A DNA stretch of 64,000 nt, taken from positions 31,207 through 95,206 of the forward strand of contig JAUXSB010000003.1 of NCBI GenBank assembly GCA_030681595.1. The letters are read 5' to 3'. The position numbers and the translations under genes are program-made. Below the pieces are notes generated by a model, which was not told the DNA's origin, ran no database searches, and saw only the letters and a program-made list of their open reading frames with translations. This document shows positions 1-64,000 of this stretch, in pieces. The DNA is from Candidatus Omnitrophota bacterium (GTDB lineage: Bacteria; Omnitrophota; Gorgyraeia; Ghiorseimicrobiales; Ghiorseimicrobiaceae). The first letter of the stretch is position 1, and the number at the start of each line of letters is the position of its first letter.

Positions 1-531
1 ACGGTAATTTTCAACGCTGGTGGCGGCGATATTCACGTTAATCCTGCGGATATTGCCCTTAGCGGTTTGCACTGCGTAAATCTCATTAATTGTTTGCCTG
101 ACATAATCGATATTGTTGTTTTCCGGGTCTTCTCCGAATTCAATTAACAGCCGCTTATGCCCCATATTGATTAAGGTTTCAACCTGTTCTTTTATTTCGA
201 ACGAAGAAAGTTTCTTGCGCGCCAGCCCTTTATTGCTGGTATGAAAGTTACAGTATCGGCAGTCATTGACGCAAAAATCAGAAATGTATAAGGGGGCAAA
301 AAATACGATCCTCTCGCCGTAAATTTGGTCTTTGACTAGGCTGGCAATCCCAAAAAGCTCCTCTTTAAAGCCGCTATGATTAAGATTTAAGAGGCATCCC
401 ACTTCCTCTAAACTTAACCCTTTTTTATTTTTGGCCTTATCAAGAATAGAGGTAATATCTTCTTGGCTGGTATTCTCTGTTTTTCTTAGAATACTAAAAA
501 TCTTATCTTCGTTGATTATATTTTGCGGCAT
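1..531 (-). CDS. radical SAM protein, ThiH/HydG-like (2-iminoacetate synthase family), N-terminal ~177 aa only; the gene continues past the window start
   Basis: Own minus-strand translation from ATG at 531-529: MPQNIINEDKIF...ISDFCVNDCRYCNFHTSNKG (CxxxCxxC). It lies directly downstream of a ThiF-like gene. It is absent from the ORF track because it is cut by the window edge. Confidence 0.45.
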   Translation of the reverse strand, partial: MPQNIINEDKIFSILRKTENTSQEDITSILDKAKNKKGLSLEEVGCLLNLNHSGFKEELFGIASLVKDQIYGERIVFFAPLYISDFCVNDCRYCNFHTSNKGLARKKLSSFEIKEQVETLINMGHKRLLIEFGEDPENNNIDYVRQTINEIYAVQTAKGNIRRINVNIAATSVENYR

Positions 532-539
532 ATTTTCCT

Positions 540-1292
540 TTATTTTCTATAATCAGAACAAACCGTACACTCGGGATCATTCTTTACTCTTAGCTTCTTA
601 AAATCCATGGACTTGCCGTCAAAGACAAGCAGCTGGTTATAAAGATTACCCTCCATACCAAGCAGGCATTTTAACACTTCGGTTGCCTGGATACATCCGA
701 TTATGCCGGGAGTTGCACCAACCACCGGGAATACCCCGACAGGCGGAGACTCAGGGAATATACAATGAAGACAGGCCGTGTAAGGAATACGTATAGTGGT
801 AACCCTGCCCTCAAAACCCCAGATGCTTGCGTGCACAAGAGCTATCTTTTTTTCGACACAAAACTTATTCAATACATAACGCGTAGGAAAATTATCCATA
901 CAGTCAACAATAACCGACGAATCGCCGGCCAATTCCGCGATACTCTCTTCGTCAATTTTTTTATCAAAAGCATCCACCTCTACATGAGGGTTTATTCTTC
1001 TTAGGGTCATTTTAGCGCTTAGCGCCTTATATTTACCTATGCGCGTATGAGTATGCAAAATCTGCCTGTTAAGGTTTGAGATTTCAAGCGTATCGTAATC
1101 ACAGATGCGTATCCTGCCGACTCCGGCAGCGGCTAAATATATCGCCGCGGGGCTGCCTAACCCGCCTGCCCCGGCAATAAAAACAGTAGATTTTTTTAAC
1201 CTCTCCTGCCCTTCTCTGCCCCAGCCGTCAAGAAGCATCTGGCGATGATAACGTTTTAATTCCGGGTTAGTCAGTATTTTTTTATCGGCCAT
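540..1292 (-). CDS. ThiF/MoeB/HesA-family E1-like adenylyltransferase
   Basis: 250 aa with GAGGLGSPAAIYLAAAGVG nucleotide fold, DYDTLEISNLNRQ, and a C-terminal CxxC...CxxC motif. Confidence 0.75.
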   Translation of the reverse strand: MADKKILTNPELKRYHRQMLLDGWGREGQERLKKSTVFIAGAGGLGSPAAIYLAAAGVGRIRICDYDTLEISNLNRQILHTHTRIGKYKALSAKMTLRRINPHVEVDAFDKKIDEESIAELAGDSSVIVDCMDNFPTRYVLNKFCVEKKIALVHASIWGFEGRVTTIRIPYTACLHCIFPESPPVGVFPVVGATPGIIGCIQATEVLKCLLGMEGNLYNQLLVFDGKSMDFKKLRVKNDPECTVCSDYRK

Positions 1293-1300
1293 CGGCGGGG

Positions 1301-1786
1301 TTACTTTCTTAATTCATTATTAATAAATAAAGCTATCTTCCTTACAATTTCCTTTTTTTTCTTTTTAAGCTCGCGGCTTAAACCTTCACCAAAAGAAACA
1401 TCCTTTATTTGAATACCGGCAAGGTAAATTTTTGTTTTAACGCCTAATCTTTTAGAGAGCTCAAATAAATCTTTGAGGTTTAACTCATGAGAAGATACCG
1501 CCGGTAAATTTAAATCATATTCTATTTTTTCTAAATCAGAAATTATCAATTTACCGCAAGCTTGCCCCGCGTCTATGGCGTCAATTAAAAGGGCTTTATC
1601 GTAATCCATAAGGCGGGAAATAAGGTCGATGCTGGCACTACCGAAATTAAGGTAATCGATACCTTTTGTTTTTTGCAACGCTAAGAGGGAATCAAGGACA
1701 ACTATCCCGATTGCGTCGTCTCTGCGCGAAAGGCTGCCCAAACCAATTACGGCTTTTTTAGACACTTCGACTCTCTTCAGTGTCAA
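1301..1786 (-). CDS. NiFe hydrogenase maturation endopeptidase (HyaD/HycI family)
   Basis: 161 aa (VIGLGSLSRRDDAIGIVVLD...). It sits immediately downstream of a large-subunit gene that carries a C-terminal extension after DPCxxCxxH. Confidence 0.7.
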   Translation of the reverse strand: MTLKRVEVSKKAVIGLGSLSRRDDAIGIVVLDSLLALQKTKGIDYLNFGSASIDLISRLMDYDKALLIDAIDAGQACGKLIISDLEKIEYDLNLPAVSSHELNLKDLFELSKRLGVKTKIYLAGIQIKDVSFGEGLSRELKKKKKEIVRKIALFINNELRK

Positions 1787-3156
1787 TGGTGAGCGTTAGG
1801 CAAACCATTGACAAATTTTACATCCAAAAGGTGTGTGGCGCATGATATGCAAGGGTCATATGAACGCGCGAGCATTTCCAAATCCAAAGTAATCTGCGCT
1901 TGGGTCCTTTTACCTAAAAGCTCGGGTACGAGTTTACGCATATCCGCCTCTAAATTACCCATGTTCTGGTTCGTAGGGATAACACAATTAGCGTAAGAAA
2001 TGTTGCCTTTATTATTTATTGTATAATCATGAAATAACGAACCGCGCGGTACCTCGACACAGCCTACGCCTGAATTAGGCTTGTATTTAATTTTGCGCAA
2101 CTCGCTCCTCTTTGGCCATGAAGAGACTACTGTTTTTTTACTTAAGCCGTCGCCGAGAATCTTCTCCATAATTACGATTGACTCTTCCAAGCAATGCACC
2201 CATTCTACCAGTTGTATCGCGGTATTTAGATAAGGGTTATAACACGGCGCCTTTAACCCTAATTCCTGTACCGCTTCTTTGGCCTTTTTATTTAATTTAG
2301 CGCCGTTATTATTAAAACGCGAAATTGCCCCCACGGCATACGGCTTATTATTAATAGTAGAGATCTTTGCCCGCGAGTGCTCCACCACAGTTTCGGTAAA
2401 TAATTTCTTGTAATCCTTTGCCTTTATTTTATTTCTGCCGTTTACGGCCAAATCCCCGTCATACATCGCATACTCCGTATCATTAGCAAGCGACATATAT
2501 TGGGTGGGGCGTTCAAACTTCGGAAATTTAAGTTTTTTAATTACCTTTAGTGTTTCCTCGCCATCTTTGCGCGCCTCCAGCATCATCTTATATAATTTTA
2601 CCAAGCCTTCCCGCGAAGGCAGCTGGGTTAAGCCGCCGATAACATAACTTATAGGATGGATATGGCGGCCGGCAAGGACTTCTCCGGCATAGTCGCTCAT
2701 CCGTTTCATGCGCAGGGCCGTCTCAATTACCGGCCGGTGCGTCTGAATCAGCGGTATTACGCTTTTTACGCCTAAAAGATCCGGTGCCACCAAAAAATAA
2801 ATATGCAGGATATGGCTATCCATCTGCTCGGTGTATAAAAGGAGCTTACGCAGCATCACTGCCTCGTCAGACGGCTCAACTCCTAAAGCGGCCTCTGCCG
2901 CCTTTATGCTGGCCAGGCTATGCCCGCAGGCGCAAATTCCGCAGATACGGCTGGTCAAATGCTGTGCCTCCCAGATAGAGCGGCCTACCAGCATTGACTC
3001 AAAAAAACGCGGCGACTCAATTACCTGAAATTCACATTTAGTGAGTTTTCCGTTTTTTACATCCACGACTATATTGCCGTGGCCTTCGACACGCGTAAGG
3101 TAATGTACGTCGACTTTAACATCCTTAGAATAAACTTTAGGCGAAACTTTGCTCAT
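1783..3156 (-). CDS. NiFe hydrogenase large (alpha) subunit, group 3b sulfhydrogenase type
   Basis: 457 aa with N-terminal RICGICACGH and C-terminal DPCISCATH Ni-binding motifs. Gene order beta-gamma-delta-alpha matches Pyrococcus hydBGDA. Confidence 0.85.
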   Translation of the reverse strand: MSKVSPKVYSKDVKVDVHYLTRVEGHGNIVVDVKNGKLTKCEFQVIESPRFFESMLVGRSIWEAQHLTSRICGICACGHSLASIKAAEAALGVEPSDEAVMLRKLLLYTEQMDSHILHIYFLVAPDLLGVKSVIPLIQTHRPVIETALRMKRMSDYAGEVLAGRHIHPISYVIGGLTQLPSREGLVKLYKMMLEARKDGEETLKVIKKLKFPKFERPTQYMSLANDTEYAMYDGDLAVNGRNKIKAKDYKKLFTETVVEHSRAKISTINNKPYAVGAISRFNNNGAKLNKKAKEAVQELGLKAPCYNPYLNTAIQLVEWVHCLEESIVIMEKILGDGLSKKTVVSSWPKRSELRKIKYKPNSGVGCVEVPRGSLFHDYTINNKGNISYANCVIPTNQNMGNLEADMRKLVPELLGKRTQAQITLDLEMLARSYDPCISCATHLLDVKFVNGLPNAHH

Positions 3157-3901
3157 ATTTATCTCCTGAGGAAGCGTTATATAAAGTAAAATGTTTTAAT
3201 ACATCTTCTAATTTTAATCCGTATTTTAATAATATATCTTTCTGGCCGTCGGAAGCCGGATTATCCACTAAGCCGCGGCAGCCATAGCAACGGTTGCCAT
3301 TATTTACACACCAGGAATTACAGCCTGCGCGCGTAACCGGGCCCATACACTCTTCATCTTTTTCATAGCGGCAGACATTTTCGTTCATCTTACATTCCAC
3401 GCAAACAGCGTAATTAGGCACTGTATAAGCTTTTCCTAAAAGCAGGCATTTTATCACCGAGACTATCTCAGGTATATACGGCGGACAGCCATTAATAACA
3501 TAATCAACTTTTACCACTTCTTGTATCGGCATAACCTTAATCGTATTCACTTTATCCGATTTTTCGCCGTAGACCCGCTTCTTAGCCAGCTCAAGCGAAT
3601 GGAGATTTTTGATCCCGTTTACCCCGCCGATTGAAGCACAAGCACCAAACGCTACCACAACCTTTGCCTTTTCCCTAATCTTTTTAATCCGTTTAACATC
3701 ATTATCCGTAGAGATGCTCCCCTCAACAAAGGCGATATCATAGTCATCACTCGCCTCCGACATCGCCTCGCGGAAATTTACAATATCCACCAATTTTACA
3801 AGCTCTAAAAGGCTGTTGCCCATATTAACAATCTGTAATTGACAGCCTTCGCAGTCAGTAAAATCAAAAAAAGCCAGCTTCGGCTTAGCTTGTTTTTTCA
3901 T
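3137..3901 (-). CDS. NiFe hydrogenase small (delta) subunit
   Basis: 254 aa with FTDCEGCQ proximal-cluster motif and further Cys clusters (GCPPYIP..., CxxC). Confidence 0.8.
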   Translation of the reverse strand: MKKQAKPKLAFFDFTDCEGCQLQIVNMGNSLLELVKLVDIVNFREAMSEASDDYDIAFVEGSISTDNDVKRIKKIREKAKVVVAFGACASIGGVNGIKNLHSLELAKKRVYGEKSDKVNTIKVMPIQEVVKVDYVINGCPPYIPEIVSVIKCLLLGKAYTVPNYAVCVECKMNENVCRYEKDEECMGPVTRAGCNSWCVNNGNRCYGCRGLVDNPASDGQKDILLKYGLKLEDVLKHFTLYNASSGDKYEQSFA

Positions 3902-4751
3902 GGCATTCTCCTTTAAAATCCCTTAGTTCATGATAGGTAAAAACCGGGCCTGACTGACAGACATATTTCCCTTCAATCTGGCAATGCCCGCATTTGCCCA
4001 ACCCGCAACGCATCCTGCGCTCAAGAGAAACTATAATTTGATGATCGGGGATAGTCTTCTTAAGCAGTTCCTTAATTACAAACTTATACATTATCGGCGG
4101 ACCCACTACCACGGCATAAGTCCTTGCCGGATTAATATCCACTCCCGGAATTAAAGTCGTAATTAAACCCACATTTCCCTTCCAGTCGGGATCTGCCATA
4201 TCTACCGTACAGTTAGATTTAATCTCAGCCCGCTTCATCCACTCGTTGGTCTCCTGCCAAAACAAGAAATCTTTCGGCGTCTTACATCCCAATAATATCT
4301 GCACATAGCCAAAATCATTCCTCTGGCTCATAACATACCTAATTAAAGAACGCAGCGGCACAATCCCCAAGCCTCCTGCGACGATAACCAAATCATACCC
4401 AAACATATTATCTATGGGAAACCCCCGGCCAAAAGGCCCCCTTATCCCGATGGTATCGCCCTTATCCAATTTATGCATTGCATTAGTCAAGGTGCCGACA
4501 TTTCTTACGGTTAAATCAAAAAATCCTTTATCCGTAGGAGATGAACAAATAGAAATCGGCGCCTCTGCGTAGCCAAAGATAGAAACCATTACAAACTGCC
4601 CCGGTTCATGGGCAAGGTTAATTTTTCCTTCAAGCTCTATCCGGAAAAACTTTTCCTTATCGGTAAGCATCTTTGTTTCGATAATCTTTCCCCGCATCGG
4701 CTTATAGGGGGATGTCTTCATTTTTTCTAAAAGTATTTCGCGGTCAATCAT
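3885..4751 (-). CDS. hydrogenase gamma subunit, FAD/NAD(P)-binding oxidoreductase with C-terminal 2Fe-2S (AsrB-like)
   Basis: 288 aa; C-terminal RMRCGLGKCGHCQ...C; flavodoxin-reductase-like fold. Confidence 0.7.
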   Translation of the reverse strand: MIDREILLEKMKTSPYKPMRGKIIETKMLTDKEKFFRIELEGKINLAHEPGQFVMVSIFGYAEAPISICSSPTDKGFFDLTVRNVGTLTNAMHKLDKGDTIGIRGPFGRGFPIDNMFGYDLVIVAGGLGIVPLRSLIRYVMSQRNDFGYVQILLGCKTPKDFLFWQETNEWMKRAEIKSNCTVDMADPDWKGNVGLITTLIPGVDINPARTYAVVVGPPIMYKFVIKELLKKTIPDHQIIVSLERRMRCGLGKCGHCQIEGKYVCQSGPVFTYHELRDFKGECHEKTS

Positions 4752-4799
4752 CTTTTAACTCCTTTAATGAACCCCGCAGATGGCGGGGCAAATTCGGGT

Positions 4800-5858
4800 T
4801 TATAACTTATGCCGCTTCGTTCTATAAGTTATACCCTCATTTAAAAGCGCATTTACAGTATCAACAAGATTAATCTGCGCCATACAGGTACGCGTGCACC
4901 TTCCGCAACCGGTACAGAAATAACGGTTATATTTATCCACGGAATATTTAAACTTACGGTAATATCTGTGCTTTTGCCTGCCGTCGCGCCCATGCCTAAA
5001 ATCTTCGCCTCCGGCAACTTTAGCGAAATCGTCCATCTGGCAATAATTCCAGATACGGTACCTAATGCCTTCATTTAAAGATAGTTCCATTTCATCTACC
5101 ACGTCGAAACAATAACAGGTTGGGCACACCGCGGTGCAATTTCCGCAGGCAACACACCTCTTTCCCACATTCTGCCAAACTTTAGAGTTAAAGCCTCTGT
5201 CAAAGGCGTCATATACTACGGGAAGAGCATCCCCTAATTCCTCCTTGAACACCTTCTTTTTTTCTTCTCTTATTTGCTCAAGCAAAGAAACCTCTGATTC
5301 TTTTGCCTCCCGGATATAGCCTAAACCTGTAACCAAACCTTCGCCTTTTTCTGAATTGATATGAATAATAAAACTTTTGCCTAAGTCTGTCAGCATCAGG
5401 TCATATCCGCCGCGGGGATTATGATTCCCCATCGAAGCACAGTTGGCAAATTTGTCGCAATAGTTGAGGCATTCAATACCAATTATAGTCATCTTATCCT
5501 TACGATTTAAATAATTGGGGTCTTCCGGGCTATCCCTAAATACCACATCCATACACTGTATTCCGGCAATATCGCAAGTATGTACCCCAAAAAGTATATA
5601 TTCCTCAAAAACATCTATTGCCTTTGCGGTCTTAAAAGGCCGAACACTAAACTTCAGCAGTTTCTCTTTCTGGGGAAAATAATATTTCTTGGGAGGAAGT
5701 ATCGTAGGAATATATTCCAAACATACTTCACTGATATCCCTTACCGGCCTAAAAACAAAAGAATTTTCCTTCTTTCTGGGCGCATAAAGCCGGGCCCTAC
5801 TCTTTAAATGTTCGAGCCATTTGCTCAAGCCCTCTTTCTGAATAATTGCGTATTTCAC
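4800..5858 (-). CDS. hydrogenase beta subunit, 4Fe-4S ferredoxin-like (AsrA-like)
   Basis: CVACGNCTAVCPTC and CTGCGRCTRTC motifs. I moved the start from the track TTG (5897) to the in-frame GTG at 5858, which is preceded by GAGGAG plus a 6-nt spacer. The 13 upstream codons are encoded by the conserved leader motif CTCATTGAGGAG. Confidence 0.7.
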   Translation of the reverse strand: MKYAIIQKEGLSKWLEHLKSRARLYAPRKKENSFVFRPVRDISEVCLEYIPTILPPKKYYFPQKEKLLKFSVRPFKTAKAIDVFEEYILFGVHTCDIAGIQCMDVVFRDSPEDPNYLNRKDKMTIIGIECLNYCDKFANCASMGNHNPRGGYDLMLTDLGKSFIIHINSEKGEGLVTGLGYIREAKESEVSLLEQIREEKKKVFKEELGDALPVVYDAFDRGFNSKVWQNVGKRCVACGNCTAVCPTCYCFDVVDEMELSLNEGIRYRIWNYCQMDDFAKVAGGEDFRHGRDGRQKHRYYRKFKYSVDKYNRYFCTGCGRCTRTCMAQINLVDTVNALLNEGITYRTKRHKL

Positions 5859-6020
5859 AAAATTCTCCTCAATGAGCACATAAGTTACAGAACACAATGA
5901 TGTAACTTATAAGTGCGAATTGATCCCGTTGAGTGCCTAAAAATTATAGTATAGAATTTTTAGGCATATTACGAAACGGGATAGATCCGATTAATGAGCC
6001 CCGAAGCTTCGGGGCGAATT
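5859..6020 (-). promoter_or_regulatory. conserved structured intergenic/leader cassette, copy 1 (extended, with two GGGATCAATTCG boxes)
   Basis: Shares with three other loci, read in minus sense: a GC stem-loop, GGGATCAATTC(C/G)G, hairpin B (cataagttac...gtaacttatg), then (A/G)TG(T/C)(G/C)CTCATTGAGGAGG and the start codon. Local perfect palindromes gcctaaaaatt-N9-aatttttaggc and gccccgaag-c-ttcggggc. Confidence 0.6.
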
Positions 6021-6046
6021 GATCCCAACGATATGTCGGGATGGCT

Positions 6047-6289
6047 TCATTTAAAATTAATCTTGGTTATCTCAAACTCCGGGCCATATTTTACTTTCTT
6101 TATCACAATGGTTAAGCCTGACCATTTTGTGCCAGAAGTAACCTCTTTAAAATGTTCTAAAAAATGTTGTGCCGTAATAGCGCCGAATTCAGAAAGCGTT
6201 ACGTGTATCTTTTTAATCTTACGGCGTGTTTTGCTTTCCTCGTTTTTAAGGTATTTTAGGATATTATCAATAAGGTGCGTTTCATGCAT
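6047..6289 (-). CDS. HypA-like nickel metallochaperone N-domain, lacking the zinc-finger half
   Basis: 80 aa starting MHETHL... (MHE Ni-binding N-terminus, matching the HypA N-domain pattern). There are no Cys residues, so the CxxC...CxxC Zn module is missing. Possibly truncated by the adjacent cassette. Confidence 0.4.
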   Translation of the reverse strand: MHETHLIDNILKYLKNEESKTRRKIKKIHVTLSEFGAITAQHFLEHFKEVTSGTKWSGLTIVIKKVKYGPEFEITKINFK

Positions 6290-6364
6290 ATAAGTTTTCT
6301 AGATTATGTTAAATTGTGAAATGTTTCACAAAGTATATATTACTGTAATATTTTTTATTGTCAA

Positions 6365-6612
6365 GAAAAATCTGCCAATGCCGCCGTTGGCGGCACCCCG
6401 CTATTCGGCGGTGGCTGGCGATTCCCGCCGTAGGCGAATCCGCCTACGGCGGAAGATTTTGCGCGATGCCGCACATACTTGTGCGGCGCAAGAAAATTTT
6501 ACAGACTTGCCGCGCCCGAACCCGCCCGACCAAACATTCGTCCAGTCCGACTTCGGCCTGCCCGAATTAAGTCTGGCGGGTCTGGCGGGTTCGGGCGCGG
6601 CGCAAGATTTTT
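6365..6612. other. GC-rich cluster of perfect palindromes (possible structured ncRNA or REP-like element)
   Basis: gccgcc-gtt-ggcggc; ccgccgtaggcg-gaatc-cgcctacggcgg (12-bp perfect stem); ccgcaca-tactt-gtgcgg; a long-range inverted repeat ccgcgcccgaacccgcc...ggcgggttcgggcgcgg (17 bp) followed by TTTTTTT. It sits in AT-rich intergenic DNA between the glycosidase stop and the hypA-like start. Confidence 0.5.
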
Positions 6613-6643
6613 TTAAAAAGTTTTACCGGAAAATTAACCGTGC

Positions 6644-7900
6644 TTAATCTACCGAGATTGTTTTACTTGCCGAAGAAACATTCCCTTTGTTGTCGTAGGC
6701 AAATAAATAAACCCGGTAAAGGCCTTTCTTAGAAGGTAATTCTACTTTTGCCGCGCCATCTCTTATCGTCAAGGAAACATCTATGAAATCATTAACGTAA
6801 TATTGTAAGATGCCTTCGTGTGTGGTACTTAGTTTAATTTCATAGCGTAATCTATCCTTCTCCTCATCTTCAGCAAAAAACCTTACATCTATAATCTCGC
6901 CCGGTTTTACGCTGGCCCTATCCAGCGTAAAGAGTTTAATCTGTGGTGGCATATTCAATGGTTTTTTGCCGGTATAAAACTCATAGACAACCCAAAATGG
7001 CAGCCTTTTAAACATGGAATAATTTATATTCCACCATGTCATTGATTCCTGCGTTGTCTCGCCTAAATGAAAAACAAAGCCGCCTAAATTAAAACCCCTA
7101 AATTCCTCTATTTGACTGCAAAGCTCGCGATACCAGATTGCCTTTGCTTTATCATTAAGCTCAATTGCGGCGCCGTTTTCTTCCTTTCTGGATTGTGAAG
7201 CTATCGGCGGGCCAAATTCGCTTAAGGCATACGGCTTATTCATTTTTAAATAAAGATATGTACCGTGACAGGGGCGCAAAGTCGGGTACACATTCATTCC
7301 TATAATATCTACGGAGGGCATATATTCTTTTATATACTTTAGCTCCACATAGTTTGAGCCTGTATACATTACCGGATGTTTTGGGTCTATCTTATGGATT
7401 TTTTCTGCCAAATAATTTATAAATTTTGCCAAGGCAATTTTTTCATCCTCATCCTGCGTAAAAAATATGCACTCATTTCCTACGCCCCATATTAAGATAG
7501 CGTCGTGGCCTTTATATCGCTCGACATAATCCAGCACTTCCTTTTCTTTCTTCCGTTTATACCCGATGTCGAAATAGCTTACCCCCTTCTCCGGCAAGGC
7601 GCTGTTAATCCATATTCCTGCGCATACATAAATGCCGTATTTTCGCGCCTTCTCTAAATATTCTTCTGTCCCTTGATCTATGCCCCAGGTGCGTACAGTA
7701 TTTGCCCCTAATTCCTTAGCTAGCTTAAGATAATCTTCGCCGCCTTTACCCTTATGCAAGCCGCATCCAGCACCATTAATATAAAAAGGCGCTCCGTCAA
7801 CTAATAGCTGCCATGCGCCTTCCTCACCGTCAATTTTTACTTCTGTGCAATGCGCAATAGTGGAAAAAAATAAAAATAGCAAAGCAAAAAAACATCGCAT
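6644..7900 (-). CDS. secreted glycoside hydrolase, clan GH-A TIM barrel (GH5-like) with C-terminal beta-sandwich domain
   Basis: 418 aa with N-terminal signal peptide MRCFFALLFLFFSTIAHC, a GNECIF (NE catalytic-acid-like) motif and a TIM-barrel-like pattern. Confidence 0.5.
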   Translation of the reverse strand: MRCFFALLFLFFSTIAHCTEVKIDGEEGAWQLLVDGAPFYINGAGCGLHKGKGGEDYLKLAKELGANTVRTWGIDQGTEEYLEKARKYGIYVCAGIWINSALPEKGVSYFDIGYKRKKEKEVLDYVERYKGHDAILIWGVGNECIFFTQDEDEKIALAKFINYLAEKIHKIDPKHPVMYTGSNYVELKYIKEYMPSVDIIGMNVYPTLRPCHGTYLYLKMNKPYALSEFGPPIASQSRKEENGAAIELNDKAKAIWYRELCSQIEEFRGFNLGGFVFHLGETTQESMTWWNINYSMFKRLPFWVVYEFYTGKKPLNMPPQIKLFTLDRASVKPGEIIDVRFFAEDEEKDRLRYEIKLSTTHEGILQYYVNDFIDVSLTIRDGAAKVELPSKKGLYRVYLFAYDNKGNVSSASKTISVD

Positions 7901-7904
7901 AGCG

Positions 7905-8543
7905 CTAACCCTTCTTTTTTAACCTTTCCATATCCGAAGGTAATTCCGAATAGATATCTAAGCGTTTACCGGTTACGGGGTGATCAAAAGTAAGGCGGGA
8001 TGAATGAAGGGCAAGGCGCTTAAACTTTACCTCAAAATCCCTGCCGAAAGCAAATTTTCTTTCGCCTAATAGAGGATGGCCGATTTGCTTAAAATGAATG
8101 CGGATTTGGTTGGTCCTACCGGTGCGCGGGAAAACTTTAATCTCACTAAAACCATTAAAAAAATTCGCTACCTCAAAATCAGTAACGGCCAATTTTGGCT
8201 CTTCTCTCTCATCGTGCCTGATATAACTTTTTATGCGCCCCGAAGATTCTTTCAGTTTACCGCGCACAAAGGCGATATACTCCTTATATACTTTTTGCCG
8301 ATGGAAACTTTCCATCATTGCCTGCTGCGCTCTTTTAGTTTTAGCGTATATTATCAACCCGGAGGTCTGGCGGTCTAAGCGATGGCAGGGATAAAGCCGT
8401 AAATTTGGCTCTTTCTTTTCCGCCTCTTCATTAAGGATAGCAGTAAGGGTGCGGAATTCTTTTTTAGGAGTAGGGATTGTCAGAAGGCCGGAAGGCTTAT
8501 CCACGATAAGCAGATAGTCATCTTCATAGATAGTTTTGATCAT
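7905..8543 (-). CDS. RluA-family pseudouridine synthase
   Basis: 212 aa with HRLDRQTSGLIIYAKT catalytic Asp motif. Confidence 0.8.
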   Translation of the reverse strand: MIKTIYEDDYLLIVDKPSGLLTIPTPKKEFRTLTAILNEEAEKKEPNLRLYPCHRLDRQTSGLIIYAKTKRAQQAMMESFHRQKVYKEYIAFVRGKLKESSGRIKSYIRHDEREEPKLAVTDFEVANFFNGFSEIKVFPRTGRTNQIRIHFKQIGHPLLGERKFAFGRDFEVKFKRLALHSSRLTFDHPVTGKRLDIYSELPSDMERLKKKG

Positions 8544-8545
8544 GT

Positions 8546-8583
8546 GTCAAGCTGCAAGCTGCAAGCTCCAAGCTGCAAGCTTT
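8546..8583. repeat. heptamer microsatellite (caagctg/caagctc) x5
   Basis: caagctgcaagctgcaagctccaagctgcaagc read directly. Confidence 0.6.
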
Positions 8584-8595
8584 TAGCCTGAAGCC

Positions 8596-8650
8596 TGTGG
8601 CTTTGGCTATATTGAAAGCCAAACCACTGCCCTCTGGCTGGTGGCTTGTA
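8596..8650. repeat. single degenerate copy of the 44-bp repeat family (ggctttggctatattgaaagccaaacc core)
   Basis: tgtggctttggctatattgaaagccaaaccactgccctctggc is ~88% identical to the unit of the array at 35608-35795. Confidence 0.6.
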
Positions 8651-8679
8651 GCATGAAGCATATTTTCTCGCTACTTCTT

Positions 8680-10800
8680 TCATTTAAACAGACTATTCGA
8701 TACAATAAACGAGGCAAAAACGATAGAAATCATAGACATGAGCTTTATAAGAATATTTAAGCTCGGCCCTGAGGTATCTTTAAACGGATCCCCTACAGTA
8801 TCTCCGACAACACCTGCCTTATGCGCTAAAGAGCCCTTTCCGCCGAAATGCCCTTCTTCAATATATTTTTTGGCATTATCCCATGCGCCGCCAGAATTTG
8901 CCATCATTACCGCAAGGACAAAACCGCTGACAGTAGCGCCGGTTAAAAATCCGGCAACAGCGTTAACGCCTGCAATCATTCCTACTAAAATAGGGGCGAT
9001 TATGGCTAAGAGTGAAGGCAAAATCATTTCCTTTTGTGCTGCAGAGGTTGCGATATCTACGCAGCGCGCGTAATCCGGCTTTACCTCTCCAGACATAAGG
9101 CCGGCGATTTCTTTAAACTGACGACGCACCTCTACAACAATCTTGCCTGCGGCGCGGCCAACCGCGCGCATAGTCATAGAACAAAATAAAAACGGAAGCA
9201 TCCCGCCTAAAAATAAACCAACTAAGGTAGCCGGATTCATAATGCTCAGATCTAAAGAAATATTTAAGCCTTTCTCTTTTACGATTAGGCCTATCTGATC
9301 GCGGTAAGCGGCAATTAAGGCAAGAGCGGTAAGTGCTGCCGAACCGATAGCAAAGCCCTTACCGGTGGCAGCAGTAGTATTACCCAATGAATCCAAGGCA
9401 TCGGTCCTCTTTCTTACTTCCGGATCCAGATGCGACATCTCGGCATTGCCTCCGGCATTGTCAGCTACCGGCCCATAGGCATCGGTTGCCAAAGTAATCC
9501 CTAAAGTAGAAAGCATACCTACGGCAGAAATAGCAACGCCGTAAAGACCGATGGCAGGGTTTGCGGCTCCCCCGGATAAAAAATAACTTGCCAATATTGC
9601 TGCTGCAACGATAATTACCGGAAGCGCCGTAGACATCATTCCTACGGCAAGCCCGCCGATAATCACAGTTGCGGGGCCGGTTAAGGATTGCTCGGCAATA
9701 AAACGCGTAGGCTTAAACAAGCTTGAGGTATAATATTCAGTAGAGAGTCCGATTAACACGCCTGCCAATAAACCCGCCAATATCGACCAATAGACTCCGA
9801 TATGCTGCCAGCCTAAACAATTCCAAATAAGAAAAAACGAAATTACCGCCACTAAAAATGAACTGGTAAAAACTCCCTTACGTAAAGCCGCGAGTAATAC
9901 TCCTTGAGATGCCTCTTCGCGGCTTTGTACAAAAAACGTCCCAATTATGGAAGAAATTACCCCGACTGCCGCCATAACCATCGGCACCGTGACACCCGCA
10001 AGCCCCAAACCCGCAGCAACGCCTAAGGCGGAAGTCGCGACAATCGAGCCCACATAGGATTCATAAAGATCAGCGCCCATCCCGGCAACATCGCCTACGT
10101 TATCACCGACGTTATCGGCAATTACCGCCGGATTTCTCGGATCATCTTCAGGGATGCCCGCCTCAATTTTTCCTACTAAATCAGCTCCTACATCCGCGGC
10201 CTTGGTAAATATGCCTCCCCCGACTCTGGCAAAAAGCGCCTGGGAAGAAGCGCCCATGCCAAAACAAAGCATAGTTGAAGTAATCGCGGTAATCTTATCA
10301 ATTCCTATAGGTATCGGATGGCTAGAATAATACCAATTAAGAAAATAATACCAAATACTTAAATCCAAAAGGCCCAAACCGACCACGGTTAAACCCATTA
10401 CTGTCCCGCTGGAAAAAGCCACGCGCAGGCCGGAATTTAGGCTCTTCATTGCTGCGGCTGCCGTACGAGCCGAAGACTGTGTGGCAATAGCCATCCCGAT
10501 AAAACCGGAAAGCCCGGAAAATAAACCACCGGTTAAAAAAGCAAATGGCACAAAAATCACCAGATATTTATTCAGCGCCAAAACCAAAAGAATAAAAAAT
10601 ACTATTGCAAAAAATAAAAATACGCCTAAATATTGCCGCTTAAGGTAGGCCCACGCGCCGATTCTAACTGCCTGGGCGATTTCGCGCATTTGCGCGTTAC
10701 CTTCATCTTTTTTTAAAATTGACAACGCCAAATACAGCGCAAACAAAAGCGCTATGATCGAACTTATGGGCGCTAAATATAATATATCAAAACTAGACAT
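8680..10800 (-). CDS. hppA: membrane-bound proton/sodium-translocating pyrophosphatase
   Basis: 706 aa polytopic protein; [17 protein letters not shown]...[17 protein letters not shown] signature. Confidence 0.9.
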
Positions 10801-10900
10801 TTATTCTTTTAACCCGAATCGTGCATTAAAAATGGATGAAGATTAGCCATATTCACCATGATCTAATGCACAATTTGGGTTTAACCCTCTTAAAATTTTT

Positions 10901-10947
10901 TGGGCCAGGCTTAATTCAGGTTCTTCTCTGATTTTAAAGCCTGGCCC
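10901..10947. terminator. perfect 11-bp stem hairpin (gggccaggctt-N24-aagcctggccc) between the membrane-protein gene and hppA
   Basis: Read directly. A/T runs lie on both sides. Function uncertain (terminator, attenuator or processing site). Confidence 0.2.
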
Positions 10948-10960
10948 CTTATTTATTATA

Positions 10961-11631
10961 TTATTTCTTTCTTAACTTTTCTACTGCCTCGGAAACCATT
11001 TTACCTACCAGATCCTTGCATCCTAAACCAAACGCCAAAGCAAATCCTATCCCTAAAGACGCCAAAACAATGGTTATTAAAATATTTATAACCGCGGCGC
11101 CTATACTAAGCTGCTCTAACGCAATCACTACCGCAAGGACAGCAATAGCCACTTCAACAACCTTGGCTAAAATCTTTGCTTGTTCAATTCCGGCGTTTAT
11201 TGCCGCGGTACGTACTGTTGCCGCTAAGAACGTTGAAAGGAATATACCTAGCGCCAAAACAATAATCGCGATAATAACATTGGGCACATACAGTACCATC
11301 CTGTTTAACAGGTCTGCGGCTACGGTCAAACCGACAGCATTAACCGCCACCATTATCACGATCAAGACAACCAGCCAATAACATATAGCCCCTATCAATT
11401 CCGCAAGAGTTAATTTTATACCGCCTTTACTCAAGAAAGAATTAGCCCCAATCTGATCTGCGATAGAATCAATCTTGATAAGCTTAAAAAGCCTGGTAAT
11501 TAAATTCTGTACAAGTTTGGCGATAAGCCAACCTATGACTAAAATTACAATTACCAAAAGCAAATTGCTCACTAAAGTACCAATACGGTTGAGCAGGTTA
11601 CTTACCGGCTCAAAAAGAATTGTTTTCCACA
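10961..11631 (-). CDS. membrane protein with conserved TM-helix repeats (mechanosensitive-channel-associated TM_helix type)
   Basis: Hydrophobic repeats. I moved the start from the track GTG (11656) to ATG 11631, preceded by AAGGAGG plus 4 nt. The track N-terminus SSLKGGS is the translated leader motif TCGTCATTGAAAGGAGG. Confidence 0.4.
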
Positions 11632-11828
11632 TACTGCCTCCTTTCAATGACGACACAACTTATGGAGTCACGGACGGCATAAGTTGTATGTCGGAATTGA
11701 TGCCGAAAGCTACGAGAAAATTTGTAGCAAATTTTCGAGTGTTTTGCTTTCGGCGCAATGCATAACTTACAAATTCCAAAACCTCCGGATGAACGAGTTA
11801 TTTACGCGTAGTAAAACCTACCTTTTCA
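11632..11828 (-). promoter_or_regulatory. conserved structured intergenic/leader cassette, copy 2
   Basis: Sense orientation: gccgaaagc[aaaacactcgaaaatttg-cta-caaattttctcg]gctttcggc, ATCAATTCCG, hairpin acaacttatg...cataagttgt, GTGTCGTCATTGAAAGGAGG, cagt, ATG. It fills the whole pyrG-stop to next-start gap. Confidence 0.6.
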
Positions 11829-13460
<1,632 letters not shown>

Positions 13461-13536
13461 TTATGGCTCTGTCAATATGCAAATTAAGCTATTTGCTTAA
13501 GGGCATCGGGAATACCTATCATTGTGGATCAAAAGA

Positions 13537-15117
13537 TTAGCCGGGCTTCTCGATATCCAAAAGCGCACTGACTATCTTTTTGTCAAAATGGGTCCCCGCC
13601 TCTTTCTTCAATATCGTAAGCGCTTCTTTCCGGGAATACGCCTTCCTATAAGGCCGGTCGGAAGTAAGCGCTTGATAGGCATCGGCTATGGCAACAATGC
13701 GGGCGCTTAAAGGGATTTCCCCGTCCTTTAAGCCCGAAGGATACCCCTGTCCGTCAACCCTCTCATGGTGATGCAGAATTATCGGCGCAACATCCCTTAA
13801 AAAATGCACCGCCCGGATAATCTCAGCGCCTATCTGTGGATGCGTTTTTATTATTTTATATTCTTCGAAACTAAGCTTACCTTTTTTCCGCAGTATTGCG
13901 TCGCTTATGCCTATCTTGCCGATATCATGCAAGACTGCCGCCCGCTCTAAGCTTTCCAGCATATTTTTAGTAAAACCCATTTTTTTGCCGATACTTAAAA
14001 CTATGGAAACCATCCGCTCGGCATGTTCGGCAGTATAATAATCCCTTGCTTCCAAAGATTTGGAAAAAGCATACATCGACTCAAGCACAGTCTGGTCTAC
14101 GCGCTGGCCCAGCTTAACTATCTTTCTTTTTAAAACTTCCACCTCTTTTCTGTGGTCAATCCTTGCTGCCTTCTTTCTTATATTTCTATACATAGAGCTA
14201 AAAAGCATCGCCCTGTTTCCACCGGACTCTTTGGCGCGCTGCAAAGCGTTATCAGCCGCATCAAGGATCTCCTTCGTAGTGGTTAAGCCGCTGTCCAGAG
14301 AAAAATTCGATACGCCCATACTTAGTTTAACCTTAATGGAAATCTTATCTATCTTAAAAATATGGTTATTTAAACGCTCAATTATTCTGCTTGCGATATA
14401 TAAAGCGTTTTTCTTTTCTGTCTGCGGCATTATTGCCACAAATTCTTCTCCGCCGTATCTGGTTAAAATATCGGTCCTGCGCAAGAGATTCCTGACGAAA
14501 TCAGTAAAATCCGACAACAACCTGTTACCTGTTTGATGGCCGTATACATCATTTATGGATTTAAAATAATCTATATCCATAAGCATAACCGAGAGGTTTA
14601 AAGAATGCCGCCTCGCCAACTCAATTTCCGAAGTAAGCCTCTCCATCATGTAGCGGTAATTATAAAGCCCCGTATGCGGGTCTCTCACCGCCAGCTCTCT
14701 GAGCTTTTCCATCTGCCTGCGGTTCTCTTCTTCTAACTTTTTGCGCTCGGTAATATCCCGGGAGATATGGGCAATTGCTTTTATACCACCCTTTTTGCCG
14801 AAGATCGGGTAAGTAATAATTTCTGAATAGTACATTTCCTTATTTTTGCCATGATGTAGATGTTCAGCCTTGGCTACCTTACCGGTCTTTATTGTCTCAA
14901 GCATAGGGCAGGCATCATTCGGCGGAAGGCACTGCGATGTCCTCCTGTGCGTAATCTCGTAACACTTCTTCCCTTTAATGTCTTTTAAGGAAAGGCCCTC
15001 TTTATCCAAATACTGTTTATTTACCGTAACAATTGTGTAATCTTTCGGATTAACAATTAACACTATATCCGAGATAGCGTCAATTATTTCTTTAAAAAGT
15101 TCTCTGGTGATTTTCAT
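13537..15117 (-). CDS. PAS-GGDEF-HD-GYP c-di-GMP signalling protein
   Basis: 526 aa with RYGGEEF (GGDEF) and HHERVDGQGYP (HD-GYP) motifs. Confidence 0.8.
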   Translation of the reverse strand: MKITRELFKEIIDAISDIVLIVNPKDYTIVTVNKQYLDKEGLSLKDIKGKKCYEITHRRTSQCLPPNDACPMLETIKTGKVAKAEHLHHGKNKEMYYSEIITYPIFGKKGGIKAIAHISRDITERKKLEEENRRQMEKLRELAVRDPHTGLYNYRYMMERLTSEIELARRHSLNLSVMLMDIDYFKSINDVYGHQTGNRLLSDFTDFVRNLLRRTDILTRYGGEEFVAIMPQTEKKNALYIASRIIERLNNHIFKIDKISIKVKLSMGVSNFSLDSGLTTTKEILDAADNALQRAKESGGNRAMLFSSMYRNIRKKAARIDHRKEVEVLKRKIVKLGQRVDQTVLESMYAFSKSLEARDYYTAEHAERMVSIVLSIGKKMGFTKNMLESLERAAVLHDIGKIGISDAILRKKGKLSFEEYKIIKTHPQIGAEIIRAVHFLRDVAPIILHHHERVDGQGYPSGLKDGEIPLSARIVAIADAYQALTSDRPYRKAYSRKEALTILKKEAGTHFDKKIVSALLDIEKPG

Positions 15118-15131
15118 AGATTTAGCCCGAT

Positions 15132-15380
15132 TTAATGGTTTATATGCGGATGTTTTAGCTTATACCATTCGCAGAAAAAGCATTTCTCAATGCCGCGTTT
15201 ATCGCTGACTCTGCCGCAATATTGAGCCGCGACATGCCAACACTCTTTATCCGATTTATGGCTTTGGCGATATGGAAAGCCAAACCATTGCCTTGCCGGC
15301 TTATAGGCGGGGCAATTTTCTCTTGATTCTATTTTACATTCAAAATATTCCCAGCATGTTTTGGCATCTTTGTCAGGCAT
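15132..15380 (-). CDS. small Cys/Trp-rich protein (two-CW-like), paralog of 25662-25904, carrying an in-frame repeat-derived insertion
   Basis: 82 aa from ATG 15380, which overlaps the upstream hybrid-kinase stop as ATGCCTGA. KTCWEYFECKI...CPAYK aligns with KTACWEVRGCEI...CAAYK of the paralog. The extra 16 aa ARQWFGFPYRQSHKSD are encoded by a copy of the 44-bp repeat. Confidence 0.45.
   Translation of the reverse strand: MPDKDAKTCWEYFECKIESRENCPAYKPARQWFGFPYRQSHKSDKECWHVAAQYCGRVSDKRGIEKCFFCEWYKLKHPHINH
15254..15307. repeat. copy of the 44-bp repeat family embedded in-frame in a coding sequence
   Basis: ttatggctttggcgatatggaaagccaaaccattgccttgccggcttat is ~92% identical to the array unit. 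Confidence 0.6.
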
Positions 15381-16917
15381 GCTTTTTAGGTATAGTAAAG
15401 ATGAATTTGCTCCCCTCGCCCGGTTCCGACTCAACCCAAATTTTACCTTTATGCGCCTCAACAATTGCCTTTACTATGGATAAACCTAAGCCGGTTCCTC
15501 CCTGTTTACGTGATTCCCTATCGTATATTTGCTTAAATTTATCAAAAATTTTTTCCTGATCCTCTTTGGCTATGCCTTTTCCGGTATCAGAAACCGAACA
15601 CTCTATTGCTCCGGAAACATCTTTAACATCAATATGGATCCGGCCGTTTTCCGGAGTAAACTTAACCGCGTTAGAGATAAGATTAATAAAAACCTGCTCC
15701 AGCTTACTAAAATCTGCTAAAAACTCTACCCCTTCAGAAATAGAATAACCGGCGTTAAGATGCCGCTGCGCTATTAGAGGCTCAAAATCCGCCAGGCATT
15801 GTTGAATAAGCCGTTTTATATCTATCCGCTCTATATTTAGCTCATATTCTCCGGATTCTATTTTAGATAAATCCAACAGGTCTCCGGCCAAACCCAAGAG
15901 GCGGCTCGAAGTATTCCTGATTATTTCCAGGCATTGTTTCTGCTCTTCATTTATCGCGCCGGTTATCCCATCCAATACATTATTTACGCTTGCCTTGATT
16001 ATAGACAAAGGGGCCTTTAATTCATGGGTAACCATAGAAACAAAATCTGCCCGCATCTTCTCTATCGCCCTAATCTTACTGATATCTTTAAAAACCCAAA
16101 CGGCTCCGGTAACCCTGCTGTCGTTATCTTTTAATAATGAAAGACTGCTTAGGACAGGGATCTTCGCGTTGGGGCTGGGGCTTAATATAAATTCTGCCTC
16201 AAGAGTATTGCTGCCTGATGAAAGTAATTTTTCAAAATAGCAAACATTTTCGCATAGCGATCCAGAAAAAACCTGACAACACTCCCTGCCTAATACGTCC
16301 TTAGCCAAAAACCCGCTCATCAGTTCCATCGCGGGGTTAAAAGAGGTGATTTTTTTTTCGGAATCTAGGGTAATCAGGCCCTCGGTAAGGCTTAAAAGTA
16401 TAGCTTCAAGCTTTGTCTTTTCTAATGTCAGGCGATAGAGTTGCTTGTCTAAAAGGATGCTTACCTTAGAAAGGATCTCAACCGGATCCGAAGGAGAAAT
16501 AACCGCATCCGGTATGGCAATATCCCGCTTAGCCTTCCGGTAACCAGCAATAAATTTTTTAACTGTCTTTATGATTATTTCCGGAGTGTTAAAATCCTTA
16601 ACCATGAATTCATCTGCGCCGGTCTCAAGGCTCCAGAATTTTTCACTCTCTCCCTCCCGGCTGGTTAACATTAACACGGGTATACCAGAAATATCTTTAT
16701 CATCTTTAAGCAGGCGGCAAACCTGATAACCGTTCATCCGCGGCATAAATATATCCAAAAGTATTATATCCGGCCGCTCCCGATAAACGCTCCTGATGGC
16801 TTCGATTCCATCCGATGAAGTAACTGTCAAATACCCCTCATTTTTAAAAATGGAACTCAGCATATCCCTAACGGTAGGGCTGTCATCAGCGATTAAAATT
16901 TTCCCTTTATTATTCAT
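15373..16917 (-). CDS. hybrid sensor histidine kinase (REC-PAS-HisKA-HATPase)
   Basis: 514 aa; N-terminal receiver ILIADDSPTVRDM...LLDIFMP; H-box MVTHELKAPL; HATPase G-boxes. Confidence 0.8.
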   Translation of the reverse strand: MNNKGKILIADDSPTVRDMLSSIFKNEGYLTVTSSDGIEAIRSVYRERPDIILLDIFMPRMNGYQVCRLLKDDKDISGIPVLMLTSREGESEKFWSLETGADEFMVKDFNTPEIIIKTVKKFIAGYRKAKRDIAIPDAVISPSDPVEILSKVSILLDKQLYRLTLEKTKLEAILLSLTEGLITLDSEKKITSFNPAMELMSGFLAKDVLGRECCQVFSGSLCENVCYFEKLLSSGSNTLEAEFILSPSPNAKIPVLSSLSLLKDNDSRVTGAVWVFKDISKIRAIEKMRADFVSMVTHELKAPLSIIKASVNNVLDGITGAINEEQKQCLEIIRNTSSRLLGLAGDLLDLSKIESGEYELNIERIDIKRLIQQCLADFEPLIAQRHLNAGYSISEGVEFLADFSKLEQVFINLISNAVKFTPENGRIHIDVKDVSGAIECSVSDTGKGIAKEDQEKIFDKFKQIYDRESRKQGGTGLGLSIVKAIVEAHKGKIWVESEPGEGSKFIFTIPKKHA

Positions 16918-18470
16918 TTTGGTTTTACTGTTTCTATGTTTTTTTTGCAGGCGGCAAGCAATACTCCCGTGGTGACATCTTCCGAAAAAACAACCACTTC
17001 GTCTTTAGGCCTCTTAGCTAATATCTCCGAAGCGTTTCTAAATTCCCGCTCTGCTTTTTTAAATCTTTTCTGGCAATAAAAAATATTCCCCAGGTTAAAA
17101 TAGGCTAAGGCCATCGCCGGGTTAATATAGATCACCTTCTGAAAACCCTCTATCGCCTTATCCAAATCGCCCAACCTATTGAAAAGTACCCCCATTAAAT
17201 AATAAGCCTCTATAAAAAGGTTATCCACCTTGATAATCCGCTTTAATTCAGCTACGGCTTTTGCGTATTCGGCTTGATTAGAAAGTATCGTGGCTTTGGC
17301 AAAATATGCCTGGGTAAACTCGCGGTCTTCGGAAATTATCTTGTCAAAAACCGTAAGGGCTCTGTCGTATTTTTTCTCCTTAAACAACCTTACCCCTTCT
17401 TCAAAATCCGCTAAGTGCGCATCAAGAGCGGGCTTCTTCTCCGGTTCTTCCTGCCTTAAGGCAGGTTCTGCTATTTCCGGCAGCTCTTCGGCAACATGTA
17501 ATACCGACTCCAGATCAAGCTCCGGAATATTTATAAAAGGTTTTTCTGTTTCAATGGCTGCGCCGATTTGTTTTCTGTGAATAAAAACGTGGGGGAATTC
17601 AACTGCGCGAAATTTATTGGAAATCTGCCACAGGCTTTCTGCCGGGCCGATAAAAAGATATCCTTCGTCATTTAAGCAATTATAAAAATTATCAATAATC
17701 TTTTTGGTATTGGCTAAATCAAAATAAATAAGCACATTACGGCAGAAAATTATATCCAGATCCTGCATGTCGCCTAAATCAAATTCATCTTTAGACAAAT
17801 TATGGCGGGCGAATTTAACCATCATTCTTAGCGAAGGGCTGACCTCATACTTATCTCCGGCCGGAATAAAATATTTCTCAAGGATTTCCGGGCCTAAATT
17901 TCTTACTGCCTTTTTACTATAAAGGCCGAGCCTTGCTTTTTCAAGGCGCTCTCTGTTCACATCGGTAGTAAATACCGAAACTGCCCCATAGGCTGCCTGC
18001 GGTATCGTTTCCAGGGCATTTATTGCTATGGTGTAAGGCTCCTCACCTGTTGAACATCCCGCAGACCATATCTTAATCACCGGCTCGATATGGCCCGCCT
18101 CATTCTGCTTTGAAAGTTTATTTAAACGAGCAAATTTCCTGCGCGCAATCTCCGGCAGGATAAACTCACGTAAAACATCAAAATGCGCGGGGGTCCTGAA
18201 AAAGTCTGTTTCTCCTACTGTAATCAAATCAAGAAGATTAAAAATCTCCCTTCTACCCTCTAATCCGGAAGTTAAAAAACTATAGTAATCAGCAAAAGAC
18301 CGCTTGCCTGCCTTTTCCATTCTTTCTACAAGGCTAAAAGAAAGCGAATCCTTCTGGTCGATATTAAAATATATGCCGCTTTCTTGTAAAATAATCGGTT
18401 GGAATAAAGCGAACTCTTCTTTGGTCAGGGCATTAGGGTTAACTTTAAGATCCGGCATAGTTAAGATCAA
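16914..18470 (-). CDS. cheR: chemotaxis methyltransferase CheR fused to C-terminal TPR repeats
   Basis: 518 aa with DFFRTPAHFDVL and IWSAGCSTGEEPYTIAI motifs; TPR-like C-terminal half. Confidence 0.8.
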   Translation of the reverse strand: MILTMPDLKVNPNALTKEEFALFQPIILQESGIYFNIDQKDSLSFSLVERMEKAGKRSFADYYSFLTSGLEGRREIFNLLDLITVGETDFFRTPAHFDVLREFILPEIARRKFARLNKLSKQNEAGHIEPVIKIWSAGCSTGEEPYTIAINALETIPQAAYGAVSVFTTDVNRERLEKARLGLYSKKAVRNLGPEILEKYFIPAGDKYEVSPSLRMMVKFARHNLSKDEFDLGDMQDLDIIFCRNVLIYFDLANTKKIIDNFYNCLNDEGYLFIGPAESLWQISNKFRAVEFPHVFIHRKQIGAAIETEKPFINIPELDLESVLHVAEELPEIAEPALRQEEPEKKPALDAHLADFEEGVRLFKEKKYDRALTVFDKIISEDREFTQAYFAKATILSNQAEYAKAVAELKRIIKVDNLFIEAYYLMGVLFNRLGDLDKAIEGFQKVIYINPAMALAYFNLGNIFYCQKRFKKAEREFRNASEILAKRPKDEVVVFSEDVTTGVLLAACKKNIETVKPK

Positions 18471-18472
18471 CT

Positions 18473-18841
18473 TTAATCAAGAACAAGCATGCTCTTGGCA
18501 GTATTAATTATCTCACGGGGGTCTGTTTCTTTAGTTACGTATTTATCCGCGCCACATTCTAAGCCTAAATTTTTGGAACTGTCGTCTTTTCTTCCGGTCA
18601 GCATCAATACTTTTATTTTTTTAAGTTTCACGTCTTTCTTAACCATCGCACAGACATGAAAACCGTCTAACTGGGGAAGCATTAAATCTAAAATTATCAA
18701 ATCCGGTATTTCCTTGCGAGCTACAGTTAAGGCGTCTACGCCGTTATTCGCGGTTAATATGGTATTTTCGCTATCCTCCAATCCTTTACTCAGCATCTGA
18801 ACTATTGTAGGGCTATCATCGACAATTAAGATCTTAGGCAT
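18473..18841 (-). CDS. CheY-like single-domain response regulator
   Basis: 122 aa with ILIVDDSPTIV...ILDLMLP. Confidence 0.8.
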   Translation of the reverse strand: MPKILIVDDSPTIVQMLSKGLEDSENTILTANNGVDALTVARKEIPDLIILDLMLPQLDGFHVCAMVKKDVKLKKIKVLMLTGRKDDSSKNLGLECGADKYVTKETDPREIINTAKSMLVLD

Positions 18842-19346
18842 TGCCTTCCCTCCTTCGAATACCCACGAGATGTCTTAATTCTTCCTCATCCAAGACTAAA
18901 TCTAAACTAAGAATAAAAACCATTTTGTCATCTTTTTTAGCTACTGCCTTAATGAAGCTATTTTTTACTTCTAGGTTTACCAGCGGCGGCGCCGCTTCAA
19001 CAGCCTCTTCAGGAATACTCGTTACCTCAAGTACGCTGTCTACAATAAGGCCGACTAAAGCATTTTTTATGCGTACGATCATAATTCGTGTTTCTTTATC
19101 AAATACCTGTTTCTTTAATTCAAAAAGTTTCCTTAAGTCAATAACTCCTATTATGTGGCCCCTTAAATTTATTACCCCTTCAATAAAAGGCGGCATCTTG
19201 GGTAAAGGAGAAATCTCCTGAATTTTTAAAACTTCTCTTATATTTTTAACATCTACCCCGAATCGTTCTTTGCCTAAAGTAAAAATCACCACGTTTAAAT
19301 TTTGCCTTTTTTCCTTAATGAAGTCTCCCATAATCTTTCCCCGCAA
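18834..19346 (-). CDS. cheW: CheW coupling protein
   Basis: 170 aa CheW-like domain. Confidence 0.75.
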   Translation of the reverse strand: MRGKIMGDFIKEKRQNLNVVIFTLGKERFGVDVKNIREVLKIQEISPLPKMPPFIEGVINLRGHIIGVIDLRKLFELKKQVFDKETRIMIVRIKNALVGLIVDSVLEVTSIPEEAVEAAPPLVNLEVKNSFIKAVAKKDDKMVFILSLDLVLDEEELRHLVGIRRREGNA

Positions 19347-19351
19347 ACAAC

Positions 19352-20395
19352 CTACGAATTATTTATGAGTTCGTTGGCTATTTTATCAATGGGCAGCACC
19401 TTGTCTACCGCGCCCAGATCAATTGCCTCCTTGGGCATACCGAAAACTATGCAAGTTTTTTCATCTTGAGCGATAGTCTTACCGCCTGCTTCTTTAATTG
19501 CCTTAATGCCGCCTGCGCCGTCTCGGCCCATGCCGGTTAATATTACTCCCACGCTTTCATTCTTATAAACATCCGCCACTGACTTAAAAAGGATATCTGC
19601 GGATGGCTTAAAATTACCATAAGGCGCTTCGTCACTAAGTTCAATCGCCCCCGATTTTACTACCTTCATTTGAAAATCATTAGGCGCCACATAAGCTGTA
19701 CCCGCCTCGATACCTTCGTTATTCTCGGCTAATTTTATCTTAAGCGCACAGCAATTCGCCAGCCATTCCACCAATCCCTGGTCAAAACCTTTAGCAATAT
19801 GCTGGACTATCAGTATGCCCCAGGGAAAATTTTTAGGAATTCCGGTCAGAATAGAAGACAGGGCCTGAGGGCCTCCGGTAGAGGCGGCGATAGCCACAAT
19901 CTTTTTAAGCAATGCTTCTTTCGGAGGTGCCTGCCCTGATTTAACAGAGACTATAGGCACTGCTGATTTTTCTAACTTTGCCAAAGGGTGCTTGATTACT
20001 TTTACTTTAGACAAAAGCTTAATTTTATCAATAAGGGCGTCCTTTACTTTCTCTTCGATAAAGTCATTTTCAAAATTAATTTTCTCTACTACATCCAGCG
20101 CACCGAAAGAAATAGCCTTAAAAACCTCATCCATTTTACGCGGATAAGACGAAGTCAAAAGTAAAATAGGGGTAGGTTGGTAAGCCATGATCTGCTTAGT
20201 CGCTTCAACGCCGTTAATATCCGGCATCATAATATCCATCGTAATAATGTCCGGCTTAAGCGAAAAAGCAAGCTTTATCCCTTCTCTGCCGCTTGCGGCA
20301 ATACCAACAACTCTTAATTCCCGGTCAGAATCAAAAAGTTTTGTTAAGACCTTACTCACTAAAGGTGAATCCTCAACGATGAGAATGTTAATCAA
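19352..20395 (-). CDS. cheB: chemotaxis methylesterase CheB (REC plus methylesterase)
   Basis: 347 aa; N-terminal REC; IAASTGGPQAL and GMGRDGAGG motifs. Confidence 0.85.
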   Translation of the reverse strand: MINILIVEDSPLVSKVLTKLFDSDRELRVVGIAASGREGIKLAFSLKPDIITMDIMMPDINGVEATKQIMAYQPTPILLLTSSYPRKMDEVFKAISFGALDVVEKINFENDFIEEKVKDALIDKIKLLSKVKVIKHPLAKLEKSAVPIVSVKSGQAPPKEALLKKIVAIAASTGGPQALSSILTGIPKNFPWGILIVQHIAKGFDQGLVEWLANCCALKIKLAENNEGIEAGTAYVAPNDFQMKVVKSGAIELSDEAPYGNFKPSADILFKSVADVYKNESVGVILTGMGRDGAGGIKAIKEAGGKTIAQDEKTCIVFGMPKEAIDLGAVDKVLPIDKIANELINNS

Positions 20396-20463
20396 ATTAT
20401 AAACCTCCTTTAAAATAAATGGCGCTAAAAAATTTAGCCAAAAACCTGCGCTTTTTTTATTTA

Positions 20464-21738
20464 TTACTCCAATTTAAATTTACTAATAGACGACTTAAAT
20501 GCCTCGGATAATTTATTCAACTGCATAGCGCTATTGGCTATCTGCTTGGCCGCCACAGCAAACTGCTTGGTAACCGTATCAATGTTTTTCATTGCCTCGG
20601 CGACTTGCGAGGAGGCGGTCTTCTGCTGCTGGGTAGCCAGCGAGATTTCCTTGGAAATCTTGGCACTGTCTTCTACCATCTTTAAACCTTCGGAAACTCC
20701 CTGCGTTGAGTCTTCTATGCCCATTACTACATTATTAGTCTCGGATTGTATTTCACCAATCAGCTGCCTAATCTCACCGGTAGACTCTATGGAACGCTCG
20801 GCTAATTTCCTTACCTCGGAAGCGACTACGGCAAAGCCGCGCCCTGCCTCTCCTGCGCGCGCCGCCTCAATAGCGGCATTTAAAGCCAAAAGGTTGGTCT
20901 GGCTTGAGAGGTCGTCAATCATGGAAGTAATCTTGCCGATGGCCTGCGATTTTTCGCCTAGGCATAAGATTTTCTTGGCGGCATCGGAAACTTTGGCGTT
21001 TATCTCTTTCATTTCAAGCAGGGTGCGCTCTGCGGCACGGGTGACGTTAAAGGCATTTTCGGCAATCGCTGTGGCTGTGCGGGAAAGCTCTTCCATCGTA
21101 GAAGTGGTTTCAGTAACAGCGGAAGCCTGCTCAGTTAAAGCTACGCTCTGCTCTTCGGCGGCAGAACGAATCTGCGTAGTTTCAGCGCTCACTTCCAAGC
21201 CAGCCTCACGAATTTGTTTAATCAACTCTTTCAGGCTTTTAATCATATGGTTGAAAGATTCTACCAGAGGCTTAAGCACAGGCAAGATATCTAAGGCCAT
21301 CTCCTGCGCCAGATTGTTTTCTTTCGAAGCATTTATTGTAAATACAGTTAACCTGCTTATGTCTTCCTCTAATTCCCTTCTTGCCCTAACCGCAGACCCC
21401 TCTTCCATCCTTTTATCTATAAGCATCTGATGCAAGATTTCAACGGTCTTATTAAAAGTCTCGGAGAATTTCCCAAACTCATCATTTGTTTTTACATCTA
21501 ATACTAAATCGTAATTACCCATAGCCAGGCCTTTAGAGGTAATCAATATTATGTCTATGGCGGCTACTATCCCGCGGATCTTCCGCCAGCTAAAAAAAAC
21601 ACATACCCCTACTAATACCAATTGTATCAACACCTTTAAAATTATGGGTATATTCAATAATCCCACCGCTAAAATTCCAAGCGAACCGGCAACAGTACAG
21701 CTGCCGCTTACCAAAATCAATTTATGCCTGACTAGCAT
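20464..21738 (-). CDS. methyl-accepting chemotaxis protein (MCP-1)
   Basis: 424 aa; TM plus HAMP; [34 protein letters not shown] signalling domain. Confidence 0.85.
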
Positions 21739-21891
21739 TTAACACCCCCGTTTAAAAACTTAAAAATAAAAAGTAAAAAATAAAATATTATGACTGTTTG
21801 ATTCTCGCGATTTTTAAGCTTCAGTTGTCATTTTTTATTATTGGCTTTTAGTTTTTTATATTTAATATTTAATTTTTATTTTAGTTTTTAA

Positions 21892-24216
21892 CTATCCTGC
21901 CAGCCTCTCGATAGTCTCCAATAAATTAGTCTGGTCAAAGGCACTTTTAACAATATAAGCCTGGGCTCCTACTTCAATGCCGCGCCTCTTGTCTTCTTCT
22001 TTGGCAAGAGCCGTAACAAATATTAAAGGAATATCTTTATACTGCTCCTTTTGTTTAAAAGTCTTGCAAAATTCAAATCCGTCCATTCTCGGCATCTGCA
22101 CATCACAGACAATCAAATCATATTTTACCTGCGCTAATTTATCCAAAGCATCCAAACCGTCTATAGCGGTATTCACATGGTACCCTTGAGATTCCAAAAT
22201 ACTGCGTTCTAGTTCGCGCGTGGTAAGCGAATCCTCTACCACCAATATCTTCTTCTTTGCTTTCTCTTCTATTGAGAAAGTTTTCTGCTGAGCGAGTGCC
22301 GAATGGTCCATCCGGCTTGAAGCAATTAAATCCGCTACGTCTAAAATTACAATCACCTTGCCTGTCCCTAAAACCGTTGCCCCCGCGATGTTCTTGATTT
22401 TACCTAAATGCGGGCCTAAACTTTTAATGAATACCTCCTGCTCCGCCACAATGGTATCTACGATAAAACCAACCCGTTTTTCTAAAGAGGTAACGATAAT
22501 TACATTCAACTCTTCTTTATTTCTTCGTTCTTCATCTTCCTTAATTATGGCCGGTAAACCCAAAACATCGCTTAAACGCACCAATGCAACAGTACGCTCC
22601 CTTACCCGAATAGCCATTTTGTTCTCGACCGTAGAGATATCGGAGGGCTTAATTTTTAAAATCTCCTCTATTGAAAGCATAGGAAAAGCGTAGCTCTGAG
22701 CGTTAACATTAGCCAAAAGCACATCAATTATGGCGATAGTTAACGGCAATTCTAAAATTATCTTTGTACCCTTACCTTTTTCAAAAGTAATATGAACCTT
22801 ACCTTTTAACTTGTCGATCTGGGTCTTGACAATGTCTAACCCTACCCCTCTTCCGGAAATATCGGTGATAATAGGCGAGGTGGAAAACCCGCTCCTGAAA
22901 ATAAATAACGATACCTCTTCTTCGTTCATTTTATGTAATTCTATTTCTGAAGCCAGCCTCTTTTTAAGGATAATTTCTTTAATTTTATCAATATTTAAGC
23001 CCCGGCCGTCATCGGAAACCTCAATAACAACTTGGCCGCCTTCCTGGGCGGCATAAATGCGTATGGTTCCCTCCTCATTCTTACCGGCGGCCTTCCTTTC
23101 CTCGGGTAATTCTATCCCATGGTCAACGCAATTCCTCAAGATATGTATCAGCGGATCCTTTATTGCCTCCAGTACTTTTTTATCCAATTCCGTTTCATCC
23201 CCTTTTACTATCAGATTAATTTTTTTTGCCTGTTCAAATGCGATATCGCGCACCAGGCGCGGAAAATCGTCAAATATCGTTGAACACGAAAGCATCCTTA
23301 TCTCTTTCATCCGCTGTTGCAGCTCATCAATAATCGGATCCATGTGTATGGCTTCATTGGAAATTTCTTCAAATATAGCCGCCATTTCTTCCTTTATTTT
23401 TTCCGCGTCAACATTACACTGGTGCAAAACATCAAGGGAGCGCTTAAAATCAGCGCTGTTTTTAAAATCATCATTATTTTTAAAATCATCAAAAAAAACG
23501 GATAATCTCTTTTGGTGTTCTTTGGTAGACTTAGTTATTTTTTTAAGGGCGATTATTTTCTGCGATGCCTTAATTTTGTTTATCACCATCTCGCCTAACA
23601 GGTTAAGCAGCTTATTTATGCGGCTTAAAGAAACGCGCACATATTCGTCTATCGGCGCAGGCGAGGCTTGCGGCAGGGTGGAATTATTGACAGTTTCAAG
23701 AAAGCTCTCCTCTTTCTTTTTAATAACCTCCTCCTCGGCGGCAGGAGACTCTTTTTTCCTTTCCTCTTTTTTATCTTTTGCGCGGGATTGGGCCTTTAAT
23801 TCCTTATGCAGAGATTTACTATCCCTGCTTACTAAACATAATTCCAGCTCGCTGCATACCACGCTAACATCTATATCAACATGCTGGCCGCGTATAATCT
23901 TATCTAAAATGATTTTTATGGAATCTAAAGCTTTAAAAGTCTTATTTGCTATTTCCGATGAAAACTTCAAATTCTTTTCGGTTAGGGCGCCAAAAATATC
24001 CTCTATGCGGTGGGCGATCTCTTGTATCTCAAAAAAACCCATCATCCGGGCTACGCCTTTTAAAGTGTGCGCTACCCTAAAGAGCTCCTTTAGAAGCTCG
24101 GCATCATCAGGGTTTTTTTCCAAAACCACTAAACCCTTGCTTAATTTGCCTAAATGCTCCTCGGCTTCTGTCTTAAAAGTGGCGATAAACTCTGCCCTGT
24201 TAAATGCCCCTGACAT
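21892..24216 (-). CDS. cheA: chemotaxis histidine kinase CheA with C-terminal receiver domain
   Basis: 774 aa; Hpt AHTLKGVARMMGF; HATPase; CheW-like domain; C-terminal REC KKILVVEDS...CDVQMP. Confidence 0.9.
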   Translation of the reverse strand: MSGAFNRAEFIATFKTEAEEHLGKLSKGLVVLEKNPDDAELLKELFRVAHTLKGVARMMGFFEIQEIAHRIEDIFGALTEKNLKFSSEIANKTFKALDSIKIILDKIIRGQHVDIDVSVVCSELELCLVSRDSKSLHKELKAQSRAKDKKEERKKESPAAEEEVIKKKEESFLETVNNSTLPQASPAPIDEYVRVSLSRINKLLNLLGEMVINKIKASQKIIALKKITKSTKEHQKRLSVFFDDFKNNDDFKNSADFKRSLDVLHQCNVDAEKIKEEMAAIFEEISNEAIHMDPIIDELQQRMKEIRMLSCSTIFDDFPRLVRDIAFEQAKKINLIVKGDETELDKKVLEAIKDPLIHILRNCVDHGIELPEERKAAGKNEEGTIRIYAAQEGGQVVIEVSDDGRGLNIDKIKEIILKKRLASEIELHKMNEEEVSLFIFRSGFSTSPIITDISGRGVGLDIVKTQIDKLKGKVHITFEKGKGTKIILELPLTIAIIDVLLANVNAQSYAFPMLSIEEILKIKPSDISTVENKMAIRVRERTVALVRLSDVLGLPAIIKEDEERRNKEELNVIIVTSLEKRVGFIVDTIVAEQEVFIKSLGPHLGKIKNIAGATVLGTGKVIVILDVADLIASSRMDHSALAQQKTFSIEEKAKKKILVVEDSLTTRELERSILESQGYHVNTAIDGLDALDKLAQVKYDLIVCDVQMPRMDGFEFCKTFKQKEQYKDIPLIFVTALAKEEDKRRGIEVGAQAYIVKSAFDQTNLLETIERLAG

Positions 24217-24219
24217 AGC

Positions 24220-25374
24220 TTAAGTTTCCCTATCTGCTATTTCTTCCCTGAATTTGACTACATGTTTTTTAAGATTATCCGCGAGATCATTCAGCTTGGT
24301 GGAACTAGCAACTGACTGCTTGGCCGCCACGGCAAACTGCTTGGTAACCGTATCGATGTTTTTCATTGCCTCGGCGACTTGCGAGGAGGCGGTCTTCTGC
24401 TGCTGGGTAGCCAGCGAGATTTCTTTGGAAATCTTAGCACTGTCTTCTACCATCTTTAAACCTTCGGAAACACCGCGTGTTGAATCTTCTATGCCCATTA
24501 CTACGCTGTTAGTTTCCGCCTGTATTTCATTAATCAGCTGCCTAATCTCCTCGGTGGACTCGACTGAACGCTCGGCTAATTTCCTTACCTCGGAAGCGAC
24601 TACGGCAAAGCCGCGCCCTGCCTCTCCTGCGCGCGCCGCCTCAATAGCGGCATTTAAAGCCAGGAGGTTGGTCTGGCTTGAGAGGTCGTCAATCATGGAA
24701 GTAATCTTGCCGATGGTCTGCGATTTTTCGCCAAGTGCCAATATTTTCTTGGCGGCATCGGAAACTTTGACGCTTATCTCTTTCATTTCAAGCAGGGTGC
24801 GCTCTGCGGCACGGGTGACGTTATACGCGTTTTCAGCGATAGATGAAGCGGTACGGGAGAGCTCTTCCATTGTGCTGGTAGTTTCAGTGACGGCGGAAGA
24901 CTGTTCAGAGGCACCCGAGGCCTGTTCTTCGGTCGAGGCCATTATTTGGGCAGCGCAGGAAGTTACTTCCAGGCTTGCCTGCTGGATCTGATACATTAAA
25001 TTTCTTATACTTGCTATCCTCTTTACTGCCGCTCCTTCTTCCATCCGTTTATCAATAAGCATCTCATGAAGGATATCTATGGTGCGGTTAAAACTTTCGG
25101 CGAATTTACCAAATTCATCCTTGGTTTTTATATCCAACACTAAATCATAGTTGCCATAATTAAGCCCTTTGGATACATCCACAATCAACTCTAAAGGCGC
25201 AAGAAGCCTAAAAATGCCATATATGATAAGAATTACGCTAACCGCTATTAAGATAAACTTTGAACCGAGGTTTAAAGAAGGGGTTAATTGCAGGGTGTCT
25301 ATCCAGAATAAGCCGATAAAAAGCAAAATAATAGCTGCGCCGGTGATTAATAATAATTTATACTTTACACGCAT
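24220..25374 (-). CDS. methyl-accepting chemotaxis protein (MCP-2), paralog of MCP-1
   Basis: 384 aa. Its signalling domain is near-identical to MCP-1 (about 97% DNA identity over 150 compared bases, 24320-24480 vs 20534-20700). The N-terminal sensor/TM part differs. Confidence 0.85.
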
Positions 25375-25547
25375 AACTACCTCCTATCCCGCGTAAAAAA
25401 TTTTACTAAAAAATAAGTAAACTTTCATCGTCACGGCAGCCACAAAAATACCTGCTAAATAAATCAACTTTTCTGCCGGCCTGAAAGATTCTTTAAATAA
25501 ATGGGATCCGGTAGCCTTATTTAGCCTCTAAAAAACCTAGCGCGGGA

Positions 25548-25665
25548 TTTACCCCGTTAGAGAAACCGTCTTATTTTAGTCAGCGGTCATTACTAAATCC
25601 AACGATGGTCAAAACTCAGCGTCAGCGCAAACCATTAGAGAATTTCGTTCTCTAACGGGGTTTAC
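25548..25665. repeat. MITE-like element A with 14-bp terminal inverted repeats (accccgttagagaa / ttctctaacggggt)
   Basis: Read directly; ~118 bp; interior differs from copy B. Confidence 0.5.
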
Positions 25666-25904
25666 TGACTAACCTTAATTTCATCCCCTTTACCGTGATC
25701 CTTATAGACCTTACAAATCTTACAAACGCTGACATCTATGCCGGATTCGCCTTTACAGATAGTACCTTTTATTATCCAGCAAGGATATTCCTGTTTTTTG
25801 TATGCCGCGCAACTTGGCGCCCCACCGGGCTTAATCTCACAACCTCTTACTTCCCAACAAGCTGTTTTTCCGGACCAGAATCCTGTTCCTTTTGGTAAAG
25901 CCAT
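25662..25904 (-). CDS. small Cys/Trp-rich protein (two-CW-like)
   Basis: 80 aa with motifs ACWEVRGCE and YPCWIIKGTIC and 8 Cys. The ATG is preceded by GGGGAGG plus 5 nt. Confidence 0.45.
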   Translation of the reverse strand: MALPKGTGFWSGKTACWEVRGCEIKPGGAPSCAAYKKQEYPCWIIKGTICKGESGIDVSVCKICKVYKDHGKGDEIKVSQ

Positions 25905-26040
25905 CTTTTCCTCCCCTCAATGACGGCATAACTTATGGAGCCAGAGACGACATAAGTTATCAGCCGGAATTGATCCCGATAGTTACAAGAAAATTTAGTA
26001 TAAATTTTCGCAGTGTTTTACTATCGGGACAATGATCCCC
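25905..26040 (-). promoter_or_regulatory. conserved structured intergenic/leader cassette, copy 3
   Basis: Sense orientation: tcccgatagt[aaaacactgcgaaaattta-tac-taaattttc]ttgtaactatcggga, TCAATTCCG, hairpin cataacttatg...cataagttatg, CCGTCATTGAGGGGAGG, aaaag, ATG. Confidence 0.6.
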
Positions 26041-26147
26041 GTCGGTTATCTTATCCTCTGCAATTCGAAGAATTACGAGGACTTAGTCCCTGAAATTGCT
26101 TCGCAATTTCTAGGGGCGAGACGGGACAAACCGACCTTTCTATTTTC

Positions 26148-26669
26148 TTACCTCTTTAAAGCAAAAATCTTTTCTACGTTTAAAATCGCGAAAAAAACAT
26201 CGCCGGATTTGCATTCTCCGACAATATATTCCGCCCGCTCCGGATCCAGCGTCTCCAGCGGCGGGTCGATATTATTTAATTCCACGTCTGCAACTTTAGA
26301 TATCTCATCTACGACTATGCCGGTTTCAAACTCGTTTGCGCGGATAACCAAGATCCGGCTTTCCCTGCCAATAGGCAGAGGTGTAAGACCGAATATCTTT
26401 TTTAAATCAGTAATAGATAAAATATTGCCTCTTAGGTTAACTATACCGGCAATATGTGCCGGCGCGCAAGGAAGATAGGTAAGTTCAAATATTTTTGCCA
26501 CATCTTTTACCTTAGAAATTTCAACCCCGTACCACTCCTTACCGAGCCTAAAATTAATAAAGCGGAGTTTCCGCGCTTCCGGCCGCCTCTCTTCATCATA
26601 AAAATCCTTATCAAGGCCAACCCCTGCTTCCAATGCAGCATCCTTATTTTGCGCTAATTGATTATCCAT
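26148..26669 (-). CDS. CheW-like coupling protein (second copy)
   Basis: 173 aa CheW domain. Confidence 0.7.
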   Translation of the reverse strand: MDNQLAQNKDAALEAGVGLDKDFYDEERRPEARKLRFINFRLGKEWYGVEISKVKDVAKIFELTYLPCAPAHIAGIVNLRGNILSITDLKKIFGLTPLPIGRESRILVIRANEFETGIVVDEISKVADVELNNIDPPLETLDPERAEYIVGECKSGDVFFAILNVEKIFALKR

Positions 26670-26726
26670 AATTATGTTACAATAACATAAATAACGCTTT
26701 AAGGCAATTATTTTTACAGAGATATT

Positions 26727-27617
26727 TTAGTTCTTATACCTTCCTGAGACATTCGGCTTCGGCTCCATATGTATAATAACATCCGAAACACCTGAGATTT
26801 TATCTTTTATTTCTGTTTCTATTCTGTAACTTAATTTATGGGCGATATCCATACGCATATCATTCATTACTAAAACATGTAGGTCAACATGTATGTCATC
26901 ACATCTGCCGCGCGTACGGATCTTATGGACGCTCAAAACTCCTTCTATGGACATGGCTATTTCCTCTATCTTTTTTGTATCTACCACCGCTGAATCGCAA
27001 AGCACTAACGCGCTGTCCCTTAAAATCTCTACAGCGGCATGGGCGATAAATACCGAAATAAAGATAGCGATAAGCGGGTCCAGGAAATACCACCCTGACT
27101 TTACCGCGAATAATGCCGCAATTACAGAAAACGAAGTAAGTATATCCGCCTTAGTATGCGCGGAATCTGCTATTAATATATCGCTCTTTAGGCGCCTGCC
27201 TGCATTATATTCATAGAACACAACCATAAAATTAATAATTAAAGTGGCAAACATCACCGCAAAACTTAAAAAGTTCGCATCGGGGACAACCGGTTTGCGA
27301 AAACGCTCTATGCTTTCATGGATTATCCCGATACAGACAAAGAACAATAAAAATGCAATCCCTATAGAGGCGAACGTTTCGTACTTTTTGTGGCCGTATG
27401 GATGAGATTCGTCTTTCGGGCGCGAGGCAAGCCAGATACCCAGAAAGCCGATGATGTTTGATGCTCCATCAGACAAAGAATGATAACCGTCGGCGACCAT
27501 AGAACTGCTTTTAATAATATAGCCCATGATAAGTTTGGCCAAAGCGACCACCCAGTTTAAGGCTAATACATAAATAAGCAGCCTCTTTATTTCTAACGCC
27601 CTATTTTTGGCACCCAT
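26727..27617 (-). CDS. cation diffusion facilitator (CDF) metal efflux transporter
   Basis: 296 aa with HSLSDGASN and HPYGHKKYE motifs; 6 TM plus a C-terminal cytoplasmic domain. Confidence 0.8.
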   Translation of the reverse strand: MGAKNRALEIKRLLIYVLALNWVVALAKLIMGYIIKSSSMVADGYHSLSDGASNIIGFLGIWLASRPKDESHPYGHKKYETFASIGIAFLLFFVCIGIIHESIERFRKPVVPDANFLSFAVMFATLIINFMVVFYEYNAGRRLKSDILIADSAHTKADILTSFSVIAALFAVKSGWYFLDPLIAIFISVFIAHAAVEILRDSALVLCDSAVVDTKKIEEIAMSIEGVLSVHKIRTRGRCDDIHVDLHVLVMNDMRMDIAHKLSYRIETEIKDKISGVSDVIIHMEPKPNVSGRYKN

Positions 27618-27963
27618 ATTTATCCAATATCCCGTCTAACTGTTTGAGCATAAAAGGTTTTCTTAGAAATTCATCCACGCCGGCGACTTTCGCGAAAACT
27701 TCGCCTATATCCTTATACCCGGAAATCATAACCAACTTTGCCTGAGGATTTTCTTTTTTTATCGTCTTGATCAAATCTACGCCTGATAAATACGGCATAT
27801 CGCAATCAATAAATACAATATCATAGGTATCGCTTTCCACGCAACGCTTGGCTTCCCGTCCGTCAAAGGCAAGGCTTATTTCGTAATCATTATTTTTCTT
27901 CTTGAGGTATCTCTTCAGCGATAAACAATACTCTCTATCGTCGTCAGCAATAAGAATTTTCAT
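27601..27963 (-). CDS. single-domain response regulator receiver
   Basis: 120 aa with ILIADDDRE...IDCDMP. Confidence 0.8.
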   Translation of the reverse strand: MKILIADDDREYCLSLKRYLKKKNNDYEISLAFDGREAKRCVESDTYDIVFIDCDMPYLSGVDLIKTIKKENPQAKLVMISGYKDIGEVFAKVAGVDEFLRKPFMLKQLDGILDKYGCQK

Positions 27964-27971
27964 TTTTTATT

Positions 27972-28098
27972 TTTTACCCCGTTAGAGATACCCTATCTAC
28001 TGCTTAAGACCAACTACTTATTTATAGAAGCTCTATTCTGTTTTTGCCTATCCCGTAATAGACGGCCATCTATGATGGCCTATCTCTAACGGGGTTTA
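27972..28098. repeat. MITE-like element B with 15-bp terminal inverted repeats (accccgttagagata / tatctctaacggggt)
   Basis: Read directly; ~127 bp. It overlaps the last codons of the aldolase gene and contains the internal palindrome ggccatc-tat-gatggcc. Confidence 0.5.
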
Positions 28099-28877
28099 TG
28101 CTTTATCTCTTCATACAGCTCAAATGCCTGTTTTACCTTCGCCTTCTTATGTACGATTTCCCTCACTGCCATAATCATTCCAACAGGACAGTCAGATTGA
28201 AAAATATTCCTGCCCATATCCACCCCTATCGCTCCGTCGGACACTGCATTAAACGCCAGCTCCAGGGCAGCTTTTTCCTCAATTTTTTTTCCTCCGGCAA
28301 TAACCACCGGAACCGGGCATTCCTTAACTACCTGCGTAAAATTCTCGCAATAATAAGTTTTTACAAAATGCGCACCCAATTCCGCGGCAATCCTGCAACA
28401 CAGGCTCAAATAACGCGCGTCGCGGTTCATTTCTTTGCCTACGGCAGTAACTGCTAATACCGGAATGCCGTACTTTTGGCCTTCATCTACAAGATGAGCA
28501 AGGCTCAACAGCGTCTCTTTCTCGTATTCGCTACCCACAAATATCGAAAGAGCAACCGCGGAAACATTTAACCGTAAAGCATCCTCCATTGAAACAGTGA
28601 GCCCTTCGTTAGCTAAGGATTTTCCGATAACGCTTGTGCCTCCGGAAACGCGCAAAACAACCGGGACGTCATCTTGGGCATTAACGGACGCACGCAAGAT
28701 ACCCCGAGTAAGCATAAGAGAATCCGCGTACGGCAGAAGCGGCTTAATAGTTTCTTTCGGCTCTTCTAAACCTGAAGTAGGCCCTAAAAAATAACCATGG
28801 TCTATAGCCAGCATTACAGTACGTCCTGTCTCCGGTTTTATTATACGAGATAACCTGTTTTTTAATCCCCAATCCAT
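28086..28877 (-). CDS. DhnA-type class I aldolase family protein
   Basis: I moved the start from track ATG 28901 to ATG 28877, preceded by GGAGG plus 6 nt; the track N-terminus SSLRRKS is the translated leader motif. AIDHGYFLGP and GAHFVKTYY motifs. Confidence 0.55.
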   Translation of the reverse strand: MDWGLKNRLSRIIKPETGRTVMLAIDHGYFLGPTSGLEEPKETIKPLLPYADSLMLTRGILRASVNAQDDVPVVLRVSGGTSVIGKSLANEGLTVSMEDALRLNVSAVALSIFVGSEYEKETLLSLAHLVDEGQKYGIPVLAVTAVGKEMNRDARYLSLCCRIAAELGAHFVKTYYCENFTQVVKECPVPVVIAGGKKIEEKAALELAFNAVSDGAIGVDMGRNIFQSDCPVGMIMAVREIVHKKAKVKQAFELYEEIKHKPR

Positions 28878-29013
28878 GGATTTCCTCCTCAATGACGACA
28901 TAATTTACGGAAACGAAGTTGACGTAAATTATATGTCGGAATTGATCCCGCCGAATGTACCAAAATTATAGAATATAATTTTGGTACATTTTATGAGGCG
29001 GGATAAACATTAA
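28878..29013 (-). promoter_or_regulatory. conserved structured intergenic/leader cassette, copy 4
   Basis: Sense orientation: cccgcc...[gtaccaaaattata-ttc-tataattttggtac]...ggcggg, ATCAATTCCG, hairpin gacatataatttacg...cgtaaattatgtc, GTCATTGAGGAGG, aaatcc, ATG. Confidence 0.6.
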
Positions 29014-30063
29014 TCATTTCTGCGGATAAATAATTACTTTCACCGATTCTTTTGCCTCACTGACTAATTTAAAACCCAAAGCCGTATCTTTAAGCGGAAG
29101 CCGGTGCGTAATCATTTTCTCTAAACTAAGGCGCCCGGATTTTATCCAATCTAGCGCCTCGATGTGGTCGCAAGGGCTGCCTGCGTATGAAGAAATAATT
29201 TTACGCTCTGTACGCCAAAAGAGCTTATTTACCGGTAAATTTACGGCCGCGTCTTTATCGGTAGGCGCAAAAAATATTATTGTCCCTGCCAAATCCACTG
29301 ATTCAAACGCCTGATTTATAGCACTTGTTGCTCCCGTGCATAAGATAACTACATCAGCAAACCTTCCTTTATTGAGCTGGTAAAACCCTTGAGGCGTAAA
29401 TTCTTTTGCGTTTACGGCAAAGTCTGCGCCTAACTCTTTAGCTTTACTAAGCCGATGCTCATTGATATCTACCGCTACAATTAAACCAGCACCGCTTGCC
29501 CGCGCAAGATGGATATGTAAAAGCCCGGCTATTCCGCTTCCAATAACTAAAATTGATTGGTTCTTAGATAGATCGGCAATTCTTTGAGCTCGCAAGACAC
29601 AGGCAAGCGGCTCAATAAATGTAGCCAAATCAAAAGAAATATTTTCCGGCAGGCGATATACGCCGTCACGCACATTTATCGCCGGCAGGCGCACATATTC
29701 TGAAAATCCCCCGGGATAAAAATTAGTTTTACGCAGCGTCTCGCAGACCGTCTGGTAGCCATTTTTACAATAATAACACTCGTTGCAAGGGACATGGTGC
29801 GAAGCAGAAACCCTATCGCCCGTATCATATCCTTTAACGCCTTCTCCAACCTCAGCAACAGTCGCGGCTATTTCATGGCCCAATACTAAAGGAACCTTAT
29901 CTTTCCTGTACCACTCCATCACATCAGAACCGCATATCCCTGATGCCTCAACGCGTAACAAAAGCTCGCCCCTGCCTATTTTAGGCTTATCCGTTTCTTC
30001 GATACGCACATCAGAATTGCTGTAATATTTTGCTATACGCATATTCGTCATTCTTCCGAGCAT
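29014..30063 (-). CDS. zinc-dependent medium-chain dehydrogenase (threonine/sorbitol dehydrogenase-like)
   Basis: 349 aa with GHEIAATVAEVGEGV and CNECYYCKNG structural-Zn motif. Confidence 0.75.
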   Translation of the reverse strand: MLGRMTNMRIAKYYSNSDVRIEETDKPKIGRGELLLRVEASGICGSDVMEWYRKDKVPLVLGHEIAATVAEVGEGVKGYDTGDRVSASHHVPCNECYYCKNGYQTVCETLRKTNFYPGGFSEYVRLPAINVRDGVYRLPENISFDLATFIEPLACVLRAQRIADLSKNQSILVIGSGIAGLLHIHLARASGAGLIVAVDINEHRLSKAKELGADFAVNAKEFTPQGFYQLNKGRFADVVILCTGATSAINQAFESVDLAGTIIFFAPTDKDAAVNLPVNKLFWRTERKIISSYAGSPCDHIEALDWIKSGRLSLEKMITHRLPLKDTALGFKLVSEAKESVKVIIYPQK

Positions 30064-30202
30064 GTTTAAATCTACTCGTCATTAAAATAAAAATGCTTCT
30101 GAAACTTTATAAAAAAGCGATAGATGTTTCTTTTGTCGCCCGATGTTTTTCACTTCGCTGGGCACATTTTAGGCGCAGGGATTTGCTTAAAAAACCACTC
30201 CT

Positions 30203-30778
30203 TCATCTTAAACAAAAGGTTTTGCCATCCATCATTTTTTCCAGCCAAAAAACCTTCGTTATTTCATGCACTTCAGTGCTTCCGACAAACAAAAAATCTA
30301 ATTTCGGCCCCATTTGTTTTAAATATTCCTCTAACAAAATAAACTCATCTTTTTGATCATCATAACGTGTTAAAATTAAACGGCCGCCGGATTCGAGCAT
30401 GTCGAGATATCTCTTTAAGTATTTTTCTTGGCCTCTTTTCCCCCTCAAATCAAAAGATGTACAGATAAAAGTAAATTTTCTCTTTGGTTTAAATTTATAT
30501 TTGTCAGCGACCATGAAATTCATTTTAAATCCGGGAATCTTTTCTTTGCACTCTCCTACAAGCTCTTTACTAATATCAATTCCGAAAGGTATGAGGGTAA
30601 TGCCTTTCTCCTGCGCCCAAATACATAAATCTCTGAGTAAAATACCATTTGCACACCCAACGTCAAGAAAAGTTCCGTCTTTATGAACGCCTTCTAAAAT
30701 TACTTCTCTTGCTTTTCGCCACATTTCTTTCGAATTCAGCCAGGAAGATCGCGTTAGTTCAACATCGCAATTATCCAT
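30203..30778 (-). CDS. class I SAM-dependent methyltransferase (small)
   Basis: 191 aa with FLDVGCANG motif I. Confidence 0.5.
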   Translation of the reverse strand: MDNCDVELTRSSWLNSKEMWRKAREVILEGVHKDGTFLDVGCANGILLRDLCIWAQEKGITLIPFGIDISKELVGECKEKIPGFKMNFMVADKYKFKPKRKFTFICTSFDLRGKRGQEKYLKRYLDMLESGGRLILTRYDDQKDEFILLEEYLKQMGPKLDFLFVGSTEVHEITKVFWLEKMMDGKTFCLR

Positions 30779-30838
30779 AAATTTTTTCCAGCGGCGCTTC
30801 GCTCACCGCAATCTTTCTCTATTCCAAGTCTAAATTTA

Positions 30839-30926
30839 CGGAGGCGGAAGGATTCGAACCTTCGATCCACTTGCGCAGACTCCGGTTTTCGAAACCGGTG
30901 CACTCAACCAACTATGCGACGCCTCC
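30839..30926 (-). tRNA. tRNA-Ser (anticodon CGA), 88 nt, type II with long variable arm; CCA not encoded
   Basis: Manual fold: acceptor GGAGGCG/CGCCTCC, D-arm GCAT..GTGC, anticodon stem CCGGT/ACCGG with loop TTCGAAA (anticodon CGA), long variable arm, T-arm GAAGG-TTCGAAT-CCTTC. Confidence 0.8.
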
Positions 30927-31057
30927 AAAATATTTCCGCCGAAGGCGAAACCTCGCCAAACTAAAAGTTTGGCGGGCGAGAACGGCCCGTTATGACCACT
31001 TCGGTACCTCTCCAAAGTAAAAACAATAAATACAAAAACTAAAAATTAAGGAATCTT

Positions 31058-33265
31058 CTAGTAACTCTGCGAGCCCTCCTTGGGAGCATGGTAACCATTG
31101 CTAAACTCTACGCCATTTTCCGGAAACGCCTTTATCCTAAAAACCAAAAATATCTCTTCTCCGTATCCACGCCTTACATTATAATTAATCTCAACCTGCC
31201 AACAATGTAAATTTTTATATATTATATAGTTTTGCTCGCGGACACCGCCTGTCTCTCTTTCCCATCTTTCATAAACCCTAAACTTCCAATCCTCGTTTAA
31301 CCTATAAACAAGCTGGCCGGTAAATTGATTACGGTTATTTCTCTGATAGCGATAACCTGCGCCAAAAAAGTATTTGTAATCATCGCCTTCTGTTTTATGA
31401 TTTTCCTTATCGCCCATTAGCACCAAATCAAAGTTCGCGGCCTTAAAGGCACGGTCATCTTTGTCGTATTCTGAATCTGCCTCAAAACGCATCCATTCGT
31501 AAGGCGTAGCCTCAAAGTCAAAATTAATATTGCCAAATCTTGAACCTTGCGGCTTTAAGTGAAAATCATATCTGGTGTCCATGATAAACCTGACTAAATC
31601 TACGCTTTTTCCGCTGCGCTTGGTCTGCAATTTATTCTCTAGCCCCAAAGAGGCAGAATTAGACTTGGCTATGGAATCAATTCCATCAAAAGCAAAAAAT
31701 TTGGAAGAAGGCACTGTCGGCTCATGGATATACCCATAGCTTACCGAAGGCGTAATAACGTGGCGTAATTTATTAATGTCCAGTTTTAAAAAATCAGTCT
31801 TTGCGTCAAAAATACGGTAAAACTTAGTACTCATATCTATACCGGTATAAAAAGTACTGCGTAAAGCATCATCGCTTTCAGAATCCCTGTCCCTATCATA
31901 ATAGGTCTCTCTTAAAGCGACATAAGGGCTAGTCTCCACAAAACCGATTTTTTTAGGGTAGGAAAGCTGACTGTAGCTATCAATCCTGCTTACGTGATTG
32001 GTAGTATCGGACGGAGCGGCGGCCTTACTGTTTAAATTAACGACAGAGGCGACTCCGCTATAATAGAGCTTCGTTTCCCCTATTTCAGTGCTTGAAATAT
32101 CCCACTTTACTTCAGGCAGCTTTTCAGTTTCCGCCATAAATCTGTTTGTCCTCTTTTGGGCAAGAATGCTAAAAGTAGAAAAAGGCATGAGGCGTGTAAA
32201 TAAAAGATAAGAAGTATTGGTTACATCTTTTTCTTGTTCACGCAAAAAATAGTCATTCATAAAATTCGCATCGCTTAAACGGCTATACTCCAGTTTAAGG
32301 CTAGTGTCTTCATCCATATCCCACTTATGCCGCAGGCTGATCCTATACCTCTCCCGTTCAACTGTATTGCGGTTTTTTTCATCTACGTCTTCTTTCTTAA
32401 GTATTTCTTCGTTGATATTTTCCGAGAGGGAATTTATCCAAGGCTTCTTTAATTCCACATTTCTTTCATTCATATAATAAGTACGCAAGAACCCTTCGCC
32501 GAATAAATGCGTTTCGTATTTAGTGTCAAAACCGGAGGCGAAGTCCTTTCTTTCGCGGTAATCCAAATGGATCCTTCCGCGTAAATCCTCATTAAGATAA
32601 TACCTCCACGCGCTCAAAACATAATAACCCCAATCCTTAGACATCCCCGGAGTAACCGTAACCCTCGGGCGGTTGTCGTTTAAAGGGTGGACATAATTAG
32701 GCAGATAGGCAAGGGAAGAATTATAAAGCATGAAGTCGATACCGCGGGCGGTAACTTTTTCTCCTAAAGCAAAATCTATTTCTTTTGCCTTAAGCCTGTA
32801 ATGTGGCTTATCCCGGTCGCAGGTAGTAAAATACCCTTTATACATCCTTACCTCTTTATCTGATATTTTTTCCATGAGGTCCGCGGAAGCATAAAAAGGC
32901 AAAGATGTTAAGCGGGCGTTATCCATCGTCCCTTTTTGGGTATCTAAATTATAATTTGCTTCATCCGCTAATATTACGCTTCCTTCGCTCTCTATCCTGA
33001 CATTGCCAAAAGCGTGCGCGTCTTTAGTCTGTGTATTTACTGTCACTTTATCGCAGGTCAGCTTCGAGCCCTTATGGACAATAACGATATTTCCTTCAGC
33101 CAGAATTTTATTTTCTCCGCTGATAACTTCTACCTTATCACCGTCTACAATTATCGGCTCTATCTCTTCTGCGCAAAAACCAGAGGCGCTACCATAAGAT
33201 ATCAAAAACACCTGGATTAACGCAGCTATAACCCTGTTGTTTAAAAAATTTGAATTTAACCTCAA
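31058..33265 (-). CDS. lptD: LPS-assembly outer-membrane protein LptD/OstA family
   Basis: 735 aa with signal peptide and OstA N-domain, then a large beta-barrel-like region rich in aromatic residues. Confidence 0.7.
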   Translation of the reverse strand: MRLNSNFLNNRVIAALIQVFLISYGSASGFCAEEIEPIIVDGDKVEVISGENKILAEGNIVIVHKGSKLTCDKVTVNTQTKDAHAFGNVRIESEGSVILADEANYNLDTQKGTMDNARLTSLPFYASADLMEKISDKEVRMYKGYFTTCDRDKPHYRLKAKEIDFALGEKVTARGIDFMLYNSSLAYLPNYVHPLNDNRPRVTVTPGMSKDWGYYVLSAWRYYLNEDLRGRIHLDYRERKDFASGFDTKYETHLFGEGFLRTYYMNERNVELKKPWINSLSENINEEILKKEDVDEKNRNTVERERYRISLRHKWDMDEDTSLKLEYSRLSDANFMNDYFLREQEKDVTNTSYLLFTRLMPFSTFSILAQKRTNRFMAETEKLPEVKWDISSTEIGETKLYYSGVASVVNLNSKAAAPSDTTNHVSRIDSYSQLSYPKKIGFVETSPYVALRETYYDRDRDSESDDALRSTFYTGIDMSTKFYRIFDAKTDFLKLDINKLRHVITPSVSYGYIHEPTVPSSKFFAFDGIDSIAKSNSASLGLENKLQTKRSGKSVDLVRFIMDTRYDFHLKPQGSRFGNINFDFEATPYEWMRFEADSEYDKDDRAFKAANFDLVLMGDKENHKTEGDDYKYFFGAGYRYQRNNRNQFTGQLVYRLNEDWKFRVYERWERETGGVREQNYIIYKNLHCWQVEINYNVRRGYGEEIFLVFRIKAFPENGVEFSNGYHAPKEGSQSY

Positions 33266-33289
33266 AGCTATTACGCCCTTTCTTTAATC

Positions 33290-34201
33290 TTACTCAATGA
33301 ATAATAATGCCGCGCCAATTATCCCCGCGTCCTGGCCTAATTTTGCCCTAACAATTTTTACGATATTTTTTGCCGGAGCCATCGCCCGCCCTATGACAAC
33401 TTTTTCTACGGCGTCAAAAAGAATACTCCCTGCGCCGGCAACCCCTCCGCCAATCACAATACAATCCGGATTAAAAAAGTTAACTATGCCGGATAAGCAT
33501 AAGCCTAAATAGCTGCCCACCTCCTGCCATAGTTTTCTCGCTTCTCTATTGCCATGCCTTGCTTTTTGAGTTAATTCTTCCAGCTTGATAGCGCCGAATA
33601 AAGCCTTTGCCTTCTTTAAAATGCGGCTGTTACCGATATAGCTTTCCAGGCATCCTTTTGCGCCGCAGCCGCACTTAGGCCCATCCGCGGCAACAGGAAT
33701 ATGCCCTATCTCTCCCGCAGAAAGGCTTGAACCGCGATAAAGCTTGCCCTCTACTATTATCCCTCCTCCTACGCCTGTACCTAAAGTCAAACAAACCATG
33801 TTACGGGATTTTTTCCCCGCCCCAAGTTTAAATTCAGCAAGCGTGATAAGATTTACGTCGTTATCAATTAATACAGGAAGGTGGATTTTCTGCCGGATAA
33901 TTCTGGCAAGAGAAACCTCCTTCCATCCGGCGATATTAGGGAAATAATGCACGATGCCTTTTTGGCTGTCTATCGGCCCGGGCAAACCTATACCTACACC
34001 CCGGACTTTTTCTTTACGTATCTTATGCTTATTTAATAAGTTTTGAATATAAAAAAGGAGTGCGTTAATGAGGCACTCTTTTCCGCGGAATTTCTGGGTA
34101 GAAAAAATAATCTTATCTTTAATTTTAAGCCTATTGTCTAGAAGCCCGATTTTAGTATTAGTCCCGCCTAAGTCTATACCAATGATAAAATCCTGGCTCA
34201 T
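33290..34201 (-). CDS. ROK-family glucokinase
   Basis: 303 aa with IGIDLGGTNTK and ROK zinc motif CGCGAKGCLE. Confidence 0.7.
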   Translation of the reverse strand: MSQDFIIGIDLGGTNTKIGLLDNRLKIKDKIIFSTQKFRGKECLINALLFYIQNLLNKHKIRKEKVRGVGIGLPGPIDSQKGIVHYFPNIAGWKEVSLARIIRQKIHLPVLIDNDVNLITLAEFKLGAGKKSRNMVCLTLGTGVGGGIIVEGKLYRGSSLSAGEIGHIPVAADGPKCGCGAKGCLESYIGNSRILKKAKALFGAIKLEELTQKARHGNREARKLWQEVGSYLGLCLSGIVNFFNPDCIVIGGGVAGAGSILFDAVEKVVIGRAMAPAKNIVKIVRAKLGQDAGIIGAALLFIE

Positions 34202-34314
34202 ATATAAGAGTATTTAAATTTATTAAGGTATAAAAATAAAAAACTTATTAAAAAATTATACCATTGAAAAATTTGAGAGGCAAGTTTTATTATTAAACAG
34301 TTAAACAAGTATTT

Positions 34315-35364
34315 TTAGGCAGGATTCACAAAGAAAAGCGAAGGGAATACATTCATCAGGATTATAAATATGGCAACTACTATTATCCAACCCGCCAACG
34401 CAGATAATATACTTAAAGCCGCTTCTTTCTTCAAAACTCTCCTGATATCGCAGGTAAGGCCGATGGCCGCCAGGGCCGCGCCGAAAATAATCTTATACCA
34501 TGGCTTAATCAGGGGCGAATATTGCTCTAGGGGCGTATAAGTAAAAAGCAGGGCCGCGCCAAAGAACAAATAAGCGATAGTTAAGCTGTATTTAATTACC
34601 GAAAGGCGTATCTCTGCGGTAGCTTTTTTTGACTTTAACTGATTCAAGAAAAGCACGATAAAACTAAACGGAAGGATGAGCGTGGTGCGGATATATTTAA
34701 CATTCAAGGCGAGCTTATCCAGGCCCTTTTCCATAAAAGTTCCTGCCGTCTGGACTAAGCCATCCTGATTAAAGGTCAACCCGCAGAATATGGCAAACTT
34801 TTCGCCATAAACATCGGCCGCGAAAAACAATTTATTCAGGAAAAATACACTGGCAAAAAATGACACCACGCCTACGAGAAGTATGCTGATAAGCGCTTTA
34901 GTCACATCTTCTTCCTCGGCATCAACCATGGGAGAACTTACCGCGATGGCGGCCACCCCGCATATAGCCGAGCCCACAGATGTAAGAAGGTTAGTCTTGT
35001 ACGTTACCTTGAGTAACTTATTAAGAAAATAAACTATTAAAAAAGTAAGCGCTGAATAAATTACGCATTGGAAGAGGATATCGCTGCCGATAACGCAGCA
35101 TAAAGCGATCTTTTTAAAATTAATCTCGGTGCCGTACAAAAACAAACCTACGGGCAAAAGAATATCTTTGCATAATGCCGTACCTATCCAAAGCGAATTT
35201 TTACGCGGAAAACAAGAACCGATAATAACGCCGATAATTACCGCGACAGCGAACGCGTTAATAAACTTATACAAACCGGATAACCAATAACTAAAAATAG
35301 ATATGCCCAAGGCAAGCAAAAAACCGGGTAACGCTAAAGCAAACAATCCCTTTTCTTTACCCAT
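34315..35364 (-). CDS. polytopic membrane protein (possibly YeiH/UPF0324-type exporter)
   Basis: 349 aa, highly hydrophobic; family assignment is tentative. Confidence 0.3.
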   Translation of the reverse strand: MGKEKGLFALALPGFLLALGISIFSYWLSGLYKFINAFAVAVIIGVIIGSCFPRKNSLWIGTALCKDILLPVGLFLYGTEINFKKIALCCVIGSDILFQCVIYSALTFLIVYFLNKLLKVTYKTNLLTSVGSAICGVAAIAVSSPMVDAEEEDVTKALISILLVGVVSFFASVFFLNKLFFAADVYGEKFAIFCGLTFNQDGLVQTAGTFMEKGLDKLALNVKYIRTTLILPFSFIVLFLNQLKSKKATAEIRLSVIKYSLTIAYLFFGAALLFTYTPLEQYSPLIKPWYKIIFGAALAAIGLTCDIRRVLKKEAALSILSALAGWIIVVAIFIILMNVFPSLFFVNPA

Positions 35365-35593
35365 GGCTCTTTTCCCCTTCTTGGCTTAAACCAGATATAG
35401 TCAAACTATCGGTTTTAAGTATTTTTTTTGCTTCTTCGACAAGCTTTGTTTCCAGCTGCACGTCATCAGGCGTATCTTCGGAAAAACTCTCCACATCCTG
35501 GCCAAGCTTGAAACTCAACATCGCCACAGCCAGATTCTTAAAAACAGACCTCGCCTTTACTACATCAACTATCGCCTTAAGTTTTCCCGCCAT
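35357..35593 (-). CDS. small acidic hypothetical protein
   Basis: 78 aa ORF overlapping the downstream gene by 8 nt; no recognisable motif. Confidence 0.3.
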   Translation of the reverse strand: MAGKLKAIVDVVKARSVFKNLAVAMLSFKLGQDVESFSEDTPDDVQLETKLVEEAKKILKTDSLTISGLSQEGEKSHG

Positions 35594-35607
35594 AAATTAC
35601 CTTTGCA

Positions 35608-35795
35608 CTTATGGCTTTGGCTAAATTGAAAGCCAAACCATTGCCTTGTGGCTTATGGCTTTGGCTATATTGAAAGCCAAACCATTGCCTTGTGGCTTAT
35701 GCCTTTGGCTATATTGAAAGCCAAACCATTGCCTTGTGGCTTATGCCTTTGGCTATATTGAAAGCCAAACCATTGCCTTACCGGCTTATGCCTTA
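35608..35795. repeat. tandem array, ~4.4 copies of a 44-bp unit (cttatggctttggctatattgaaagccaaaccattgccttgtgg)
   Basis: Read directly with period 44 bp. Copies differ at 1-3 positions. The unit contains the hairpin tttggc-N10-gccaaa. It lies at the left boundary of the low-GC radical SAM island. Confidence 0.85.
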
Positions 35796-36032
35796 TTCAA
35801 ATTTACTATTTTAATTATATCAACTTTCTTCAAATATTGCAACCCAATAAATTACCGCGAGCCTTATTATAGTTATAGCACATAAATTAACTACTGGCGC
35901 AGAAAATAACGCCTTATACATAAGCGCATTAAGGTTACAAGACATTCTGCTATGCAGGCAACACTTCAACTTATCTTTCCGCATTAATGCTCATTTAAAT
36001 ATAATGCTGCTTATGAAAATATTAATGCAGTA

Positions 36033-36956
36033 TCACAAAAACCAGGTTATAAGCGCTCCGGAAAACATCCAAAAGGCAAAGGGCGTAGTTTTCTGAATAG
36101 TTCTTTCGGAATAAAAATCAATTATTTTCTTAAGCATAGGGAACAGCAGCATAATCAATACGGTCGATATGAATGTATTTTTTATTTCAAAAATAAATCT
36201 TTTATCCGTATACACAAAGTATAGTATCAAAAAAACAAAAGTAATCATTATAAATTTGGTATTTTTTTTAAACATTTTGGAAAGCTTTTTAAAAAGCAAT
36301 AGGGCGATCAACATCAAAATATTCTGATCGGGTAAAATCCTACCGATTAAATTTTGTAATGCTTGTCGTAAAACCTTAAAAGCTAGAAAAAGAGTAAGAA
36401 AGCCAAAAAAGACTTTGCTTAATTCAATTTTATTAAATTTACTCTTCTCTTTAATTAATTCTGCGGTTTGCTTCTTTAATTTCCCAAAATTAAATTTTTT
36501 AATAAAGTAGGCGCATGACCGCAAAAAAAGATAAGCTGTCGCCGGTATAAAAATACTTAACAACAATGAAAAGGAAGCAAAGTAATAATTAAAATAAACC
36601 CGAGAATACTGCCCCATTGGAATAAGGGCAGAATAGCAGATAAAAAGCTTCGCATCCCCTGCTCCCCACATCTTAAAATACCATAGCGAATATGCCACAA
36701 TTATACTCGTTATTAAATTAACGCACCATTTGTCAAAATTATGGACTAAACCAGAAGATATTTCTGCTAAAACATTATTCGTAATTCCGCTTAAGGACAG
36801 ATAATAAATAATCCAGGAGGATAAATATAAAACACATGCGTAGATTAATCCTATTAAAATCCACTTATTTCTGATTTTAGAATACCTTAAGTCTTCGTAA
36901 GACGTAACAAGCCCGATAAAGAAAATTATCGGCAAAAAAATAATATTATTAATCAT
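36033..36956 (-). CDS. A24-family aspartic peptidase-like polytopic membrane protein (prepilin/preflagellin peptidase-like)
   Basis: 307 aa with SYEDLRYSKIRN (first catalytic Asp context) and WGAGDAKL (the GxGD-type second Asp motif of PilD/FlaK). Confidence 0.45.
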   Translation of the reverse strand: MINNIIFLPIIFFIGLVTSYEDLRYSKIRNKWILIGLIYACVLYLSSWIIYYLSLSGITNNVLAEISSGLVHNFDKWCVNLITSIIVAYSLWYFKMWGAGDAKLFICYSALIPMGQYSRVYFNYYFASFSLLLSIFIPATAYLFLRSCAYFIKKFNFGKLKKQTAELIKEKSKFNKIELSKVFFGFLTLFLAFKVLRQALQNLIGRILPDQNILMLIALLLFKKLSKMFKKNTKFIMITFVFLILYFVYTDKRFIFEIKNTFISTVLIMLLFPMLKKIIDFYSERTIQKTTPFAFWMFSGALITWFL

Positions 36957-37214
36957 ATAACTAATAAGCTTTGTTAAAATTTATTTTATTTATTCTTGTT
37001 TCTAAATTATTACTATTACAACACATTGGCAACAAACAAGTTATGTATTTTTTAAAGCATCGTTAATAAATAAGGTTATATCTTTGCAACGCATAACCAT
37101 AACGTAACGCATTGCATTACAATAAGTTGTGAAAGAAGATTTCGCAAGATGCCCCTATTTTTAATAAAGCCCTGTAATAAATATTCCTCACGTAATTTTT
37201 TCTGTATTAAAGAT

Positions 37215-37700
37215 TCAAATATTATTGGATAATATCTTTTCCGAAATTTCTAACACCAAGCTTTTCAACTTAGAAAAATTGTTAGCATTTAATTTTAGAT
37301 ATTTATAGTAATATATAACGTAATCATGGTTAAAAAGTATGCCGTTACTCAGTTTATATTCGCCAAGATGCCGTAAAGCGAAAGCTAAATCTATCCAGTT
37401 ATCAAGATTGTCGGGGTTACGAGAAATGGATTTTAAAAAATATTTCTTCGCCTGAGAAAAGTCTTCGGCGATATAATAAATATATCCTGCAAGCGAAAAG
37501 ATTGTTTCTATCTGTTCTTCTTTTAACCAATTTTTAATTTTCCCTTGCAACATTCTTAATTTCTCGGGAGAAGAAAAATAAAGAATGGATAACCGGTAGA
37601 AAAGCGAATCTATCCGTTCAATATAGCCAGAAATATAATTTGTCTGACGAGGCGAGAGATCAAAACCAGCAATATTTTTAAATTCGTTACATATATCCAT
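37215..37700 (-). CDS. TPR-repeat protein
   Basis: 161 aa with TPR-like helical repeats (AKKYFLKSISRNPDNLDNWIDLAFAL). Confidence 0.45.
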   Translation of the reverse strand: MDICNEFKNIAGFDLSPRQTNYISGYIERIDSLFYRLSILYFSSPEKLRMLQGKIKNWLKEEQIETIFSLAGYIYYIAEDFSQAKKYFLKSISRNPDNLDNWIDLAFALRHLGEYKLSNGILFNHDYVIYYYKYLKLNANNFSKLKSLVLEISEKILSNNI

Positions 37701-38770
37701 TAATTAAACTGAACAATAAAAGGTATCTCCGGGGCAAAATTTCTCCTCTGCCATCTGATCCTTCTTATCAACTTGCCATTATTCAAAATCACAACATCTC
37801 TATCCTCTAAAAATACACAGTTTCCTCTTTTTAAGTCACTTTCATAAAGGTTATTTTCAGACATTTGACCAATGAAGTAGACATCTTTATAATGTAACTT
37901 ACCATTTTTAATCTCGCCATCAAAGGCATAAAATTTTATTTCATAAAAGATTAATAGGGGTAGTTTTAAATGCCTATCAATCTTTTCTACAAATTCCGGC
38001 TCTTCCGCATAAATCGCTTTTTTTATTTTTCTGGCCAATTCTATCGTAGCCTTACAATTATAAGCACAAGGCATATGATAGATATAGGAATAGGTAATAT
38101 CCCTAGTACAAGGATTAGATAAATAATGGTATCTATTTTTCTTGGTATTCTTAAATGCTTCATAAAGATAACTATACTTATACCAGTTATTAAACTGTCG
38201 AAAAAAACCGACACAACATTTTGGATATCCAAGGTTATATCCAAATTTAAAAATATCTATACCAGGCCTATCAATTACTCTATGTTTGATTATTAAAGGA
38301 TACCATCCATCTCTAAAACAATTTTCTAAGTTACCTTTTGATTTAGCAATAAATACATGAACAAGGCCATCTTTGCTTGACCCATTAAACGGTAAGCCAA
38401 ATGCATAAGTCGTAGTTAGGCGTTTACCACCTATAACATTTTTTAAAATATTTTTCTTTTTTGACATCCTAAAAACAGTATCGGTCCTTACAATAAGACC
38501 ATAGCGTTTGCATATTCTACGGTATTCATCATATCTATCCACCCTTACCCAGTCGTCCATCGCTGGCTTTATCTCTTTCACTGTAGCCATTATATTCACT
38601 AACTGCCCACTGCCCTTAATCTGGACAAATTCTCTACAGAATTTTTTTGGATAATAGGATTCAAACATTATAGATATAATGAAACTCCATGGCTTTACAG
38701 ACGCAGCACCCAAGAACCGCCTGCGCTTCGTTTTAGCTATGCCTGAAAGCAGGCATAGCTGCGACATCAC
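37700..38770 (-). CDS. hypothetical protein (no rSAM motif), cluster member
   Basis: 356 aa, tightly coupled (start/stop overlaps) with neighbours; GYPKCCVGFF motif of unknown meaning. Confidence 0.3.
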   Translation of the reverse strand: MMSQLCLLSGIAKTKRRRFLGAASVKPWSFIISIMFESYYPKKFCREFVQIKGSGQLVNIMATVKEIKPAMDDWVRVDRYDEYRRICKRYGLIVRTDTVFRMSKKKNILKNVIGGKRLTTTYAFGLPFNGSSKDGLVHVFIAKSKGNLENCFRDGWYPLIIKHRVIDRPGIDIFKFGYNLGYPKCCVGFFRQFNNWYKYSYLYEAFKNTKKNRYHYLSNPCTRDITYSYIYHMPCAYNCKATIELARKIKKAIYAEEPEFVEKIDRHLKLPLLIFYEIKFYAFDGEIKNGKLHYKDVYFIGQMSENNLYESDLKRGNCVFLEDRDVVILNNGKLIRRIRWQRRNFAPEIPFIVQFN

Positions 38771-38794
38771 GCCACAACGCTTTTTGCGGATAAC

Positions 38795-39766
38795 TTAAGC
38801 GCCTTTTATCGGCCTGAATTCTTCAGAGCCATATGCCTTTAAATAATGGACATATGGCCCAAGACAAAGGCTATTGAATACGCACCCACTACAAGAAACC
38901 ACCTTCCTTCTAGAGGTATATTTAAATGAATCATCTTTATTCTTTACACTCACCAAATAACCTCTGGAAATTTTTAATATTACGCATCTGAACATCTCCT
39001 TGTCAATCTTATTAATTATGCAAAATGGCATAGAGAGAAAATATCTTGCAAAATATATAAATAAATCAGAATGATAACGATATCTTTTTGTATACAACTC
39101 TACGGCTTTTTTAAAATACCTTATGACCTTTGTATATCTGGGCATTAGAAAATGGTAAAAAATAAGGGAAGCGGCATGCGGCCTATAATGATCTATCATA
39201 AAACGCATTCCAGGAAACTGTTCAATTTTAAGCCTTACCAAAGATGGAATATCCGCATAATTTTGCGTTAAAAAAATACCGTTTAATGTTACGGGTAAAT
39301 CAAACCGAGATAAATTGTTCAATGCCTCCATCAAATCAACAAATGAACCTGGAGAATTAGTTATCGCATCGTTTATCTTTGCAGTAGATCCGTAAATAGG
39401 AACATGAAATCCATTAGCTCCTGCCGTTACGACTTTCTTTAGAAAAACAAAATTCTTTAATTTTCTTCCCGTGGTTTGAACGGTGATATTTGTAAAAGAT
39501 AATTTACGCGCAAAAACTAATAAATCAATAATGGATGAACGGTTCAGTATTTCGTTACCCGTAAAGCATATCTTGCGAAAACCAAGCGACTTCGCAAGGC
39601 GTATCCTACATTTAATTGTATTTATATCATCCGGCTCATCATGGGTAAGTTGTTGCGTATTTTTTCCATGTACTAATCGGCTGTTCTGACAAAACACGCA
39701 AGAGTTATCGCATTGCGAATCTAATACTAAAATTATTTCATCGTTGTTTTGGAGAATAGGCATCAC
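38795..39766 (-). CDS. radical SAM protein, island paralog family (twitch-like C-terminal 4-Cys)
   Basis: 323 aa with CDNSCVFC and a C-terminal FCIIN...CSGCVFNSLCLG...YGSEEFRPIK. Confidence 0.7.
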   Translation of the reverse strand: MMPILQNNDEIILVLDSQCDNSCVFCQNSRLVHGKNTQQLTHDEPDDINTIKCRIRLAKSLGFRKICFTGNEILNRSSIIDLLVFARKLSFTNITVQTTGRKLKNFVFLKKVVTAGANGFHVPIYGSTAKINDAITNSPGSFVDLMEALNNLSRFDLPVTLNGIFLTQNYADIPSLVRLKIEQFPGMRFMIDHYRPHAASLIFYHFLMPRYTKVIRYFKKAVELYTKRYRYHSDLFIYFARYFLSMPFCIINKIDKEMFRCVILKISRGYLVSVKNKDDSFKYTSRRKVVSCSGCVFNSLCLGPYVHYLKAYGSEEFRPIKGA

Positions 39767-40650
39767 TTAACAGGTTTAAACTCTTGCCACCCAAAAAACT
39801 CAGGATATTCACGCCAGGGTCCCTCGCAAATTTTGAAATATTTGCATTCTTCACACTTCGGCCCTTTAAGTTTTCCATGTTCTCTGCGCCACTGGTTAAA
39901 ATTGGTTATCGGTTTAATATCAAATACCTTGGTTTCAGGAATAATCGCTTCACTAGCACAATTGGCATATTCGCTTAAAAAACAATACGGTATGGCTTCA
40001 GTTTTTGGCATTTTTTTCTTCCTAATGCCAATTTCCAGGCCGCGTTTTAAATAAAGAATAATATCTTTTTTCTGCGGTATTAGCCAACTATGATTCGCTA
40101 ATGCGTTTCCTAAAATATGAGGAAAGGAAAAACGATATTCAACCACCCCTAAGCCAACTAACATCAAAGCAATCTTAGGTAAAAAGCGGTAATTCAATGC
40201 AGTAATAACTGTATTAGTAAATACTACGCGACCAGAAGAAAGGAGATGCTTAATACCACAAATCGTCTGAGCGAAACTTCCCCTCGCTCCCGTATGGCTA
40301 TCATGCAACTCAGCATTATGTCCATGTACCGATATAGTAAAAAGACTTGCACCTGCCTCTATCATTTTTTTACAAAAATCTTTATACCTAAACATTCTTC
40401 CGTTGCTTTGAATATGAACAATATATCCTAACTTTTTAGAATATCTTACCAAGTCTATGATATCAAAACGTATTGTAGGTTCTCCACCTGTAAAAATTAC
40501 CTCTTTATAACTATCTTTCGAATCAGCTAAAATAGTTTCTATCTGTGAGCGCGCCATATCGTTGTAGATTTTGCGCTTGTTACCTTGGACACAAAAACTA
40601 CAGTGGTTATTACATCTAAAACTAATTTTTATATCCAGCCTCTTATGCAT
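39763..40650 (-). CDS. radical SAM protein, island paralog family
   Basis: 295 aa with CNNHCSFC, FTGGEPT, SVHGHNAELHDSHTG, and C-terminal IPYCF...CEECKYFKICEG...FGWQEFKPV. It is a close paralog of 55967-56872. Confidence 0.75.
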   Translation of the reverse strand: MHKRLDIKISFRCNNHCSFCVQGNKRKIYNDMARSQIETILADSKDSYKEVIFTGGEPTIRFDIIDLVRYSKKLGYIVHIQSNGRMFRYKDFCKKMIEAGASLFTISVHGHNAELHDSHTGARGSFAQTICGIKHLLSSGRVVFTNTVITALNYRFLPKIALMLVGLGVVEYRFSFPHILGNALANHSWLIPQKKDIILYLKRGLEIGIRKKKMPKTEAIPYCFLSEYANCASEAIIPETKVFDIKPITNFNQWRREHGKLKGPKCEECKYFKICEGPWREYPEFFGWQEFKPVK

Positions 40651-40681
40651 ACATCTATCCTAACCTTAATTATCCGTTGTC

Positions 40682-41614
40682 TTACGGCTCGCTTTTAACA
40701 TGTTTTATTGTCTCTTCTTTGGAAACAAAAACAGCGTATAGTTCTTGCGAAGAAAAATATTTATCCATCGCATAAAGGCCGGGACATATTTCATTCAAAA
40801 AACAAACACTACAACACTCAACCTTGCCATATGACCATCCTCTTTGGACTTTAAGGCCCTTTTCATCTAAGAAATAAATCGCGCGCTTCTCTCTCTTTAT
40901 TATTTTTCTGGCTTCCGTAGAACAATGTGCAAAATCAGCCATGTAACATAAGGGTACGCGTTCCGCCCTAAAAGTTCTCTTTTGCTCGGCTAAAAAATGC
41001 ATTGCCCTATTGAGCTCTAATTCAAAATCTATCAGTCGGGGAATCGTATCGGGATTTTCTGATGCGCGGTTCATCGAAGGGTCAATATTATTCCAGATAA
41101 AATGGCGAATAAACGGATATCTATTCACAAGCCACGCCGTAATTCTGCTTAAATGATCGGCATTATATTTATTAATCACGGTAATAACATCAACCTGCAA
41201 ATTTAACTTTTTGGCATTGTTAAGCGTTTTTTTAATGTTACATAAAGAATCCTTGTTCTCAGTAAGAAAACCCTGAATATCAGCACTATCAGAGTAGATG
41301 GATAAATTGATATGGTTTAATCCTGCCTCTGCCAATGAGTTAATATATTTAAAGTCGGCTGTTTTTTGGCCATTCGTTATTATTCTGACTGGAAAATTTT
41401 TGTTTGTTGCATACGCGATCAATTCAATGAGATCTGGATATAGGGTCGGCTCTCCTCCGCTTAAAATAACCCCATCGCAACCTATCTTGACATAATAATC
41501 AATTAACTCCTTAGCTTTCTTAAGAGATATGGTTTTATCAAACGACGGATTAGAACAAAATCTGCATTTTTGATTACAAATACGCGTAACCTGTATATAA
41601 GCTAATTCGGCCAT
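40682..41614 (-). CDS. radical SAM protein, island paralog family
   Basis: 310 aa with CNQKCRFC, LSGGEPT, and C-terminal VPLCY...CCSVCFLNEICPG. Confidence 0.7.
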   Translation of the reverse strand: MAELAYIQVTRICNQKCRFCSNPSFDKTISLKKAKELIDYYVKIGCDGVILSGGEPTLYPDLIELIAYATNKNFPVRIITNGQKTADFKYINSLAEAGLNHINLSIYSDSADIQGFLTENKDSLCNIKKTLNNAKKLNLQVDVITVINKYNADHLSRITAWLVNRYPFIRHFIWNNIDPSMNRASENPDTIPRLIDFELELNRAMHFLAEQKRTFRAERVPLCYMADFAHCSTEARKIIKREKRAIYFLDEKGLKVQRGWSYGKVECCSVCFLNEICPGLYAMDKYFSSQELYAVFVSKEETIKHVKSEP

Positions 41615-41618
41615 GTTT

Positions 41619-42644
41619 TCAGTAATTGCATTTATGTTTATGCTTGTTTTTTATTTCTGAATCAAATATGCTAATCCGCTCTAAAGTATGCAATATTTCT
41701 TTCGGATTTTTATCTGAAAGCGTTAGATTAAAATTAGGATAAACTTTTAGATAATCTCTTCTTACCCCCGGGCATATTTCACACAAAGAACAGCCTCTGC
41801 ATTCTCTGTATTTATAAAAATCTTCTTTGGCGATATCATTTTGAGTCCTGAGATTATTTATCCCGCGCGAATCAAGATATAAGTTATTATGATATAAATT
41901 TTCTTTTAATTCAACACTGGACCATTCATAAGAAGAGAGGATACATAACGGAAAACCGCAAGCAGAAATTTTATCCGTAGGGTTATCCCCTCCTAACGCC
42001 TTTAACGCTTTTAAAAGATAAGGCTGAATCTTATTTAGCGGAGGAAGTATCTTTTTGTAAAAAGTACTGTCATTGCCGCCTAAATCCATAAATTTAAATT
42101 TTACCCTGAATGGCGTATGCCTTAATATTTTTTTAAGATGAGTCGCCATGCCCTCTAATTCTTTATAATTCAAGCTATTAATTACCGTGTTGAAATTAAT
42201 CGCTAGCCTTTCTCTTATCTTTTTATTATCCTTATTAAATGATTCGATATTTAGTAAAGCCTTTTCCTGTAAAGAATGGCAAAACTTATTTCTTGATATG
42301 GCATTTGCAACCTTTGGGATATGCGAGTGAAAAGAAAAATTTATCTGCACGACTCCGCCTTTAATAACCTTAACTAAAAAATCATAGTAACTAAGCATTG
42401 AACCGTTAGTTGTAACCTTAAGTTTTAAATTACATTTTTTGGCTTCTTCCAATATTTTTAAAAAATCTGGCCTAATGAATGATTCCCCGGTCATTAACAT
42501 AACTGTATCTTCCTTGTAACTCTTAACTTTTTGAAACAATTGCCTAATTTCTCCAAAAGAAAGATCTTTTTTATGCTTATGCTGCCTATCCAGACAAAAT
42601 AAACAGTTGAAATTACATTTTTGGGTAATGCCTGTAATAATCAT
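41619..42644 (-). CDS. radical SAM protein, island paralog family (divergent)
   Basis: 341 aa with CNFNCLFC and C-terminal FPLCIL...CRGCSLCEICPG. Confidence 0.65.
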   Translation of the reverse strand: MIITGITQKCNFNCLFCLDRQHKHKKDLSFGEIRQLFQKVKSYKEDTVMLMTGESFIRPDFLKILEEAKKCNLKLKVTTNGSMLSYYDFLVKVIKGGVVQINFSFHSHIPKVANAISRNKFCHSLQEKALLNIESFNKDNKKIRERLAINFNTVINSLNYKELEGMATHLKKILRHTPFRVKFKFMDLGGNDSTFYKKILPPLNKIQPYLLKALKALGGDNPTDKISACGFPLCILSSYEWSSVELKENLYHNNLYLDSRGINNLRTQNDIAKEDFYKYRECRGCSLCEICPGVRRDYLKVYPNFNLTLSDKNPKEILHTLERISIFDSEIKNKHKHKCNY

Positions 42645-44734
42645 TAATTTTCTATCGGCTTTAAATCAGAAAACGAATAAATTAATGCGTATTCTCGCCA
42701 TACGCCATTACAAAAATTATATAAATTACATTTAACACAATTTGGCCCCTTAATTTTGCCTAAATTTAAATTATTTTCCCGCGAATTAAATCTTAAAGTA
42801 TTTTCGGTATATTCCACACATTGGCTAAGGTACTTATGCCATCCTCCTATACATAACGGGACACCGCAATATGGATTAAATATCATTAAATCACATTTTT
42901 TAGCCAGCTCGACTGCCTTTTTGATATAGGGAGAGATTATTCCATATGACGGTATAAGATACTTATTTATTAATGCCCGCTCCCGCGGCTGGATAACCGA
43001 AAGCGAGATATTTTTAATTTGGGGAAATTTATTATGAACAAATTTTATGTATTCGGGTAACTCTTTGTAATTTTGGGTAGTTATAACCGGATTTAAGGTA
43101 ACATCAATATTTAATTCTAATGAATTCCTAATCCCTGCGATAGCCATATCGAAGGCACCCTCCAACCCTACCAGCTTATCATGAATTCCAGGTACTGAAG
43201 AATGCAGGCTAATAAATAGCTTATTCAGCCCGGCATATTTCAATTTTTTTAAATAATCGTTATCGGATAGCCTTATCGCGTTAGTTTGAACCTGAACTAT
43301 TTTTACTCCTTTTCTATGGGCATATTTTATCAACTCCGAAAGGTCTTTTCTCAGGGTAGGCTCACCGCCGGTAATATCCAACTCCAACCTTAATTCCTTA
43401 TCAAGTGCGGTCAAGCGGCCTATTTCAAGTTTAGCCTGTTTAGTCGAAAGCTCTTTTAGAGCATACGATTCCGGAGGAACATTACAAAATAAACATCCGG
43501 CATTACACGCTGAGCCTAATCGTAAAAGCTTATATGGGGAGTTTTTCTTGACATCACCAATACTAATTTTCTTTAACCCGGCTTTAATCGGTGATAAAAC
43601 CTCAAATCCGTGCTTACGGATATAATTACACTGCATTCCAGCACAGCCTGCCATATGTTTGCACTCCTTGCATCTTTTACTTTTCAAAAAATATCTGTGT
43701 TGAATATAAAAATCAAGAAACTTTAAAATATCTTTATTTTTTTGGTCATTTTGCACATATACTGCCGGCCTGCCCGAATATCCCGGTTCATTTATTTCCC
43801 CTAAACAAAAAGGGGAGGCATGCGAAAGTATTTTATTTTTTTTCTTTAATTCTATTAAATCCTTACAAAAATTTTCTAAAAAACAAAACCGGCACCTCAA
43901 GCCTTTACAATCCATCACTTTGCCTTTAAAAAGAAAATTATTAAACATATCCTTGCGGCCGCCTACTTCATCGTATAATTTAGCCGGGTGCTGGATTAAA
44001 TATTCAAATCCTTCAAGATACTGCGGGGGGAAACGATTTGTCCATATATGTAGCCGCGGATCTTTGGATAGCATAAAAGCTTTGCGCAAAAATTTAATTG
44101 ATTTTTGAATATCATAAAAGAGAATATCCCTCTTAGCCCATGCTTGCCCAAATGGGATAACTTGCAAAAGATCAAACTCATATACGCCCAAATTAATAAA
44201 GAATTCTAAAATACTTGCTAAATACATTACATTAATTTTGTTTATCACAATATCAACACTAACAATCAAATCTTTTTCTTTTAAAGCATTAACTAAGGCT
44301 ACTAACGACTGCTGAAATGATCCCGGTACTTTAGTTTGTTGATCATGAAGCCTGCTATTATGCCCATGCAGCGAAAAGGTTATTTCTGATACACCGCTTT
44401 CTATTGCCTGCTTTAAGAAGCTCTGGTAGGCAAACATCCGGCCATTGGTAATAACTTGAATATGGCTGTATCCTAATGTCCTCGCCATATTAACAATATT
44501 AAAAAAATCCGGATGGATTGTTGGTTCTCCCCCGCTTAAAACAACTCGTCTTATCCCTAAACCTCTGCCTTTTTGTAAATCGGCTTTGATCTTCTCTAAA
44601 GGGATTACGCTCCCATCATGGGCTTCTTTATCTAAACAAAAGAGGCAGCGGTTATTACAACCCCGGGTTAGCCGTACCCAGTGTCTTTTTACCTGTGGTA
44701 TAATTTCTCGTTGCATAGAATAGCCTTTTATCAT
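42644..44734 (-). CDS. tandem-fused double radical SAM protein (two complete paralog-family modules)
   Basis: 696 aa. Module 1 has CNNRCLFC...SLHGHNSRLHDQQT...CKECKHMAGCAG. Module 2 has CNAGCLFC...SLHSSVPGIHDKL...VPLCIGG...CVKCNLYNFCNG. Confidence 0.75.
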   Translation of the reverse strand: MIKGYSMQREIIPQVKRHWVRLTRGCNNRCLFCLDKEAHDGSVIPLEKIKADLQKGRGLGIRRVVLSGGEPTIHPDFFNIVNMARTLGYSHIQVITNGRMFAYQSFLKQAIESGVSEITFSLHGHNSRLHDQQTKVPGSFQQSLVALVNALKEKDLIVSVDIVINKINVMYLASILEFFINLGVYEFDLLQVIPFGQAWAKRDILFYDIQKSIKFLRKAFMLSKDPRLHIWTNRFPPQYLEGFEYLIQHPAKLYDEVGGRKDMFNNFLFKGKVMDCKGLRCRFCFLENFCKDLIELKKKNKILSHASPFCLGEINEPGYSGRPAVYVQNDQKNKDILKFLDFYIQHRYFLKSKRCKECKHMAGCAGMQCNYIRKHGFEVLSPIKAGLKKISIGDVKKNSPYKLLRLGSACNAGCLFCNVPPESYALKELSTKQAKLEIGRLTALDKELRLELDITGGEPTLRKDLSELIKYAHRKGVKIVQVQTNAIRLSDNDYLKKLKYAGLNKLFISLHSSVPGIHDKLVGLEGAFDMAIAGIRNSLELNIDVTLNPVITTQNYKELPEYIKFVHNKFPQIKNISLSVIQPRERALINKYLIPSYGIISPYIKKAVELAKKCDLMIFNPYCGVPLCIGGWHKYLSQCVEYTENTLRFNSRENNLNLGKIKGPNCVKCNLYNFCNGVWREYALIYSFSDLKPIEN

Positions 44735-45693
44735 TTAATTGCCCTGAATTCGCCCCAGCCAACCTTTTCGGCATAAAGATTATCTATACCGCTGCATTTA
44801 TAATAATATTTGCATGGTTTACAGCTTTTATTTTTTATATTCCTTGATTCACGAGGTAATATTTCTACTCTTTTATTTTTAACCTGAAGTGGGATTTCGG
44901 ATTCCCCGACGTAATTTTCATAACCTACCATCAAACAAAGCGGCACAGGAGATATCTGTATAACGCCGGATAATCTAAACAGCTTATCTACTTTTAACCT
45001 ATCAATTACATTCCTAACTTCTTTAGCTACATCCAAATAAGTAACAAATAACTGACTGAAGAATCTTTCTGCGTTGCCGGAATACATTGGCATATTTAAC
45101 ACAATGCTATCTACTTTATTAAACGGTAAGATTTTTCTTAAGAAATTTTCAATATCTCTGTAGTTAATTTTTGTCATGGTAAAATTAACATTAAGCCGAA
45201 ATCTATATTTTTCCTTTAAAGAGACCATGTTGCATAACCCTTGCCATGTTTGTTCAAATGCACCGCTGCTACGAGTTAAGGCATCATGGATTTTTTTATT
45301 ACTCCCGTGAAGAGAAATATTAATCTCATTTAGCCCGCTATCTAATAATTCAATGCAAAAGTTTTTATATCTTAATAAACGCCCGTTTGTCTGTAGGCAA
45401 ATATCTTTATATCCCCACTTCTTAGATAATCTTATGAAATAAAGTAAGCCCTTATTCAGCGTTGACTCTCCCCCCGTAAATGATATGGAATCGACTTCTT
45501 TTGTTTTTCTTCCATCTCTTTTAAACATATCCAGATTTAAAAATGGTTCTCCGTTGACACTGCAATAATATTTTGACAACATATTCTGGCCATTAATACA
45601 ATCGCGATCACAGCAAAAAATACAATTATTGTTACAACACCCGCTGGTTTTAATATGAATTCTACTATCAGGGCTTATAATTACGTTATCCAT
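44731..45693 (-). CDS. radical SAM protein, island paralog family
   Basis: 320 aa with CNNNCIFC, FTGGEST, SLHGSNKKIHDALT, and C-terminal CKPCKYYYKCSG...VGWGEFRAIK. Confidence 0.7.
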   Translation of the reverse strand: MDNVIISPDSRIHIKTSGCCNNNCIFCCDRDCINGQNMLSKYYCSVNGEPFLNLDMFKRDGRKTKEVDSISFTGGESTLNKGLLYFIRLSKKWGYKDICLQTNGRLLRYKNFCIELLDSGLNEINISLHGSNKKIHDALTRSSGAFEQTWQGLCNMVSLKEKYRFRLNVNFTMTKINYRDIENFLRKILPFNKVDSIVLNMPMYSGNAERFFSQLFVTYLDVAKEVRNVIDRLKVDKLFRLSGVIQISPVPLCLMVGYENYVGESEIPLQVKNKRVEILPRESRNIKNKSCKPCKYYYKCSGIDNLYAEKVGWGEFRAIK

Positions 45694-45696
45694 TCT

Positions 45697-47055
45697 CTAA
45701 CGGTAAAAAAATAATGCGTAGATATATTTTTCTTCCGGCTTATCAAAATAAAAACAAATGTAATCATCAAAAATCTTTATTTTTCCAAGCCGCTTTAAAG
45801 CGTAAATAGCATAAGGAAAGGCAACAAAAATACTTGTACCAAACACAGCCTCAAATATTTTTTGAGGAACCTTGGATTCTAAGGCTAAATGATTTATTAT
45901 AAATTTTATCATCGCCTCTTTTTTCCTTAATATTCTACCCTCATATATTTTACTATCAAACTCAAAATGCCTCGGTTGCTTAACTTGACGATACTCCAGC
46001 ATACCATGTATATACGACCTGGAAAATGTTCCCAGGCCAAAGGTACACCCTGCGTATTCACCGGAATAATCTTGGGAAAAACTAGAGTCAAGATGTTCCT
46101 TATGGCGAAAGCCCCAATGGAACCTGGCAGGGTCAAAAGAGTCCGCTACATAGCCGAATTTCCGGCTTAATACACGCATAATTTTTAATGCCCGTGAAAT
46201 CATGGATGGATAATGCTTTTGAAAATAATCTGCGCGGCTCATCTTGAAATATTTACGCAGATATCCGTCATTAGGCGGCATTAAACCATAGACAACGATA
46301 TTATAAGGCCTTAATTTAGCAATTTCAGAAAAACTTTTTGTAAAGCCATTTGGGCTATCCCCTGCGAGACCGGCTATTAAATCGACACTAATATCCCTAA
46401 AACCATTTTCTTTTACCAGCCCAATTGCTTTTTTAATGCTCGCGTAATCCTGATAGTCCCTTTTATGAATTTTTAAAACCTTAGCATTTAAAGTTTGCAC
46501 GCCAAAACTAACTCTATTAAATCCAAAATGCTTAAGTAAGCTCAATCTTGAATTTCTTGTACTGCCTGGATTACATTCGGCTGTTTTTTGGCTATCGCCA
46601 CAAAATGAAAAATACCGGAAAAGATTTGTGAGAACCTTATCAAGTTGTTTGCTGTTTAAAATACTTGGTGTACCGCCTCCGACATAAAGATTACGGAATT
46701 TAATTTGGCTGAATGTATCGGAAAAAAAACACATATTCTCAATCAAATAATCCACATACCGGTCTATCTCTCTCCTGTCTCTTGCTGTCTGCGAAGGATA
46801 CGAACAATAAACACATTTTGACTGACAAAATGGGATATGGATGTAGAAATCGATATCGCACGGGTTGTTTTTATTTTTAGCATACTGGATAAATTTAGCC
46901 CAATAATCTTTAATTAGGCGGGGGCTAATCTGCCGGTTATAATCGGAATATGTATGCAGTTGATTAATATCATAAAAATAATCCCTCCGCCTAAGAATAT
47001 TTTCAAAATACGACACCTCATTCCTTAATATTTTTAAAATGTTGTTATCGCTCAT
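45697..47055 (-). CDS. HemN/HemW-like radical SAM protein (class-C-like)
   Basis: 452 aa with YIHIPFCQSKCVYCSYPS signature. Confidence 0.7.
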   Translation of the reverse strand: MSDNNILKILRNEVSYFENILRRRDYFYDINQLHTYSDYNRQISPRLIKDYWAKFIQYAKNKNNPCDIDFYIHIPFCQSKCVYCSYPSQTARDRREIDRYVDYLIENMCFFSDTFSQIKFRNLYVGGGTPSILNSKQLDKVLTNLFRYFSFCGDSQKTAECNPGSTRNSRLSLLKHFGFNRVSFGVQTLNAKVLKIHKRDYQDYASIKKAIGLVKENGFRDISVDLIAGLAGDSPNGFTKSFSEIAKLRPYNIVVYGLMPPNDGYLRKYFKMSRADYFQKHYPSMISRALKIMRVLSRKFGYVADSFDPARFHWGFRHKEHLDSSFSQDYSGEYAGCTFGLGTFSRSYIHGMLEYRQVKQPRHFEFDSKIYEGRILRKKEAMIKFIINHLALESKVPQKIFEAVFGTSIFVAFPYAIYALKRLGKIKIFDDYICFYFDKPEEKYIYALFFYR

Positions 47056-47063
47056 ATGAATAA

Positions 47064-47990
47064 CTAAATAGGGCTTAATTCTTTATCGCCAAATTCTTTA
47101 TAATAACGCTTAAATATTCCCCCGCAGATATTCTTCTTTGCGCAACGCTGGCATACAACTGTATAGATCCTCCCCCTAACCGGCCTGTACGAATGCGTAA
47201 CCTTAAGAAATCTTTGGCTACTTCTATGCATCTTTTCGATTGTCGTCCGGGGAGACCACCAAAGATCATTAGAACAGCCCTGATAATTATTCAATATACA
47301 AAGCGGTATCCCAAAAAATCTAACAACCAAAGAATTCCTATCGGCTTCGGATATAATTGTTCTAATGTTTTCTTTAATTAACTTAAGGGGCACGGATAGC
47401 TCGCAAAAATTATCCAAAGCATTGCCTTCAGGAGCAATATTAGAAATGAGTATCTGCTTTATTTTTTTGAAATTAGAGATAAATTTGATTATGCGATCTA
47501 GCGATCCAAAATTATACCGCGTCAATACGATATTAACAATGCCGAATATGTCTTTCGGATGCCTATCTATATTTTTTAACGCACGAAGCAAATTATCAAA
47601 ACTATGTTCGTTATTTGTATGAAAATTATGGAGTTTAGCGCTGTGGCCATGCAAAGAGAAGCAGAACTCATCAACATAATTTAAGGCCTCCCGAGTGAAA
47701 TCTTTTAAATAAAATAATCCTCCGTTACTCGTAGTATAAGTTTTATAGCCTTTAGTTTTTGCTAATTTAACTATTTCCACAAAATCGGGATGAAAAGTCG
47801 GTTCTCCTCCGGTAAAAGTAACATGATTAATTCTTCCCTTGTGATATTTTTCCAAAACGTTATTTACAACCGATTTCGGCAAAAAATACCCTTTAAACTT
47901 TATTAGCTGCTTATGCTCACTGCAAAAAATACAGTTATTTACGCAATCATAGGATATATGCAATTCTAATCGTTGTATATTATTTTCCAT
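47064..47990 (-). CDS. radical SAM protein, island paralog family
   Basis: 308 aa with CVNNCIFC, FTGGEPT, SLHGHSAKLHNFHT, and C-terminal IPLCIL...CQRCAKKNICGG...FGDKELSPI. Confidence 0.75.
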   Translation of the reverse strand: MENNIQRLELHISYDCVNNCIFCSEHKQLIKFKGYFLPKSVVNNVLEKYHKGRINHVTFTGGEPTFHPDFVEIVKLAKTKGYKTYTTSNGGLFYLKDFTREALNYVDEFCFSLHGHSAKLHNFHTNNEHSFDNLLRALKNIDRHPKDIFGIVNIVLTRYNFGSLDRIIKFISNFKKIKQILISNIAPEGNALDNFCELSVPLKLIKENIRTIISEADRNSLVVRFFGIPLCILNNYQGCSNDLWWSPRTTIEKMHRSSQRFLKVTHSYRPVRGRIYTVVCQRCAKKNICGGIFKRYYKEFGDKELSPI

Positions 47991-47994
47991 ATCA

Positions 47995-48912
47995 TTATTT
48001 AATCGGCTTTATTTCGCGATCACCATAATATTTTAGGTATATATCCCAAACACCTTTACACTTATCAGCAATCTTACAAAATAAACATTTTCTAATTTTT
48101 ATTCGATTAATTATTTTTTTTGACTCGATATTTTCGTACTGTTCAATTTTATTTTTAGATATCAACCGAGGCGTACTTTCAAACGAATATTCATTTTCCT
48201 CGATAGTACCGGATATCTGCTTAAGATAGTCCCCAAAATAGCATAAGCAGGGAACATTTAAAGCCGCATAGCTAACCTCATCATCTAACCGCCCAATATC
48301 TAAAAATTTGCGAATATAATACGCGGCTGTAGAAATACGCGGCGTATATTTATAAAAATCACGCGGGGAACTAACATAAATGAGGCATGCCGTTTTTATC
48401 CCAACACGATAGATTAACTTACCTATATCATATAAATATTTATAATTCTGCTTAACAATTACCGTGTTTGTACCTATATTATCAAACCCGAATTTCCTAA
48501 GGTTGGCAATCCCTTCCTTAAGATGTTTAAAGCTCCCCTCTACCTGCGATAGATAATCGTGTAATTTTGCATTATGCCCGTTGATCGTAAAGATTATACG
48601 AGAAATTCCTGCCTCAATAGCCCTACGAGTAAAATCTTCATAAGAGAAAAACCTGCCATTTGTAGTCAAAGTGATATTTTGAAAACCTATATTTTTGGCA
48701 AATTTTAGCAAATAAAAAAAGTCCGGCCTAATCGTAACCTCCCCCCCGGCAAAAAAAGCATCAACAGCCCCAGCTTTTTTCGCTTCTTTAATCTCCCGCA
48801 TTATTTCCTGTGTCGTTTTAACAGGAATACCCCTATATGCCCTATCGCCGCAAAAACGGCAATAATTATTACAGGAATAACCGGTAAGAAATTTTGCTGT
48901 TTTATCTTGCAT
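47995..48912 (-). CDS. radical SAM protein, island paralog family
   Basis: 305 aa with CNNYCRFC, FAGGEVT, TINGHNAKLHDYLS, and C-terminal CLFCKIADKCKG...YGDREIKPIK. Confidence 0.75.
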   Translation of the reverse strand: MQDKTAKFLTGYSCNNYCRFCGDRAYRGIPVKTTQEIMREIKEAKKAGAVDAFFAGGEVTIRPDFFYLLKFAKNIGFQNITLTTNGRFFSYEDFTRRAIEAGISRIIFTINGHNAKLHDYLSQVEGSFKHLKEGIANLRKFGFDNIGTNTVIVKQNYKYLYDIGKLIYRVGIKTACLIYVSSPRDFYKYTPRISTAAYYIRKFLDIGRLDDEVSYAALNVPCLCYFGDYLKQISGTIEENEYSFESTPRLISKNKIEQYENIESKKIINRIKIRKCLFCKIADKCKGVWDIYLKYYGDREIKPIK

Positions 48913-48922
48913 TGATAATAGT

Positions 48923-50455
48923 TTATTGCTTGGAGTTAGAGTTGAAGCACCGATTGTACTGCCCGCATTCTCGGCAAAATCCCCGCCATAAGTTTAAATT
49001 GAGATTATCCACCATAAGGCGACTTTGTGTTAACGCCGCAAGATATTTCGATTTCTTATAAATACAATAGATCTCGGAATGATACAACTTCAAAATTTCG
49101 CTGATATCGGCTTCGGAAAAAAATTCTGTGCAATATGGGATGACGGATAAATTAGATTTGGAGAAATTATAAAAATCCTTTAAGGAATTTACTTTACTTA
49201 ATACTCCGTATTTTTCTGGATAAAGGAATAGTGGAGAAGCAGGGTCAATCGCAGTTGAGTCCTGGCGTATTTCAACATTCGCTAATCTATTCCGTATGGA
49301 ATTAATGAATTTTAATGTTTCATATATATTTTTTTTTGTTTCAAAAGGCAAACCCGCGGAAAACGATAAGCATAATTTAAGATTTTTTTTATTGGCATAC
49401 AATAAAATCTCTAATATTTCATTATTTGAATAGCCCGCCTCTTTATTCATTTTCCTGATTTTTCGCGATCCGCTTTCTAAAAAAATTGAAATAATTGACC
49501 CCCTTTGAAATGTTTTCGCGAATTCGTCAATAAATACCTTTGTTGATAATCTGCAATCACCAAAATTTATAGTTAGGTCGATTTTATTTTTCCGTATTTC
49601 TTTAAACAAATCCATAAAATATGCATCATTCTGGCTCACCGCATACATATGCAGTTTATTGATATTATATTTTTTCAGTCTTTTTAAATCCTTAATCACA
49701 TATTTCACATCGGCAAAAACAATTTTACTTCTCTTGTTAATATTTTTTTGGGCCGAACACCCTCCCCCACAAAAAGAACAGCTCCTGACGCATCCCCGGC
49801 TAGCAGTATAATAAAATATTGGTTCGCTATCCTTATTGTTTAAATCCATAGAGAAGAATCTTATATATTTATCGTGGTTACGAATAAGTTTAAAGTTCGC
49901 ATATGATAATCTGTTAATTATGGCTTTGCCGGCAACATAAGTATGGGGGTTTTCAACTATGCCTTCACCGTCTCTCCATACCAAGTTCGGGATAAGGCGC
50001 AACCCCTCCGGAGATTTACTTCGGATACTATTTAAAAGCGCTAATAAAGGGATTTCCGCATCACCCTTGATGACAAAATCTATTTCTTTATATGTACGCA
50101 TAATTTCAGTGGCGAAAAGTGAAGCCGTCATCCCGCCTACTATCACCGTAATCTTTTTAATCCCGCGTTTTAAATATTTAATCGCCTCCAATACTTCGTA
50201 TGTATGCTGATACCAATGAAGATCAAATAATACTGCCCAATAACCTCTACTTATAACAAAATTTTTCAAGTCAAAACTGGGATTTAAGCTTTTTTCCAGG
50301 CCCAGATGAATAATAGACGGTTTAAAGCTATTTTTTGATAAATAGTCTGCGATGCCTATCATGCCGCGAGGCATCAATTTTATGCTAGGATTTTTCCCCT
50401 CTCTGGATACATGGACAAAACAAACTTTATTATTAAGCTTAAGGTTAGCAGCCAT
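48923..50455 (-). CDS. B12-binding-domain radical SAM protein (class-B-like)
   Basis: 510 aa with an N-terminal Rossmann-like cobalamin-binding region (IVGGMTASLFATE...FVIKGDAEIPL) and CVRSCSFC. Confidence 0.65.
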   Translation of the reverse strand: MAANLKLNNKVCFVHVSREGKNPSIKLMPRGMIGIADYLSKNSFKPSIIHLGLEKSLNPSFDLKNFVISRGYWAVLFDLHWYQHTYEVLEAIKYLKRGIKKITVIVGGMTASLFATEIMRTYKEIDFVIKGDAEIPLLALLNSIRSKSPEGLRLIPNLVWRDGEGIVENPHTYVAGKAIINRLSYANFKLIRNHDKYIRFFSMDLNNKDSEPIFYYTASRGCVRSCSFCGGGCSAQKNINKRSKIVFADVKYVIKDLKRLKKYNINKLHMYAVSQNDAYFMDLFKEIRKNKIDLTINFGDCRLSTKVFIDEFAKTFQRGSIISIFLESGSRKIRKMNKEAGYSNNEILEILLYANKKNLKLCLSFSAGLPFETKKNIYETLKFINSIRNRLANVEIRQDSTAIDPASPLFLYPEKYGVLSKVNSLKDFYNFSKSNLSVIPYCTEFFSEADISEILKLYHSEIYCIYKKSKYLAALTQSRLMVDNLNLNLWRGFCRECGQYNRCFNSNSKQ

Positions 50456-50800
50456 TTAAAAGCGTGAAAATGTGTTTTCTTTCGAATAAATACGCAAATT
50501 ACTGTGAATCATTTTTTTAAATTTACGGTTATCCCCCTAGGTGTTTAAAAGTATATCCCGTATAGACGAAGAGGTTTTTCCGATATCATCCAAACTTTTT
50601 ATATCATTCACTGTGCCAAAATAAAATTCTCTTTTTAGCTTTTTAAATTTAGTCTCAAGCAATGGCCCCCCACAAAATATATCCCCCCGTCGCAATCAAC
50701 AGCCGGTTCAGAAGATATGATCCGCTCACCTTCCCGAATTTTGAAATTCGCTATAAAATTAATAATCTATTGATACTGGGTAAAACTTGCGTATCCATAA

Positions 50801-51742
50801 TCATTTTATCGGCTTTAATTCTGAATCGCCGTATAGCTTATAATAAGGCCGAAAAATTCCTTTGCAAAAATTATTTTTTTTACATACCCTGCATAATCTG
50901 GTTTTAGCGGCCATTGGGGTAGAGCGATTAATTTTTCGCAGGCGCAAAGAACCTTTCTTGTACTCCATTCTATCGTATTGCTCGTTAGCCTCTGCACTAC
51001 AATCATCTATATTGCCTGAAAAATCAGGCAGTACACAAGAAGGAACCCCAAAAATCCTGATATTCATCTTCAGGATTTGAGCTAAATTAAAAATGAGATG
51101 CGCTTTTTTTTCCCATTTACTTAACCTTACCGTATATTCCATGATAAATTTTTTATTTGCCGTTACGGGGACCATATTTGAAAATAACACCCTCTTTACT
51201 CCCAAATTATGCAACCCTATAATTATATCTTTTAAATATGGAAAATTATATTTTGTGACTACGGAGTTAGTTAATAAGTTAATTCGCGGATTTATGTCCA
51301 GGATATTCCGTAAGGCGCCGATTACTTTTTTGAAACTTCCGGGATTATTGGTATGACTATCATGAAGCCCAGCATTATGGCCATGCATAGAAATAACTAT
51401 CTCATCAATAAATGGGACTACCTTAGCCGCGAAAGAATACGAACTAAGCATAACGCCATTAGTGTTAAGATGCACCTCAAAACCATGGCTTTTTGCGGCA
51501 TAAAGAACATCGAAAAAATACGGATACAGCGTCGGTTCTCCCCCGGTAATAAATAGTGAACTATATTTCCCGGAATTTTTTTTAAAGAATGCGGTAATCC
51601 TATTCAAAGCAAAAGGTTGTAGGCTAAGATTCTCCTGTGCTCTGTTATCGGCTTCCAAACAAAAATCGCAATTGTTGGTACAGGCATAAGAAAGCATTAT
51701 TTCTAAGCGCTTTATTTGCTTACTCTTCTTCAATGTATGCAT
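50801..51742 (-). CDS. radical SAM protein, island paralog family
   Basis: 313 aa with CTNNCDFC, ITGGEPT, SMHGHNAGLHDSHT, and C-terminal VPSCVLP...CRVCKKNNFCKG...YGDSELKPIK. Confidence 0.75.
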   Translation of the reverse strand: MHTLKKSKQIKRLEIMLSYACTNNCDFCLEADNRAQENLSLQPFALNRITAFFKKNSGKYSSLFITGGEPTLYPYFFDVLYAAKSHGFEVHLNTNGVMLSSYSFAAKVVPFIDEIVISMHGHNAGLHDSHTNNPGSFKKVIGALRNILDINPRINLLTNSVVTKYNFPYLKDIIIGLHNLGVKRVLFSNMVPVTANKKFIMEYTVRLSKWEKKAHLIFNLAQILKMNIRIFGVPSCVLPDFSGNIDDCSAEANEQYDRMEYKKGSLRLRKINRSTPMAAKTRLCRVCKKNNFCKGIFRPYYKLYGDSELKPIK

Positions 51743-53114
51743 CTAAGTCTTGATGTTCTATATCATTAATTCTACTTTTAGCAACAGAATACTTACTTTT
51801 AAAAATATTCATAACTTTTTTGCTGTAAAAAATTTTGGATAAGATAAAATACTGTTTTTTATCCTTAAAATTTGGCCGAAAAATTAAACTGCTGTCTAAA
51901 CAATTTAAATTTCGCTTTAAAAAACTAATTTCTTTTTTAAAGGCCGGATTAAAATCAACGCCAAACAGCTTAAAAAACTTTCTTTTGTTTATCCCTTGAT
52001 AAAGAAACTTAATAATATAATATCTGCTTTCTTCATCCCTGTTCATTTTATAGCCATTATATAACTGGGCTGATTTAAAATAATTATTAATACCGGTTGA
52101 TAAACGGTAACATCTGTTTGCAAACGCATAAGATATCGCGCCGTATCCTAAGCCCAAAATAGATACCTTAAAATCTGGGGACTCAAATAAATTAATCTGC
52201 GGGTTTATTGCTTCCTTTGATAAAGCCGACCCTGCGCGGCCGATGCTTTTATAGCCAGAAAATTTCTCTAAAATATTTCTCTTGATATCAACCATCATCT
52301 TCCTTCTTCTTATGTCGCGTTGCGTAAATTTAAAATTTTTCCTTGAAAATAAGGTATTTTTATCTGGCAAAAAAGGATTAACATGAATAATATCGGGGTG
52401 CAATTTAACAACCATCAATAATGATTTAACGAATGACTGTATTGTCTGCCCCGGTAAGCCAGCCATTAAATCAATATTCAAATACGGAATGCCTATTTCT
52501 CTTGCCTGAGTAAACGCTCGGTAAACTGAATCTCGGGTTTGTTTTCTCGCCATCTTTACCAATACTTTTTTATCCAGTGTTTCTACGCCGATAGTCAGGC
52601 GCTTTAATCCTAGATCCTTAAGTAATCTTAACTTACCGCTATCAAGAGAATTCGGATGCGCATCAATGGCGAATAAAAAATAATCCTCAAAGCAGAACTT
52701 TCCTTTTATGTATTGAATCAAATCTGCAATCTGCTGGTTTCTCAATACAGTCGGCGTGCCTCCTCCTATATATAAAGAACTAAATTTAATGCCCCTGAAT
52801 AGGCTATGAAAAGAATCGATTTCTTTCTTTAAAGCTCCCAGGTAAGTATCAAGCTGAGAGAAACTCGATAGCGGGAAAGAAACACAATTACAATAAACGC
52901 ATTTTGTCTGGCAAAAAGGAATATGTATATAAAGGCATATTTTATTAAGACGGGGGTCTCGCTTTAAATTACGGGCAACGTTTTTCCATGATTTAATAAT
53001 CTCATCCTTGCTAACATTAGACCAAATCAAAGGCGGAGGATATAATACGGGATAACCATCTTCCAAAGAATGCAATGTGATATTTGTAAAAAGCGCATTA
53101 TCCATAATATCCAT
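51720..53114 (-). CDS. HemN/HemW-like radical SAM protein (class-C-like), second copy
   Basis: 464 aa with YIHIPFCQTKCVYCNC signature. Confidence 0.7.
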   Translation of the reverse strand: MDIMDNALFTNITLHSLEDGYPVLYPPPLIWSNVSKDEIIKSWKNVARNLKRDPRLNKICLYIHIPFCQTKCVYCNCVSFPLSSFSQLDTYLGALKKEIDSFHSLFRGIKFSSLYIGGGTPTVLRNQQIADLIQYIKGKFCFEDYFLFAIDAHPNSLDSGKLRLLKDLGLKRLTIGVETLDKKVLVKMARKQTRDSVYRAFTQAREIGIPYLNIDLMAGLPGQTIQSFVKSLLMVVKLHPDIIHVNPFLPDKNTLFSRKNFKFTQRDIRRRKMMVDIKRNILEKFSGYKSIGRAGSALSKEAINPQINLFESPDFKVSILGLGYGAISYAFANRCYRLSTGINNYFKSAQLYNGYKMNRDEESRYYIIKFLYQGINKRKFFKLFGVDFNPAFKKEISFLKRNLNCLDSSLIFRPNFKDKKQYFILSKIFYSKKVMNIFKSKYSVAKSRINDIEHQDLDAYIEEE

Positions 53115-54082
53115 TAATTAATAGACGTGAAATCGTCAACGCCAAAATTATCGATATAATCTTTATATGGCCCGATACAGCTGTTCCTTCTCTTGCAATC
53201 CAGGCATTTATCAATCGGGGGATTTTGAATAATTACCTCCTTAGCATATAAATTGGGGTAAGAATCTAAATTTAAAACTTTTTTATCAAACGCAATACAA
53301 AATGGAAGTTCGGAAGAAGCGTCGTTTAGTTTACCGAATCTCTCCAAAACACAAACCGGAAAACCACGGAGAAATTCTTTTGACTTTTTTAGCTTGAAGA
53401 ATAAATTACGATACGGAACCATTAAATCCTTATAGTTAATGTCCTTGGGAAATGGATGAAATTTAACATGGATGAACCCATCAAAAAAAAATCTTGGGAA
53501 GGCATAATTACAAAACCCGAGAATATCATCTAAAAAACAATAATTTTGCTTTAATACAATGGAATGAAGATTGATATTCAACTCCCTAATCTTATTTAAT
53601 GCGCGTAAAACGCTGACAAGCGCTTCAAATGAACCTTTTTTCCGGACAACTCTGTCATGCACTCTAGCATCGGCGCCATAAATCGGTATATAGAAATTAA
53701 ATTTTAAAGGCAGACGCAAGATATTATCTAATGTATCTTTTTGTCCTAATTTTAACCCGGAAGTATGCAGATTGACTTCTTCATAGCCAAGCTTATGGCT
53801 AAAATTTAAAATTTGCGCTATAAATGGATGTGCCAGAGGCTCATCACCGCTTAAAAATATCTTTTTTAACTTTAGCCGCCTTCCAATGGCTAAAAGCCCT
53901 TTTATCCTAAACAATTCGCTATTAAGGCTATTATTTTTAATTTTACCCGGCTTACCGGGATAATTGGAAGTGCAAAAAATACAGTCATAGTCGCATTTAC
54001 TTGAAATTGGCAGAAGCGCATATTCAATTTTATTTAAAAGGGGCAAATTCTTTGTCACCATAGATTTTAAGGTATTCTTCAA
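53114..54082 (-). CDS. radical SAM protein, island paralog family
   Basis: 322 aa with CDYDCIFC, LSGDEPL, and C-terminal FPVCVL...CLDCKRRNSCIG...FGVDDFTSI. Confidence 0.7.
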   Translation of the reverse strand: MKNTLKSMVTKNLPLLNKIEYALLPISSKCDYDCIFCTSNYPGKPGKIKNNSLNSELFRIKGLLAIGRRLKLKKIFLSGDEPLAHPFIAQILNFSHKLGYEEVNLHTSGLKLGQKDTLDNILRLPLKFNFYIPIYGADARVHDRVVRKKGSFEALVSVLRALNKIRELNINLHSIVLKQNYCFLDDILGFCNYAFPRFFFDGFIHVKFHPFPKDINYKDLMVPYRNLFFKLKKSKEFLRGFPVCVLERFGKLNDASSELPFCIAFDKKVLNLDSYPNLYAKEVIIQNPPIDKCLDCKRRNSCIGPYKDYIDNFGVDDFTSIN

Positions 54083-54977
54083 AGATTCCTCCGCATACAG
54101 AAAATAGCCGGCATTTTATACATTTAGCGATTTTTATTCTCGACATATCAATTATATTGCTGGAAAAATTTGATATTGATTTTCGCGTGCTTATTTCCCT
54201 ATTCCAAAGGCACATTTCTGAGTCATTCTTAAACCTTTTACCTATCCTCATCTCTGGCTCATAAACTTCAAAAGCATACATAAAATTATCCTTGCCTAAA
54301 ATACATAACGGCACGCCCCCGAATCTTAACGGTATCCCGGATTCTTTTGAATATTCTGCCAATTTAAGGATATATTGCTTAAGCTTACTAAAATTTACTA
54401 CTAAATTTTTATAATCGTTTTTCGCATTTCCGCTAGGGACCAAATTTAAGTACCTTACGCAGCGGGGGCTATATTTAGACACGACTTTAAATATATCCAG
54501 CAATGACGCGGCATTATGTTTTGTTATGGTTACATTTACAAGAAATGCTTTTTTATAATATTTCCTAACATTTTTAAAAGCTTTTATCAATATCTTAAAA
54601 CTATTCTTATTGCCGGTATGTAAATTATGCACATATTCATCCGGGCCTTGTATTGAAAGGCACAAATCGTCGATATATTCAAAAGCCCTATTGCAAAAAA
54701 CTTTATCGGTAAACATAACACCATTCGATATAACATAAATTTGATAATTTAGATTTTTTGCGGCATGTAAAATTTCAAGAAACTTAGAATGCAAAGTTGG
54801 TTCTCCTCCCATAAAATGGACTAAACGCGCTCCCCGCTTTTTCTCTTTTTTCAGAACTTTTATTATAAATCCAAACGGGAGTTCACTATTATCAAACCTT
54901 GAATTCTCGCTGCAAAAAATACAGTTATTTGAACATTTATTCGCGATAAATAATTCTATCCTGTTTATTTTAAACAT
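54030..54977 (-). CDS. radical SAM protein, island paralog family
   Basis: 315 aa with CSNNCIFC, FMGGEPT, SIQGPDEYVHNLHT, and C-terminal VPLCILG...CIKCRLFSVCGG...YGDKEFAPFK. Confidence 0.75.
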   Translation of the reverse strand: MFKINRIELFIANKCSNNCIFCSENSRFDNSELPFGFIIKVLKKEKKRGARLVHFMGGEPTLHSKFLEILHAAKNLNYQIYVISNGVMFTDKVFCNRAFEYIDDLCLSIQGPDEYVHNLHTGNKNSFKILIKAFKNVRKYYKKAFLVNVTITKHNAASLLDIFKVVSKYSPRCVRYLNLVPSGNAKNDYKNLVVNFSKLKQYILKLAEYSKESGIPLRFGGVPLCILGKDNFMYAFEVYEPEMRIGKRFKNDSEMCLWNREISTRKSISNFSSNIIDMSRIKIAKCIKCRLFSVCGGIFEEYLKIYGDKEFAPFK

Positions 54978-55977
54978 ATGATTTATGTTTTATGGAAAAA
55001 TGCAGGTCTGCCTTATAATTCATGCCCTGATTTCGTTTCCTGTCCGTACTGATAATGCATGGATACATAACAAAATCATTTTTATCGCAAATTTTAATAA
55101 GATCTTCAATCGCGTTAAGATGAGATCTTAAATTCCAGCATTTCAAAAAATTAAAAATCTCTTTGTACGAGCTACTGAAATCGGAAATATTGTTTTCGTA
55201 AATTTTTAATATTTTTAACGGAATAAGGTGGCCGCCCTTATCAAAACGGTATGCGATTTGGTAAAAAGCGGACTTTTCTTTTGTGAATTTTTCAAAGAAA
55301 TTTTCAAAATAAGCATACTGCCGCCAAGTAAGCAGGTCTCTATACCTGCCTAAACTCAAATGCTTTGAATAATTGTATATTTTAATGCTGTATGTTGAAT
55401 CGCAAAAAAAATCTATCCCAATAACACTTATTAAATAATCTTTTAAGGCAGTAATAATATCTTCGCCATTAAAATTTATAATTTTACTAATAGTTGAAAT
55501 TTTGTTAAGCCTGCTCTTTTGAGAATCAGAAATGAGTAATTCTTCTAAGTATATTTTTAATCTTGGGTATGAGCCTATAGGCCAATCCATGCCGAATGTG
55601 GTCTGATGTTTATCCCTAACTTTTATCGCATTGAAAATCTCTTTAAGCTTGAGTGTGTTGTAGCGTGTTTTATAATTATAATTCAATACGTTAAAAGCAT
55701 TAATTATTTTTTTATCAAATGATTGTTTTTCATTATAATTGTTGTAGGTAAACCTAAAATTTGAAATATGGTCATACCCTTTGATTAAAGAAAAGGAAAA
55801 GTCAAATTTAAAATGCGCCGGGACATCTCTATGGTTGGAATGTTTTATTATCGAATCTTTTACTGCGCTTACAACTTTTTTATTAATGCTACCGCCTATC
55901 TCGCCTAACAGATAGCCTATAATATTCGAGATGGATAAAAAAAATAAACGATTTCTATTTATTGCGCTATCGCCCAT
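54970..55977 (-). CDS. hypothetical protein (non-rSAM) embedded between rSAM genes
   Basis: 335 aa, Asn/Tyr/Phe-rich, no recognisable motif; overlaps both neighbours by 8-11 nt. Confidence 0.3.
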   Translation of the reverse strand: MGDSAINRNRLFFLSISNIIGYLLGEIGGSINKKVVSAVKDSIIKHSNHRDVPAHFKFDFSFSLIKGYDHISNFRFTYNNYNEKQSFDKKIINAFNVLNYNYKTRYNTLKLKEIFNAIKVRDKHQTTFGMDWPIGSYPRLKIYLEELLISDSQKSRLNKISTISKIINFNGEDIITALKDYLISVIGIDFFCDSTYSIKIYNYSKHLSLGRYRDLLTWRQYAYFENFFEKFTKEKSAFYQIAYRFDKGGHLIPLKILKIYENNISDFSSSYKEIFNFLKCWNLRSHLNAIEDLIKICDKNDFVMYPCIISTDRKRNQGMNYKADLHFSIKHKSYV

Positions 55978-56872
55978 ATTTTTTTAGGACAGGGACAAAT
56001 TCTGACCAGCCAAATTTTTCAGGATACTCTTTCCACGGCCCTTCACAAATTTTATAATGATAGCAATGCCTGCAAGACAAATTCTTCGCTTTTCCTTCTT
56101 TTTTACGTACTTTCGTAAAATCATCGATAACCTTTCCAAGGTCATAAATTATTGTTTCGGGTATAATCTTTTCAGCGATATAATCTTCATAGCCTTGCAT
56201 GAAACAATAAGGTATTGCTTCTGTCATGACTTTTTTATTAGCCTTGATACCTATACCCAAACCTTCCTTAACATAGGGCATAACCATTGAAATTCTCGGC
56301 ACAACAGAATAAAAATTATCGCCTGCCGAACCGGCAGCATGGACAAATGCAAATTGAAATTGGTCAACGCCAAGTTTTACCAAAAGCTCAGCGATTTGCG
56401 CTAGATGCCTATAATTAGGTTTAGTAATAACCGTGTTAGTGATTACAGTTTGATTTCGTTGTTTTAAATTTATTATTCCCGCGACAGTCTCGTTAAAGCT
56501 GCCGGCAGAAGAAGTCAAATAATCATGGACTTGGGCGATATGCCCATGGAGTGCCGGAGAAAATTCATTCGCCCCTGCGGCAATAATTTCATCGCAAAAC
56601 TTTTTATAATAGAATATCCTGCCGTTAGTTTGTATTTGGATAATTTTAAATTTCAATCTTTTGGCATGGCCAACCAAATCTAAAATATCGCTTCGTATTG
56701 TAGGCTCGCCTCCGGTAAAAACAACCCCATCGCAGTCTCGCCTGGCATCCTCTAAAATCTTCTTTATAGCAAGAGTATCTTTATCGCTTTGCAGGTGTCT
56801 CTTCTTGCCCTGGACGCAAAACCGGCAATGGTTATTGCAAGCAAATCCGATTTTAATATCAACTCTTTTCAT
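55967..56872 (-). CDS. radical SAM protein, island paralog family (close paralog of 39763-40650)
   Basis: 301 aa with CNNHCRFCVQGKKR, FTGGEPT, ALHGHIAQVHDYLT, and C-terminal IPYCFMQ...CRHCYHYKICEGPWKEYPEKFGWSEFVPV. Confidence 0.75.
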   Translation of the reverse strand: MKRVDIKIGFACNNHCRFCVQGKKRHLQSDKDTLAIKKILEDARRDCDGVVFTGGEPTIRSDILDLVGHAKRLKFKIIQIQTNGRIFYYKKFCDEIIAAGANEFSPALHGHIAQVHDYLTSSAGSFNETVAGIINLKQRNQTVITNTVITKPNYRHLAQIAELLVKLGVDQFQFAFVHAAGSAGDNFYSVVPRISMVMPYVKEGLGIGIKANKKVMTEAIPYCFMQGYEDYIAEKIIPETIIYDLGKVIDDFTKVRKKEGKAKNLSCRHCYHYKICEGPWKEYPEKFGWSEFVPVLKKYGR

Positions 56873-57842
56873 TTTTAAGGTAGCGCACGAAAGATGTTAA
56901 AACTTTATCTACTGCCATTGTAGAATCAAAAATCGGCTTAGAGACGCCCTCTTTAATTATTTGCCTAATATTTGCCAAACCGGGAAAATGAGTTTTTATA
57001 AAAGGAAGGCTTCTAACGGACCCGATCTTAAGTTGTTTTCTAAAAGGGGCGAAATATTTAGCCAAAAATAAATTATTTGTGAAAATGTCGCCATTACAGT
57101 CAACGACTAAACCGGCGTTAAATAAAGGAACGGTATTCGTAAAGTCTAAATTCCTAATATAGATATCCATTTTATTTCTGTTCCCTAGTATAAATCTTGC
57201 GATTTTATAAAAATTATTTTTCAACAATTTTATTTTATTTTTATCCCAATAAATAAAATAAGCCGGCAAAAAGTTAAAACGATTAAAACCCAGCTTCAGG
57301 ACATAGATAAAATTATTATAAAATACCTCTGCGGTATTGGGCGCAATAACCATATTTATAGTTACGCGGCCCGGATAAGAAGAAAAGAGTTTGTGTCTAT
57401 TTAAAATTATTGTATCAAACGATTCTTTTTTATTCTTTGTAATCCTATTGCGTAATTGGGTATCTCGATCGCCATCTAAACTTATAATTAATTCTATATC
57501 CCTGTTTGTCTTTAAAAAATCTATGATTTTATTGTTTAATAACGACCCGTTGGTCGTCAGTTGAAATTGAATTTTTTTATGCAAAATTTCCGCTTTTTTT
57601 CTTGCGAATATTATAATATCCCTTAGCAAAGCAAAATTCATTAATGGCTCGCCGCCGGAAAATTTGATTAAACAATTATCGGGCGCGATTTTCAAAAAAA
57701 AATCTACGGATATTATGGCGATATCATAATTTATCTTTGAAAAATCACGTATGGTTGGACAATACCGGCACTGGAAATTACAGCGATGGTTTATTATAAT
57801 TATTAGTTGCGGGGGGAGCGAATTAATATTACCATTGGCCAT
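56859..57842 (-). CDS. radical SAM protein adjacent to the His-Xaa-Ser precursor (HxsB/HxsC-like partner)
   Basis: INHRCNFQCRYC. I moved the start to ATG 57842 (MANGNINSLPP...), overlapping the last 4 codons of the precursor. The track N-terminal extension MAPMAPMAP is the alternate frame of the precursor's 9-bp DNA repeat. Confidence 0.6.
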   Translation of the reverse strand: MANGNINSLPPQLIIIINHRCNFQCRYCPTIRDFSKINYDIAIISVDFFLKIAPDNCLIKFSGGEPLMNFALLRDIIIFARKKAEILHKKIQFQLTTNGSLLNNKIIDFLKTNRDIELIISLDGDRDTQLRNRITKNKKESFDTIILNRHKLFSSYPGRVTINMVIAPNTAEVFYNNFIYVLKLGFNRFNFLPAYFIYWDKNKIKLLKNNFYKIARFILGNRNKMDIYIRNLDFTNTVPLFNAGLVVDCNGDIFTNNLFLAKYFAPFRKQLKIGSVRSLPFIKTHFPGLANIRQIIKEGVSKPIFDSTMAVDKVLTSFVRYLKNEKS

Positions 57843-58125
57843 GAGAACCATGGGAACTATGGGAGCCATGGGAGCCATGGGAGCCATGCGGAGTGCCCGA
57901 ATTATGCCCTCCTCTGCCGGCTGTAACAAGAGCATTAGCATGGTTATTATGCGAAGCATGGCTGGCAGCCTGGGCAGAATCAGGCTTAAACATCGCGGAT
58001 AAAACAGCTAAAGATATCCCTATCTTAGCGATATCCTTTTTGCTAATTTTACCTTCTTCTCTTAAAAGGAAATCTTTTATTTGCTTCTTGATCCGCGGTA
58101 ACCTACTTTCGTTTTTTTCTTTCAT
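57829..58125 (-). CDS. His-Xaa-Ser repeat precursor protein (HxsA-like)
   Basis: 98 aa. Charged N-region, hydrophobic IAKIGISLAVLSAMF, AQA-AS signal-peptidase-like site, then a His-rich core ASHASHNNHANALVTAGRGGHNSGTPHGSHGSHGSHSSHGSHGQW. G-rich SD 4 nt before the ATG. It is encoded by a ccatgggag tandem DNA repeat. Confidence 0.6.
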   Translation of the reverse strand: MKEKNESRLPRIKKQIKDFLLREEGKISKKDIAKIGISLAVLSAMFKPDSAQAASHASHNNHANALVTAGRGGHNSGTPHGSHGSHGSHSSHGSHGQW

Positions 58126-58154
58126 CGTACCCCCCCCTTGCTTATAGCTAGAAA

Positions 58155-58895
58155 CTACTCTACCGGCTGTCTATCGGCTTCTTTAGAAAAACTATCTTTT
58201 GAAGCTGGATAATACTGTTCAAAGAAATTTCTAAAACTTTTGCATTTCTTGCAAACACTCTCATCCCGTGATACGCTGCCTTTACATAACATGCTAAGGT
58301 ATTCATCGCTTATCTCATTACACTTATTAACATCATTAGTTTCCAACGCCTGTATATAATAAACCCTACCGGTGCACTTCTTATCCCCTTTACTGCAATA
58401 CTTAGGGTCTCTAAGCCTAAGCGCCATACAGTCATTTTTCTGGTCCTTACTTATTGAATTATCACACGCAGCAACATCTTGAGCAAAAAAACTGTCCGCT
58501 ACTTTACGGCAATCTACGGCAGTTGGTTTACCTTCCTGTTTCTGGCAGGCCTCCATAAACTTCTGGGTAACAGAACCCATCACAACCAGTTCGCTAAAAA
58601 ATCTGTGGAAACCATAGAAATTACGCCTACATAAATTAGCTTCATCTTTCGATAAATTATTGCATACACTTACGTTATCTCTAGCGGCTGCTAAACACGT
58701 CAGATATGTATCTAAAAAACCCTGCCTTTTCGAATAACCTTCAAATATAACTTTACTTAAATTGTCTATATTAAAATCATTGATTGCTTGTTCCTTGGCA
58801 TTATCTTCGGCCAAAGCATTACAATTATTAAACCCAACTAAAAAGCATCCACCCAACAAAGCTATTACTAAAAACCTGAATATGAAAGTTTTCAT
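58155..58895 (-). CDS. secreted Cys-rich lipoprotein-like protein
   Basis: Start taken at ATG 58895, which overlaps the upstream gene stop as ATGA. MKTFIFRFLVIALLGGC lipobox-like signal. About 18 Cys residues scattered through the mature part. Confidence 0.45.
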   Translation of the reverse strand: MKTFIFRFLVIALLGGCFLVGFNNCNALAEDNAKEQAINDFNIDNLSKVIFEGYSKRQGFLDTYLTCLAAARDNVSVCNNLSKDEANLCRRNFYGFHRFFSELVVMGSVTQKFMEACQKQEGKPTAVDCRKVADSFFAQDVAACDNSISKDQKNDCMALRLRDPKYCSKGDKKCTGRVYYIQALETNDVNKCNEISDEYLSMLCKGSVSRDESVCKKCKSFRNFFEQYYPASKDSFSKEADRQPVE

Positions 58896-60361
58896 AGCGC
58901 CGCCTTTCCTTTCGTGCAATCTTTTACCCAGCGTTCAAATATATTCTTATATTGACTATTCTGTAATTTTTCAAAGAGATAGTCCAAAATCGCGCCGTTA
59001 ATCTTACATCTTCCATTAAAAGGCTGAAATATATTTTTGCTTTCCGTATAATTTAATAAAGGGCACACACCGCAATATGGTTTATAGACACATTGGCTGC
59101 ACTCAGGGATATTATCTAAACAGGAGCTTATACACATCGCCTTAACAGTTGGATGCTCAATTATATTTTTATATGTGTCGGTTTTTACGTTTCCGACCTT
59201 AAATGATTCATCTCCTAGCCTGCTAAGCATCCTGCCTTCGTCGCATGTGTAGATATCACCGTTATAATTATAAGCTACTTGGCCGATACCGGCGCCGCAA
59301 GGAGAGCGCATATCCATATAGCCGGGGTCATAATCAGTAAGTATTTTATATAGGAATATGAACGCCGTCCTCTCGTAAAAATTGCTTCCTTTTAAATTTA
59401 ACTCTAAGATATAATCCAGGGATTCTTTATAAAACTCAATAAATTCTCCCCACGAATACGCGAGGCTATCCGCCTTGGGCGCCAATGCAAATGTGGACAA
59501 GGGACGTAAATGGATACAATCTAATCCACCCTTTATATACTCATCAATAATCTCTTTGGAATGGCCGAAACAACGATTGGTCACCGTCAATAATGCATTT
59601 GGGCGGTGCTTAAAACCCGTTTTTTCAAATTCTATTTTTATCTTCCTAAGCCACTTTACGGTATTGCGGTAGCTATTGATATTCTTATTAAGGCTTACGC
59701 GATTTCTATTATGTATATGTTCCGGGCCATCAAGCGATGTACAAATACTTACGTCATTTTTTATTAAAAATTTTAATATCTCATCTGTTAAACAACTCAA
59801 ATTAGAAACAAGAGAAAGCGTTAATTTTTTTTCTTTATTCTTATTTTTTTTCTTGGCATATTCAATTATAAATTTTACTGTATTAAAATTAAGTAACGGC
59901 TCTCCTCCTTGAAATTCGATAGTAATTTCGGGGGCCGGAAATTCAAAAATTTTATCAACAACAGACTTGGCTGTCGGGATATCCATATCTAAACCGGCCG
60001 TCTTAATGCCTCCGGAGTTAGCTTGACAATAGGCGCATTTGTGGTCGCATCTTAATGTTACCACTATTATATGCAAGCTAGTCCCTCGAGATAAAAAATC
60101 GTGCTTGTTTGCATATTTGGCAATTAACTTATCAAAATCTAATTTATTACGCACAAAACTTTTGTTTATAAGCTCATCGTATTTAACCTCATCCTGCTTC
60201 ATAATCTCGTTAATCTCTCCCTTTATGAAGCTATTAAACCAGCCCGGTTTTAAAAAACAGTATTCTCCTACATCATTAGTGACAAGATAGCTGCCGTTAA
60301 ACCTCTTGAAACGAAAGTATGAAACCGCTTTCTTGTCAATCAAATTTACATCTATAGCCAT
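58892..60361 (-). CDS. radical SAM/SPASM-domain maturase (HxsB-like)
   Basis: 489 aa with VVTLRCDHKCAYC rSAM motif and a C-terminal SPASM-type Cys cluster CGAG...YTCDEG...CISSCLDNIPECSQCVYKPYCGVCP. Confidence 0.65.
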   Translation of the reverse strand: MAIDVNLIDKKAVSYFRFKRFNGSYLVTNDVGEYCFLKPGWFNSFIKGEINEIMKQDEVKYDELINKSFVRNKLDFDKLIAKYANKHDFLSRGTSLHIIVVTLRCDHKCAYCQANSGGIKTAGLDMDIPTAKSVVDKIFEFPAPEITIEFQGGEPLLNFNTVKFIIEYAKKKNKNKEKKLTLSLVSNLSCLTDEILKFLIKNDVSICTSLDGPEHIHNRNRVSLNKNINSYRNTVKWLRKIKIEFEKTGFKHRPNALLTVTNRCFGHSKEIIDEYIKGGLDCIHLRPLSTFALAPKADSLAYSWGEFIEFYKESLDYILELNLKGSNFYERTAFIFLYKILTDYDPGYMDMRSPCGAGIGQVAYNYNGDIYTCDEGRMLSRLGDESFKVGNVKTDTYKNIIEHPTVKAMCISSCLDNIPECSQCVYKPYCGVCPLLNYTESKNIFQPFNGRCKINGAILDYLFEKLQNSQYKNIFERWVKDCTKGKAAL

Positions 60362-60561
60362 TCTTTATTACTCCATAAGGCATAATTGGCAAACTCGTCA
60401 ACAAATACTTTTTTAAAATCTTGATCAATATCATTTATTTCTACCTGCGTATAGTTTTTAGTATTTTTAATTATAAATTTCGCCAAATGGGCATAAGCCG
60501 AAACTGCCGCTTTAACCGCCCTCCTATTATATAATTTATTATTAAACTTTAGATTCCACAT
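60352..60561 (-). CDS. small protein coupled to the SPASM maturase (possible HxsD-like)
   Basis: 69 aa, overlapping both neighbours by 10-20 nt; DEFANYALW motif. The HxsD assignment is from memory of that family only. Confidence 0.25.
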   Translation of the reverse strand: MWNLKFNNKLYNRRAVKAAVSAYAHLAKFIIKNTKNYTQVEINDIDQDFKKVFVDEFANYALWSNKEWL

Positions 60562-60967
60562 TATCTTTTTTTACTTTTTTATTTTTACCGTATTTATCTT
60601 CCCAGGGCACAGCTATCCCAAGCGGATCATCGCGATAATCCAGCTTTTCATCAGAAGAAAACAAATCAAAATTTGAATCCGGCGGAGTAGAGTATAGGGC
60701 ACGGGCAACAACATATTCGCGTATCTTCTTATTATTTTTACTTACTATACACCTTAAAGCAGAATATAATAGTTCATTCATAAAGCTATCTTTCAGTAAC
60801 TCTATTTGCCTATCGGAAAGTTTCTTTTTGGGCTTAAGCGAAACTACCACCTTCTCGTCTTTACCGGCATCTAAATCCAGAAAAAAATAAATAGAATCAA
60901 TAAAAAGATAACACGTGCTTAAAATGGCTTCTAACGGATATATTTTGGTTCTTAGTTCTATTTTCAT
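60542..60967 (-). CDS. hypothetical protein
   Basis: 141 aa ORF translationally coupled to the downstream gene. Confidence 0.3.
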   Translation of the reverse strand: MKIELRTKIYPLEAILSTCYLFIDSIYFFLDLDAGKDEKVVVSLKPKKKLSDRQIELLKDSFMNELLYSALRCIVSKNNKKIREYVVARALYSTPPDSNFDLFSSDEKLDYRDDPLGIAVPWEDKYGKNKKVKKDNVESKV

Positions 60968-61010
60968 GCCTCACCTTTTTTAAAAAGCTAATCTGGATAT
61001 CACTACAATA

Positions 61011-61601
61011 CTATGTTTCACAACACATCATCGATCCGGCTTTAGGCAAAACCATATCCGTACAGCTTGTGCTAGCTGCTGAAGTAGTGCAAGTCCCGCC
61101 TTGCGTAAAAGGTATATAAGACAAGCGTGAAGTGCAACTCTCCCCCGCATCAGTACAGACACCATTATTATTCCAATCGCCGCATTGCATCAACGAAGGA
61201 ACATCATTAGCAGTAAAAGTCATCAGACGACAACCGAGTCCTGCGGCTTGAATTCGCGCAAGCTGAGCAGTCCGAATATTCCAGAAAGTTACAGTATTTG
61301 AGAATGTCGCTCCATCACTAATTCTTATCTCTAAATCATTAGCTCCGGCATCACCGCCGATACCGATTACATCTCCATAACCTGTCCTAACTATGGCGAA
61401 ATTCGGCCACCAAGTAACATCACCAACAGGAAAACCAACCCTAGCTCGTTGCGCTTCAAGGTCTCCGTAAACCCCAAAAGGCGAAGGGTAATAATTAGTG
61501 ATGGTGATATCTTCAGCTTGAGATAAAACAGGGGATGCGGAAAATAAAAGGCAGGAAAAAGAAAAAAGAAAAACAGCAACAATTAATTTTACCTTTTGCA
61601 T
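61011..61601 (-). CDS. secreted protein with Cys-rich C-terminus (first gene of the island)
   Basis: 196 aa with signal peptide MQKVKLIVAVFLFSFSCLLFSASPVLSQA. The C-terminal 60 aa contain 9 Cys and end in CCET. Confidence 0.4.
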   Translation of the reverse strand: MQKVKLIVAVFLFSFSCLLFSASPVLSQAEDITITNYYPSPFGVYGDLEAQRARVGFPVGDVTWWPNFAIVRTGYGDVIGIGGDAGANDLEIRISDGATFSNTVTFWNIRTAQLARIQAAGLGCRLMTFTANDVPSLMQCGDWNNNGVCTDAGESCTSRLSYIPFTQGGTCTTSAASTSCTDMVLPKAGSMMCCET

Positions 61602-61674
61602 AAAAGATAATTAGTGATACTTTATGATATAATTTTAATTTACAACTTAAATATACCTCAATTACCCACGGCTG

Positions 61675-62997
61675 TCAACTTATTTTTGCCTTGCTTTTAA
61701 GCTTTCCAATCATTACGCCTGAAGCACATTCCACTAAGAGCGCTTTTATTAACCTGTTTTTTAAATCAGCGCGGCTTTTAATCAAAACTTTAATATAGTT
61801 ATCTGTATGGCCCTGCCAAAAATACGGCTCTTCTTTAGAACGGTTTTCAATAAGCACAAAAGGTTCCTTACCTAGAAACCTCTTTCGATAAACCAAAGAA
61901 CAATCGTTGGCGACACCTTTAAGATATGCCGCTCTGCGTTTAACTGTTTGCGGCGCGATATTACTTTTAAATTTTTTTGCCGCGGCCGTAGGCTCTCTTC
62001 TGGAATAACAAAAGATATGTGTCCTTAGGGGGTTAATCTCCCTGATTAAATTAACGGTGTTTTGAAAATTTTCTTCGCTCTCACAAGGAAAACCTACTAA
62101 GACATCAGTAGTAATAGCAATACCTTCAATCAACCCTTTTATCTCATTAATCAGCCGTAAGTACGTGGCGCTATCATAATTACGATTCATCATTTTTAAA
62201 ATACTGTCGTCGCCTGACTGCAGCGGAATATGCAAATGCCGGCATAATTTTTTCGAACTGCGTAATTTTCTAATTAAGGCGGCATTAACATCCATTGGCT
62301 CAATAGAGCTTAAGCGGATGCGTAAAAGGCCGCCGATATTTTCCAGGCTTTCTATTACTTCAACTAAATTTGCCTCCTGAAGGCCATCCTTACCGTAGGA
62401 ACCTAAGCATATGCCGCATAAGACGATCTCTTTAACCCCGGTTTTTACCAAACGCTCTGCCTCAAGCGTAACCTCTGAAAGCGTACGGCTGCGGGACCGC
62501 CCACGCACATAAGGGACTTTACAGAAACTGCAAAAGTTGTTGCAGCCATCTTGTATTTTTAAAAAAGCGCGGGTATTACCTTTAAAAACGCCTATACCAT
62601 CAGGAAAAAAGCTTTTAGAGATGATGAAATCTACATCGGGCACACCGGAAAGAGACGGGGCATCTTTTTGCGCTAAACACCCTGTTACAATAATTTTAGC
62701 ATCGGGATTTTCTCTTTTTATGCGCCGGATAAGCTCACGGCTCTTTGCATCGGCAACAGCAGTAACTGTACAGGTATTAATCAGGCAGAAACGCGAAGGA
62801 CAACCGTTATCAAGCTCTTCAAAACCGGCGCGCATAAAGCGTGCCCTGATGCTCTGTGTATCGTATTGATTGACTTTACAACCAAGAGTATAAAATTTAA
62901 TGGTTCGACTACGTGCTTCGACAGGCTCAGCATCCTGAGCGGAGTCGAAGGACTCACCATTAATCCTGAGCGAAGTCGAATGGTTAATTGTTTTCAT
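61675..62997 (-). CDS. MiaB/RimO/MtaB-family radical SAM methylthiotransferase
   Basis: 440 aa with MTTase N-domain FYTLGCKVNQYDTQ, rSAM IQDGCNNFCSFC, and a C-terminal TRAM-like region. Confidence 0.75.
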   Translation of the reverse strand: MKTINHSTSLRINGESFDSAQDAEPVEARSRTIKFYTLGCKVNQYDTQSIRARFMRAGFEELDNGCPSRFCLINTCTVTAVADAKSRELIRRIKRENPDAKIIVTGCLAQKDAPSLSGVPDVDFIISKSFFPDGIGVFKGNTRAFLKIQDGCNNFCSFCKVPYVRGRSRSRTLSEVTLEAERLVKTGVKEIVLCGICLGSYGKDGLQEANLVEVIESLENIGGLLRIRLSSIEPMDVNAALIRKLRSSKKLCRHLHIPLQSGDDSILKMMNRNYDSATYLRLINEIKGLIEGIAITTDVLVGFPCESEENFQNTVNLIREINPLRTHIFCYSRREPTAAAKKFKSNIAPQTVKRRAAYLKGVANDCSLVYRKRFLGKEPFVLIENRSKEEPYFWQGHTDNYIKVLIKSRADLKNRLIKALLVECASGVMIGKLKSKAKIS

Positions 62998-63032
62998 CCC
63001 TTAGAAATTATATCCCGCAGAAATATCAATTT

Positions 63033-63770
63033 CTAACGGGACAGGTACAACTTTATAAAACTCACAACTGCTATCGCGGCAGTTTCCACACGCATTACCA
63101 AATCCCCTAATGAAACCGGGATAAATCCTTTTTGCACCGCTAGCTCAACTTCCTGAACGCTGAAATCGCCTTCTGGCCCAATAAGGATCAGTATTTCTTT
63201 ATAATCAGAACGTATAAAAACATCTTTTAGGGGCTTGTGGCTTCCGCCTAAAGTAGGTATCAATTTCAAATCAAAATCACCTGCCTTGGAGAAAACTTCC
63301 CCTATTCCTCTAACCGGCTCAACAATGGGCAAGCCGCTTCTCTGGCTCTGTTTGCTTGCGCTTAAAGCAATTTTTTGCCAACGCTGATGATGTTTTTCTT
63401 TCTGCTCATTGTTCCACCTGACAACAGTATGTTCTGTCAGAAGAGGGATTATTCTATTTGCTCCCAATTGGGTAAGCTTATCTATAATATCATCCATCTT
63501 GCTACTCTTAGGCACAGCGCAGGCGATGGCGATATTTATCTTGTTATCTCTTGTAGCAGCTGTCTTAATTTTTTGTATCTTTACAGCGACAAAATCCGGA
63601 TTTATTTTATGAATCGCACCTTCATATTCATAACCTTTATCATTAAACACAACAACCTTATCATTTACCTTCATACGTAAGACATTTTTGATATGATGCA
63701 GCTCTTTTGTATCTTTAATATAGATATAGCTGCCTGTTATATCAGCATTTCCACAATAAAATCTCTTCAT
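63033..63770 (-). CDS. rsmE: 16S rRNA (uracil1498-N3)-methyltransferase RsmE family
   Basis: 245 aa RsmE-like; PUA-like N-terminus plus SPOUT C-terminal pattern (LIGPEGDFS). Confidence 0.65.
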   Translation of the reverse strand: MKRFYCGNADITGSYIYIKDTKELHHIKNVLRMKVNDKVVVFNDKGYEYEGAIHKINPDFVAVKIQKIKTAATRDNKINIAIACAVPKSSKMDDIIDKLTQLGANRIIPLLTEHTVVRWNNEQKEKHHQRWQKIALSASKQSQRSGLPIVEPVRGIGEVFSKAGDFDLKLIPTLGGSHKPLKDVFIRSDYKEILILIGPEGDFSVQEVELAVQKGFIPVSLGDLVMRVETAAIAVVSFIKLYLSR

Positions 63771-64000
63771 TATTCGGAGAATACTTCTGCGGTGAAGGTA
63801 TAGAGCTCAGTATCCTTATCTTTCCAGGCATCTGGGGGCAATCCGGCCTTATGGGAGCAAAGATTAGAAAGGAATTCTTCGCGGCTCCAGCCGGTTTCAG
63901 CAGCAACTTGCGGAAGGAATACCCCGGAATAAAAACCTTTTTTTACGATTACGCCGTGTTTACCCATAATAATATTAGCGGGGTTAAATTCACGCGCAGG
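63770..64000 (-). CDS. AMMECR1-domain protein, C-terminal part; the gene continues past the window end
   Basis: GVFLPQVAAETGWSREEFLSNLCSHKAGLP AMMECR1 C-terminal signature; the frame is open to position 64000. Confidence 0.5.
   Translation of the reverse strand, partial: PAREFNPANIIMGKHGVIVKKGFYSGVFLPQVAAETGWSREEFLSNLCSHKAGLPPDAWKDKDTELYTFTAEVFSE

Follow-up and report, generated by a model that had tools for sequence, protein, structure and literature searches.

Hairpin repeats of 42 to 45 nt in Omnitrophota genomes: a probable family of very small mobile elements, often in frame within genes

REPs lie outside genes and bear a GTAG-type motif; their inverted doublets (REPINs, BIMEs) stand on either side of the RAYT gene. 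HUH Y1 enzymes recognise a palindrome, an extrahelical base and a short motif (IS608, TnpA-REP), and IS200/IS605 elements encode tnpA or tnpB and differ in the hairpins at their two ends. The Rickettsia palindromic elements (RPEs; Ogata et al. 2000, reviewed in PMC10969869) are palindromic, non-autonomous elements of about 100–150 bp with several subfamilies, an unusually large share of which lies in frame in unrelated housekeeping genes and is translated as an extra peptide; no transposase is known to be linked to them. Among bacterial MITEs, Correia/NEMIS, ERIC and Nezha have been seen intragenically (PMC10969869).

The repeat described here was found in a 64-kb stretch of DNA (the window) that is part of a 307-kb contig of a Candidatus Omnitrophota MAG (39% GC). 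It belongs to a family of 42–45-bp hairpin repeats present across Omnitrophota genomes and apparently undescribed so far; we found no description of the element in the full-text literature on palindromic and repetitive elements of Omnitrophota/Omnitrophica. Like RPEs, the Omnitrophota element is palindromic, non-autonomous, divided into several subfamilies, and often in frame in unrelated housekeeping genes. Unlike them, it is about three times smaller (42–45 nt), consists of a single hairpin, forms head-to-tail tandems, is read in five frames, and occurs in another phylum; size alone sets it apart from the RPE families, and common descent need not be assumed. With REPs and REPINs it shares a short imperfect palindrome, an extrahelical base, a short motif at the flanks, numerous scattered and clustered copies, and the presence of RayT-like Y1 genes in the phylum, but its copies stand in direct tandems (periods 42–45 nt), 36% of them are intragenic, and the motif is CTTA(T), not GTAG. 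An imperfect hairpin, an unpaired base, and what would be insertion beside a 3–5-nt motif without clear duplication recall the subterminal hairpins of IS200/IS605 elements (IS608), whereas the single hairpin, the lack of cargo and the weak strand bias do not. MITEs are likewise small and non-autonomous, with TA-rich insertion targets, possible short duplications and, occasionally, in-frame fusions to host ORFs; they have terminal inverted repeats, however, and are usually over 100 bp, while the Omnitrophota element is one lattice period of a tandem repeat. It has no terminal inverted repeats, its ends being direct repeats (CTTATGG...GGCTTAT) and its sole inverted repeat the central hairpin, so the classical cut-and-paste logic of MITEs is inapplicable.

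The copies in the window, all on the plus strand where nearly all genes are on the minus strand, and the features around them are as follows.

8595–8639, plus strand: single 44-nt hybrid unit, intergenic, between the end of a pyrophosphatase gene (8680) and the start of an RluA-like gene (8543); nhmmer E=9e-14
15132–15380, minus strand: host gene for an 82-aa Cys/Trp-rich protein of the two-CW type, with the insert between its two CW half-motifs
15255–15304, plus strand: single A-type unit inside the two-CW gene; nhmmer E=9e-19
34315–35364, minus strand: YeiH-family transporter gene (Pfam PF03601)
35357–35593, minus strand: small ORF of 78 aa, conserved; nearest gene downstream of the array, overlapping the start of the YeiH gene
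35608–35794, plus strand: tandem array of the hairpin element; period 44, 4.2 copies, 96% matches, score 330 (Tandem Repeats Finder)
35608, 35652 and 35696, within the array: 44-nt units, followed by a 45-nt unit at 35740–35784 and a 10-nt partial unit
35814–35842, minus strand: promoter-like box TTGCAA-17-TATAAT just upstream of the array; 10/12 consensus matches with TG, the number of such sites being not above chance

The first-pass annotation of this DNA had described a 44-bp array of 4.4 copies, ending at 35795, together with two dispersed single copies, and apart from these small differences in extent the description is borne out. Each of the four array units is matched at an E of 1e-15 or better (nhmmer). 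The 27-bp core, allowed up to 3 mismatches, is matched six times in the window, at 8599, at 15260 and four times in the array, where 100 shuffles give an expectation of 0.00, and neither BLAST nor two nhmmer profiles found further copies in the 64 kb beyond the array and the two singles. The identities of 88% and 92% first given for the single copies are about right and depend on the span compared: 97% over 34 nt (8598–8631) and 95% over 40 nt (15256–15295), or, over 49 nt, 69% for the copy at 8595 and 80–92% for that at 15255. The copy at 8595–8639 combines an A-type loop with a B-type stem end and tail (GTGG..CCAC, TGCCCTCTGG), and its folding energy is −14.3 kcal/mol (z=−4.0). The period of 44 nt holds for the window array but not for the family, in which the canonical unit is 45 nt; the 44-nt unit of the window, a local variant, corresponds to an A unit that lacks 1 nt of the tail, and the fourth unit of the same array has 45 nt. 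The array copy number of 4.2 is that of a single MAG assembly, and an independent Logan assembly of the same organism stops within the array. Logan contigs retrieved with genes from the edges of the window were short and for the most part overlap it. A CRISPR-like array was considered and rejected, there being no spacers, as was a terminator, there being no T-run. At the Rfam gathering score the window contains only tRNA-Ser, and the best E-values on the array, 0.27–0.58, are at chance level.

Sought in other genomes, as the first-pass annotation had proposed, the core recurs in both Omnitrophota species genomes and metagenome contigs. A pattern, CTTTGGC-N6-GAAAGCCAAACCA, scanned against one genome per GTDB species, matched 19 loci. 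Sixteen carry the full sequence of about 50 nt and come from eight other Omnitrophota species genomes and one contig, 3.5 kb long, binned as Gottesmanbacteria; the remaining three lack the flanking element and are chance matches. In a scan of metagenomes the pattern occurred in 93 contigs from groundwater and sediment projects, while viral contigs had no match to the element. Over all DNA fetched (699 kb), nhmmer gave 175 matches, of which 150 are unique copies, at about 121 unique sites; 96 of these hold one unit, 19 hold two, 3 three, 2 four and 1 five. The copies fall into three subfamilies.

Subfamily A: 45 nt, consensus CTTATGGCTTTGGCTATATGGAAAGCCAAACCATTGCCTTACCGG
Subfamily B: 42 nt, consensus CTTGTGGCTTTGGCTATCGGAAGCCAAACCACTGCCCTCTGG
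Subfamily C: 42 nt, consensus CCTATGGCTTTGGCTAGAGGAGGCCAAACCATGGCCTTCTGG

Two separate indels set subfamily A apart from subfamily B, one of 2 nt in the loop and the other of 1 nt in the tail, together 3 nt. Units of A and B are mixed in exact register in the arrays L043, L046, L078, L086 and L097.

The element folds into a hairpin that is supported by covariation. The hairpin of tttggc-N10-gccaaa noted at first pass exists but was drawn too short: the stem has 11 bp with one bulged C (ATGG-C-TTTGGCT / AGCCAAA-CCAT), and the unit is laid out as TGG-C-TTTGGCT / loop / AGCCAAA-CCA followed by TTGCCTTACCGG and CTTA. In an alignment of 98 distinct copies this first helix is 97.6% paired and 6 of its 11 pairs are altered on both sides, values reached by 0 of 500 shuffles and by no slid register. 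Covarying examples include ATGG/CCAT changed to GTGG/CCAC, TTTGGCT/AGCCAAA changed to TTTGCCT/AGGCAAA, TTTGTCT/AGACAAA or TTTGACT/AGTCAAA, and also CTGCGGCT/AGCCGCAC. The bulged C (C8) is invariant in all 98 sequences. A second helix, of 3–4 bp and situated in the tail, is less well supported (75% paired). Folded as single-stranded DNA, either strand of the unit reaches about −10 to −11 kcal/mol (−10.2 given), with z about −3.7.

Presence and absence of the element between orthologs is precise to the unit. By comparing junction queries among the fetched loci we found seven ortholog pairs with and without the element, which differ by a gap of exactly 45 nt for A or 42 nt for B and C, with TTA, TTT or TATG at both junctions. 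The 68 unique single-unit sites have [C/T]TTAT as their left flank, with random sequence beyond it; on the right the unit always ends in CTTA, after which T stands in 76% and S-G-G is favoured; the target therefore resembles a unit-to-unit junction. As read from the flanks, the junctions fit insertion of one lattice period beside TTA. The microhomology at the junctions is compatible with a target duplication of 2–4 nt, with site-specific insertion, such as insertion beside a TTA of an element that brings its own CTTA end, or with template switching. Orthologous arrays of relatives vary in copy number, a comparison that the first-pass annotation had suggested (one unit in L009 and two in L012; one in L035 and three in L058). 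Re-insertion at junctions accounts for the mixed A/B arrays more readily than slippage alone does, and the variants that neighbouring units of the window array have in common point to local amplification as well.

Many copies lie inside genes. If an ORF is counted as long when one frame stays open for 50 codons or more to each side of the element, at least 44 of the 121 unique sites are in long ORFs (17 sense, 27 antisense); 36% of sites are intragenic, and the inserts add 14–15 aa per unit. Five reading frames are used (MALAxxKAKPLPxRL; YGFGYxESQTIALxAY; LWLWLYGKPNHCLxGL; KPxRQWFGFPxSQSHK; QQGNGLAFxIAKAI), and B and C readings occur too, for example KPEGSGLASDSQSHK, sometimes in tandem. Every copy in a long ORF is free of stops in the host frame; the consensus of A is stop-free in 4–5 of 6 frames and that of B in 5 of 6. 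Unit lengths are restricted in the same places: inside long ORFs 31 units have 45 nt, 16 have 42 nt, and none has 44 or 43 nt, whereas outside them 46 have 45 nt, 8 have 42 nt, 6 have 44 nt and 3 have 43 nt, such that the 43–44-nt units are confined to the outside (Fisher p=0.0097, with lengths taken by one regular expression). The hosts include tsaD (TIGR03723, 382 bits), gltB for the large glutamate synthase subunit (1758 bits, family confirmed), ribF (family confirmed), an alpha-glucan phosphorylase gene (glgP, family confirmed) in which the insert splits the conserved PTY|SGGLGVLAGD motif, and a gene for a spermidine-synthase-like membrane protein. The TsaD of L012 has two units (2x15 = 30 aa), placed by a break in the alignment between residues 126 and 127 of PDB 6nak_B, and its ortholog in L009 has one; FMALAKRKAKPLPCR is a predicted TsaD peptide that spans the insert. 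For RibF, the PDB comparator has a variable loop of its own at the insertion site, and there is no clean gap.

The copy in the window gene 15132–15380 can be followed to its empty site. That the ORF is a real gene, as the first-pass annotation assumed, is confirmed by its homologs and its conserved context (HK / two-CW / GGDEF-HD). A word-index search for close relatives of the protein matched only itself, and an exhaustive profile-free search recovered homologs of 62–71 aa that are up to 65% identical. Against NCBIfam NF045718 the protein scores 24.4 bits (cutoff 35), lowered because of the insertion itself; the paralog at 25662–25904, at 25.0 bits, is also under the cutoff. In an alignment of 10 two-CW sequences, C9, W10, C15, C23, C47, W48, C55, C67, C70 and W72 are conserved, with C9, W10, C15, C23, C47, C67 and C70 invariant, and the Cys/Trp motifs of the window protein are all intact. 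Fifteen extra residues, KPARQWFGFPYRQSH, stand between the CW halves in the window protein only and are missing from eight homologs. They correspond to 45 nt (e.g., 15259–15303) with TTA on both sides, read antisense, and the predicted peptide spanning the insert is ...PAYKPARQWFGFPYR.... The DNA alignment to the syntenic ortholog L113 has a single 45-nt gap, the junction reading TTTA-TGG...CCGG-CTTA in the window and CTTA at the empty site; both loci have the gene order RR-PAS-histidine kinase, two-CW, PAS-GGDEF-HD, with CTP synthase next. The coding insertion proposed at first pass is thus real, in frame and one unit long, but adds 15 codons (45 nt) and not 16 (48 nt). The paralog then used for comparison indicates the same insertion position, though at 27% identity it is a poor comparator. 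Nor is such an insertion rare, as had been supposed, since in-frame copies are typical of the family. An AlphaFold model of the 82-aa protein has a pLDDT of 54.7, too low to use, and its weakest residues (35–47) overlap the insert.

The array lies in the 5' leader of an operon on the minus strand with its start at 35593, between the promoter-like box and the ribosome-binding site. Four relatives (L120–L123; YeiH 68–78% identical) keep the small ORF (68–78 aa), yeiH, ROK and a large downstream gene in the same order, and none of the four has the hairpin element at the yeiH leader. The TTGCAA..TATAAT box stands 25–45 nt from the small-ORF ATG in L120, L121 and L123, with TTGACA in L122. Because relatives keep the box near the ATG without the element, the array is an insertion into the 5' leader. 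At 35800–38400 the GC content falls from about 42% to 27–32%, and the position of the array at this boundary had been taken as a hint of a recombination hotspot. This is not supported: the four repeat-less relatives also change gene content upstream of the small ORF. Since each relative has different genes upstream, the GC step at 35800 lies at a break in synteny that is also there in genomes lacking the repeat.

Copies of the element at orthologous sites shared by two species are 97.4% identical, as against 90.6% for the 200-nt flanks, which are mostly coding (the pairs being partly redundant); in L002/L003, 52 of 53 positions of the element are identical while the gene is 86.8% identical (binomial p=0.005). 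The excess could come from selection on the sequence, exerted by an enzyme that recognises it or by a host function, from gene conversion, or from repeated insertion at hot spots. It counts against purely selfish, decaying copies, and gene conversion, recurrent insertion or host function is required.

A search for a mobilising enzyme, made by phmmer with IS200, IS608 and E. coli RAYT queries, found one RayT-like ORF 210 nt from a copy (L059; the same locus as L037). It was then confirmed by Pfam and encodes a protein with Y1_Tnp and a DnaA_C HTH (PF01797, 46 bits; NCBIfam REP_Tyr_transpos, 79 bits, cutoff 80). The protein belongs to an abundant family (more than 7600 relatives) that is well represented in Omnitrophota MAGs and often lies on short contigs. 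At four further RayT-like loci of the phylum (L114, two in L116, L117) no copy of the element lies closer than 10 kb, in genomes that may simply lack it; these loci are flanked by their own locus-specific direct repeats and a GGGTCAGACC motif, and the flanking of RayT genes by the element, as in REPs, was not found there. The four loci gave no association between the element and RayT-like transposases, and the neighbouring gene in L059/L037 could be a coincidence: a single co-occurrence within the roughly 700 kb of DNA fetched equals the chance expectation. The orientation of the element relative to the local gene majority is divided 53 against 33 (p=0.04), a weak bias that is not the strong one expected of strictly lagging-strand single-strand transposition.

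Taken as a whole, the repeat belongs to a family of very small hairpins, 45 nt long with 42-nt subfamilies and widespread in Omnitrophota, which are probably non-autonomous mobile DNA elements. Each unit would fold into the 11-bp hairpin with its invariant bulged C, followed by a 3-bp mini-hairpin, and each new copy would add exactly one unit next to a TTA, at a target that looks like the unit-to-unit junction YTTA(T)SGG. Mobility would be provided in trans by an enzyme, the leading candidate being a HUH/Y1 RayT-like transposase that acts on single-stranded DNA. Because its end is CTTA, each unit would recreate a target, and the arrays would be of self-targeting origin, with re-insertion at junctions and local slippage producing head-to-tail arrays, including those of mixed subfamilies. 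Coding copies are presumably read through in translation; those in tolerant protein loops would persist, because unit lengths are multiples of three and 4–5 of 6 frames are stop-free, and would add 14–15 residues. In the window this process may have left one copy in the two-CW linker, one between genes, and the four-unit array in the leader of the small ORF and yeiH.

We also entertain, tentatively, a stronger claim: that the family is a codon-phased mobile element adapted to life inside genes rather than merely tolerated there. Compensating indels would then hold the length at a multiple of three, most frames would be kept stop-free, and the sequence would be maintained above the surrounding coding DNA, with one 45-nt unit integrating at a junction-like YTTA site, possibly via a single-stranded mini-circle.

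Several other explanations bear on the same observations. The repeats might be true REPs of a REPtron-type REP/RAYT system, cut and pasted as single-stranded DNA by RayT-like Y1 HUH transposases, which is a narrower version of the mobile-hairpin explanation and does not exclude it. The imperfect palindrome with its invariant extrahelical base, the CTTA motif on both sides of the hairpin, the Y1_Tnp gene near a copy in L059/L037, and the abundance of RayT-like genes in Omnitrophota MAGs speak for it, but the single co-occurrence is at chance level, the four other RayT-like loci have their own flanking repeats instead of the element, there is no GTAG-type tetranucleotide, the arrays are direct tandems and not inverted REPIN doublets, and over a third of the sites are inside genes where REPs are extragenic. 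We regard it in this strict form as unlikely. A further question is whether the hairpin is a structured DNA or RNA kept by selection for the host, its spread being secondary; it might bind a nucleoid or repair protein, stabilise mRNA or modulate translation, or act as a recognition tag. The near-identical sequence in at least 8 species, the greater conservation of orthologous copies than of flanking coding DNA, the invariance of the bulged C while the stem covaries, and the precise place of the window array in a 5' leader would all suit such a role. Yet conservation could also be obtained from transposase constraint or from gene conversion among many copies, the element occurs in both orientations to transcription (17 sense and 27 antisense in ORFs) and in unrelated genes and spacers without a common context, it has no Rfam match, and individual copies are missing in close relatives with no visible consequence. 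A host function as the primary reason for the repeat is, we judge, quite improbable.

For the copies within genes it could further be asked whether the inserts are translated at all, or are skipped by a programmed translational bypass ("hop") or removed from the mRNA. T4 gene 60 and the mitochondrial byp elements are precedents, their gaps are similar in size to 42–45 nt, and short hairpin inserts in conserved genes, including the essential tsaD, would be natural candidates. Bypass would require neither freedom from stops in the host frame nor lengths of 42 or 45 nt only, however, and the copies in long ORFs have both, so that plain read-through is enough; no conserved pair of take-off and landing codons is present at the junctions, and we hold bypass to be very improbable. 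That the repeat is instead a dispersed fragment of the two-CW gene, a repeat motif at the protein level, or an assembly artefact might be suspected from the unit inside a coding gene and from the independent short-read assembly that breaks in the array. Against these origins stand the eight two-CW homologs without the segment, the same DNA in five frames, both orientations, unrelated proteins and also spacers, and its presence, with compensatory stem changes, in independent assemblies from several projects; they are refuted for practical purposes, and we give them next to no credence.

The mobile-hairpin family that we favour has consequences for both practice and biology. Proteins are inflated and diversified by it, as in TsaD with 15 or 30 additional residues, and scores on family models are lowered (the two-CW protein falls below its NCBIfam cutoff); the element also breaks short-read assemblies, as where the Logan contig ends inside the array. 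To our knowledge, few examples besides the Rickettsia RPEs exist of selfish DNA that is routinely in frame in housekeeping genes, and the family would be a second clear case of in-frame intragenic selfish DNA, in an uncultivated, ultra-small-celled phylum. As a simple element of 42–45 nt with one hairpin, it has boundaries, targets and constraints that can be read from ortholog comparisons, and its length constraint, invariant bulged base and junction-like target are handles for finding the enzyme. If the codon-phased reading were true, the element would be a phylum-wide generator of loop insertions of 14–15 residues (28–45 in tandem) in essential enzymes such as TsaD. Through the family one can examine whether protein-loop evolution is driven by elements of this kind.

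The window also carries a second family of mini-elements, unrelated to the 42-45-nt hairpin element and bounded by 12-nt terminal inverted repeats (CCCCGTTAGAGA...TCTCTAACGGGG). Its two copies in the window, 109-118 nt long, adjoin gene ends, and further copies lie in two of the compared loci, L003 and L047:

25552-25660, window copy
27977-28094, window copy
4671-4738, copy in L003
518-585 and 1339-1406, copies in L047

One gene in L003 contains an in-frame 72-nt version, which adds 24 amino acids; its ortholog in L002 is without it.

Four minus-strand genes in the window are each preceded, directly 5' of the start codon, by a conserved module of 64-110 nt in which a hairpin (GACGGCATAACTTATGG...CATAAGTTAT) accompanies a GAGG ribosome-binding site; two of the copies add TATACTATAAT and a palindrome (TATCCCGTT...AACGGGAT). 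The module may represent either a third repeat family or a promoter and leader that these genes have in common.

5898-5983, upstream module, gene on the minus strand
11642-11705, upstream module, gene on the minus strand
25915-25978, upstream module, gene on the minus strand
28887-29005, upstream module, gene on the minus strand

At 8548-8581, a 7-bp tandem repeat (CAAGCTG, 4.9 copies) falls between the single hairpin-element copy at 8595 and the ATG, at 8543, of an RluA-like gene. Two paralogs encoding methyl-accepting chemotaxis proteins, at 20464-21738 and 24220-25374, share an internal 300-nt duplicate (20515-20814 vs 24289-24588, 88% identical); the second of the two adjoins the two-CW paralog. 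Between ~40400 and ~56800, eight copies of a 53-nt similarity, encoding an SGGEP motif on the reverse complement, mark some eight clustered paralogs of the radical-SAM type; many PF04055 genes and one HxsD-like gene are listed on the Logan contig of this region.

Outside the window, a full copy of the hairpin element occurs on a short contig (L019; JAZDMI010000026.1, 3.5 kb) binned as Candidatus Gottesmanbacteria. The contig probably belongs to Omnitrophota and was mis-binned, so that the element would not have crossed phyla here.

The RayT-like (Y1_Tnp plus DnaA_C) genes of Omnitrophota each have their own locus-specific short direct repeats, both upstream and downstream, and at these loci a conserved GGGTCAGACC immediately precedes a promoter-like TTGACA:

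190-300, flanking repeats in L059, whose RayT-like gene lies 210 nt from a hairpin-element copy
9248-9300, flanking repeats in L117
9800-10000 and 10952-11020, flanking repeats in L116
13380-13520 and 14465-14510, flanking repeats in L116

These sequences may serve as cognate sites of the RayT-like enzymes.

What the first reader, a model, noticed from the sequence alone, without database searches (positions are those of the whole stretch)
36033..61601. A ~25.5-kb single-strand island packing 17 radical SAM genes (18 rSAM domains) around a His-Xaa-Ser repeat precursor
From 61601 down to 36033 every gene is on the minus strand with gaps of 0-45 bp or overlaps; the only larger gaps are 345 and 258 bp. 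The island encodes 11 paralogous ~300-aa rSAM proteins of one family plus a fused tandem double. It also encodes two HemN-like rSAMs, one B12-binding rSAM, one SPASM rSAM and one further rSAM. These sit with a His-rich repeat precursor, two secreted Cys-rich proteins, an A24-like membrane protease, a TPR protein and three proteins without recognisable motifs. That density of rSAM enzymes in one apparent operon is far beyond known RiPP clusters, which typically have 1-3 rSAM genes. The co-location with a His-Xaa-Ser precursor resembles the computationally defined HxsABCD system but is massively expanded. I read this as a candidate new peptide or protein maturation system of unknown product. The assignment rests on motifs I read myself (CxxxCxxC, GGEPT, SPASM Cys pattern), not on database hits.
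Basis: partly seen in the sequence, partly recalled or inferred. Interest (0 to 1): 0.95.

Follow-up and report, generated by a model that had tools for sequence, protein, structure and literature searches.

The report
Giant radical-SAM His-Xaa-Ser peptide operon
An uncultured Omnitrophota bacterium carries a 25.6-kb operon in which 17 radical-SAM enzymes, a prenyltransferase-like protein and a prepilin-peptidase-like protease surround one small histidine-rich peptide; it is a hugely expanded, uncharacterised relative of the four-gene HXS antiphage system, and related forms recur in many ultra-small and predatory microbes.

Summary
Window 36033-61601 holds 26 tightly packed minus-strand genes. 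Seventeen of them carry 18 Pfam radical-SAM domains, and the whole 64-kb window has only one His-Xaa-Ser precursor.

The core is a true Hxs module. HxsD, an HxsD-like protein, HxsB and HxsA4 all pass NCBIfam cut-offs, and NCBI already uses those names in this Candidatus Omnitrophota MAG. The 13 roughly 300-aa domains are HxsC-like but fall far below the HxsC and HxsC4 cut-offs. They are ancient paralogs, 17-35% identical to each other.

Two "unknown" proteins were resolved. One is an ABBA prenyltransferase-like fold. The other is a DUF483 protein with no annotated structural relative. The membrane protein keeps both catalytic Asp residues of GxGD prepilin peptidases.

The architecture is not unique. 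A conserved trio (C1, C8, C11) plus the protease recurs in Omnitrophota, Patescibacteria, DPANN archaea, Myxococcota and Elusimicrobia, with up to 12 rSAM genes per 20 kb. Gene fusions tie the accessory proteins to C1.

My best reading is a multi-step maturation pathway for an exported, hypermodified His-rich peptide. Its chemistry and biological role are unknown. I rate it a new variant of a known kind, of high interest.

The parts
61650..61678 (-). Promoter-like site (TTGACA-17-TATATT, 11/12) in the 73-bp gap between MtaB and the first island gene
   Evidence: a consensus match only, with no enrichment over shuffles
61011..61601 (-). Sec196: 196-aa protein with an N-terminal hydrophobic signal-like segment and 9 Cys; no family hit
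   Evidence: weak homologs in the same position in L008 and L022
60542..60967 (-). HxsD (141 aa)
   Evidence: TIGR03976 55.4 bits, cut-off 50; NCBI MDP1852673.1 'His-Xaa-Ser system protein HxsD'
60352..60561 (-). HxsD-like protein (69 aa)
   Evidence: NF038315 64.8 bits, cut-off 41; MDP1852672.1; conserved in 14 loci
58892..60361 (-). HxsB, radical SAM/SPASM maturase (489 aa)
   Evidence: TIGR03978 490 bits, cut-off 370; PF04055 and PF13186 pass; MDP1852671.1
58155..58919 (-). Cys254: secreted or lipoprotein-like protein with 15 Cys; no family hit
   Evidence: orthologs at 26-40% identity in the same slot in L007, L008, L022 and L043
57829..58125 (-). HxsA4 precursor (98 aa): conserved leader, K-I-G, hydrophobic segment, AQA, then a 45-aa His/Ser/Gly core ending in GQW
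   Evidence: NF038313 60.7 bits, cut-off 55; MDP1852669.1; alignment of 27 homologs; the 9-bp x6.1 tandem repeat at 57838-57893 encodes (SHG)n
56859..57842 (-). PapB-like radical SAM protein without a SPASM Cys motif (327 aa from the corrected start)
   Evidence: PF04055 48.7 bits; best NCBIfam hit PapB at 130 bits, cut-off 340; fused to C1 in 5 loci
55967..56872 (-). C1: HxsC-like rSAM, the most conserved orthogroup and the HxsC equivalent of minimal type-4 systems
   Evidence: HxsC4 166 bits (cut-off 500), HxsC 104 bits (cut-off 268); more than 3054 homologs; 101 loci at >=40% identity; sits in a 4-gene system in L070
54970..55977 (-). U335: ABBA/PT-barrel prenyltransferase-like protein (335 aa)
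   Evidence: AF2 pLDDT 76.6, pTM 0.77, five bbaa units; the top 50 Foldseek PDB hits are all prenyltransferases (PirF 3e-8, PatF, PagF, LimF, KgpF, DMATS); fused to C1 in L019 and L092
54030..54977 (-). C2: HxsC-like rSAM
53114..54082 (-). C3: HxsC-like rSAM
51720..53114 (-). HemN1: HemN/HemZ/STM4012-like rSAM (class-C methyltransferase-like)
   Evidence: NF006067 183 bits (cut-off 380), HemZ 169 bits (cut-off 321)
50801..51742 (-). C4: HxsC-like rSAM
50456..50800 (-). 345-bp gap; no Rfam match; contains a 52-aa TTG ORF (50537-50695)
   Evidence: NCBI accession numbering implies one extra called gene between the B12 rSAM and C1 (inference)
48923..50455 (-). B12-binding-domain radical SAM protein (510 aa)
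   Evidence: PF04055 63 bits; PF02310 31.5 bits (cut-off 32.1); TIGR04190 175 bits (cut-off 500)
47995..48912 (-). C5: HxsC-like rSAM (accessory orthogroup)
47064..47990 (-). C6: HxsC-like rSAM (accessory orthogroup)
45697..47055 (-). HemN2: second HemN-like rSAM
44731..45693 (-). C7: HxsC-like rSAM, with C1 one of the two single-domain paralogs scoring highest on NCBIfam HxsC4
   Evidence: HxsC4 161 bits; the 'C7-like' lead gene of Myxococcota operons scores 334 bits on HxsC4
42644..44734 (-). C8-C9: tandem double HxsC-like rSAM (696 aa); the N-terminal half (C8) belongs to the conserved trio
   Evidence: two PF04055 domains; C8 has orthologs at >=40% identity in 60 loci
41619..42644 (-). C10: HxsC-like rSAM (the most divergent)
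40682..41614 (-). C11: HxsC-like rSAM, member of the conserved trio
   Evidence: orthologs at >=40% identity in 73 loci
39763..40650 (-). C12: HxsC-like rSAM, 50% identical to C1
38795..39766 (-). C13: HxsC-like rSAM
37700..38668 (-). U356: DUF483-family protein (322 aa from the corrected start) with an invariant P-x-CC ... PC-x3-C motif
   Evidence: PF04467 22.3 bits (cut-off 25); 115 homologs, many with PF04467, one fused to an rSAM; AF2 pLDDT 91; no annotated structural relative; fused to C1 in L025 and L050
37215..37700 (-). TPR protein (161 aa)
   Evidence: TPR_17 24.9 bits (cut-off 24.4); 45% ortholog next to U356 and A24 in L092
36033..36956 (-). A24-like GxGD membrane aspartyl protease (307 aa)
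   Evidence: PF01478 24.3 bits (cut-off 26.5); D22 and W97-x-A-G-D101-A-K103 invariant in 51 orthologs; NCBI name 'prepilin peptidase', MDP1852648.1
35909..35927 (-). Terminator-like hairpin just downstream of the last island gene
   Evidence: a consensus match only

Best explanation
This is one long operon for the stepwise maturation and export of a single ribosomal peptide, HxsA4.

Shown here:
- The precursor has a strongly conserved, charged 30-aa leader (PKIKKxIKxFLxSEEGKIxKKxxxKxG). A 10-16-residue hydrophobic segment follows, then an AxA-type site, then a His-X-Ser/Gly repeat core that usually ends in Trp.
- The operon encodes bona fide HxsB, HxsD and HxsD-like proteins.
- It encodes 13 anciently diverged HxsC-like radical-SAM domains. 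All keep the CxxxCxxC motif and a C-terminal Cys motif suited to a second Fe-S cluster.
- It also encodes a SPASM-less PapB-like rSAM, two HemN-like rSAMs and one B12-domain rSAM (methyltransferase-type families), a prenyltransferase-fold protein, a DUF483 protein, and a GxGD protease with both catalytic Asp residues.
- Gene fusions in other genomes link C1 to the PapB-like rSAM, to the prenyltransferase-like protein and to DUF483.

Inferred:
- In the cytoplasm, the leader is held by HxsD-type adaptors. Published work showed an HxsC-HxsD complex in the canonical system.
- HxsB, the PapB-like enzyme and C1 perform the ancestral Hxs modification on the HxS core. In the canonical system this is a +8 Da change (+C, -4H).
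- The other paralogs, the methyltransferase-type rSAMs and the prenyltransferase add further cross-links, C-methylations and a lipid.
- The peptide is then inserted or exported through its hydrophobic segment. The leader is removed by the dedicated GxGD protease at the conserved K-x-G site, and/or by signal peptidase at AxA.
- The product is a hypermodified, His-rich peptide at the cell envelope.

Its biological role is not shown. By analogy with canonical HXS, an envelope-level barrier against incoming phage or foreign DNA is the leading guess. Metal binding is the obvious alternative.
For: - Hxs membership of the core proteins, and the same names in NCBI's own annotation.
- All 17 rSAM genes pass PF04055.
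- Paralog divergence is ancient (17-35% identity), with catalytic and C-terminal Cys retained in every domain. In the C1 family C12, C16, C19, C223, C267, C270 and C276 are invariant.
- The same gene order recurs in Omnitrophota, Parcubacteria and other lineages: HxsD, D-like, HxsB, (Cys-rich protein), HxsA4, PapB-like, C1 and onward.
- Only one precursor is present in 64 kb.
- The precursor consensus covers 27 sequences from bacteria and DPANN archaea. Gly precedes the hydrophobic segment in nearly all rows, and the terminal residue is W in 20 of 30, with WC in 4 more.
- Both catalytic Asp of the protease are invariant in 51 orthologs. It co-occurs with C1, C8 and C11.
- U335 has a PT-barrel fold.
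- Fusions seen: PapB-like-C1 in 5 loci, C1-U335 in 2, C1-DUF483 in 2, plus rSAM-DUF483 (P0241).
- A minimal four-gene system (HxsA4-HxsD-HxsB-C1) exists in Desulfobacter L070.
- Published for the canonical system (PMC13128918): rSAM-dependent N-terminal processing, a +8 Da modification, an HxsC-HxsD complex, and periplasmic export.
Against: - No chemistry or expression data exist for this locus.
- None of the 13 paralog domains reaches the HxsC or HxsC4 cut-off.
- Myxococcota and 'Deltaproteobacteria' mostly carry a compact operon (C7-like, C1, C8, C11, protease) with no HxsB, HxsD or precursor within 10 kb (27 of 30 loci). The HxsC-like module may therefore not strictly need HxsA4, or its precursor may be encoded elsewhere.
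- The HxS repeat number ranges from 4 to 50 and does not track the rSAM count.
- Identical SHG repeats offer no obvious handle for 13 site-specific enzymes.
- The hydrophobic segment followed by AxA looks like an ordinary Sec signal, so the role of the GxGD protease is uncertain.
- HxsA4 lacks the peptidoglycan-binding domain that canonical HxsA needs. PADLOC gave no defence-model hit, and the flanking genes are housekeeping and chemotaxis genes.
Confidence: 0.62

Rival explanations
1. Two systems lie side by side. A small Hxs core (HxsD, D-like, HxsB, HxsA4, PapB-like, C1) sits next to an independent module of HxsC-like rSAMs plus a membrane protease. That module would act on another substrate: other secreted proteins such as the two Cys-rich proteins, a membrane component, or a small molecule.
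For: The compact C7-like/C1/C8/C11/protease operons of Myxococcota lack any nearby precursor, HxsB or HxsD. Two conserved Cys-rich secreted proteins are encoded inside the core. The weaker similarities of the paralogs include non-peptide rSAM enzymes such as MoaA, AhbD/NirJ, BlsE and Tes. A 345-bp gap splits the island.
Against: C1 itself belongs to both the compact module and the minimal HxsA4-HxsD-HxsB-C1 system. C1 is fused to the PapB-like core enzyme and to accessory proteins. Where contigs are long enough in CPR, Omnitrophota and DPANN, the array follows the precursor directly on the same strand. The best family matches are the Hxs models for nearly all paralogs (C10 is the exception), not any non-peptide family.
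Confidence: 0.15
2. The peptide is a precursor of a metal-binding or redox-active product: a metallophore, metallochaperone, or a peptide-derived cofactor in the manner of PQQ or mycofactocin. It would not be a defence effector. The rSAM enzymes would cross-link and trim the His/Ser/Trp core into a chelating or quinone-like moiety.
For: The core is about 20% His, in SHG repeats, with a conserved C-terminal Trp or Trp-Cys. From general knowledge, His-rich repeats are classic Ni, Zn and Cu ligands, and rSAM/SPASM enzymes make PQQ and mycofactocin from the C-terminal residues of small peptides. The system sits among housekeeping genes, not in a defence island. It is retained in very small genomes, such as the 1.18-Mb DPANN genome L039.
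Against: No transporter, reductase or cofactor-using enzyme is encoded in the island. The precursor has an export signal, whereas PQQ and mycofactocin precursors do not (general knowledge). The only experimentally studied relative acts in antiphage defence (PMC13128918).
Confidence: 0.13
3. The island is an assembly chimera, or a decaying pile of duplicated rSAM pseudogenes with no coherent function.
For: It is MAG-derived sequence. Island GC is 5-10 points below the flanks. A 44-bp tandem repeat lies at the distal border, and one assembly breaks there.
Against: An independent Logan assembly covers the whole island plus the MtaB/RsmE/Memo flank in one contig. All ORFs are intact and keep their catalytic motifs. 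The same RsmE-MtaB-HxsD order occurs in Omnitrophota MAGs L019 and L043. Orthogroups are conserved at 45-70% identity across phyla.
Confidence: 0.02

Closest known systems
Canonical HXS antiphage system (HxsD-HxsB-HxsC-HxsA; TIGR03976-03979; Li et al., Nat Commun 2026, PMC13128918)
   Same: It shares homologous HxsB, HxsD and a His-Xaa-Ser repeat substrate, and HxsC-type rSAMs with a second, C-terminal CxxC cluster motif. The substrate has an N-terminal export or processing region and is matured by cytoplasmic rSAM enzymes.
   Different: The canonical system has four genes, 99.7% of them in Pseudomonadota. [quoted passage not shown] Here there are 26 genes and a 98-aa peptide without that domain. 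There are 13 HxsC-like domains, none passing the HxsC cut-off, plus PapB-like, HemN-like x2 and B12 rSAMs, a prenyltransferase-like protein, DUF483, TPR, a GxGD protease and two Cys-rich secreted proteins. The lineages differ too: Omnitrophota, CPR, DPANN and Myxococcota, with no Gammaproteobacteria among the 80 best loci.
NCBIfam 'type 4' Hxs models (HxsA4 NF038313, HxsC4 NF038332 'rare', HxsD-like NF038315); curated names only, no publication found
   Same: The window's precursor and its 69-aa protein pass the HxsA4 and HxsD-like cut-offs, and NCBI annotates them as such. This is the clade the models were built for.
   Different: No window protein reaches HxsC4 (best single-domain score 166 bits against 500). 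The best HxsC4 match found is the lead gene of the compact Myxococcota operon (334 bits). The models name single proteins and say nothing about multi-paralog arrays, the protease or the prenyltransferase.
Multi-rSAM RiPP pathways (for example proteusin/polytheonamide with PoyB/C/D) and cyanobactin prenylation (PagF, LimF, KgpF); from general knowledge and PDB hits
   Same: These also use a leader-dependent precursor, several radical-SAM tailoring enzymes including B12-dependent C-methyltransferase types, and an ABBA prenyltransferase acting on peptide side chains. U335's best structural matches are PirF, PatF, PagF and LimF.
   Different: To my knowledge, known RiPP clusters carry about 1-3 rSAM genes, not 17. 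There is no sequence-level similarity between U335 and those prenyltransferases. The precursor class and enzymes are unrelated to proteusins and cyanobactins.
Prepilin peptidase / class III signal peptide processing (PilD, TadV, FlaK; Peptidase A24)
   Same: The membrane protein has an invariant first Asp and a G-D-A-K second-Asp motif. The substrate has a charged N-terminal leader ending in Gly immediately before a hydrophobic helix.
   Different: Pfam A24 scores just below its cut-off (24.3 against 26.5). No pilus assembly genes lie in the island. The precursor also has an AxA signal-peptidase-type site after the hydrophobic segment, which pilins lack. Cleavage was not tested.

Membership tests
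His-Xaa-Ser (Hxs) system | HxsB radical SAM/SPASM maturase (TIGR03978) | tested here: met
   490.4 bits against a 370 cut-off, full length
His-Xaa-Ser (Hxs) system | HxsD small protein (TIGR03976) | tested here: met
   55.4 bits against a 50 cut-off; a second HxsD-like protein scores 64.8 on NF038315 against 41
His-Xaa-Ser (Hxs) system | His-Xaa-Ser repeat substrate (HxsA family) | tested here: met
   HxsA4 model NF038313 scores 60.7 bits against 55; 7 HxS motifs
His-Xaa-Ser (Hxs) system | HxsC radical SAM maturase (TIGR03977, or HxsC4 NF038332) | tested here: not met
   The best single-domain scores are 104 bits (HxsC, cut-off 268) and 166 bits (HxsC4, cut-off 500). The two-domain protein scores 187 and 217. 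The Hxs models rank top or near the top for nearly all paralogs (C10 is the exception), but all sit below cut-off.
Canonical HXS antiphage system (Li et al. 2026) | Four-gene architecture HxsD-HxsB-HxsC-HxsA | tested here: not met
   26 genes, with the order D, D-like, B, Cys-rich protein, A4, then 20 more genes; compare
Canonical HXS antiphage system (Li et al. 2026) | HxsA effector with a peptidoglycan-binding domain | tested here: not met
   The precursor is 98 aa with no Pfam domain; canonical features are described
Canonical HXS antiphage system (Li et al. 2026) | Blocks phage DNA entry | not testable with these tools
   This needs phage challenge experiments. PADLOC 2023 has no HXS models and gave only generic viperin-level rSAM hits.
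Radical SAM superfamily (PF04055) | CxxxCxxC cluster motif and a PF04055 match above the gathering score | tested here: met
   17 genes and 18 domains, at 45.9-145.7 bits against a 29.5 cut-off
B12-binding radical SAM (class B methyltransferase-like) | N-terminal B12-binding domain PF02310 plus an rSAM domain | tested here: inconclusive
   PF02310 scores 31.5 against 32.1, just below cut-off; TIGR04190 scores 175 against 500
HemN-like (class C) radical SAM | A match to a HemN, HemZ, HemW or ChuW family model above its cut-off | tested here: not met
   The best scores are 183 (cut-off 380) and 169 (cut-off 321) for HemN1, and 151 (cut-off 380) for HemN2. No HemN C-terminal domain was reported. 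This is similarity only.
Peptidase A24 (prepilin peptidase, GxGD aspartyl protease) | Two catalytic Asp, the second within a G-x-G-D motif, in a polytopic membrane protein | tested here: met
   D22 and A-G-D101-A-K are invariant in 51 orthologs. The Pfam score is 24.3 against 26.5, just below cut-off. NCBI names it 'prepilin peptidase'. Activity was not tested.
ABBA (PT-barrel) aromatic/RiPP prenyltransferases | Ten-strand antiparallel barrel made of five bbaa units, with basic and Tyr residues lining the barrel | tested here: met
   The model shows five bbaa units. The top 50 Foldseek hits are all prenyltransferases, at prob 1.00 and TM 0.42-0.68. K57, R75, K141, K199, Y201, K255 and Y260 are invariant and lie on strands. 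There is no sequence-level match, and catalysis was not tested.
DUF483 (PF04467) | A Pfam match above the gathering score | tested here: inconclusive
   The window protein scores 22.3 against 25. Many homologs at 45-70% identity carry a precomputed PF04467 hit.

The most novel reading that the evidence does not exclude
The product may be a new kind of cell-surface molecule: a radical-SAM-hypermodified, possibly prenylated 'mini-pilin'. HxsA4 would carry a class-III-type signal (charged leader, Gly, hydrophobic helix) cut by its own dedicated prepilin-peptidase homolog. That would leave a hydrophobic anchor helix with a cross-linked His-rich tail displayed on the envelope. Such a molecule could be used by ultra-small episymbionts and predators (CPR, DPANN, Omnitrophota, Bdellovibrionota, Myxococcota) for host or prey contact, metal capture, or exclusion of incoming DNA. 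The 13 HxsC-like enzymes would then make this the most radical-SAM-dense peptide pathway known, with each orthogroup installing a different modification.
Probability: 0.12. Interest if true: 0.95.

Novelty: new variant of a known kind. Interest (0 to 1): 0.8.

Why it matters
Radical-SAM peptide pathways are a main source of new enzymology, and to my knowledge known clusters use one to three such enzymes. A conserved operon with 17 of them, acting apparently on one 45-residue His/Ser/Gly core, implies a density and variety of radical chemistry not yet seen.

The only studied relative, the four-gene HXS system, was shown in 2026 to block phage DNA entry through an undefined +8 Da modification. 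The expanded form offers many diverged paralogs with which to dissect that chemistry.

Its distribution makes it a candidate determinant of envelope biology in lineages that cannot yet be cultured. It occurs in Omnitrophota, Patescibacteria and DPANN archaea, where it can take about 1% of a ~1-Mb genome, and in Myxococcota and Bdellovibrionota. The compact versions may be more accessible, because Myxococcota and Bdellovibrionota include cultivable, genetically tractable species; the compact operons seen here came from MAGs.

Tried and rejected
- **PADLOC defence models.** Only generic viperin-level rSAM similarity appeared, with nothing for the non-rSAM proteins.
- **Rfam.** The whole window and the 345-bp gap upstream of the B12-rSAM gene were searched for a cobalamin or SAM riboswitch. 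Only one tRNA outside the island was found.
- **Profile searches of U335 and U356 against PDB sequences.** Only chance-level hits.
- **C1 profile against PDB.** Only distant BlsE, GDGT-MAS and SkfB matches.
- **Promoter and terminator scans.** Counts were at or below the shuffled expectation. The sites noted at the island's ends are consensus matches only.
- **Literature searches.** Four searches (Hxs terms; rSAM with CPR, DPANN and Omnitrophota; rSAM RiPP in CPR; rSAM with prepilin peptidase) found nothing on expanded Hxs arrays. Haft & Basu 2011 is not held.
- **Viral contigs.** No close C1 relative, best 24-29% identity, so I rejected a phage-borne origin.
- **One paralog per HxS repeat.** Rejected, because repeat number ranges from 4 to 50 independently of rSAM count.
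- **Recent tandem duplication.** Rejected, because the paralogs are 17-35% identical and several have cross-phylum orthologs.
- **Second precursor.** None in the 64-kb window.

Full report
**1. Observation.**

Between 36033 and 61601 there are 26 ORFs, all on the minus strand, and they fill about 24.9 of 25.6 kb. Neighbouring genes overlap by up to 53 bp or are separated by at most 43 bp. The exceptions are gaps of 345 bp (50456-50800) and 258 bp (36957-37214), plus 126 bp once one start codon is corrected.

Seventeen ORFs contain CxxxCxxC, and one contains it twice. All 17 pass Pfam's radical SAM model, with two domains in the 696-aa protein.
- eleven ~300-aa paralogs plus a tandem double;
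- two HemN-like proteins;
- one B12-domain protein;
- one SPASM protein;
- one further rSAM;
- a His-rich 98-aa ORF;
- two Cys-rich proteins with signal-like N-termini (9 and 15 Cys);
- a TPR protein;
- an A24-like membrane protein.

Four corrections apply.
- The whole 64-kb window is transcribed from the minus strand, so strand does not define the island.
- What does define it is a GC drop to 0.30-0.37, against 0.39-0.46 elsewhere, and comparative synteny.
- The 366-aa ORF that overlaps the precursor begins with an out-of-frame reading of the SHG repeat. Its real start is most likely 57842.
- One gene caller took that long ORF and missed the precursor altogether.

The window comes from a Candidatus Omnitrophota MAG (307-kb contig, proteins MDP1852648-MDP1852674). 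A separately assembled 30-kb Logan contig covers the entire island and its MtaB/RsmE/Memo flank. It ends inside a 44-bp tandem repeat just beyond the island. The island is therefore not an assembly chimera.

**2. What the parts are.**

NCBIfam places four proteins in the His-Xaa-Ser system above curated cut-offs:
- HxsB, 490 bits (cut-off 370);
- HxsD, 55.4 (50);
- an HxsD-like 69-aa protein, 64.8 (41);
- the precursor as HxsA4, 60.7 (55).

NCBI's pipeline has already given these names in this MAG. It labels the paralogs I looked up (C1, C7, C8C9) simply 'radical SAM protein' and the membrane protein 'prepilin peptidase'.

I call the thirteen ~300-aa domains C1-C13. Nearly all have HxsC4 or HxsC as their best or near-best hit (C10 is the exception), but at 44-166 bits against cut-offs of 500 and 268. 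They are HxsC-like and do not qualify as members of either family.

They are 17-35% identical to each other, and only C1 and C12 reach 50%. All keep the SAM-cluster cysteines and a C-terminal CxxCxxxxxC motif. All but one also keep an upstream P-x-C. This matches the second cluster motif reported for canonical HxsC.

The remaining rSAMs are:
- a PapB-like enzyme lacking SPASM cysteines;
- two HemN/HemZ/STM4012-like proteins;
- a B12-domain protein. All of these score below family cut-offs.

**3. The former unknowns.**

The 335-aa protein (54970-55977) has no sequence-level match in Pfam, NCBIfam or PDB. Its AlphaFold model (pLDDT 76.6, pTM 0.77) consists of five ββαα units. All of its top 50 Foldseek matches are PT-barrel prenyltransferases. 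They are led by the RiPP enzymes PirF, PatF and PagF and include LimF (annotated simply as a prenyltransferase; a His-modifying enzyme from memory), KgpF and the tryptophan DMATS enzymes. Its invariant Lys, Arg and Tyr residues lie on the barrel strands.

The 322-aa protein (37700-38668) belongs to DUF483 and carries an invariant P-x-C-C ... P-C-x3-C motif. It has 115 homologs, mostly in Omnitrophota, and one of them is fused to an rSAM domain. It folds confidently (pLDDT 91) but has no annotated structural relative.

The membrane protein scores just under Pfam's A24 cut-off. Even so, D22 and the W-x-A-G-D-A-K motif are invariant in 51 orthologs, which is the signature of an active GxGD prepilin-type protease.

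**4. The precursor.**

Twenty-seven non-identical homologs from bacteria and DPANN archaea share one layout:
- a charged leader, P-K-I-K-K-x-I-K-x-F-L-x-S-E-E-G-K-I-x-K-K-x3-K-x-G;
- then 10-16 hydrophobic residues;
- then an A-x-A-type site;
- then a His/Ser/Gly core with (S-H-G)n.

The last residue is Trp in 20 of 30, and 4 more end in Trp-Cys. The Gly directly before the hydrophobic stretch is present in nearly all rows of the alignment. Together with a dedicated A24 homolog, this resembles a class III (prepilin-type) signal. The A-x-A site equally suggests signal peptidase I. Repeat number ranges from 4 to 50. The window holds only one such gene.

**5. Comparative genomics.**

C1 has more than 3,000 homolog clusters. 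The best 80 are 54-70% identical to C1. Counted by hand from the record titles, they are:

| Group | Loci |
|---|---|
| Myxococcota / 'Deltaproteobacteria' | 30 |
| Patescibacteria (CPR) | 18 |
| DPANN or other archaea | 8 |
| Omnitrophota | 6 |
| Elusimicrobia | 4 |
| Bdellovibrionota | 2 |
| Others | 12 |
| Gammaproteobacteria | 0 |

By contrast, 99.7% of canonical HXS systems are in Pseudomonadota.

Across 118 loci I found 451 HxsC-like domains.
- C1, C8 (the N-terminal half of the double) and C11 form a conserved trio, with orthologs at ≥40% identity in 101, 60 and 73 loci. They usually occur with the A24-like protease.
- C5, C6, C7 and C9 are accessory, found in 4-10 loci.
- C2, C3, C4, C10 and C13 have no close ortholog in the ±10-kb windows I could see. 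C12 has one.

The leading order recurs in Omnitrophota, Parcubacteria, Saccharibacteria, Moranbacteria, Schekmanbacteria and archaea. That order is HxsD, D-like, HxsB, (Cys-rich protein), HxsA4, PapB-like, C1. Omnitrophota loci L019 and L043 even share the RsmE-MtaB flank.

Other genomes reach 10-12 rSAM genes within ±10 kb of C1. The window therefore lies at the upper end of a recurring class and is not a singleton.

The smaller forms are informative.
- The minimal form, in Desulfobacter L070, is HxsA4-HxsD-HxsB-C1, which identifies C1 as the working HxsC equivalent.
- In Myxococcota a compact operon (C7-like, C1, C8, C11, protease) usually stands alone, with no precursor in range.
- Its lead gene is the best match found to NCBIfam's 'rare' HxsC4 (334 bits).

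Gene fusions link C1 to three partners, arguing that they act in one pathway:
- the PapB-like rSAM (5 loci);
- the prenyltransferase-like protein (L019, L092);
- DUF483 (L025, L050).

No close relative occurs on 2.9 million viral contigs.

**6. How it most likely works.**

Shown: the parts list, their conservation, their linkage and their catalytic motifs.

Inferred:
1. A cytoplasmic maturation line holds the HxsA4 leader on HxsD-type adaptors. An HxsC-HxsD complex was demonstrated for the canonical system.
2. HxsB, the PapB-like enzyme and C1 carry out the ancestral Hxs modification of an HxS motif. In the canonical system this is +8 Da, interpreted as +C, -4H.
3. The further HxsC-like paralogs, the methyltransferase-type rSAMs and the prenyltransferase add cross-links, C-methyl groups and a lipid.
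4. The peptide then enters the membrane through its hydrophobic segment. The leader is removed by the GxGD protease at K-x-G and/or by signal peptidase at A-x-A.
5. The result is a hypermodified His-rich peptide at the envelope.

The biological role is open. An envelope barrier to incoming DNA, by analogy with HXS, is the leading guess, but HxsA4 lacks the peptidoglycan-binding domain that canonical HxsA requires. Metal binding, a peptide-derived cofactor and a pilin-like surface molecule all remain possible.

The main weakness of the model is the compact Myxococcota operon, which has no local precursor.

**7. Comparison and novelty.**

The locus passes three of the four protein membership tests for the Hxs system. 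It fails the HxsC test and the architectural features of the characterised antiphage HXS. It corresponds to NCBIfam's uncharacterised 'type 4' names, and I found no publication on them.

I file it as a new variant of a known kind: an Hxs-type system expanded from 2 to 17 radical-SAM genes and joined to a prenyltransferase-like protein, DUF483 and a prepilin-peptidase-like protease. Interest is high because of three things: the unprecedented enzyme density on one small peptide, the link to a freshly discovered defence mechanism of unknown chemistry, and its prevalence in CPR, DPANN and Omnitrophota.

Noticed in passing
window 35608-35794: A 44-bp tandem repeat (4.2 copies, 96% identical) lies in the 439-bp spacer between the island and the next gene. 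By coordinate arithmetic, the independent Logan contig ends inside it (about window 35763).
   Followed up: partly
window 56859-57959 against 57829-58125: A 363-366-aa ORF overlaps the precursor in another frame. Its N-terminus (MAPMAPMAPIVPMV) is the out-of-frame translation of the SHG repeat. The Logan gene call used this ORF and missed the precursor, so HxsA4-type precursors may be under-called in metagenomes.
   Followed up: yes
window 50456-50800 (ORF 50537-50695, 52 aa, TTG start): NCBI protein accession numbering (B12 rSAM = MDP1852660, C1 = MDP1852667) implies one more called gene than my table between those two, possibly in the 345-bp gap. There is no Rfam match there.
   Followed up: partly
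window 1-33000: The whole window is minus-strand. The flank genes are ordinary chromosomal ones: NiFe hydrogenase large subunit (1783-3156), H+-pyrophosphatase (8680-10800), CTP synthase (11829-13448), a PAS-GGDEF-HD protein (13537-15117), a chemotaxis cluster (CheR-TPR 16914-18470, MCPs 20464-21738 and 24220-25374, CheA-CheW-REC 21892-24216), and a tRNA at 30839-30926.
   Followed up: partly
L019:10001-11878, L092:658-2526; L025:7254-9131, L050:1941-3692; L040, L049, L056, L073, L127: Natural gene fusions occur: C1 with the prenyltransferase-like protein, C1 with DUF483, and the PapB-like rSAM with C1.
   Followed up: yes
L023:3135-4802 and L080:7334-8863: Giant HxsA4-like proteins (555 and 509 aa) carry the same leader, up to 50 HxS motifs and an extra conserved C-terminal domain of unknown function. 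L023 also has a 144-aa precursor with 27 HxS motifs.
   Followed up: no
L070:7585-10906 (Desulfobacter MAG): A minimal four-gene type-4 system: HxsA4 (80 bits), HxsD (43 bits, below cut-off), HxsB (514 bits) and a C1 ortholog.
   Followed up: yes
L041:8827-14598, L081:8849-14767 and about 20 similar loci: A compact Myxococcota/'Deltaproteobacteria' operon of four HxsC-like rSAMs plus the A24-like protease, with no HxsB, HxsD or precursor within 10 kb. Its substrate is unknown.
   Followed up: partly
[not shown]
   Followed up: partly
precursor cores in window, L007, L008, L011, L019, L022, L035, L043: Upstream of the SHG repeats, many precursors share a second motif, roughly N-S-G-x-R-G-(G/D)-H-x-S. 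It recalls the S-H-R-S-S site that carries the +8 Da modification in canonical HxsA.
   Followed up: no
L039 (Candidatus Fermentimicrarchaeum limneticum, complete 1.18-Mb genome): A DPANN archaeon with a tiny genome keeps the protease, HxsD, HxsB, HxsA4 and at least six further rSAM genes in one locus, which is roughly 1% of its genome.
   Followed up: no

Follow-up and report, generated by a model that had tools for sequence, protein, structure and literature searches.

The window, by which we mean the whole stretch of 64,000 nucleotides of Candidatus Omnitrophota DNA that was analysed, contains on its reverse strand a gene (36033..36956) for a putative A24-like (GxGD-type) polytopic membrane peptidase of 307 amino acids, called A24L below. 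The assignment is based on an open reading frame from ATG to stop, a match to Pfam family PF01478, and an AF2 model. An NCBI protein from a Candidatus Omnitrophota MAG that is 100% identical to A24L carries the name 'prepilin peptidase'. Other members of the family are labelled in their sources as 'prepilin peptidase', as 'CpaA' (some members in JGI) or as 'hypothetical', and the family has no NCBIfam model. The original prediction placed the gene at the end of an island of radical-SAM (rSAM) genes. This agrees with its low GC content (0.303, compared with 0.35 for the island and 0.41–0.42 for the flanks) and with the terminal position, which recurs in other genomes.

Both aspartate motifs that had been read from the sequence are present in the 307-aa reading frame. 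The first putative catalytic residue, Asp22 (codon 36891..36893, reverse strand), lies in the motif SYED22LRYSKIRN at the predicted cytoplasmic end of helix 1, parallels SVID94FRTQLLPDK of Escherichia coli GspO, and is followed by a basic loop (RYSKIRNK) that fits the positive-inside rule. The second, Asp101 (codon 36654–36656), belongs to a GAGD motif (36654..36665, reverse strand) in the context WGAGD101AKLF, which corresponds to the family consensus WxAGDAKLF and to GYGD158FKLL of GspO. D22 and D101 are invariant among 27 aligned relatives, as are N30, W92, K103, L104 and F105, and the pattern WxxGDxKLF was found in 111 of 117 homologues. According to hydropathy and the AF2 helices, loops rich in lysine and arginine alternate with hydrophobic helices, and this pattern would place both aspartates at the cytoplasmic side of the membrane.

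The AF2 model is all-helical, with a pLDDT of 84.5. The protein ends in the conserved final helix of the A24 core, PFAFWMFSGALITWF (36039..36083, reverse strand; TPFAFWMFSG in residues 291–306), in which A294 is invariant and F293, F298 and G300 are kept in at least 90% of the sequences; the equivalent landmark in GspO is IAFGPWLALGS. Between the GxGD helix and this last helix lies a polytopic segment (approximately residues 148–291; 36084..36515, reverse strand) of four to five helices and a basic loop, recognized from the AF2 helices, hydropathy and K/R-rich loops, and poorly conserved in the alignment. An extra polytopic C-terminal half had been proposed. The additional helices indeed exist, but they are not simply appended: because the last helix is an A24 landmark, the extra ~145 residues appear to be an insertion in front of it. 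Distant relatives carry an additional soluble insert of the Arc_PepC type at the same site.

We compared A24L with known peptidase families. Residues 11–132 aligned with positions 3–93 of the 104 positions of the Peptidase_A24 profile (PF01478). The expected match to this family was significant by its E-value of 4.4e-5, but its score of 24.3 bits falls short of the gathering cutoff of 26.5 bits; GspO of E. coli, the positive control, scored 104.9 bits. Of the 27 aligned relatives, 22 reached E ≤ 0.01 against PF01478, with 1.2e-6 as the lowest value, and the C-terminal domain of archaeal A24 enzymes (PF06819 or PF06847) is found in distant relatives. A24L has its three landmark motifs in the same order as GspO. 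An NCBIfam scan of A24L yielded no family at E ≤ 0.1. The family alignment, used as a profile against all sequences of the PDB, produced no hits at E ≤ 10, a Foldseek comparison of the AF2 model with the PDB gave no FlaK-like match (best E = 0.63, TM < 0.2, mostly ABC transporters and GPCRs), and hhalign of the family against GspO returned a non-significant probability of 1% with only the last helix (tiaFGPWlalGs) aligned, all-helical membrane proteins being hard cases for these three methods. Hence, membership of the A24 family rests on the sub-threshold profile match together with the motifs. The protein has no N-terminal methyltransferase or Cys-rich domain, and its first aspartate already occurs at residue 22 in helix 1, so that A24L is not a PilD-type enzyme (A24A, the bifunctional PilD/GspO). 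In a search of 1.84 billion proteins, the family formed a discrete set of 1,714 cluster representatives, and its profile did not reach the ordinary A24 peptidases. From these sequence comparisons, A24L probably belongs to a branch of its own, discrete and divergent, within the A24 family of prepilin/preflagellin (GxGD aspartyl) peptidases.

The genes upstream of A24L, likewise on the reverse strand, constitute a much enlarged His-Xaa-Ser system of the HxsA4 type, with HxsD, HxsB, an HxsA4 precursor and 17 radical-SAM genes. Nearest to A24L is an AT-rich gap of 259 bp (36957..37214, GC 0.26) with a weak terminator-like hairpin at 37121–37103; in other genomes the corresponding gap is ~4 bp or an overlap. 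A promoter and terminator scan of the A24L flanks gave site counts not above shuffled expectation, and Rfam gave no match in 35300–37300. The gap is followed by a gene for a TPR protein of 161 aa (37215..37700; Pfam TPR matches) and one for a DUF483-like protein of 322 aa (37700..38668; PF04467 at E = 1.4e-4, sub-threshold; AF2 pLDDT 89.5) with invariant Cys, His and Asp residues, for which the PDB offered neither a sequence nor a fold match. The DUF483-like, TPR and A24L genes form a triad that recurs in seven other loci (L004, L006, L010, L014, L015, L017 and L038). The DUF483-like gene is present in only 17 of 80 loci and is therefore not a core partner; the idea that its product is the leader protease instead is neither backed nor dismissed by these data.

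Next to this triad lies an array (38795..56872) of 15 radical-SAM genes, recognized by Pfam Radical_SAM, and one gene of 335 aa without an assigned family (54970–55977). Every radical-SAM gene of the island encodes a CxxxCxxC motif. Most members of the array are HxsC/HxsC4-like paralogs of ~300 aa, accompanied by one double-domain protein of 696 aa, two HemN-like proteins and one with a B12-binding domain. Their best NCBIfam matches, NF038332 (HxsC4) and TIGR03977 (HxsC), all remained below cutoff, with the more than ten ~300-aa paralogs reaching, e.g., 166 bits where 500 are required or 104 bits where 268 are. Hence, the island lacks both a single HxsC equivalog and the four-gene architecture. 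A further radical-SAM gene (56859..57842; likely start at M40 of the listed reading frame) lies directly downstream of the HxsA4 precursor and resembles the SPASM-type peptide maturases of the PapB, CcpM and SCIFF types in NCBIfam, all below cutoff.

The upstream part of the island contains the Hxs core genes, again on the reverse strand. The HxsA4 precursor of 98 aa (57829..58125; NF038313, 60.7 bits, cutoff 55) has upstream of it, in order of increasing distance, a Cys-rich exported or lipoprotein-like protein of 254 aa (58155..58919), the HxsB radical-SAM/SPASM maturase (58892..60361; TIGR03978, 490.4 bits, cutoff 370) and HxsD (60542..60967; TIGR03976, 55.4 bits, cutoff 50). A second secreted Cys-rich protein of 196 aa with a signal-like N-terminus (61011..61601) delimits the low-GC island on its upstream side. 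The 254-aa protein matched no Pfam or NCBIfam family and travels with HxsA4: its homologues adjoin HxsA4 in L011, L014, L018, L020, L045, L055 and L095, and L093 has a similar Cys-rich protein beside HxsA4. The 196-aa protein gave no family hit and has homologues in L018 and L020. PADLOC and PHROGs returned nothing for A24L, HxsD, HxsA4, the DUF483-like protein or the Cys-rich protein, and only generic similarity of radical-SAM proteins to viperin. Judged by these profile scores, the island is a His-Xaa-Ser (Hxs) system, since HxsB, HxsD and the HxsA4 precursor all exceed their NCBIfam cutoffs.

The HxsA4 precursor, proposed here as the substrate of A24L, consists of a basic leader, a conserved FLLREEGKISKK, the residues K34-I-G36, the hydrophobic stretch ISLAVLSAMF, an AQA motif, a His-Xaa-Ser repeat core and a C-terminal tryptophan. 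Its leader follows the conserved pattern P-x-I-K-K-x-I-x-x-F-L-x-S-E-E-G-K-I-S-K-K; in an alignment of 143 HxsA4 sequences the leaders have a median length of 34 aa and a median net charge of +6. Position 36 (codon 58018..58020, reverse strand), the candidate −1 residue of a cleavage site, was occupied by Gly in 127 sequences, Ala in 14, Ser in two, and by nothing else. Position −3 was Lys or Arg in 112 of the 143 sequences (78%), positions +1 to +10 were hydrophobic, and +5 was Val, Ala or Ile. The uncharged run after Gly36 had a median length of 13 residues (IQR 11–15.5), and an A-x-A motif occurred just downstream of the hydrophobic stretch in 95 sequences (66%), so that signal peptidase I might suffice for release of the peptide. 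Furthermore, Gly25 of the EEGK motif is equally limited to Gly or Ala, and conservation of a small residue is therefore not unique to the Gly36 site.

True class III substrates have ~20 hydrophobic residues after the site and, in bacterial pilins, Glu at +5. A search for a class III signal in the precursor and in the two secreted Cys-rich proteins had been proposed. In HxsA4 the basic N-region does end in a near-invariant Gly, Ala or Ser at −1, at the junction with the hydrophobic stretch and so at the place where a cut by a prepilin-type peptidase would be expected, but the run of ~20 hydrophobic residues and the glutamate at +5 are absent. In terms of sequence, the run of ~13 residues falls short of that in true class III signals and is typical of the h-region of a Sec signal. 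The Gly36 junction thus resembles a class III signal, with a stretch that is too short and that is usually followed by an AxA site. The Cys-rich secreted proteins were rejected as class III substrates, since their N-termini share neither a conserved small residue nor a junction motif.

We surveyed the neighbours within 10 kb of A24L in 80 species-representative loci from Omnitrophota, Patescibacteria and DPANN archaea. Hxs or HxsC-like rSAM island genes were found in 78 of the 80 loci, and rSAM genes in 76. The median gap between A24L and the nearest island gene was 4.5 bp, and 406 of the 425 island genes were co-directional with A24L. Seven homologues with 30–62% identity were individually examined: all seven lie in rSAM arrays, and their outer flanking genes differ. 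Some loci are compact and consist of A24L, HxsD, HxsB and HxsA4 (e.g. L049, L064, L075, L081 and L086), whereas the order is HxsD-HxsB-HxsA4-HxsA4-A24L in L023 and HxsB-HxsA4-A24L in L062. Hxs core genes were present in 17 of the 20 archaeal loci. In the converse direction, the unannotated gene of 350 aa adjoining a divergent archaeal HxsA4 (P0185) turned out to be an A24L (E = 1.4e-52), while L093 is an HxsA4 locus that has no A24L within 10 kb. The functional tie between the membrane protease and the rSAM-modified precursor, as originally suggested, is strongly supported by this genomic evidence: the neighbourhood of A24L and Hxs peptide systems has been kept across three very distant lineages. 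Across ~80 species, all bacteria or archaea of ultra-small size, A24L is nearly always found within clusters for rSAM-modified, His-rich peptides, and it therefore probably clips the leader of these peptides at the membrane.

Pilin genes presented a more varied picture. Gene searches found no pilus, Tad or archaellum genes in the window, and a regex scan for class III signals over its 1,147 combinations of reading frames and starts gave one false hit only, inside an rSAM gene. The observation that no pilin-like gene is nearby hence holds for the entire 64 kb. A pilin-like reading frame was also absent from 17 of the 18 Omnitrophota-type loci. In at least 10 of the 32 Patescibacteria loci, however, three to five classical pilin-like genes (GFTLIELL) come after A24L on the same strand. 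They follow immediately in L024 and L057; L026 and L032 combine an rSAM array, A24L and pilin genes with no HxsA4, HxsB or HxsD within reach, and in L023 a pilin lies ~3.4 kb downstream. In this clade of Patescibacteria the A24L gene stands between the rSAM array and a set of minor pilins. The lack of pilins is therefore true of the window but not of the whole family, and the position of A24L beside pilins with Gly-Phe-Thr-Leu-Ile-Glu suggests that a prepilin-type specificity has been kept. Pilin genes are numerous in Patescibacteria. Moreover, the conserved gene order extends beyond these pilins into housekeeping genes further downstream (LigA, GatC and RmlB-like), so that part of the adjacency between A24L and pilins may be clade-specific synteny.

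Among known peptidases, A24L resembles the archaeal type (FlaK, PibD and EppA; PF01478 plus Arc_PepC, PF06819/PF06847), with which it shares both Asp motifs including GxGD, the lack of an N-terminal methyltransferase and the conserved last helix. The distant members of its family from DPANN and Patescibacteria (~350–410 aa) also have a soluble insert of the Arc_PepC type ahead of their last helix. Archaeal-type A24 enzymes accept Gly, Ala or Ser at −1, which matches the residues at position 36 of HxsA4. In contrast to these enzymes, A24L of the window has no soluble domain and ~145 extra residues in the membrane. Solved structures gave no match to it in sequence or fold, and its genomic tie is to Hxs/rSAM genes instead of those for an archaellum or pilus. 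HxsA4 likewise differs from archaeal A24 substrates in having Lys at −3 instead of −2 and only ~13 hydrophobic residues after the site. With GspO of E. coli, A24L shares the motif order D-x-R-x-x-x-(L/I), G-x-G-D-x-K-L and F-(G/A)-x-W, but the spacing between the two aspartates is 79 residues in A24L and 64 in GspO, and the distance from the second aspartate to the last helix is ~190 and ~47 residues, respectively. Like TadV/CpaA it has no methyltransferase domain, and unlike both PilD/GspO and TadV/CpaA it is encoded in a window that contains no pilus assembly genes.

The island shares HxsB, HxsD and a His-Xaa-Ser precursor with an export-like N-terminus with the canonical HXS system of Proteobacteria (HxsA-HxsB-HxsC-HxsD). 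This system comprises four genes in over 99.8% of cases and no peptidase, and the function of its HxsA in antiphage defence needs a non-canonical N-terminal cleavage (PMC13128918). The canonical HxsA is a protein of ~214 aa with a peptidoglycan-binding domain, whereas the precursor here is of the 98-aa HxsA4 type. The present system differs furthermore in its more than ten HxsC-like paralogs and its additional A24-like peptidase, Cys-rich exported, DUF483-like and TPR proteins. Dedicated RiPP leader peptidases, such as the C39 domains of PCAT transporters and LanP-type subtilisins, are encoded in their clusters and cut after a small-residue motif once the peptide is modified. By analogy, A24L would be a cluster-encoded protease that removes a conserved N-terminal leader. 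In contrast to C39 and LanP, it would belong to the intramembrane aspartyl GxGD class and is predicted to act at the cytoplasmic membrane face, at the junction of the n- and h-regions of the signal. We know of no RiPP class with a leader peptidase of the A24 family. The pairing had been called unusual for rSAM products, and in NCBIfam, PADLOC and the literature searched we found no earlier description of A24L with Hxs or of an A24 peptidase for RiPP leaders.

We consider it somewhat better than an even chance that A24L is the dedicated intramembrane leader peptidase of HxsA4-type His-Xaa-Ser systems, a model based on the motifs, the gene linkage and the Gly/Ala/Ser position, from which we infer catalysis, substrate, site and order of events. 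HxsA4 would be made with a basic conserved leader of ~34 residues, the probable dock for HxsB, HxsD and the HxsC-like radical-SAM enzymes, and while still cytoplasmic it would be modified by these enzymes in its C-terminal His-Xaa-Ser core. Next, the short hydrophobic stretch behind the leader would insert into the membrane, where A24L, with D22 and D101 at the cytoplasmic face, may cut after the small residue (K-hydrophobic-Gly36/Ile), as a prepilin peptidase does. The mature His-rich peptide would then end up beyond the cytoplasmic membrane, either exposed there or released, and signal peptidase I may make a further cut at AQA beforehand. In the genome studied here, the 259-bp gap with its weak hairpin between A24L and the operon counts against the model.

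Several other explanations have to be weighed against the leader peptidase. A24L could be a true prepilin peptidase with class III pilin-like proteins as its substrates, in which case the HxsC-like arrays would be tied to a type IV filament, for instance by modifying pilins or filament-associated peptides, and HxsA4 would be handled by Sec and signal peptidase I. The pilin genes after A24L in Patescibacteria and in L023, the two arrays without preceding Hxs core (L026 and L032), and the AxA motif and Sec-like short h-region of HxsA4 all agree with this possibility. It does not account for the window and the 17 Omnitrophota-type loci free of pilin-like reading frames, nor for compact archaeal loci that contain only A24L and Hxs core genes, and part of the pilin adjacency may reflect the synteny and the abundance of pilin genes noted above; we regard it as unlikely, though worth keeping in view. 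Far less probable is an ordinary Tad or type IV prepilin peptidase that happens to border an acquired rSAM island. The annotations as 'prepilin peptidase' or 'CpaA', the 259-bp gap to the upstream gene, and the Tad and type IV pilus systems encoded in Omnitrophota genomes (bioRxiv 10.64898/2026.06.07.730766) would fit such a chance position. This is largely refuted by the synteny survey, with linkage in 78 of 80 species representatives from three lineages at a median gap of 4.5 bp and with differing outer flanks; the low GC content that A24L shares with the island and the discreteness of its family, whose profile stops short of ordinary A24 peptidases, also argue against it.

Two further alternatives assign A24L to the Hxs system in another role. 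Signal peptide peptidases belong among the GxGD proteases, and signal peptidase I might first cut HxsA4 at AxA, a motif found in 95 of the 143 precursors, after which A24L would, by signal-peptide-peptidase-like or regulatory intramembrane proteolysis, degrade the remnant of leader or signal retained in the membrane, or process the N-terminally anchored Cys-rich protein that travels with HxsA4. The Cys-rich N-termini lack a shared small residue or junction motif, however, a site of primary cleavage is the better explanation for the near-invariant Gly, Ala or Ser where the n- and h-regions of HxsA4 meet, and to our knowledge no member of the A24 family acts as a signal peptide peptidase, so that we give this role a low probability. 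Finally, the ten-helix A24L might not be proteolytic at all, but serve as an export conduit, a membrane scaffold or a docking site for the rSAM enzymes, with A24-like motifs kept for binding. Its four to five extra helices and large basic cytoplasmic loop (residues 146–176, ten K/R) are absent from minimal A24 enzymes, and the protein shows no structural match to known A24 peptidases. Nevertheless, both aspartates and the GD-x-K-L-F motif are invariant down to 28% identity, as selection for catalysis would give, which makes a non-proteolytic role quite improbable.

A more speculative possibility, to which we assign only a small chance, combines the leader peptidase with the pilin connection. 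The HxsA4 peptides could be miniature pilin-like, rSAM-modified His-rich peptides with a shortened class III signal and their own archaeal-type prepilin peptidase, shown on or fed into a type IV-filament-like structure. They would then represent a shared surface, host-interaction or anti-phage device of the ultra-small, largely episymbiotic or predatory lineages of Omnitrophota, Patescibacteria and DPANN archaea. If this were true, A24L would represent the first case of an intramembrane aspartyl protease that removes leaders in a RiPP-like pathway.

The only substrates of A24 peptidases known to us are pilins, pseudopilins, archaellins and a small number of surface proteins of archaea. A discrete branch of the family in rSAM peptide-maturation clusters would therefore add a protease class to RiPP-like leader removal, and this role of A24L would extend the range of substrates known for GxGD proteases. 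A24L is also a concrete candidate for the non-canonical N-terminal cleavage of HxsA, which is unexplained even in the HXS defence system that has been studied. The present labels of its members ('prepilin peptidase', 'CpaA' and 'hypothetical') invite wrong inferences on piliation in these genomes. Despite their tiny genomes, Omnitrophota, Patescibacteria and DPANN archaea have kept a conserved set of A24L, HxsD, HxsB, HxsA4 and a Cys-rich exported protein, together with a variable HxsC-like array.

The A24-like peptidase gene (A24L), an ORF of 307 aa from ATG to stop (36033-36956, minus strand), lies at the end of a low-GC island (approximately 36,000 to 61,600) with a GC content of 0.35, against 0.41-0.42 in the flanks and 0.303 in A24L itself. 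Profile matches identify the island as a His-Xaa-Ser (Hxs) system, with HxsD (60542-60967; TIGR03976, 55.4 bits, cutoff 50), HxsB (58892-60361; TIGR03978, 490 bits, cutoff 370) and the 98-aa His-Xaa-Ser repeat precursor HxsA4 (57829-58125; NF038313, 60.7 bits, cutoff 55). In total, 17 co-directional radical-SAM (rSAM) genes at 38795-60361, i.e. HxsB and 16 others, encode 18 CxxxCxxC domains, whereas canonical HXS systems have only two rSAM enzymes. More than 10 of these genes encode HxsC/HxsC4-like paralogs of ~300 aa, with best NCBIfam matches to HxsC4 or HxsC under the cutoff and a shared C-terminal tail (CxxCxxxxxCxG...EFxPIK). The others include a double-domain 696-aa protein, two HemN-like proteins and one B12-binding protein. 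At the end of the array come a DUF483-like protein, a TPR protein and, across a gap of 259 bp, A24L. Elsewhere, the window encodes a hydrogenase, an H+-PPase, CTP synthase, a chemotaxis cluster and similar functions. As originally predicted, no pilin-like gene is nearby: the 64-kb window contained no pilin-like ORF and no pilus, Tad or archaellum genes.

Several other features of the island were observed. The 366-aa rSAM ORF as listed (56859-57959) overlaps the HxsA4 gene by 131 nt, and its first 39 residues (…MAPMAPMAP…) fall in a different frame across the His-Gly-Ser repeat region of HxsA4; these residues are probably untranslated, with the real start at M40 (57842). Within the rSAM array, a 335-aa protein (54970-55977) had no Pfam or NCBIfam match, and L045 was the only other locus where a homologue was detected. 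Just past A24L, at the island boundary, a 44-bp tandem repeat (35608-35794; 4.2 copies, 96% identity) contains an internal inverted repeat in each unit (TTTGGCTATATTGAAAGCCAAA) and had no Rfam match.

A24L is 100% identical to a 'prepilin peptidase' of a Candidatus Omnitrophota MAG at NCBI. Its residues 11-132 matched positions 3-93 of the 104 in the Pfam Peptidase_A24 profile (PF01478) with E=4.4e-5, but the score of 24.3 bits was slightly below the gathering score of 26.5; E. coli GspO, the positive control, scored 104.9 bits. A24L matched no NCBIfam model. Both aspartate motifs named in the original prediction were found (SYED22LRYSKIRN and WGAGD101AKLF), and D22 and D101 were invariant in an alignment of 27 family members down to 28% identity, as were N30, W92, K103-L104-F105 and A294. 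PF01478 was matched at E<=0.01 by 22 of these 27 sequences, and a few distant relatives among them matched the archaeal A24 C-terminal domains PF06819 or PF06847. In a comparison by eye, A24L and GspO shared the order of three landmarks: the first aspartate (SYED22LRYSKIRNK versus SVID94FRTQLLPDK), the second (GAGD101AKLF versus GYGD158FKLL) and the last helix (PFAFWMFSG versus AFGPWLALG). The extra helices proposed for the C-terminal half are present, but they form an insertion rather than an appended domain, since the last A24 helix follows these ~145 residues (4-5 helices and a K/R-rich loop) that separate it from the catalytic core.

A profile search of all PDB sequences found nothing, Foldseek with a confident AF2 model of A24L (pLDDT 84.5, pTM 0.69) returned noise only, and hhalign against GspO was not significant, aligning the last helix alone. 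Because support comes from a sub-threshold HMM match and invariant motifs, we describe A24L as a putative divergent A24-like GxGD peptidase, short of a demonstrated A24 member. A PilD-type identity is certainly ruled out, because the N-terminal methyltransferase domain is absent. When 1.84 billion cluster representatives were searched exhaustively with the profile, only 1,714 relatives emerged at E<=0.001, 565 of them at E<=1e-30. The family thus forms a discrete clade, with no gradual transition to ordinary prepilin peptidases.

The decisive evidence on A24L is comparative. Seven homologues looked up singly (30-62% identity) were all inside or at the end of rSAM arrays, usually 4-12 bp from the adjoining gene or overlapping it, with variable outer flanks (RecA, SMC, tRNA synthetase, PGK and others). 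Scanning a single genome for each species gave 300 relatives, and HMMs built on proteins of the window were used to annotate the best 80 loci. Among these best 80 of 300, island genes occurred within 10 kb of A24L in 78 loci and rSAM genes in 76, the nearest island gene was a median of 4.5 bp away, and 406 of 425 island genes were co-directional with A24L. The predicted place at the end of the rSAM island applied to the window, where A24L closes the array, and to 45 of the 80 loci, in which it was the last island gene (first in 17, internal in 16). By lineage within this sample, as assigned from record titles, rSAM genes were present in 17 of 18 Omnitrophota-type and 30 of 32 Patescibacteria loci; Hxs core genes, counted as lower bounds at a 10-kb reach, were present in at least 10 Omnitrophota-type and at least 17 of 20 archaeal loci (mostly Woesearchaeota and other DPANN). 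Several archaea have a compact A24L-HxsD-HxsB-HxsA4 locus, and L023 (HxsD-HxsB-HxsA4-HxsA4-A24L) and L062 (HxsB-HxsA4-A24L) are similarly compact. These loci suggest that the HxsA4/HxsB/HxsD module is the core partner of A24L, and the long HxsC-like array a variable add-on. Conversely, a search from a divergent archaeal HxsA4 (P0185) led to an unannotated 350-aa neighbour that proved to be A24L (E=1.4e-52). The linkage is strong yet not absolute, because the lone precursor P0190 (locus L093) lacks A24L and has a Cys-rich protein as its only companion. We regard the conserved linkage of A24L to Hxs/rSAM genes as almost certainly real.

The N-terminus of HxsA4 was conserved more than its core in 143 non-identical sequences, with the pattern P10-x-I-K-K-x-I-x-x-F19-L-x-S-E-E-G25-K-I-S-K-K-x-I-x-K34-x-G36 followed by a hydrophobic run. 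Position 36 was Gly in 127 sequences, Ala in 14 and Ser in two, with no other residue; prepilin and preflagellin peptidases accept these three at -1. Position -3 was K or R in 78%, and the leader had a median length of 34 residues and a net charge of +6. The search for a class III motif recovered the Gly/Ala/Ser position and basic leader, but not a long hydrophobic run or Glu at +5. We call the predicted signal only class III-like, because the uncharged run after Gly36 has a median of just 13 residues, Glu is absent from +5, an A-x-A motif that would suit signal peptidase I follows shortly downstream in 95 of the 143 sequences, and Gly25 is restricted to Gly/Ala as strictly as Gly36. Past the leader, archaeal HxsA4-type precursors diverge widely (L075 3528-4232; L068 14716-15315; L081 6850-7422; L064 5482-5709): one has >30 consecutive H-x-S repeats, two a C-terminal extension of ~100 aa past the repeats, and one a Cys-Gly-rich tail (CGCGCGCGCGCH) instead of repeats. 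Bacterial precursors typically end in W or WC.

We infer catalysis by A24L, the identity of its substrate and the cleavage site. In the proposed mechanism, rSAM enzymes would first modify the His-Xaa-Ser core, after which A24L, as a dedicated intramembrane aspartyl leader peptidase, would cut the conserved ~35-residue HxsA4 leader after K-x-Gly36 at the cytoplasmic membrane face, so that the mature peptide would be exposed or released outside the membrane. We lean towards this dedicated, post-modification role. The results support the original proposal of a leader- or signal-processing protease as a candidate role, for which the genomic comparisons make the case considerably stronger.

The main rival, a pilin-linked function, appears unlikely. 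It draws on a Patescibacteria clade in which the rSAM array is followed by A24L (~400 aa), in some loci a ~370-aa secreted protein, and then 3-5 (pseudo)pilin genes, classical type IV with G-F-T-L-I-E-L-L N-termini and on the same strand as A24L. Pilin genes directly adjoin A24L in L024 (10437-12110) and L057 (6341-7991) and lie downstream in L025, L026, L031, L032, L033, L035 and L043; in L026 and L032, HxsA4, HxsB and HxsD are absent before the array. This arrangement has two possible readings. Either the family has retained the specificity of prepilin peptidases, in support of a cut after Gly36 as proposed, or A24L serves pilins in these lineages, possibly in addition to HxsA4. Conservation also extends to housekeeping genes beyond the pilins, so some of the adjacency may reflect synteny specific to the clade. 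A link between HxsC-like rSAM arrays and type IV filament proteins is a further possibility in this clade. Signal-peptide-peptidase-like or other intramembrane processing seems slightly less probable than a pilin-linked role, a non-proteolytic scaffold or exporter is improbable, and a housekeeping peptidase adjacent by chance is very improbable.

Other neighbours also recur. The DUF483-like protein (37700-38668, 322 aa), present in 17 of the best 80 of 300 loci and part of a DUF483L-TPR-A24L triad in Omnitrophota loci, has invariant C151, C152, C201, C205, H104 and D138. Despite a confident AF2 model (pLDDT 89.5, pTM 0.88), comparison with the PDB by sequence and by fold gave no match (best Foldseek E=0.11), so its fold may be undescribed. 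A second protein, Cys-rich, ~250 aa long and either exported or anchored (58155-58919 in the window, where it matched no Pfam or NCBIfam family; L011 2267-3091; L095 10291-11037; L093 9208-10026) recurs next to HxsA4 in bacteria and archaea, including L093, which lacks A24L and HxsB/HxsD, and may be a second conserved HxsA4 partner. In L011, a Peptidase_M50 gene (site-2 protease family; 13483-14172) lies ~2.5 kb downstream of an A24L homologue with 31% identity, with an rSAM and a DUF483 gene in between; it represents a further intramembrane protease in the vicinity of an Hxs island.

Recent work showed that proteobacterial HXS is an antiphage system, in which the effector HxsA requires modification by HxsB and HxsC, N-terminal cleavage and periplasmic export, and which has only four genes in >99.8% of cases (PMC13128918). 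In contrast, the precursor is much shorter in the HxsA4-type systems of this analysis, the HxsC-like enzymes are expanded, and a Cys-rich exported partner and an A24-like peptidase are present. Full-text literature searches found no description of the A24L-Hxs pairing, in line with the original view that such a pairing with rSAM-modified products is unusual. Here, a radical-SAM peptide system has recruited an A24-type peptidase as one of its standing components. This peptidase is widespread among Omnitrophota, Patescibacteria and DPANN archaea, where its present annotation is either wrong or missing.
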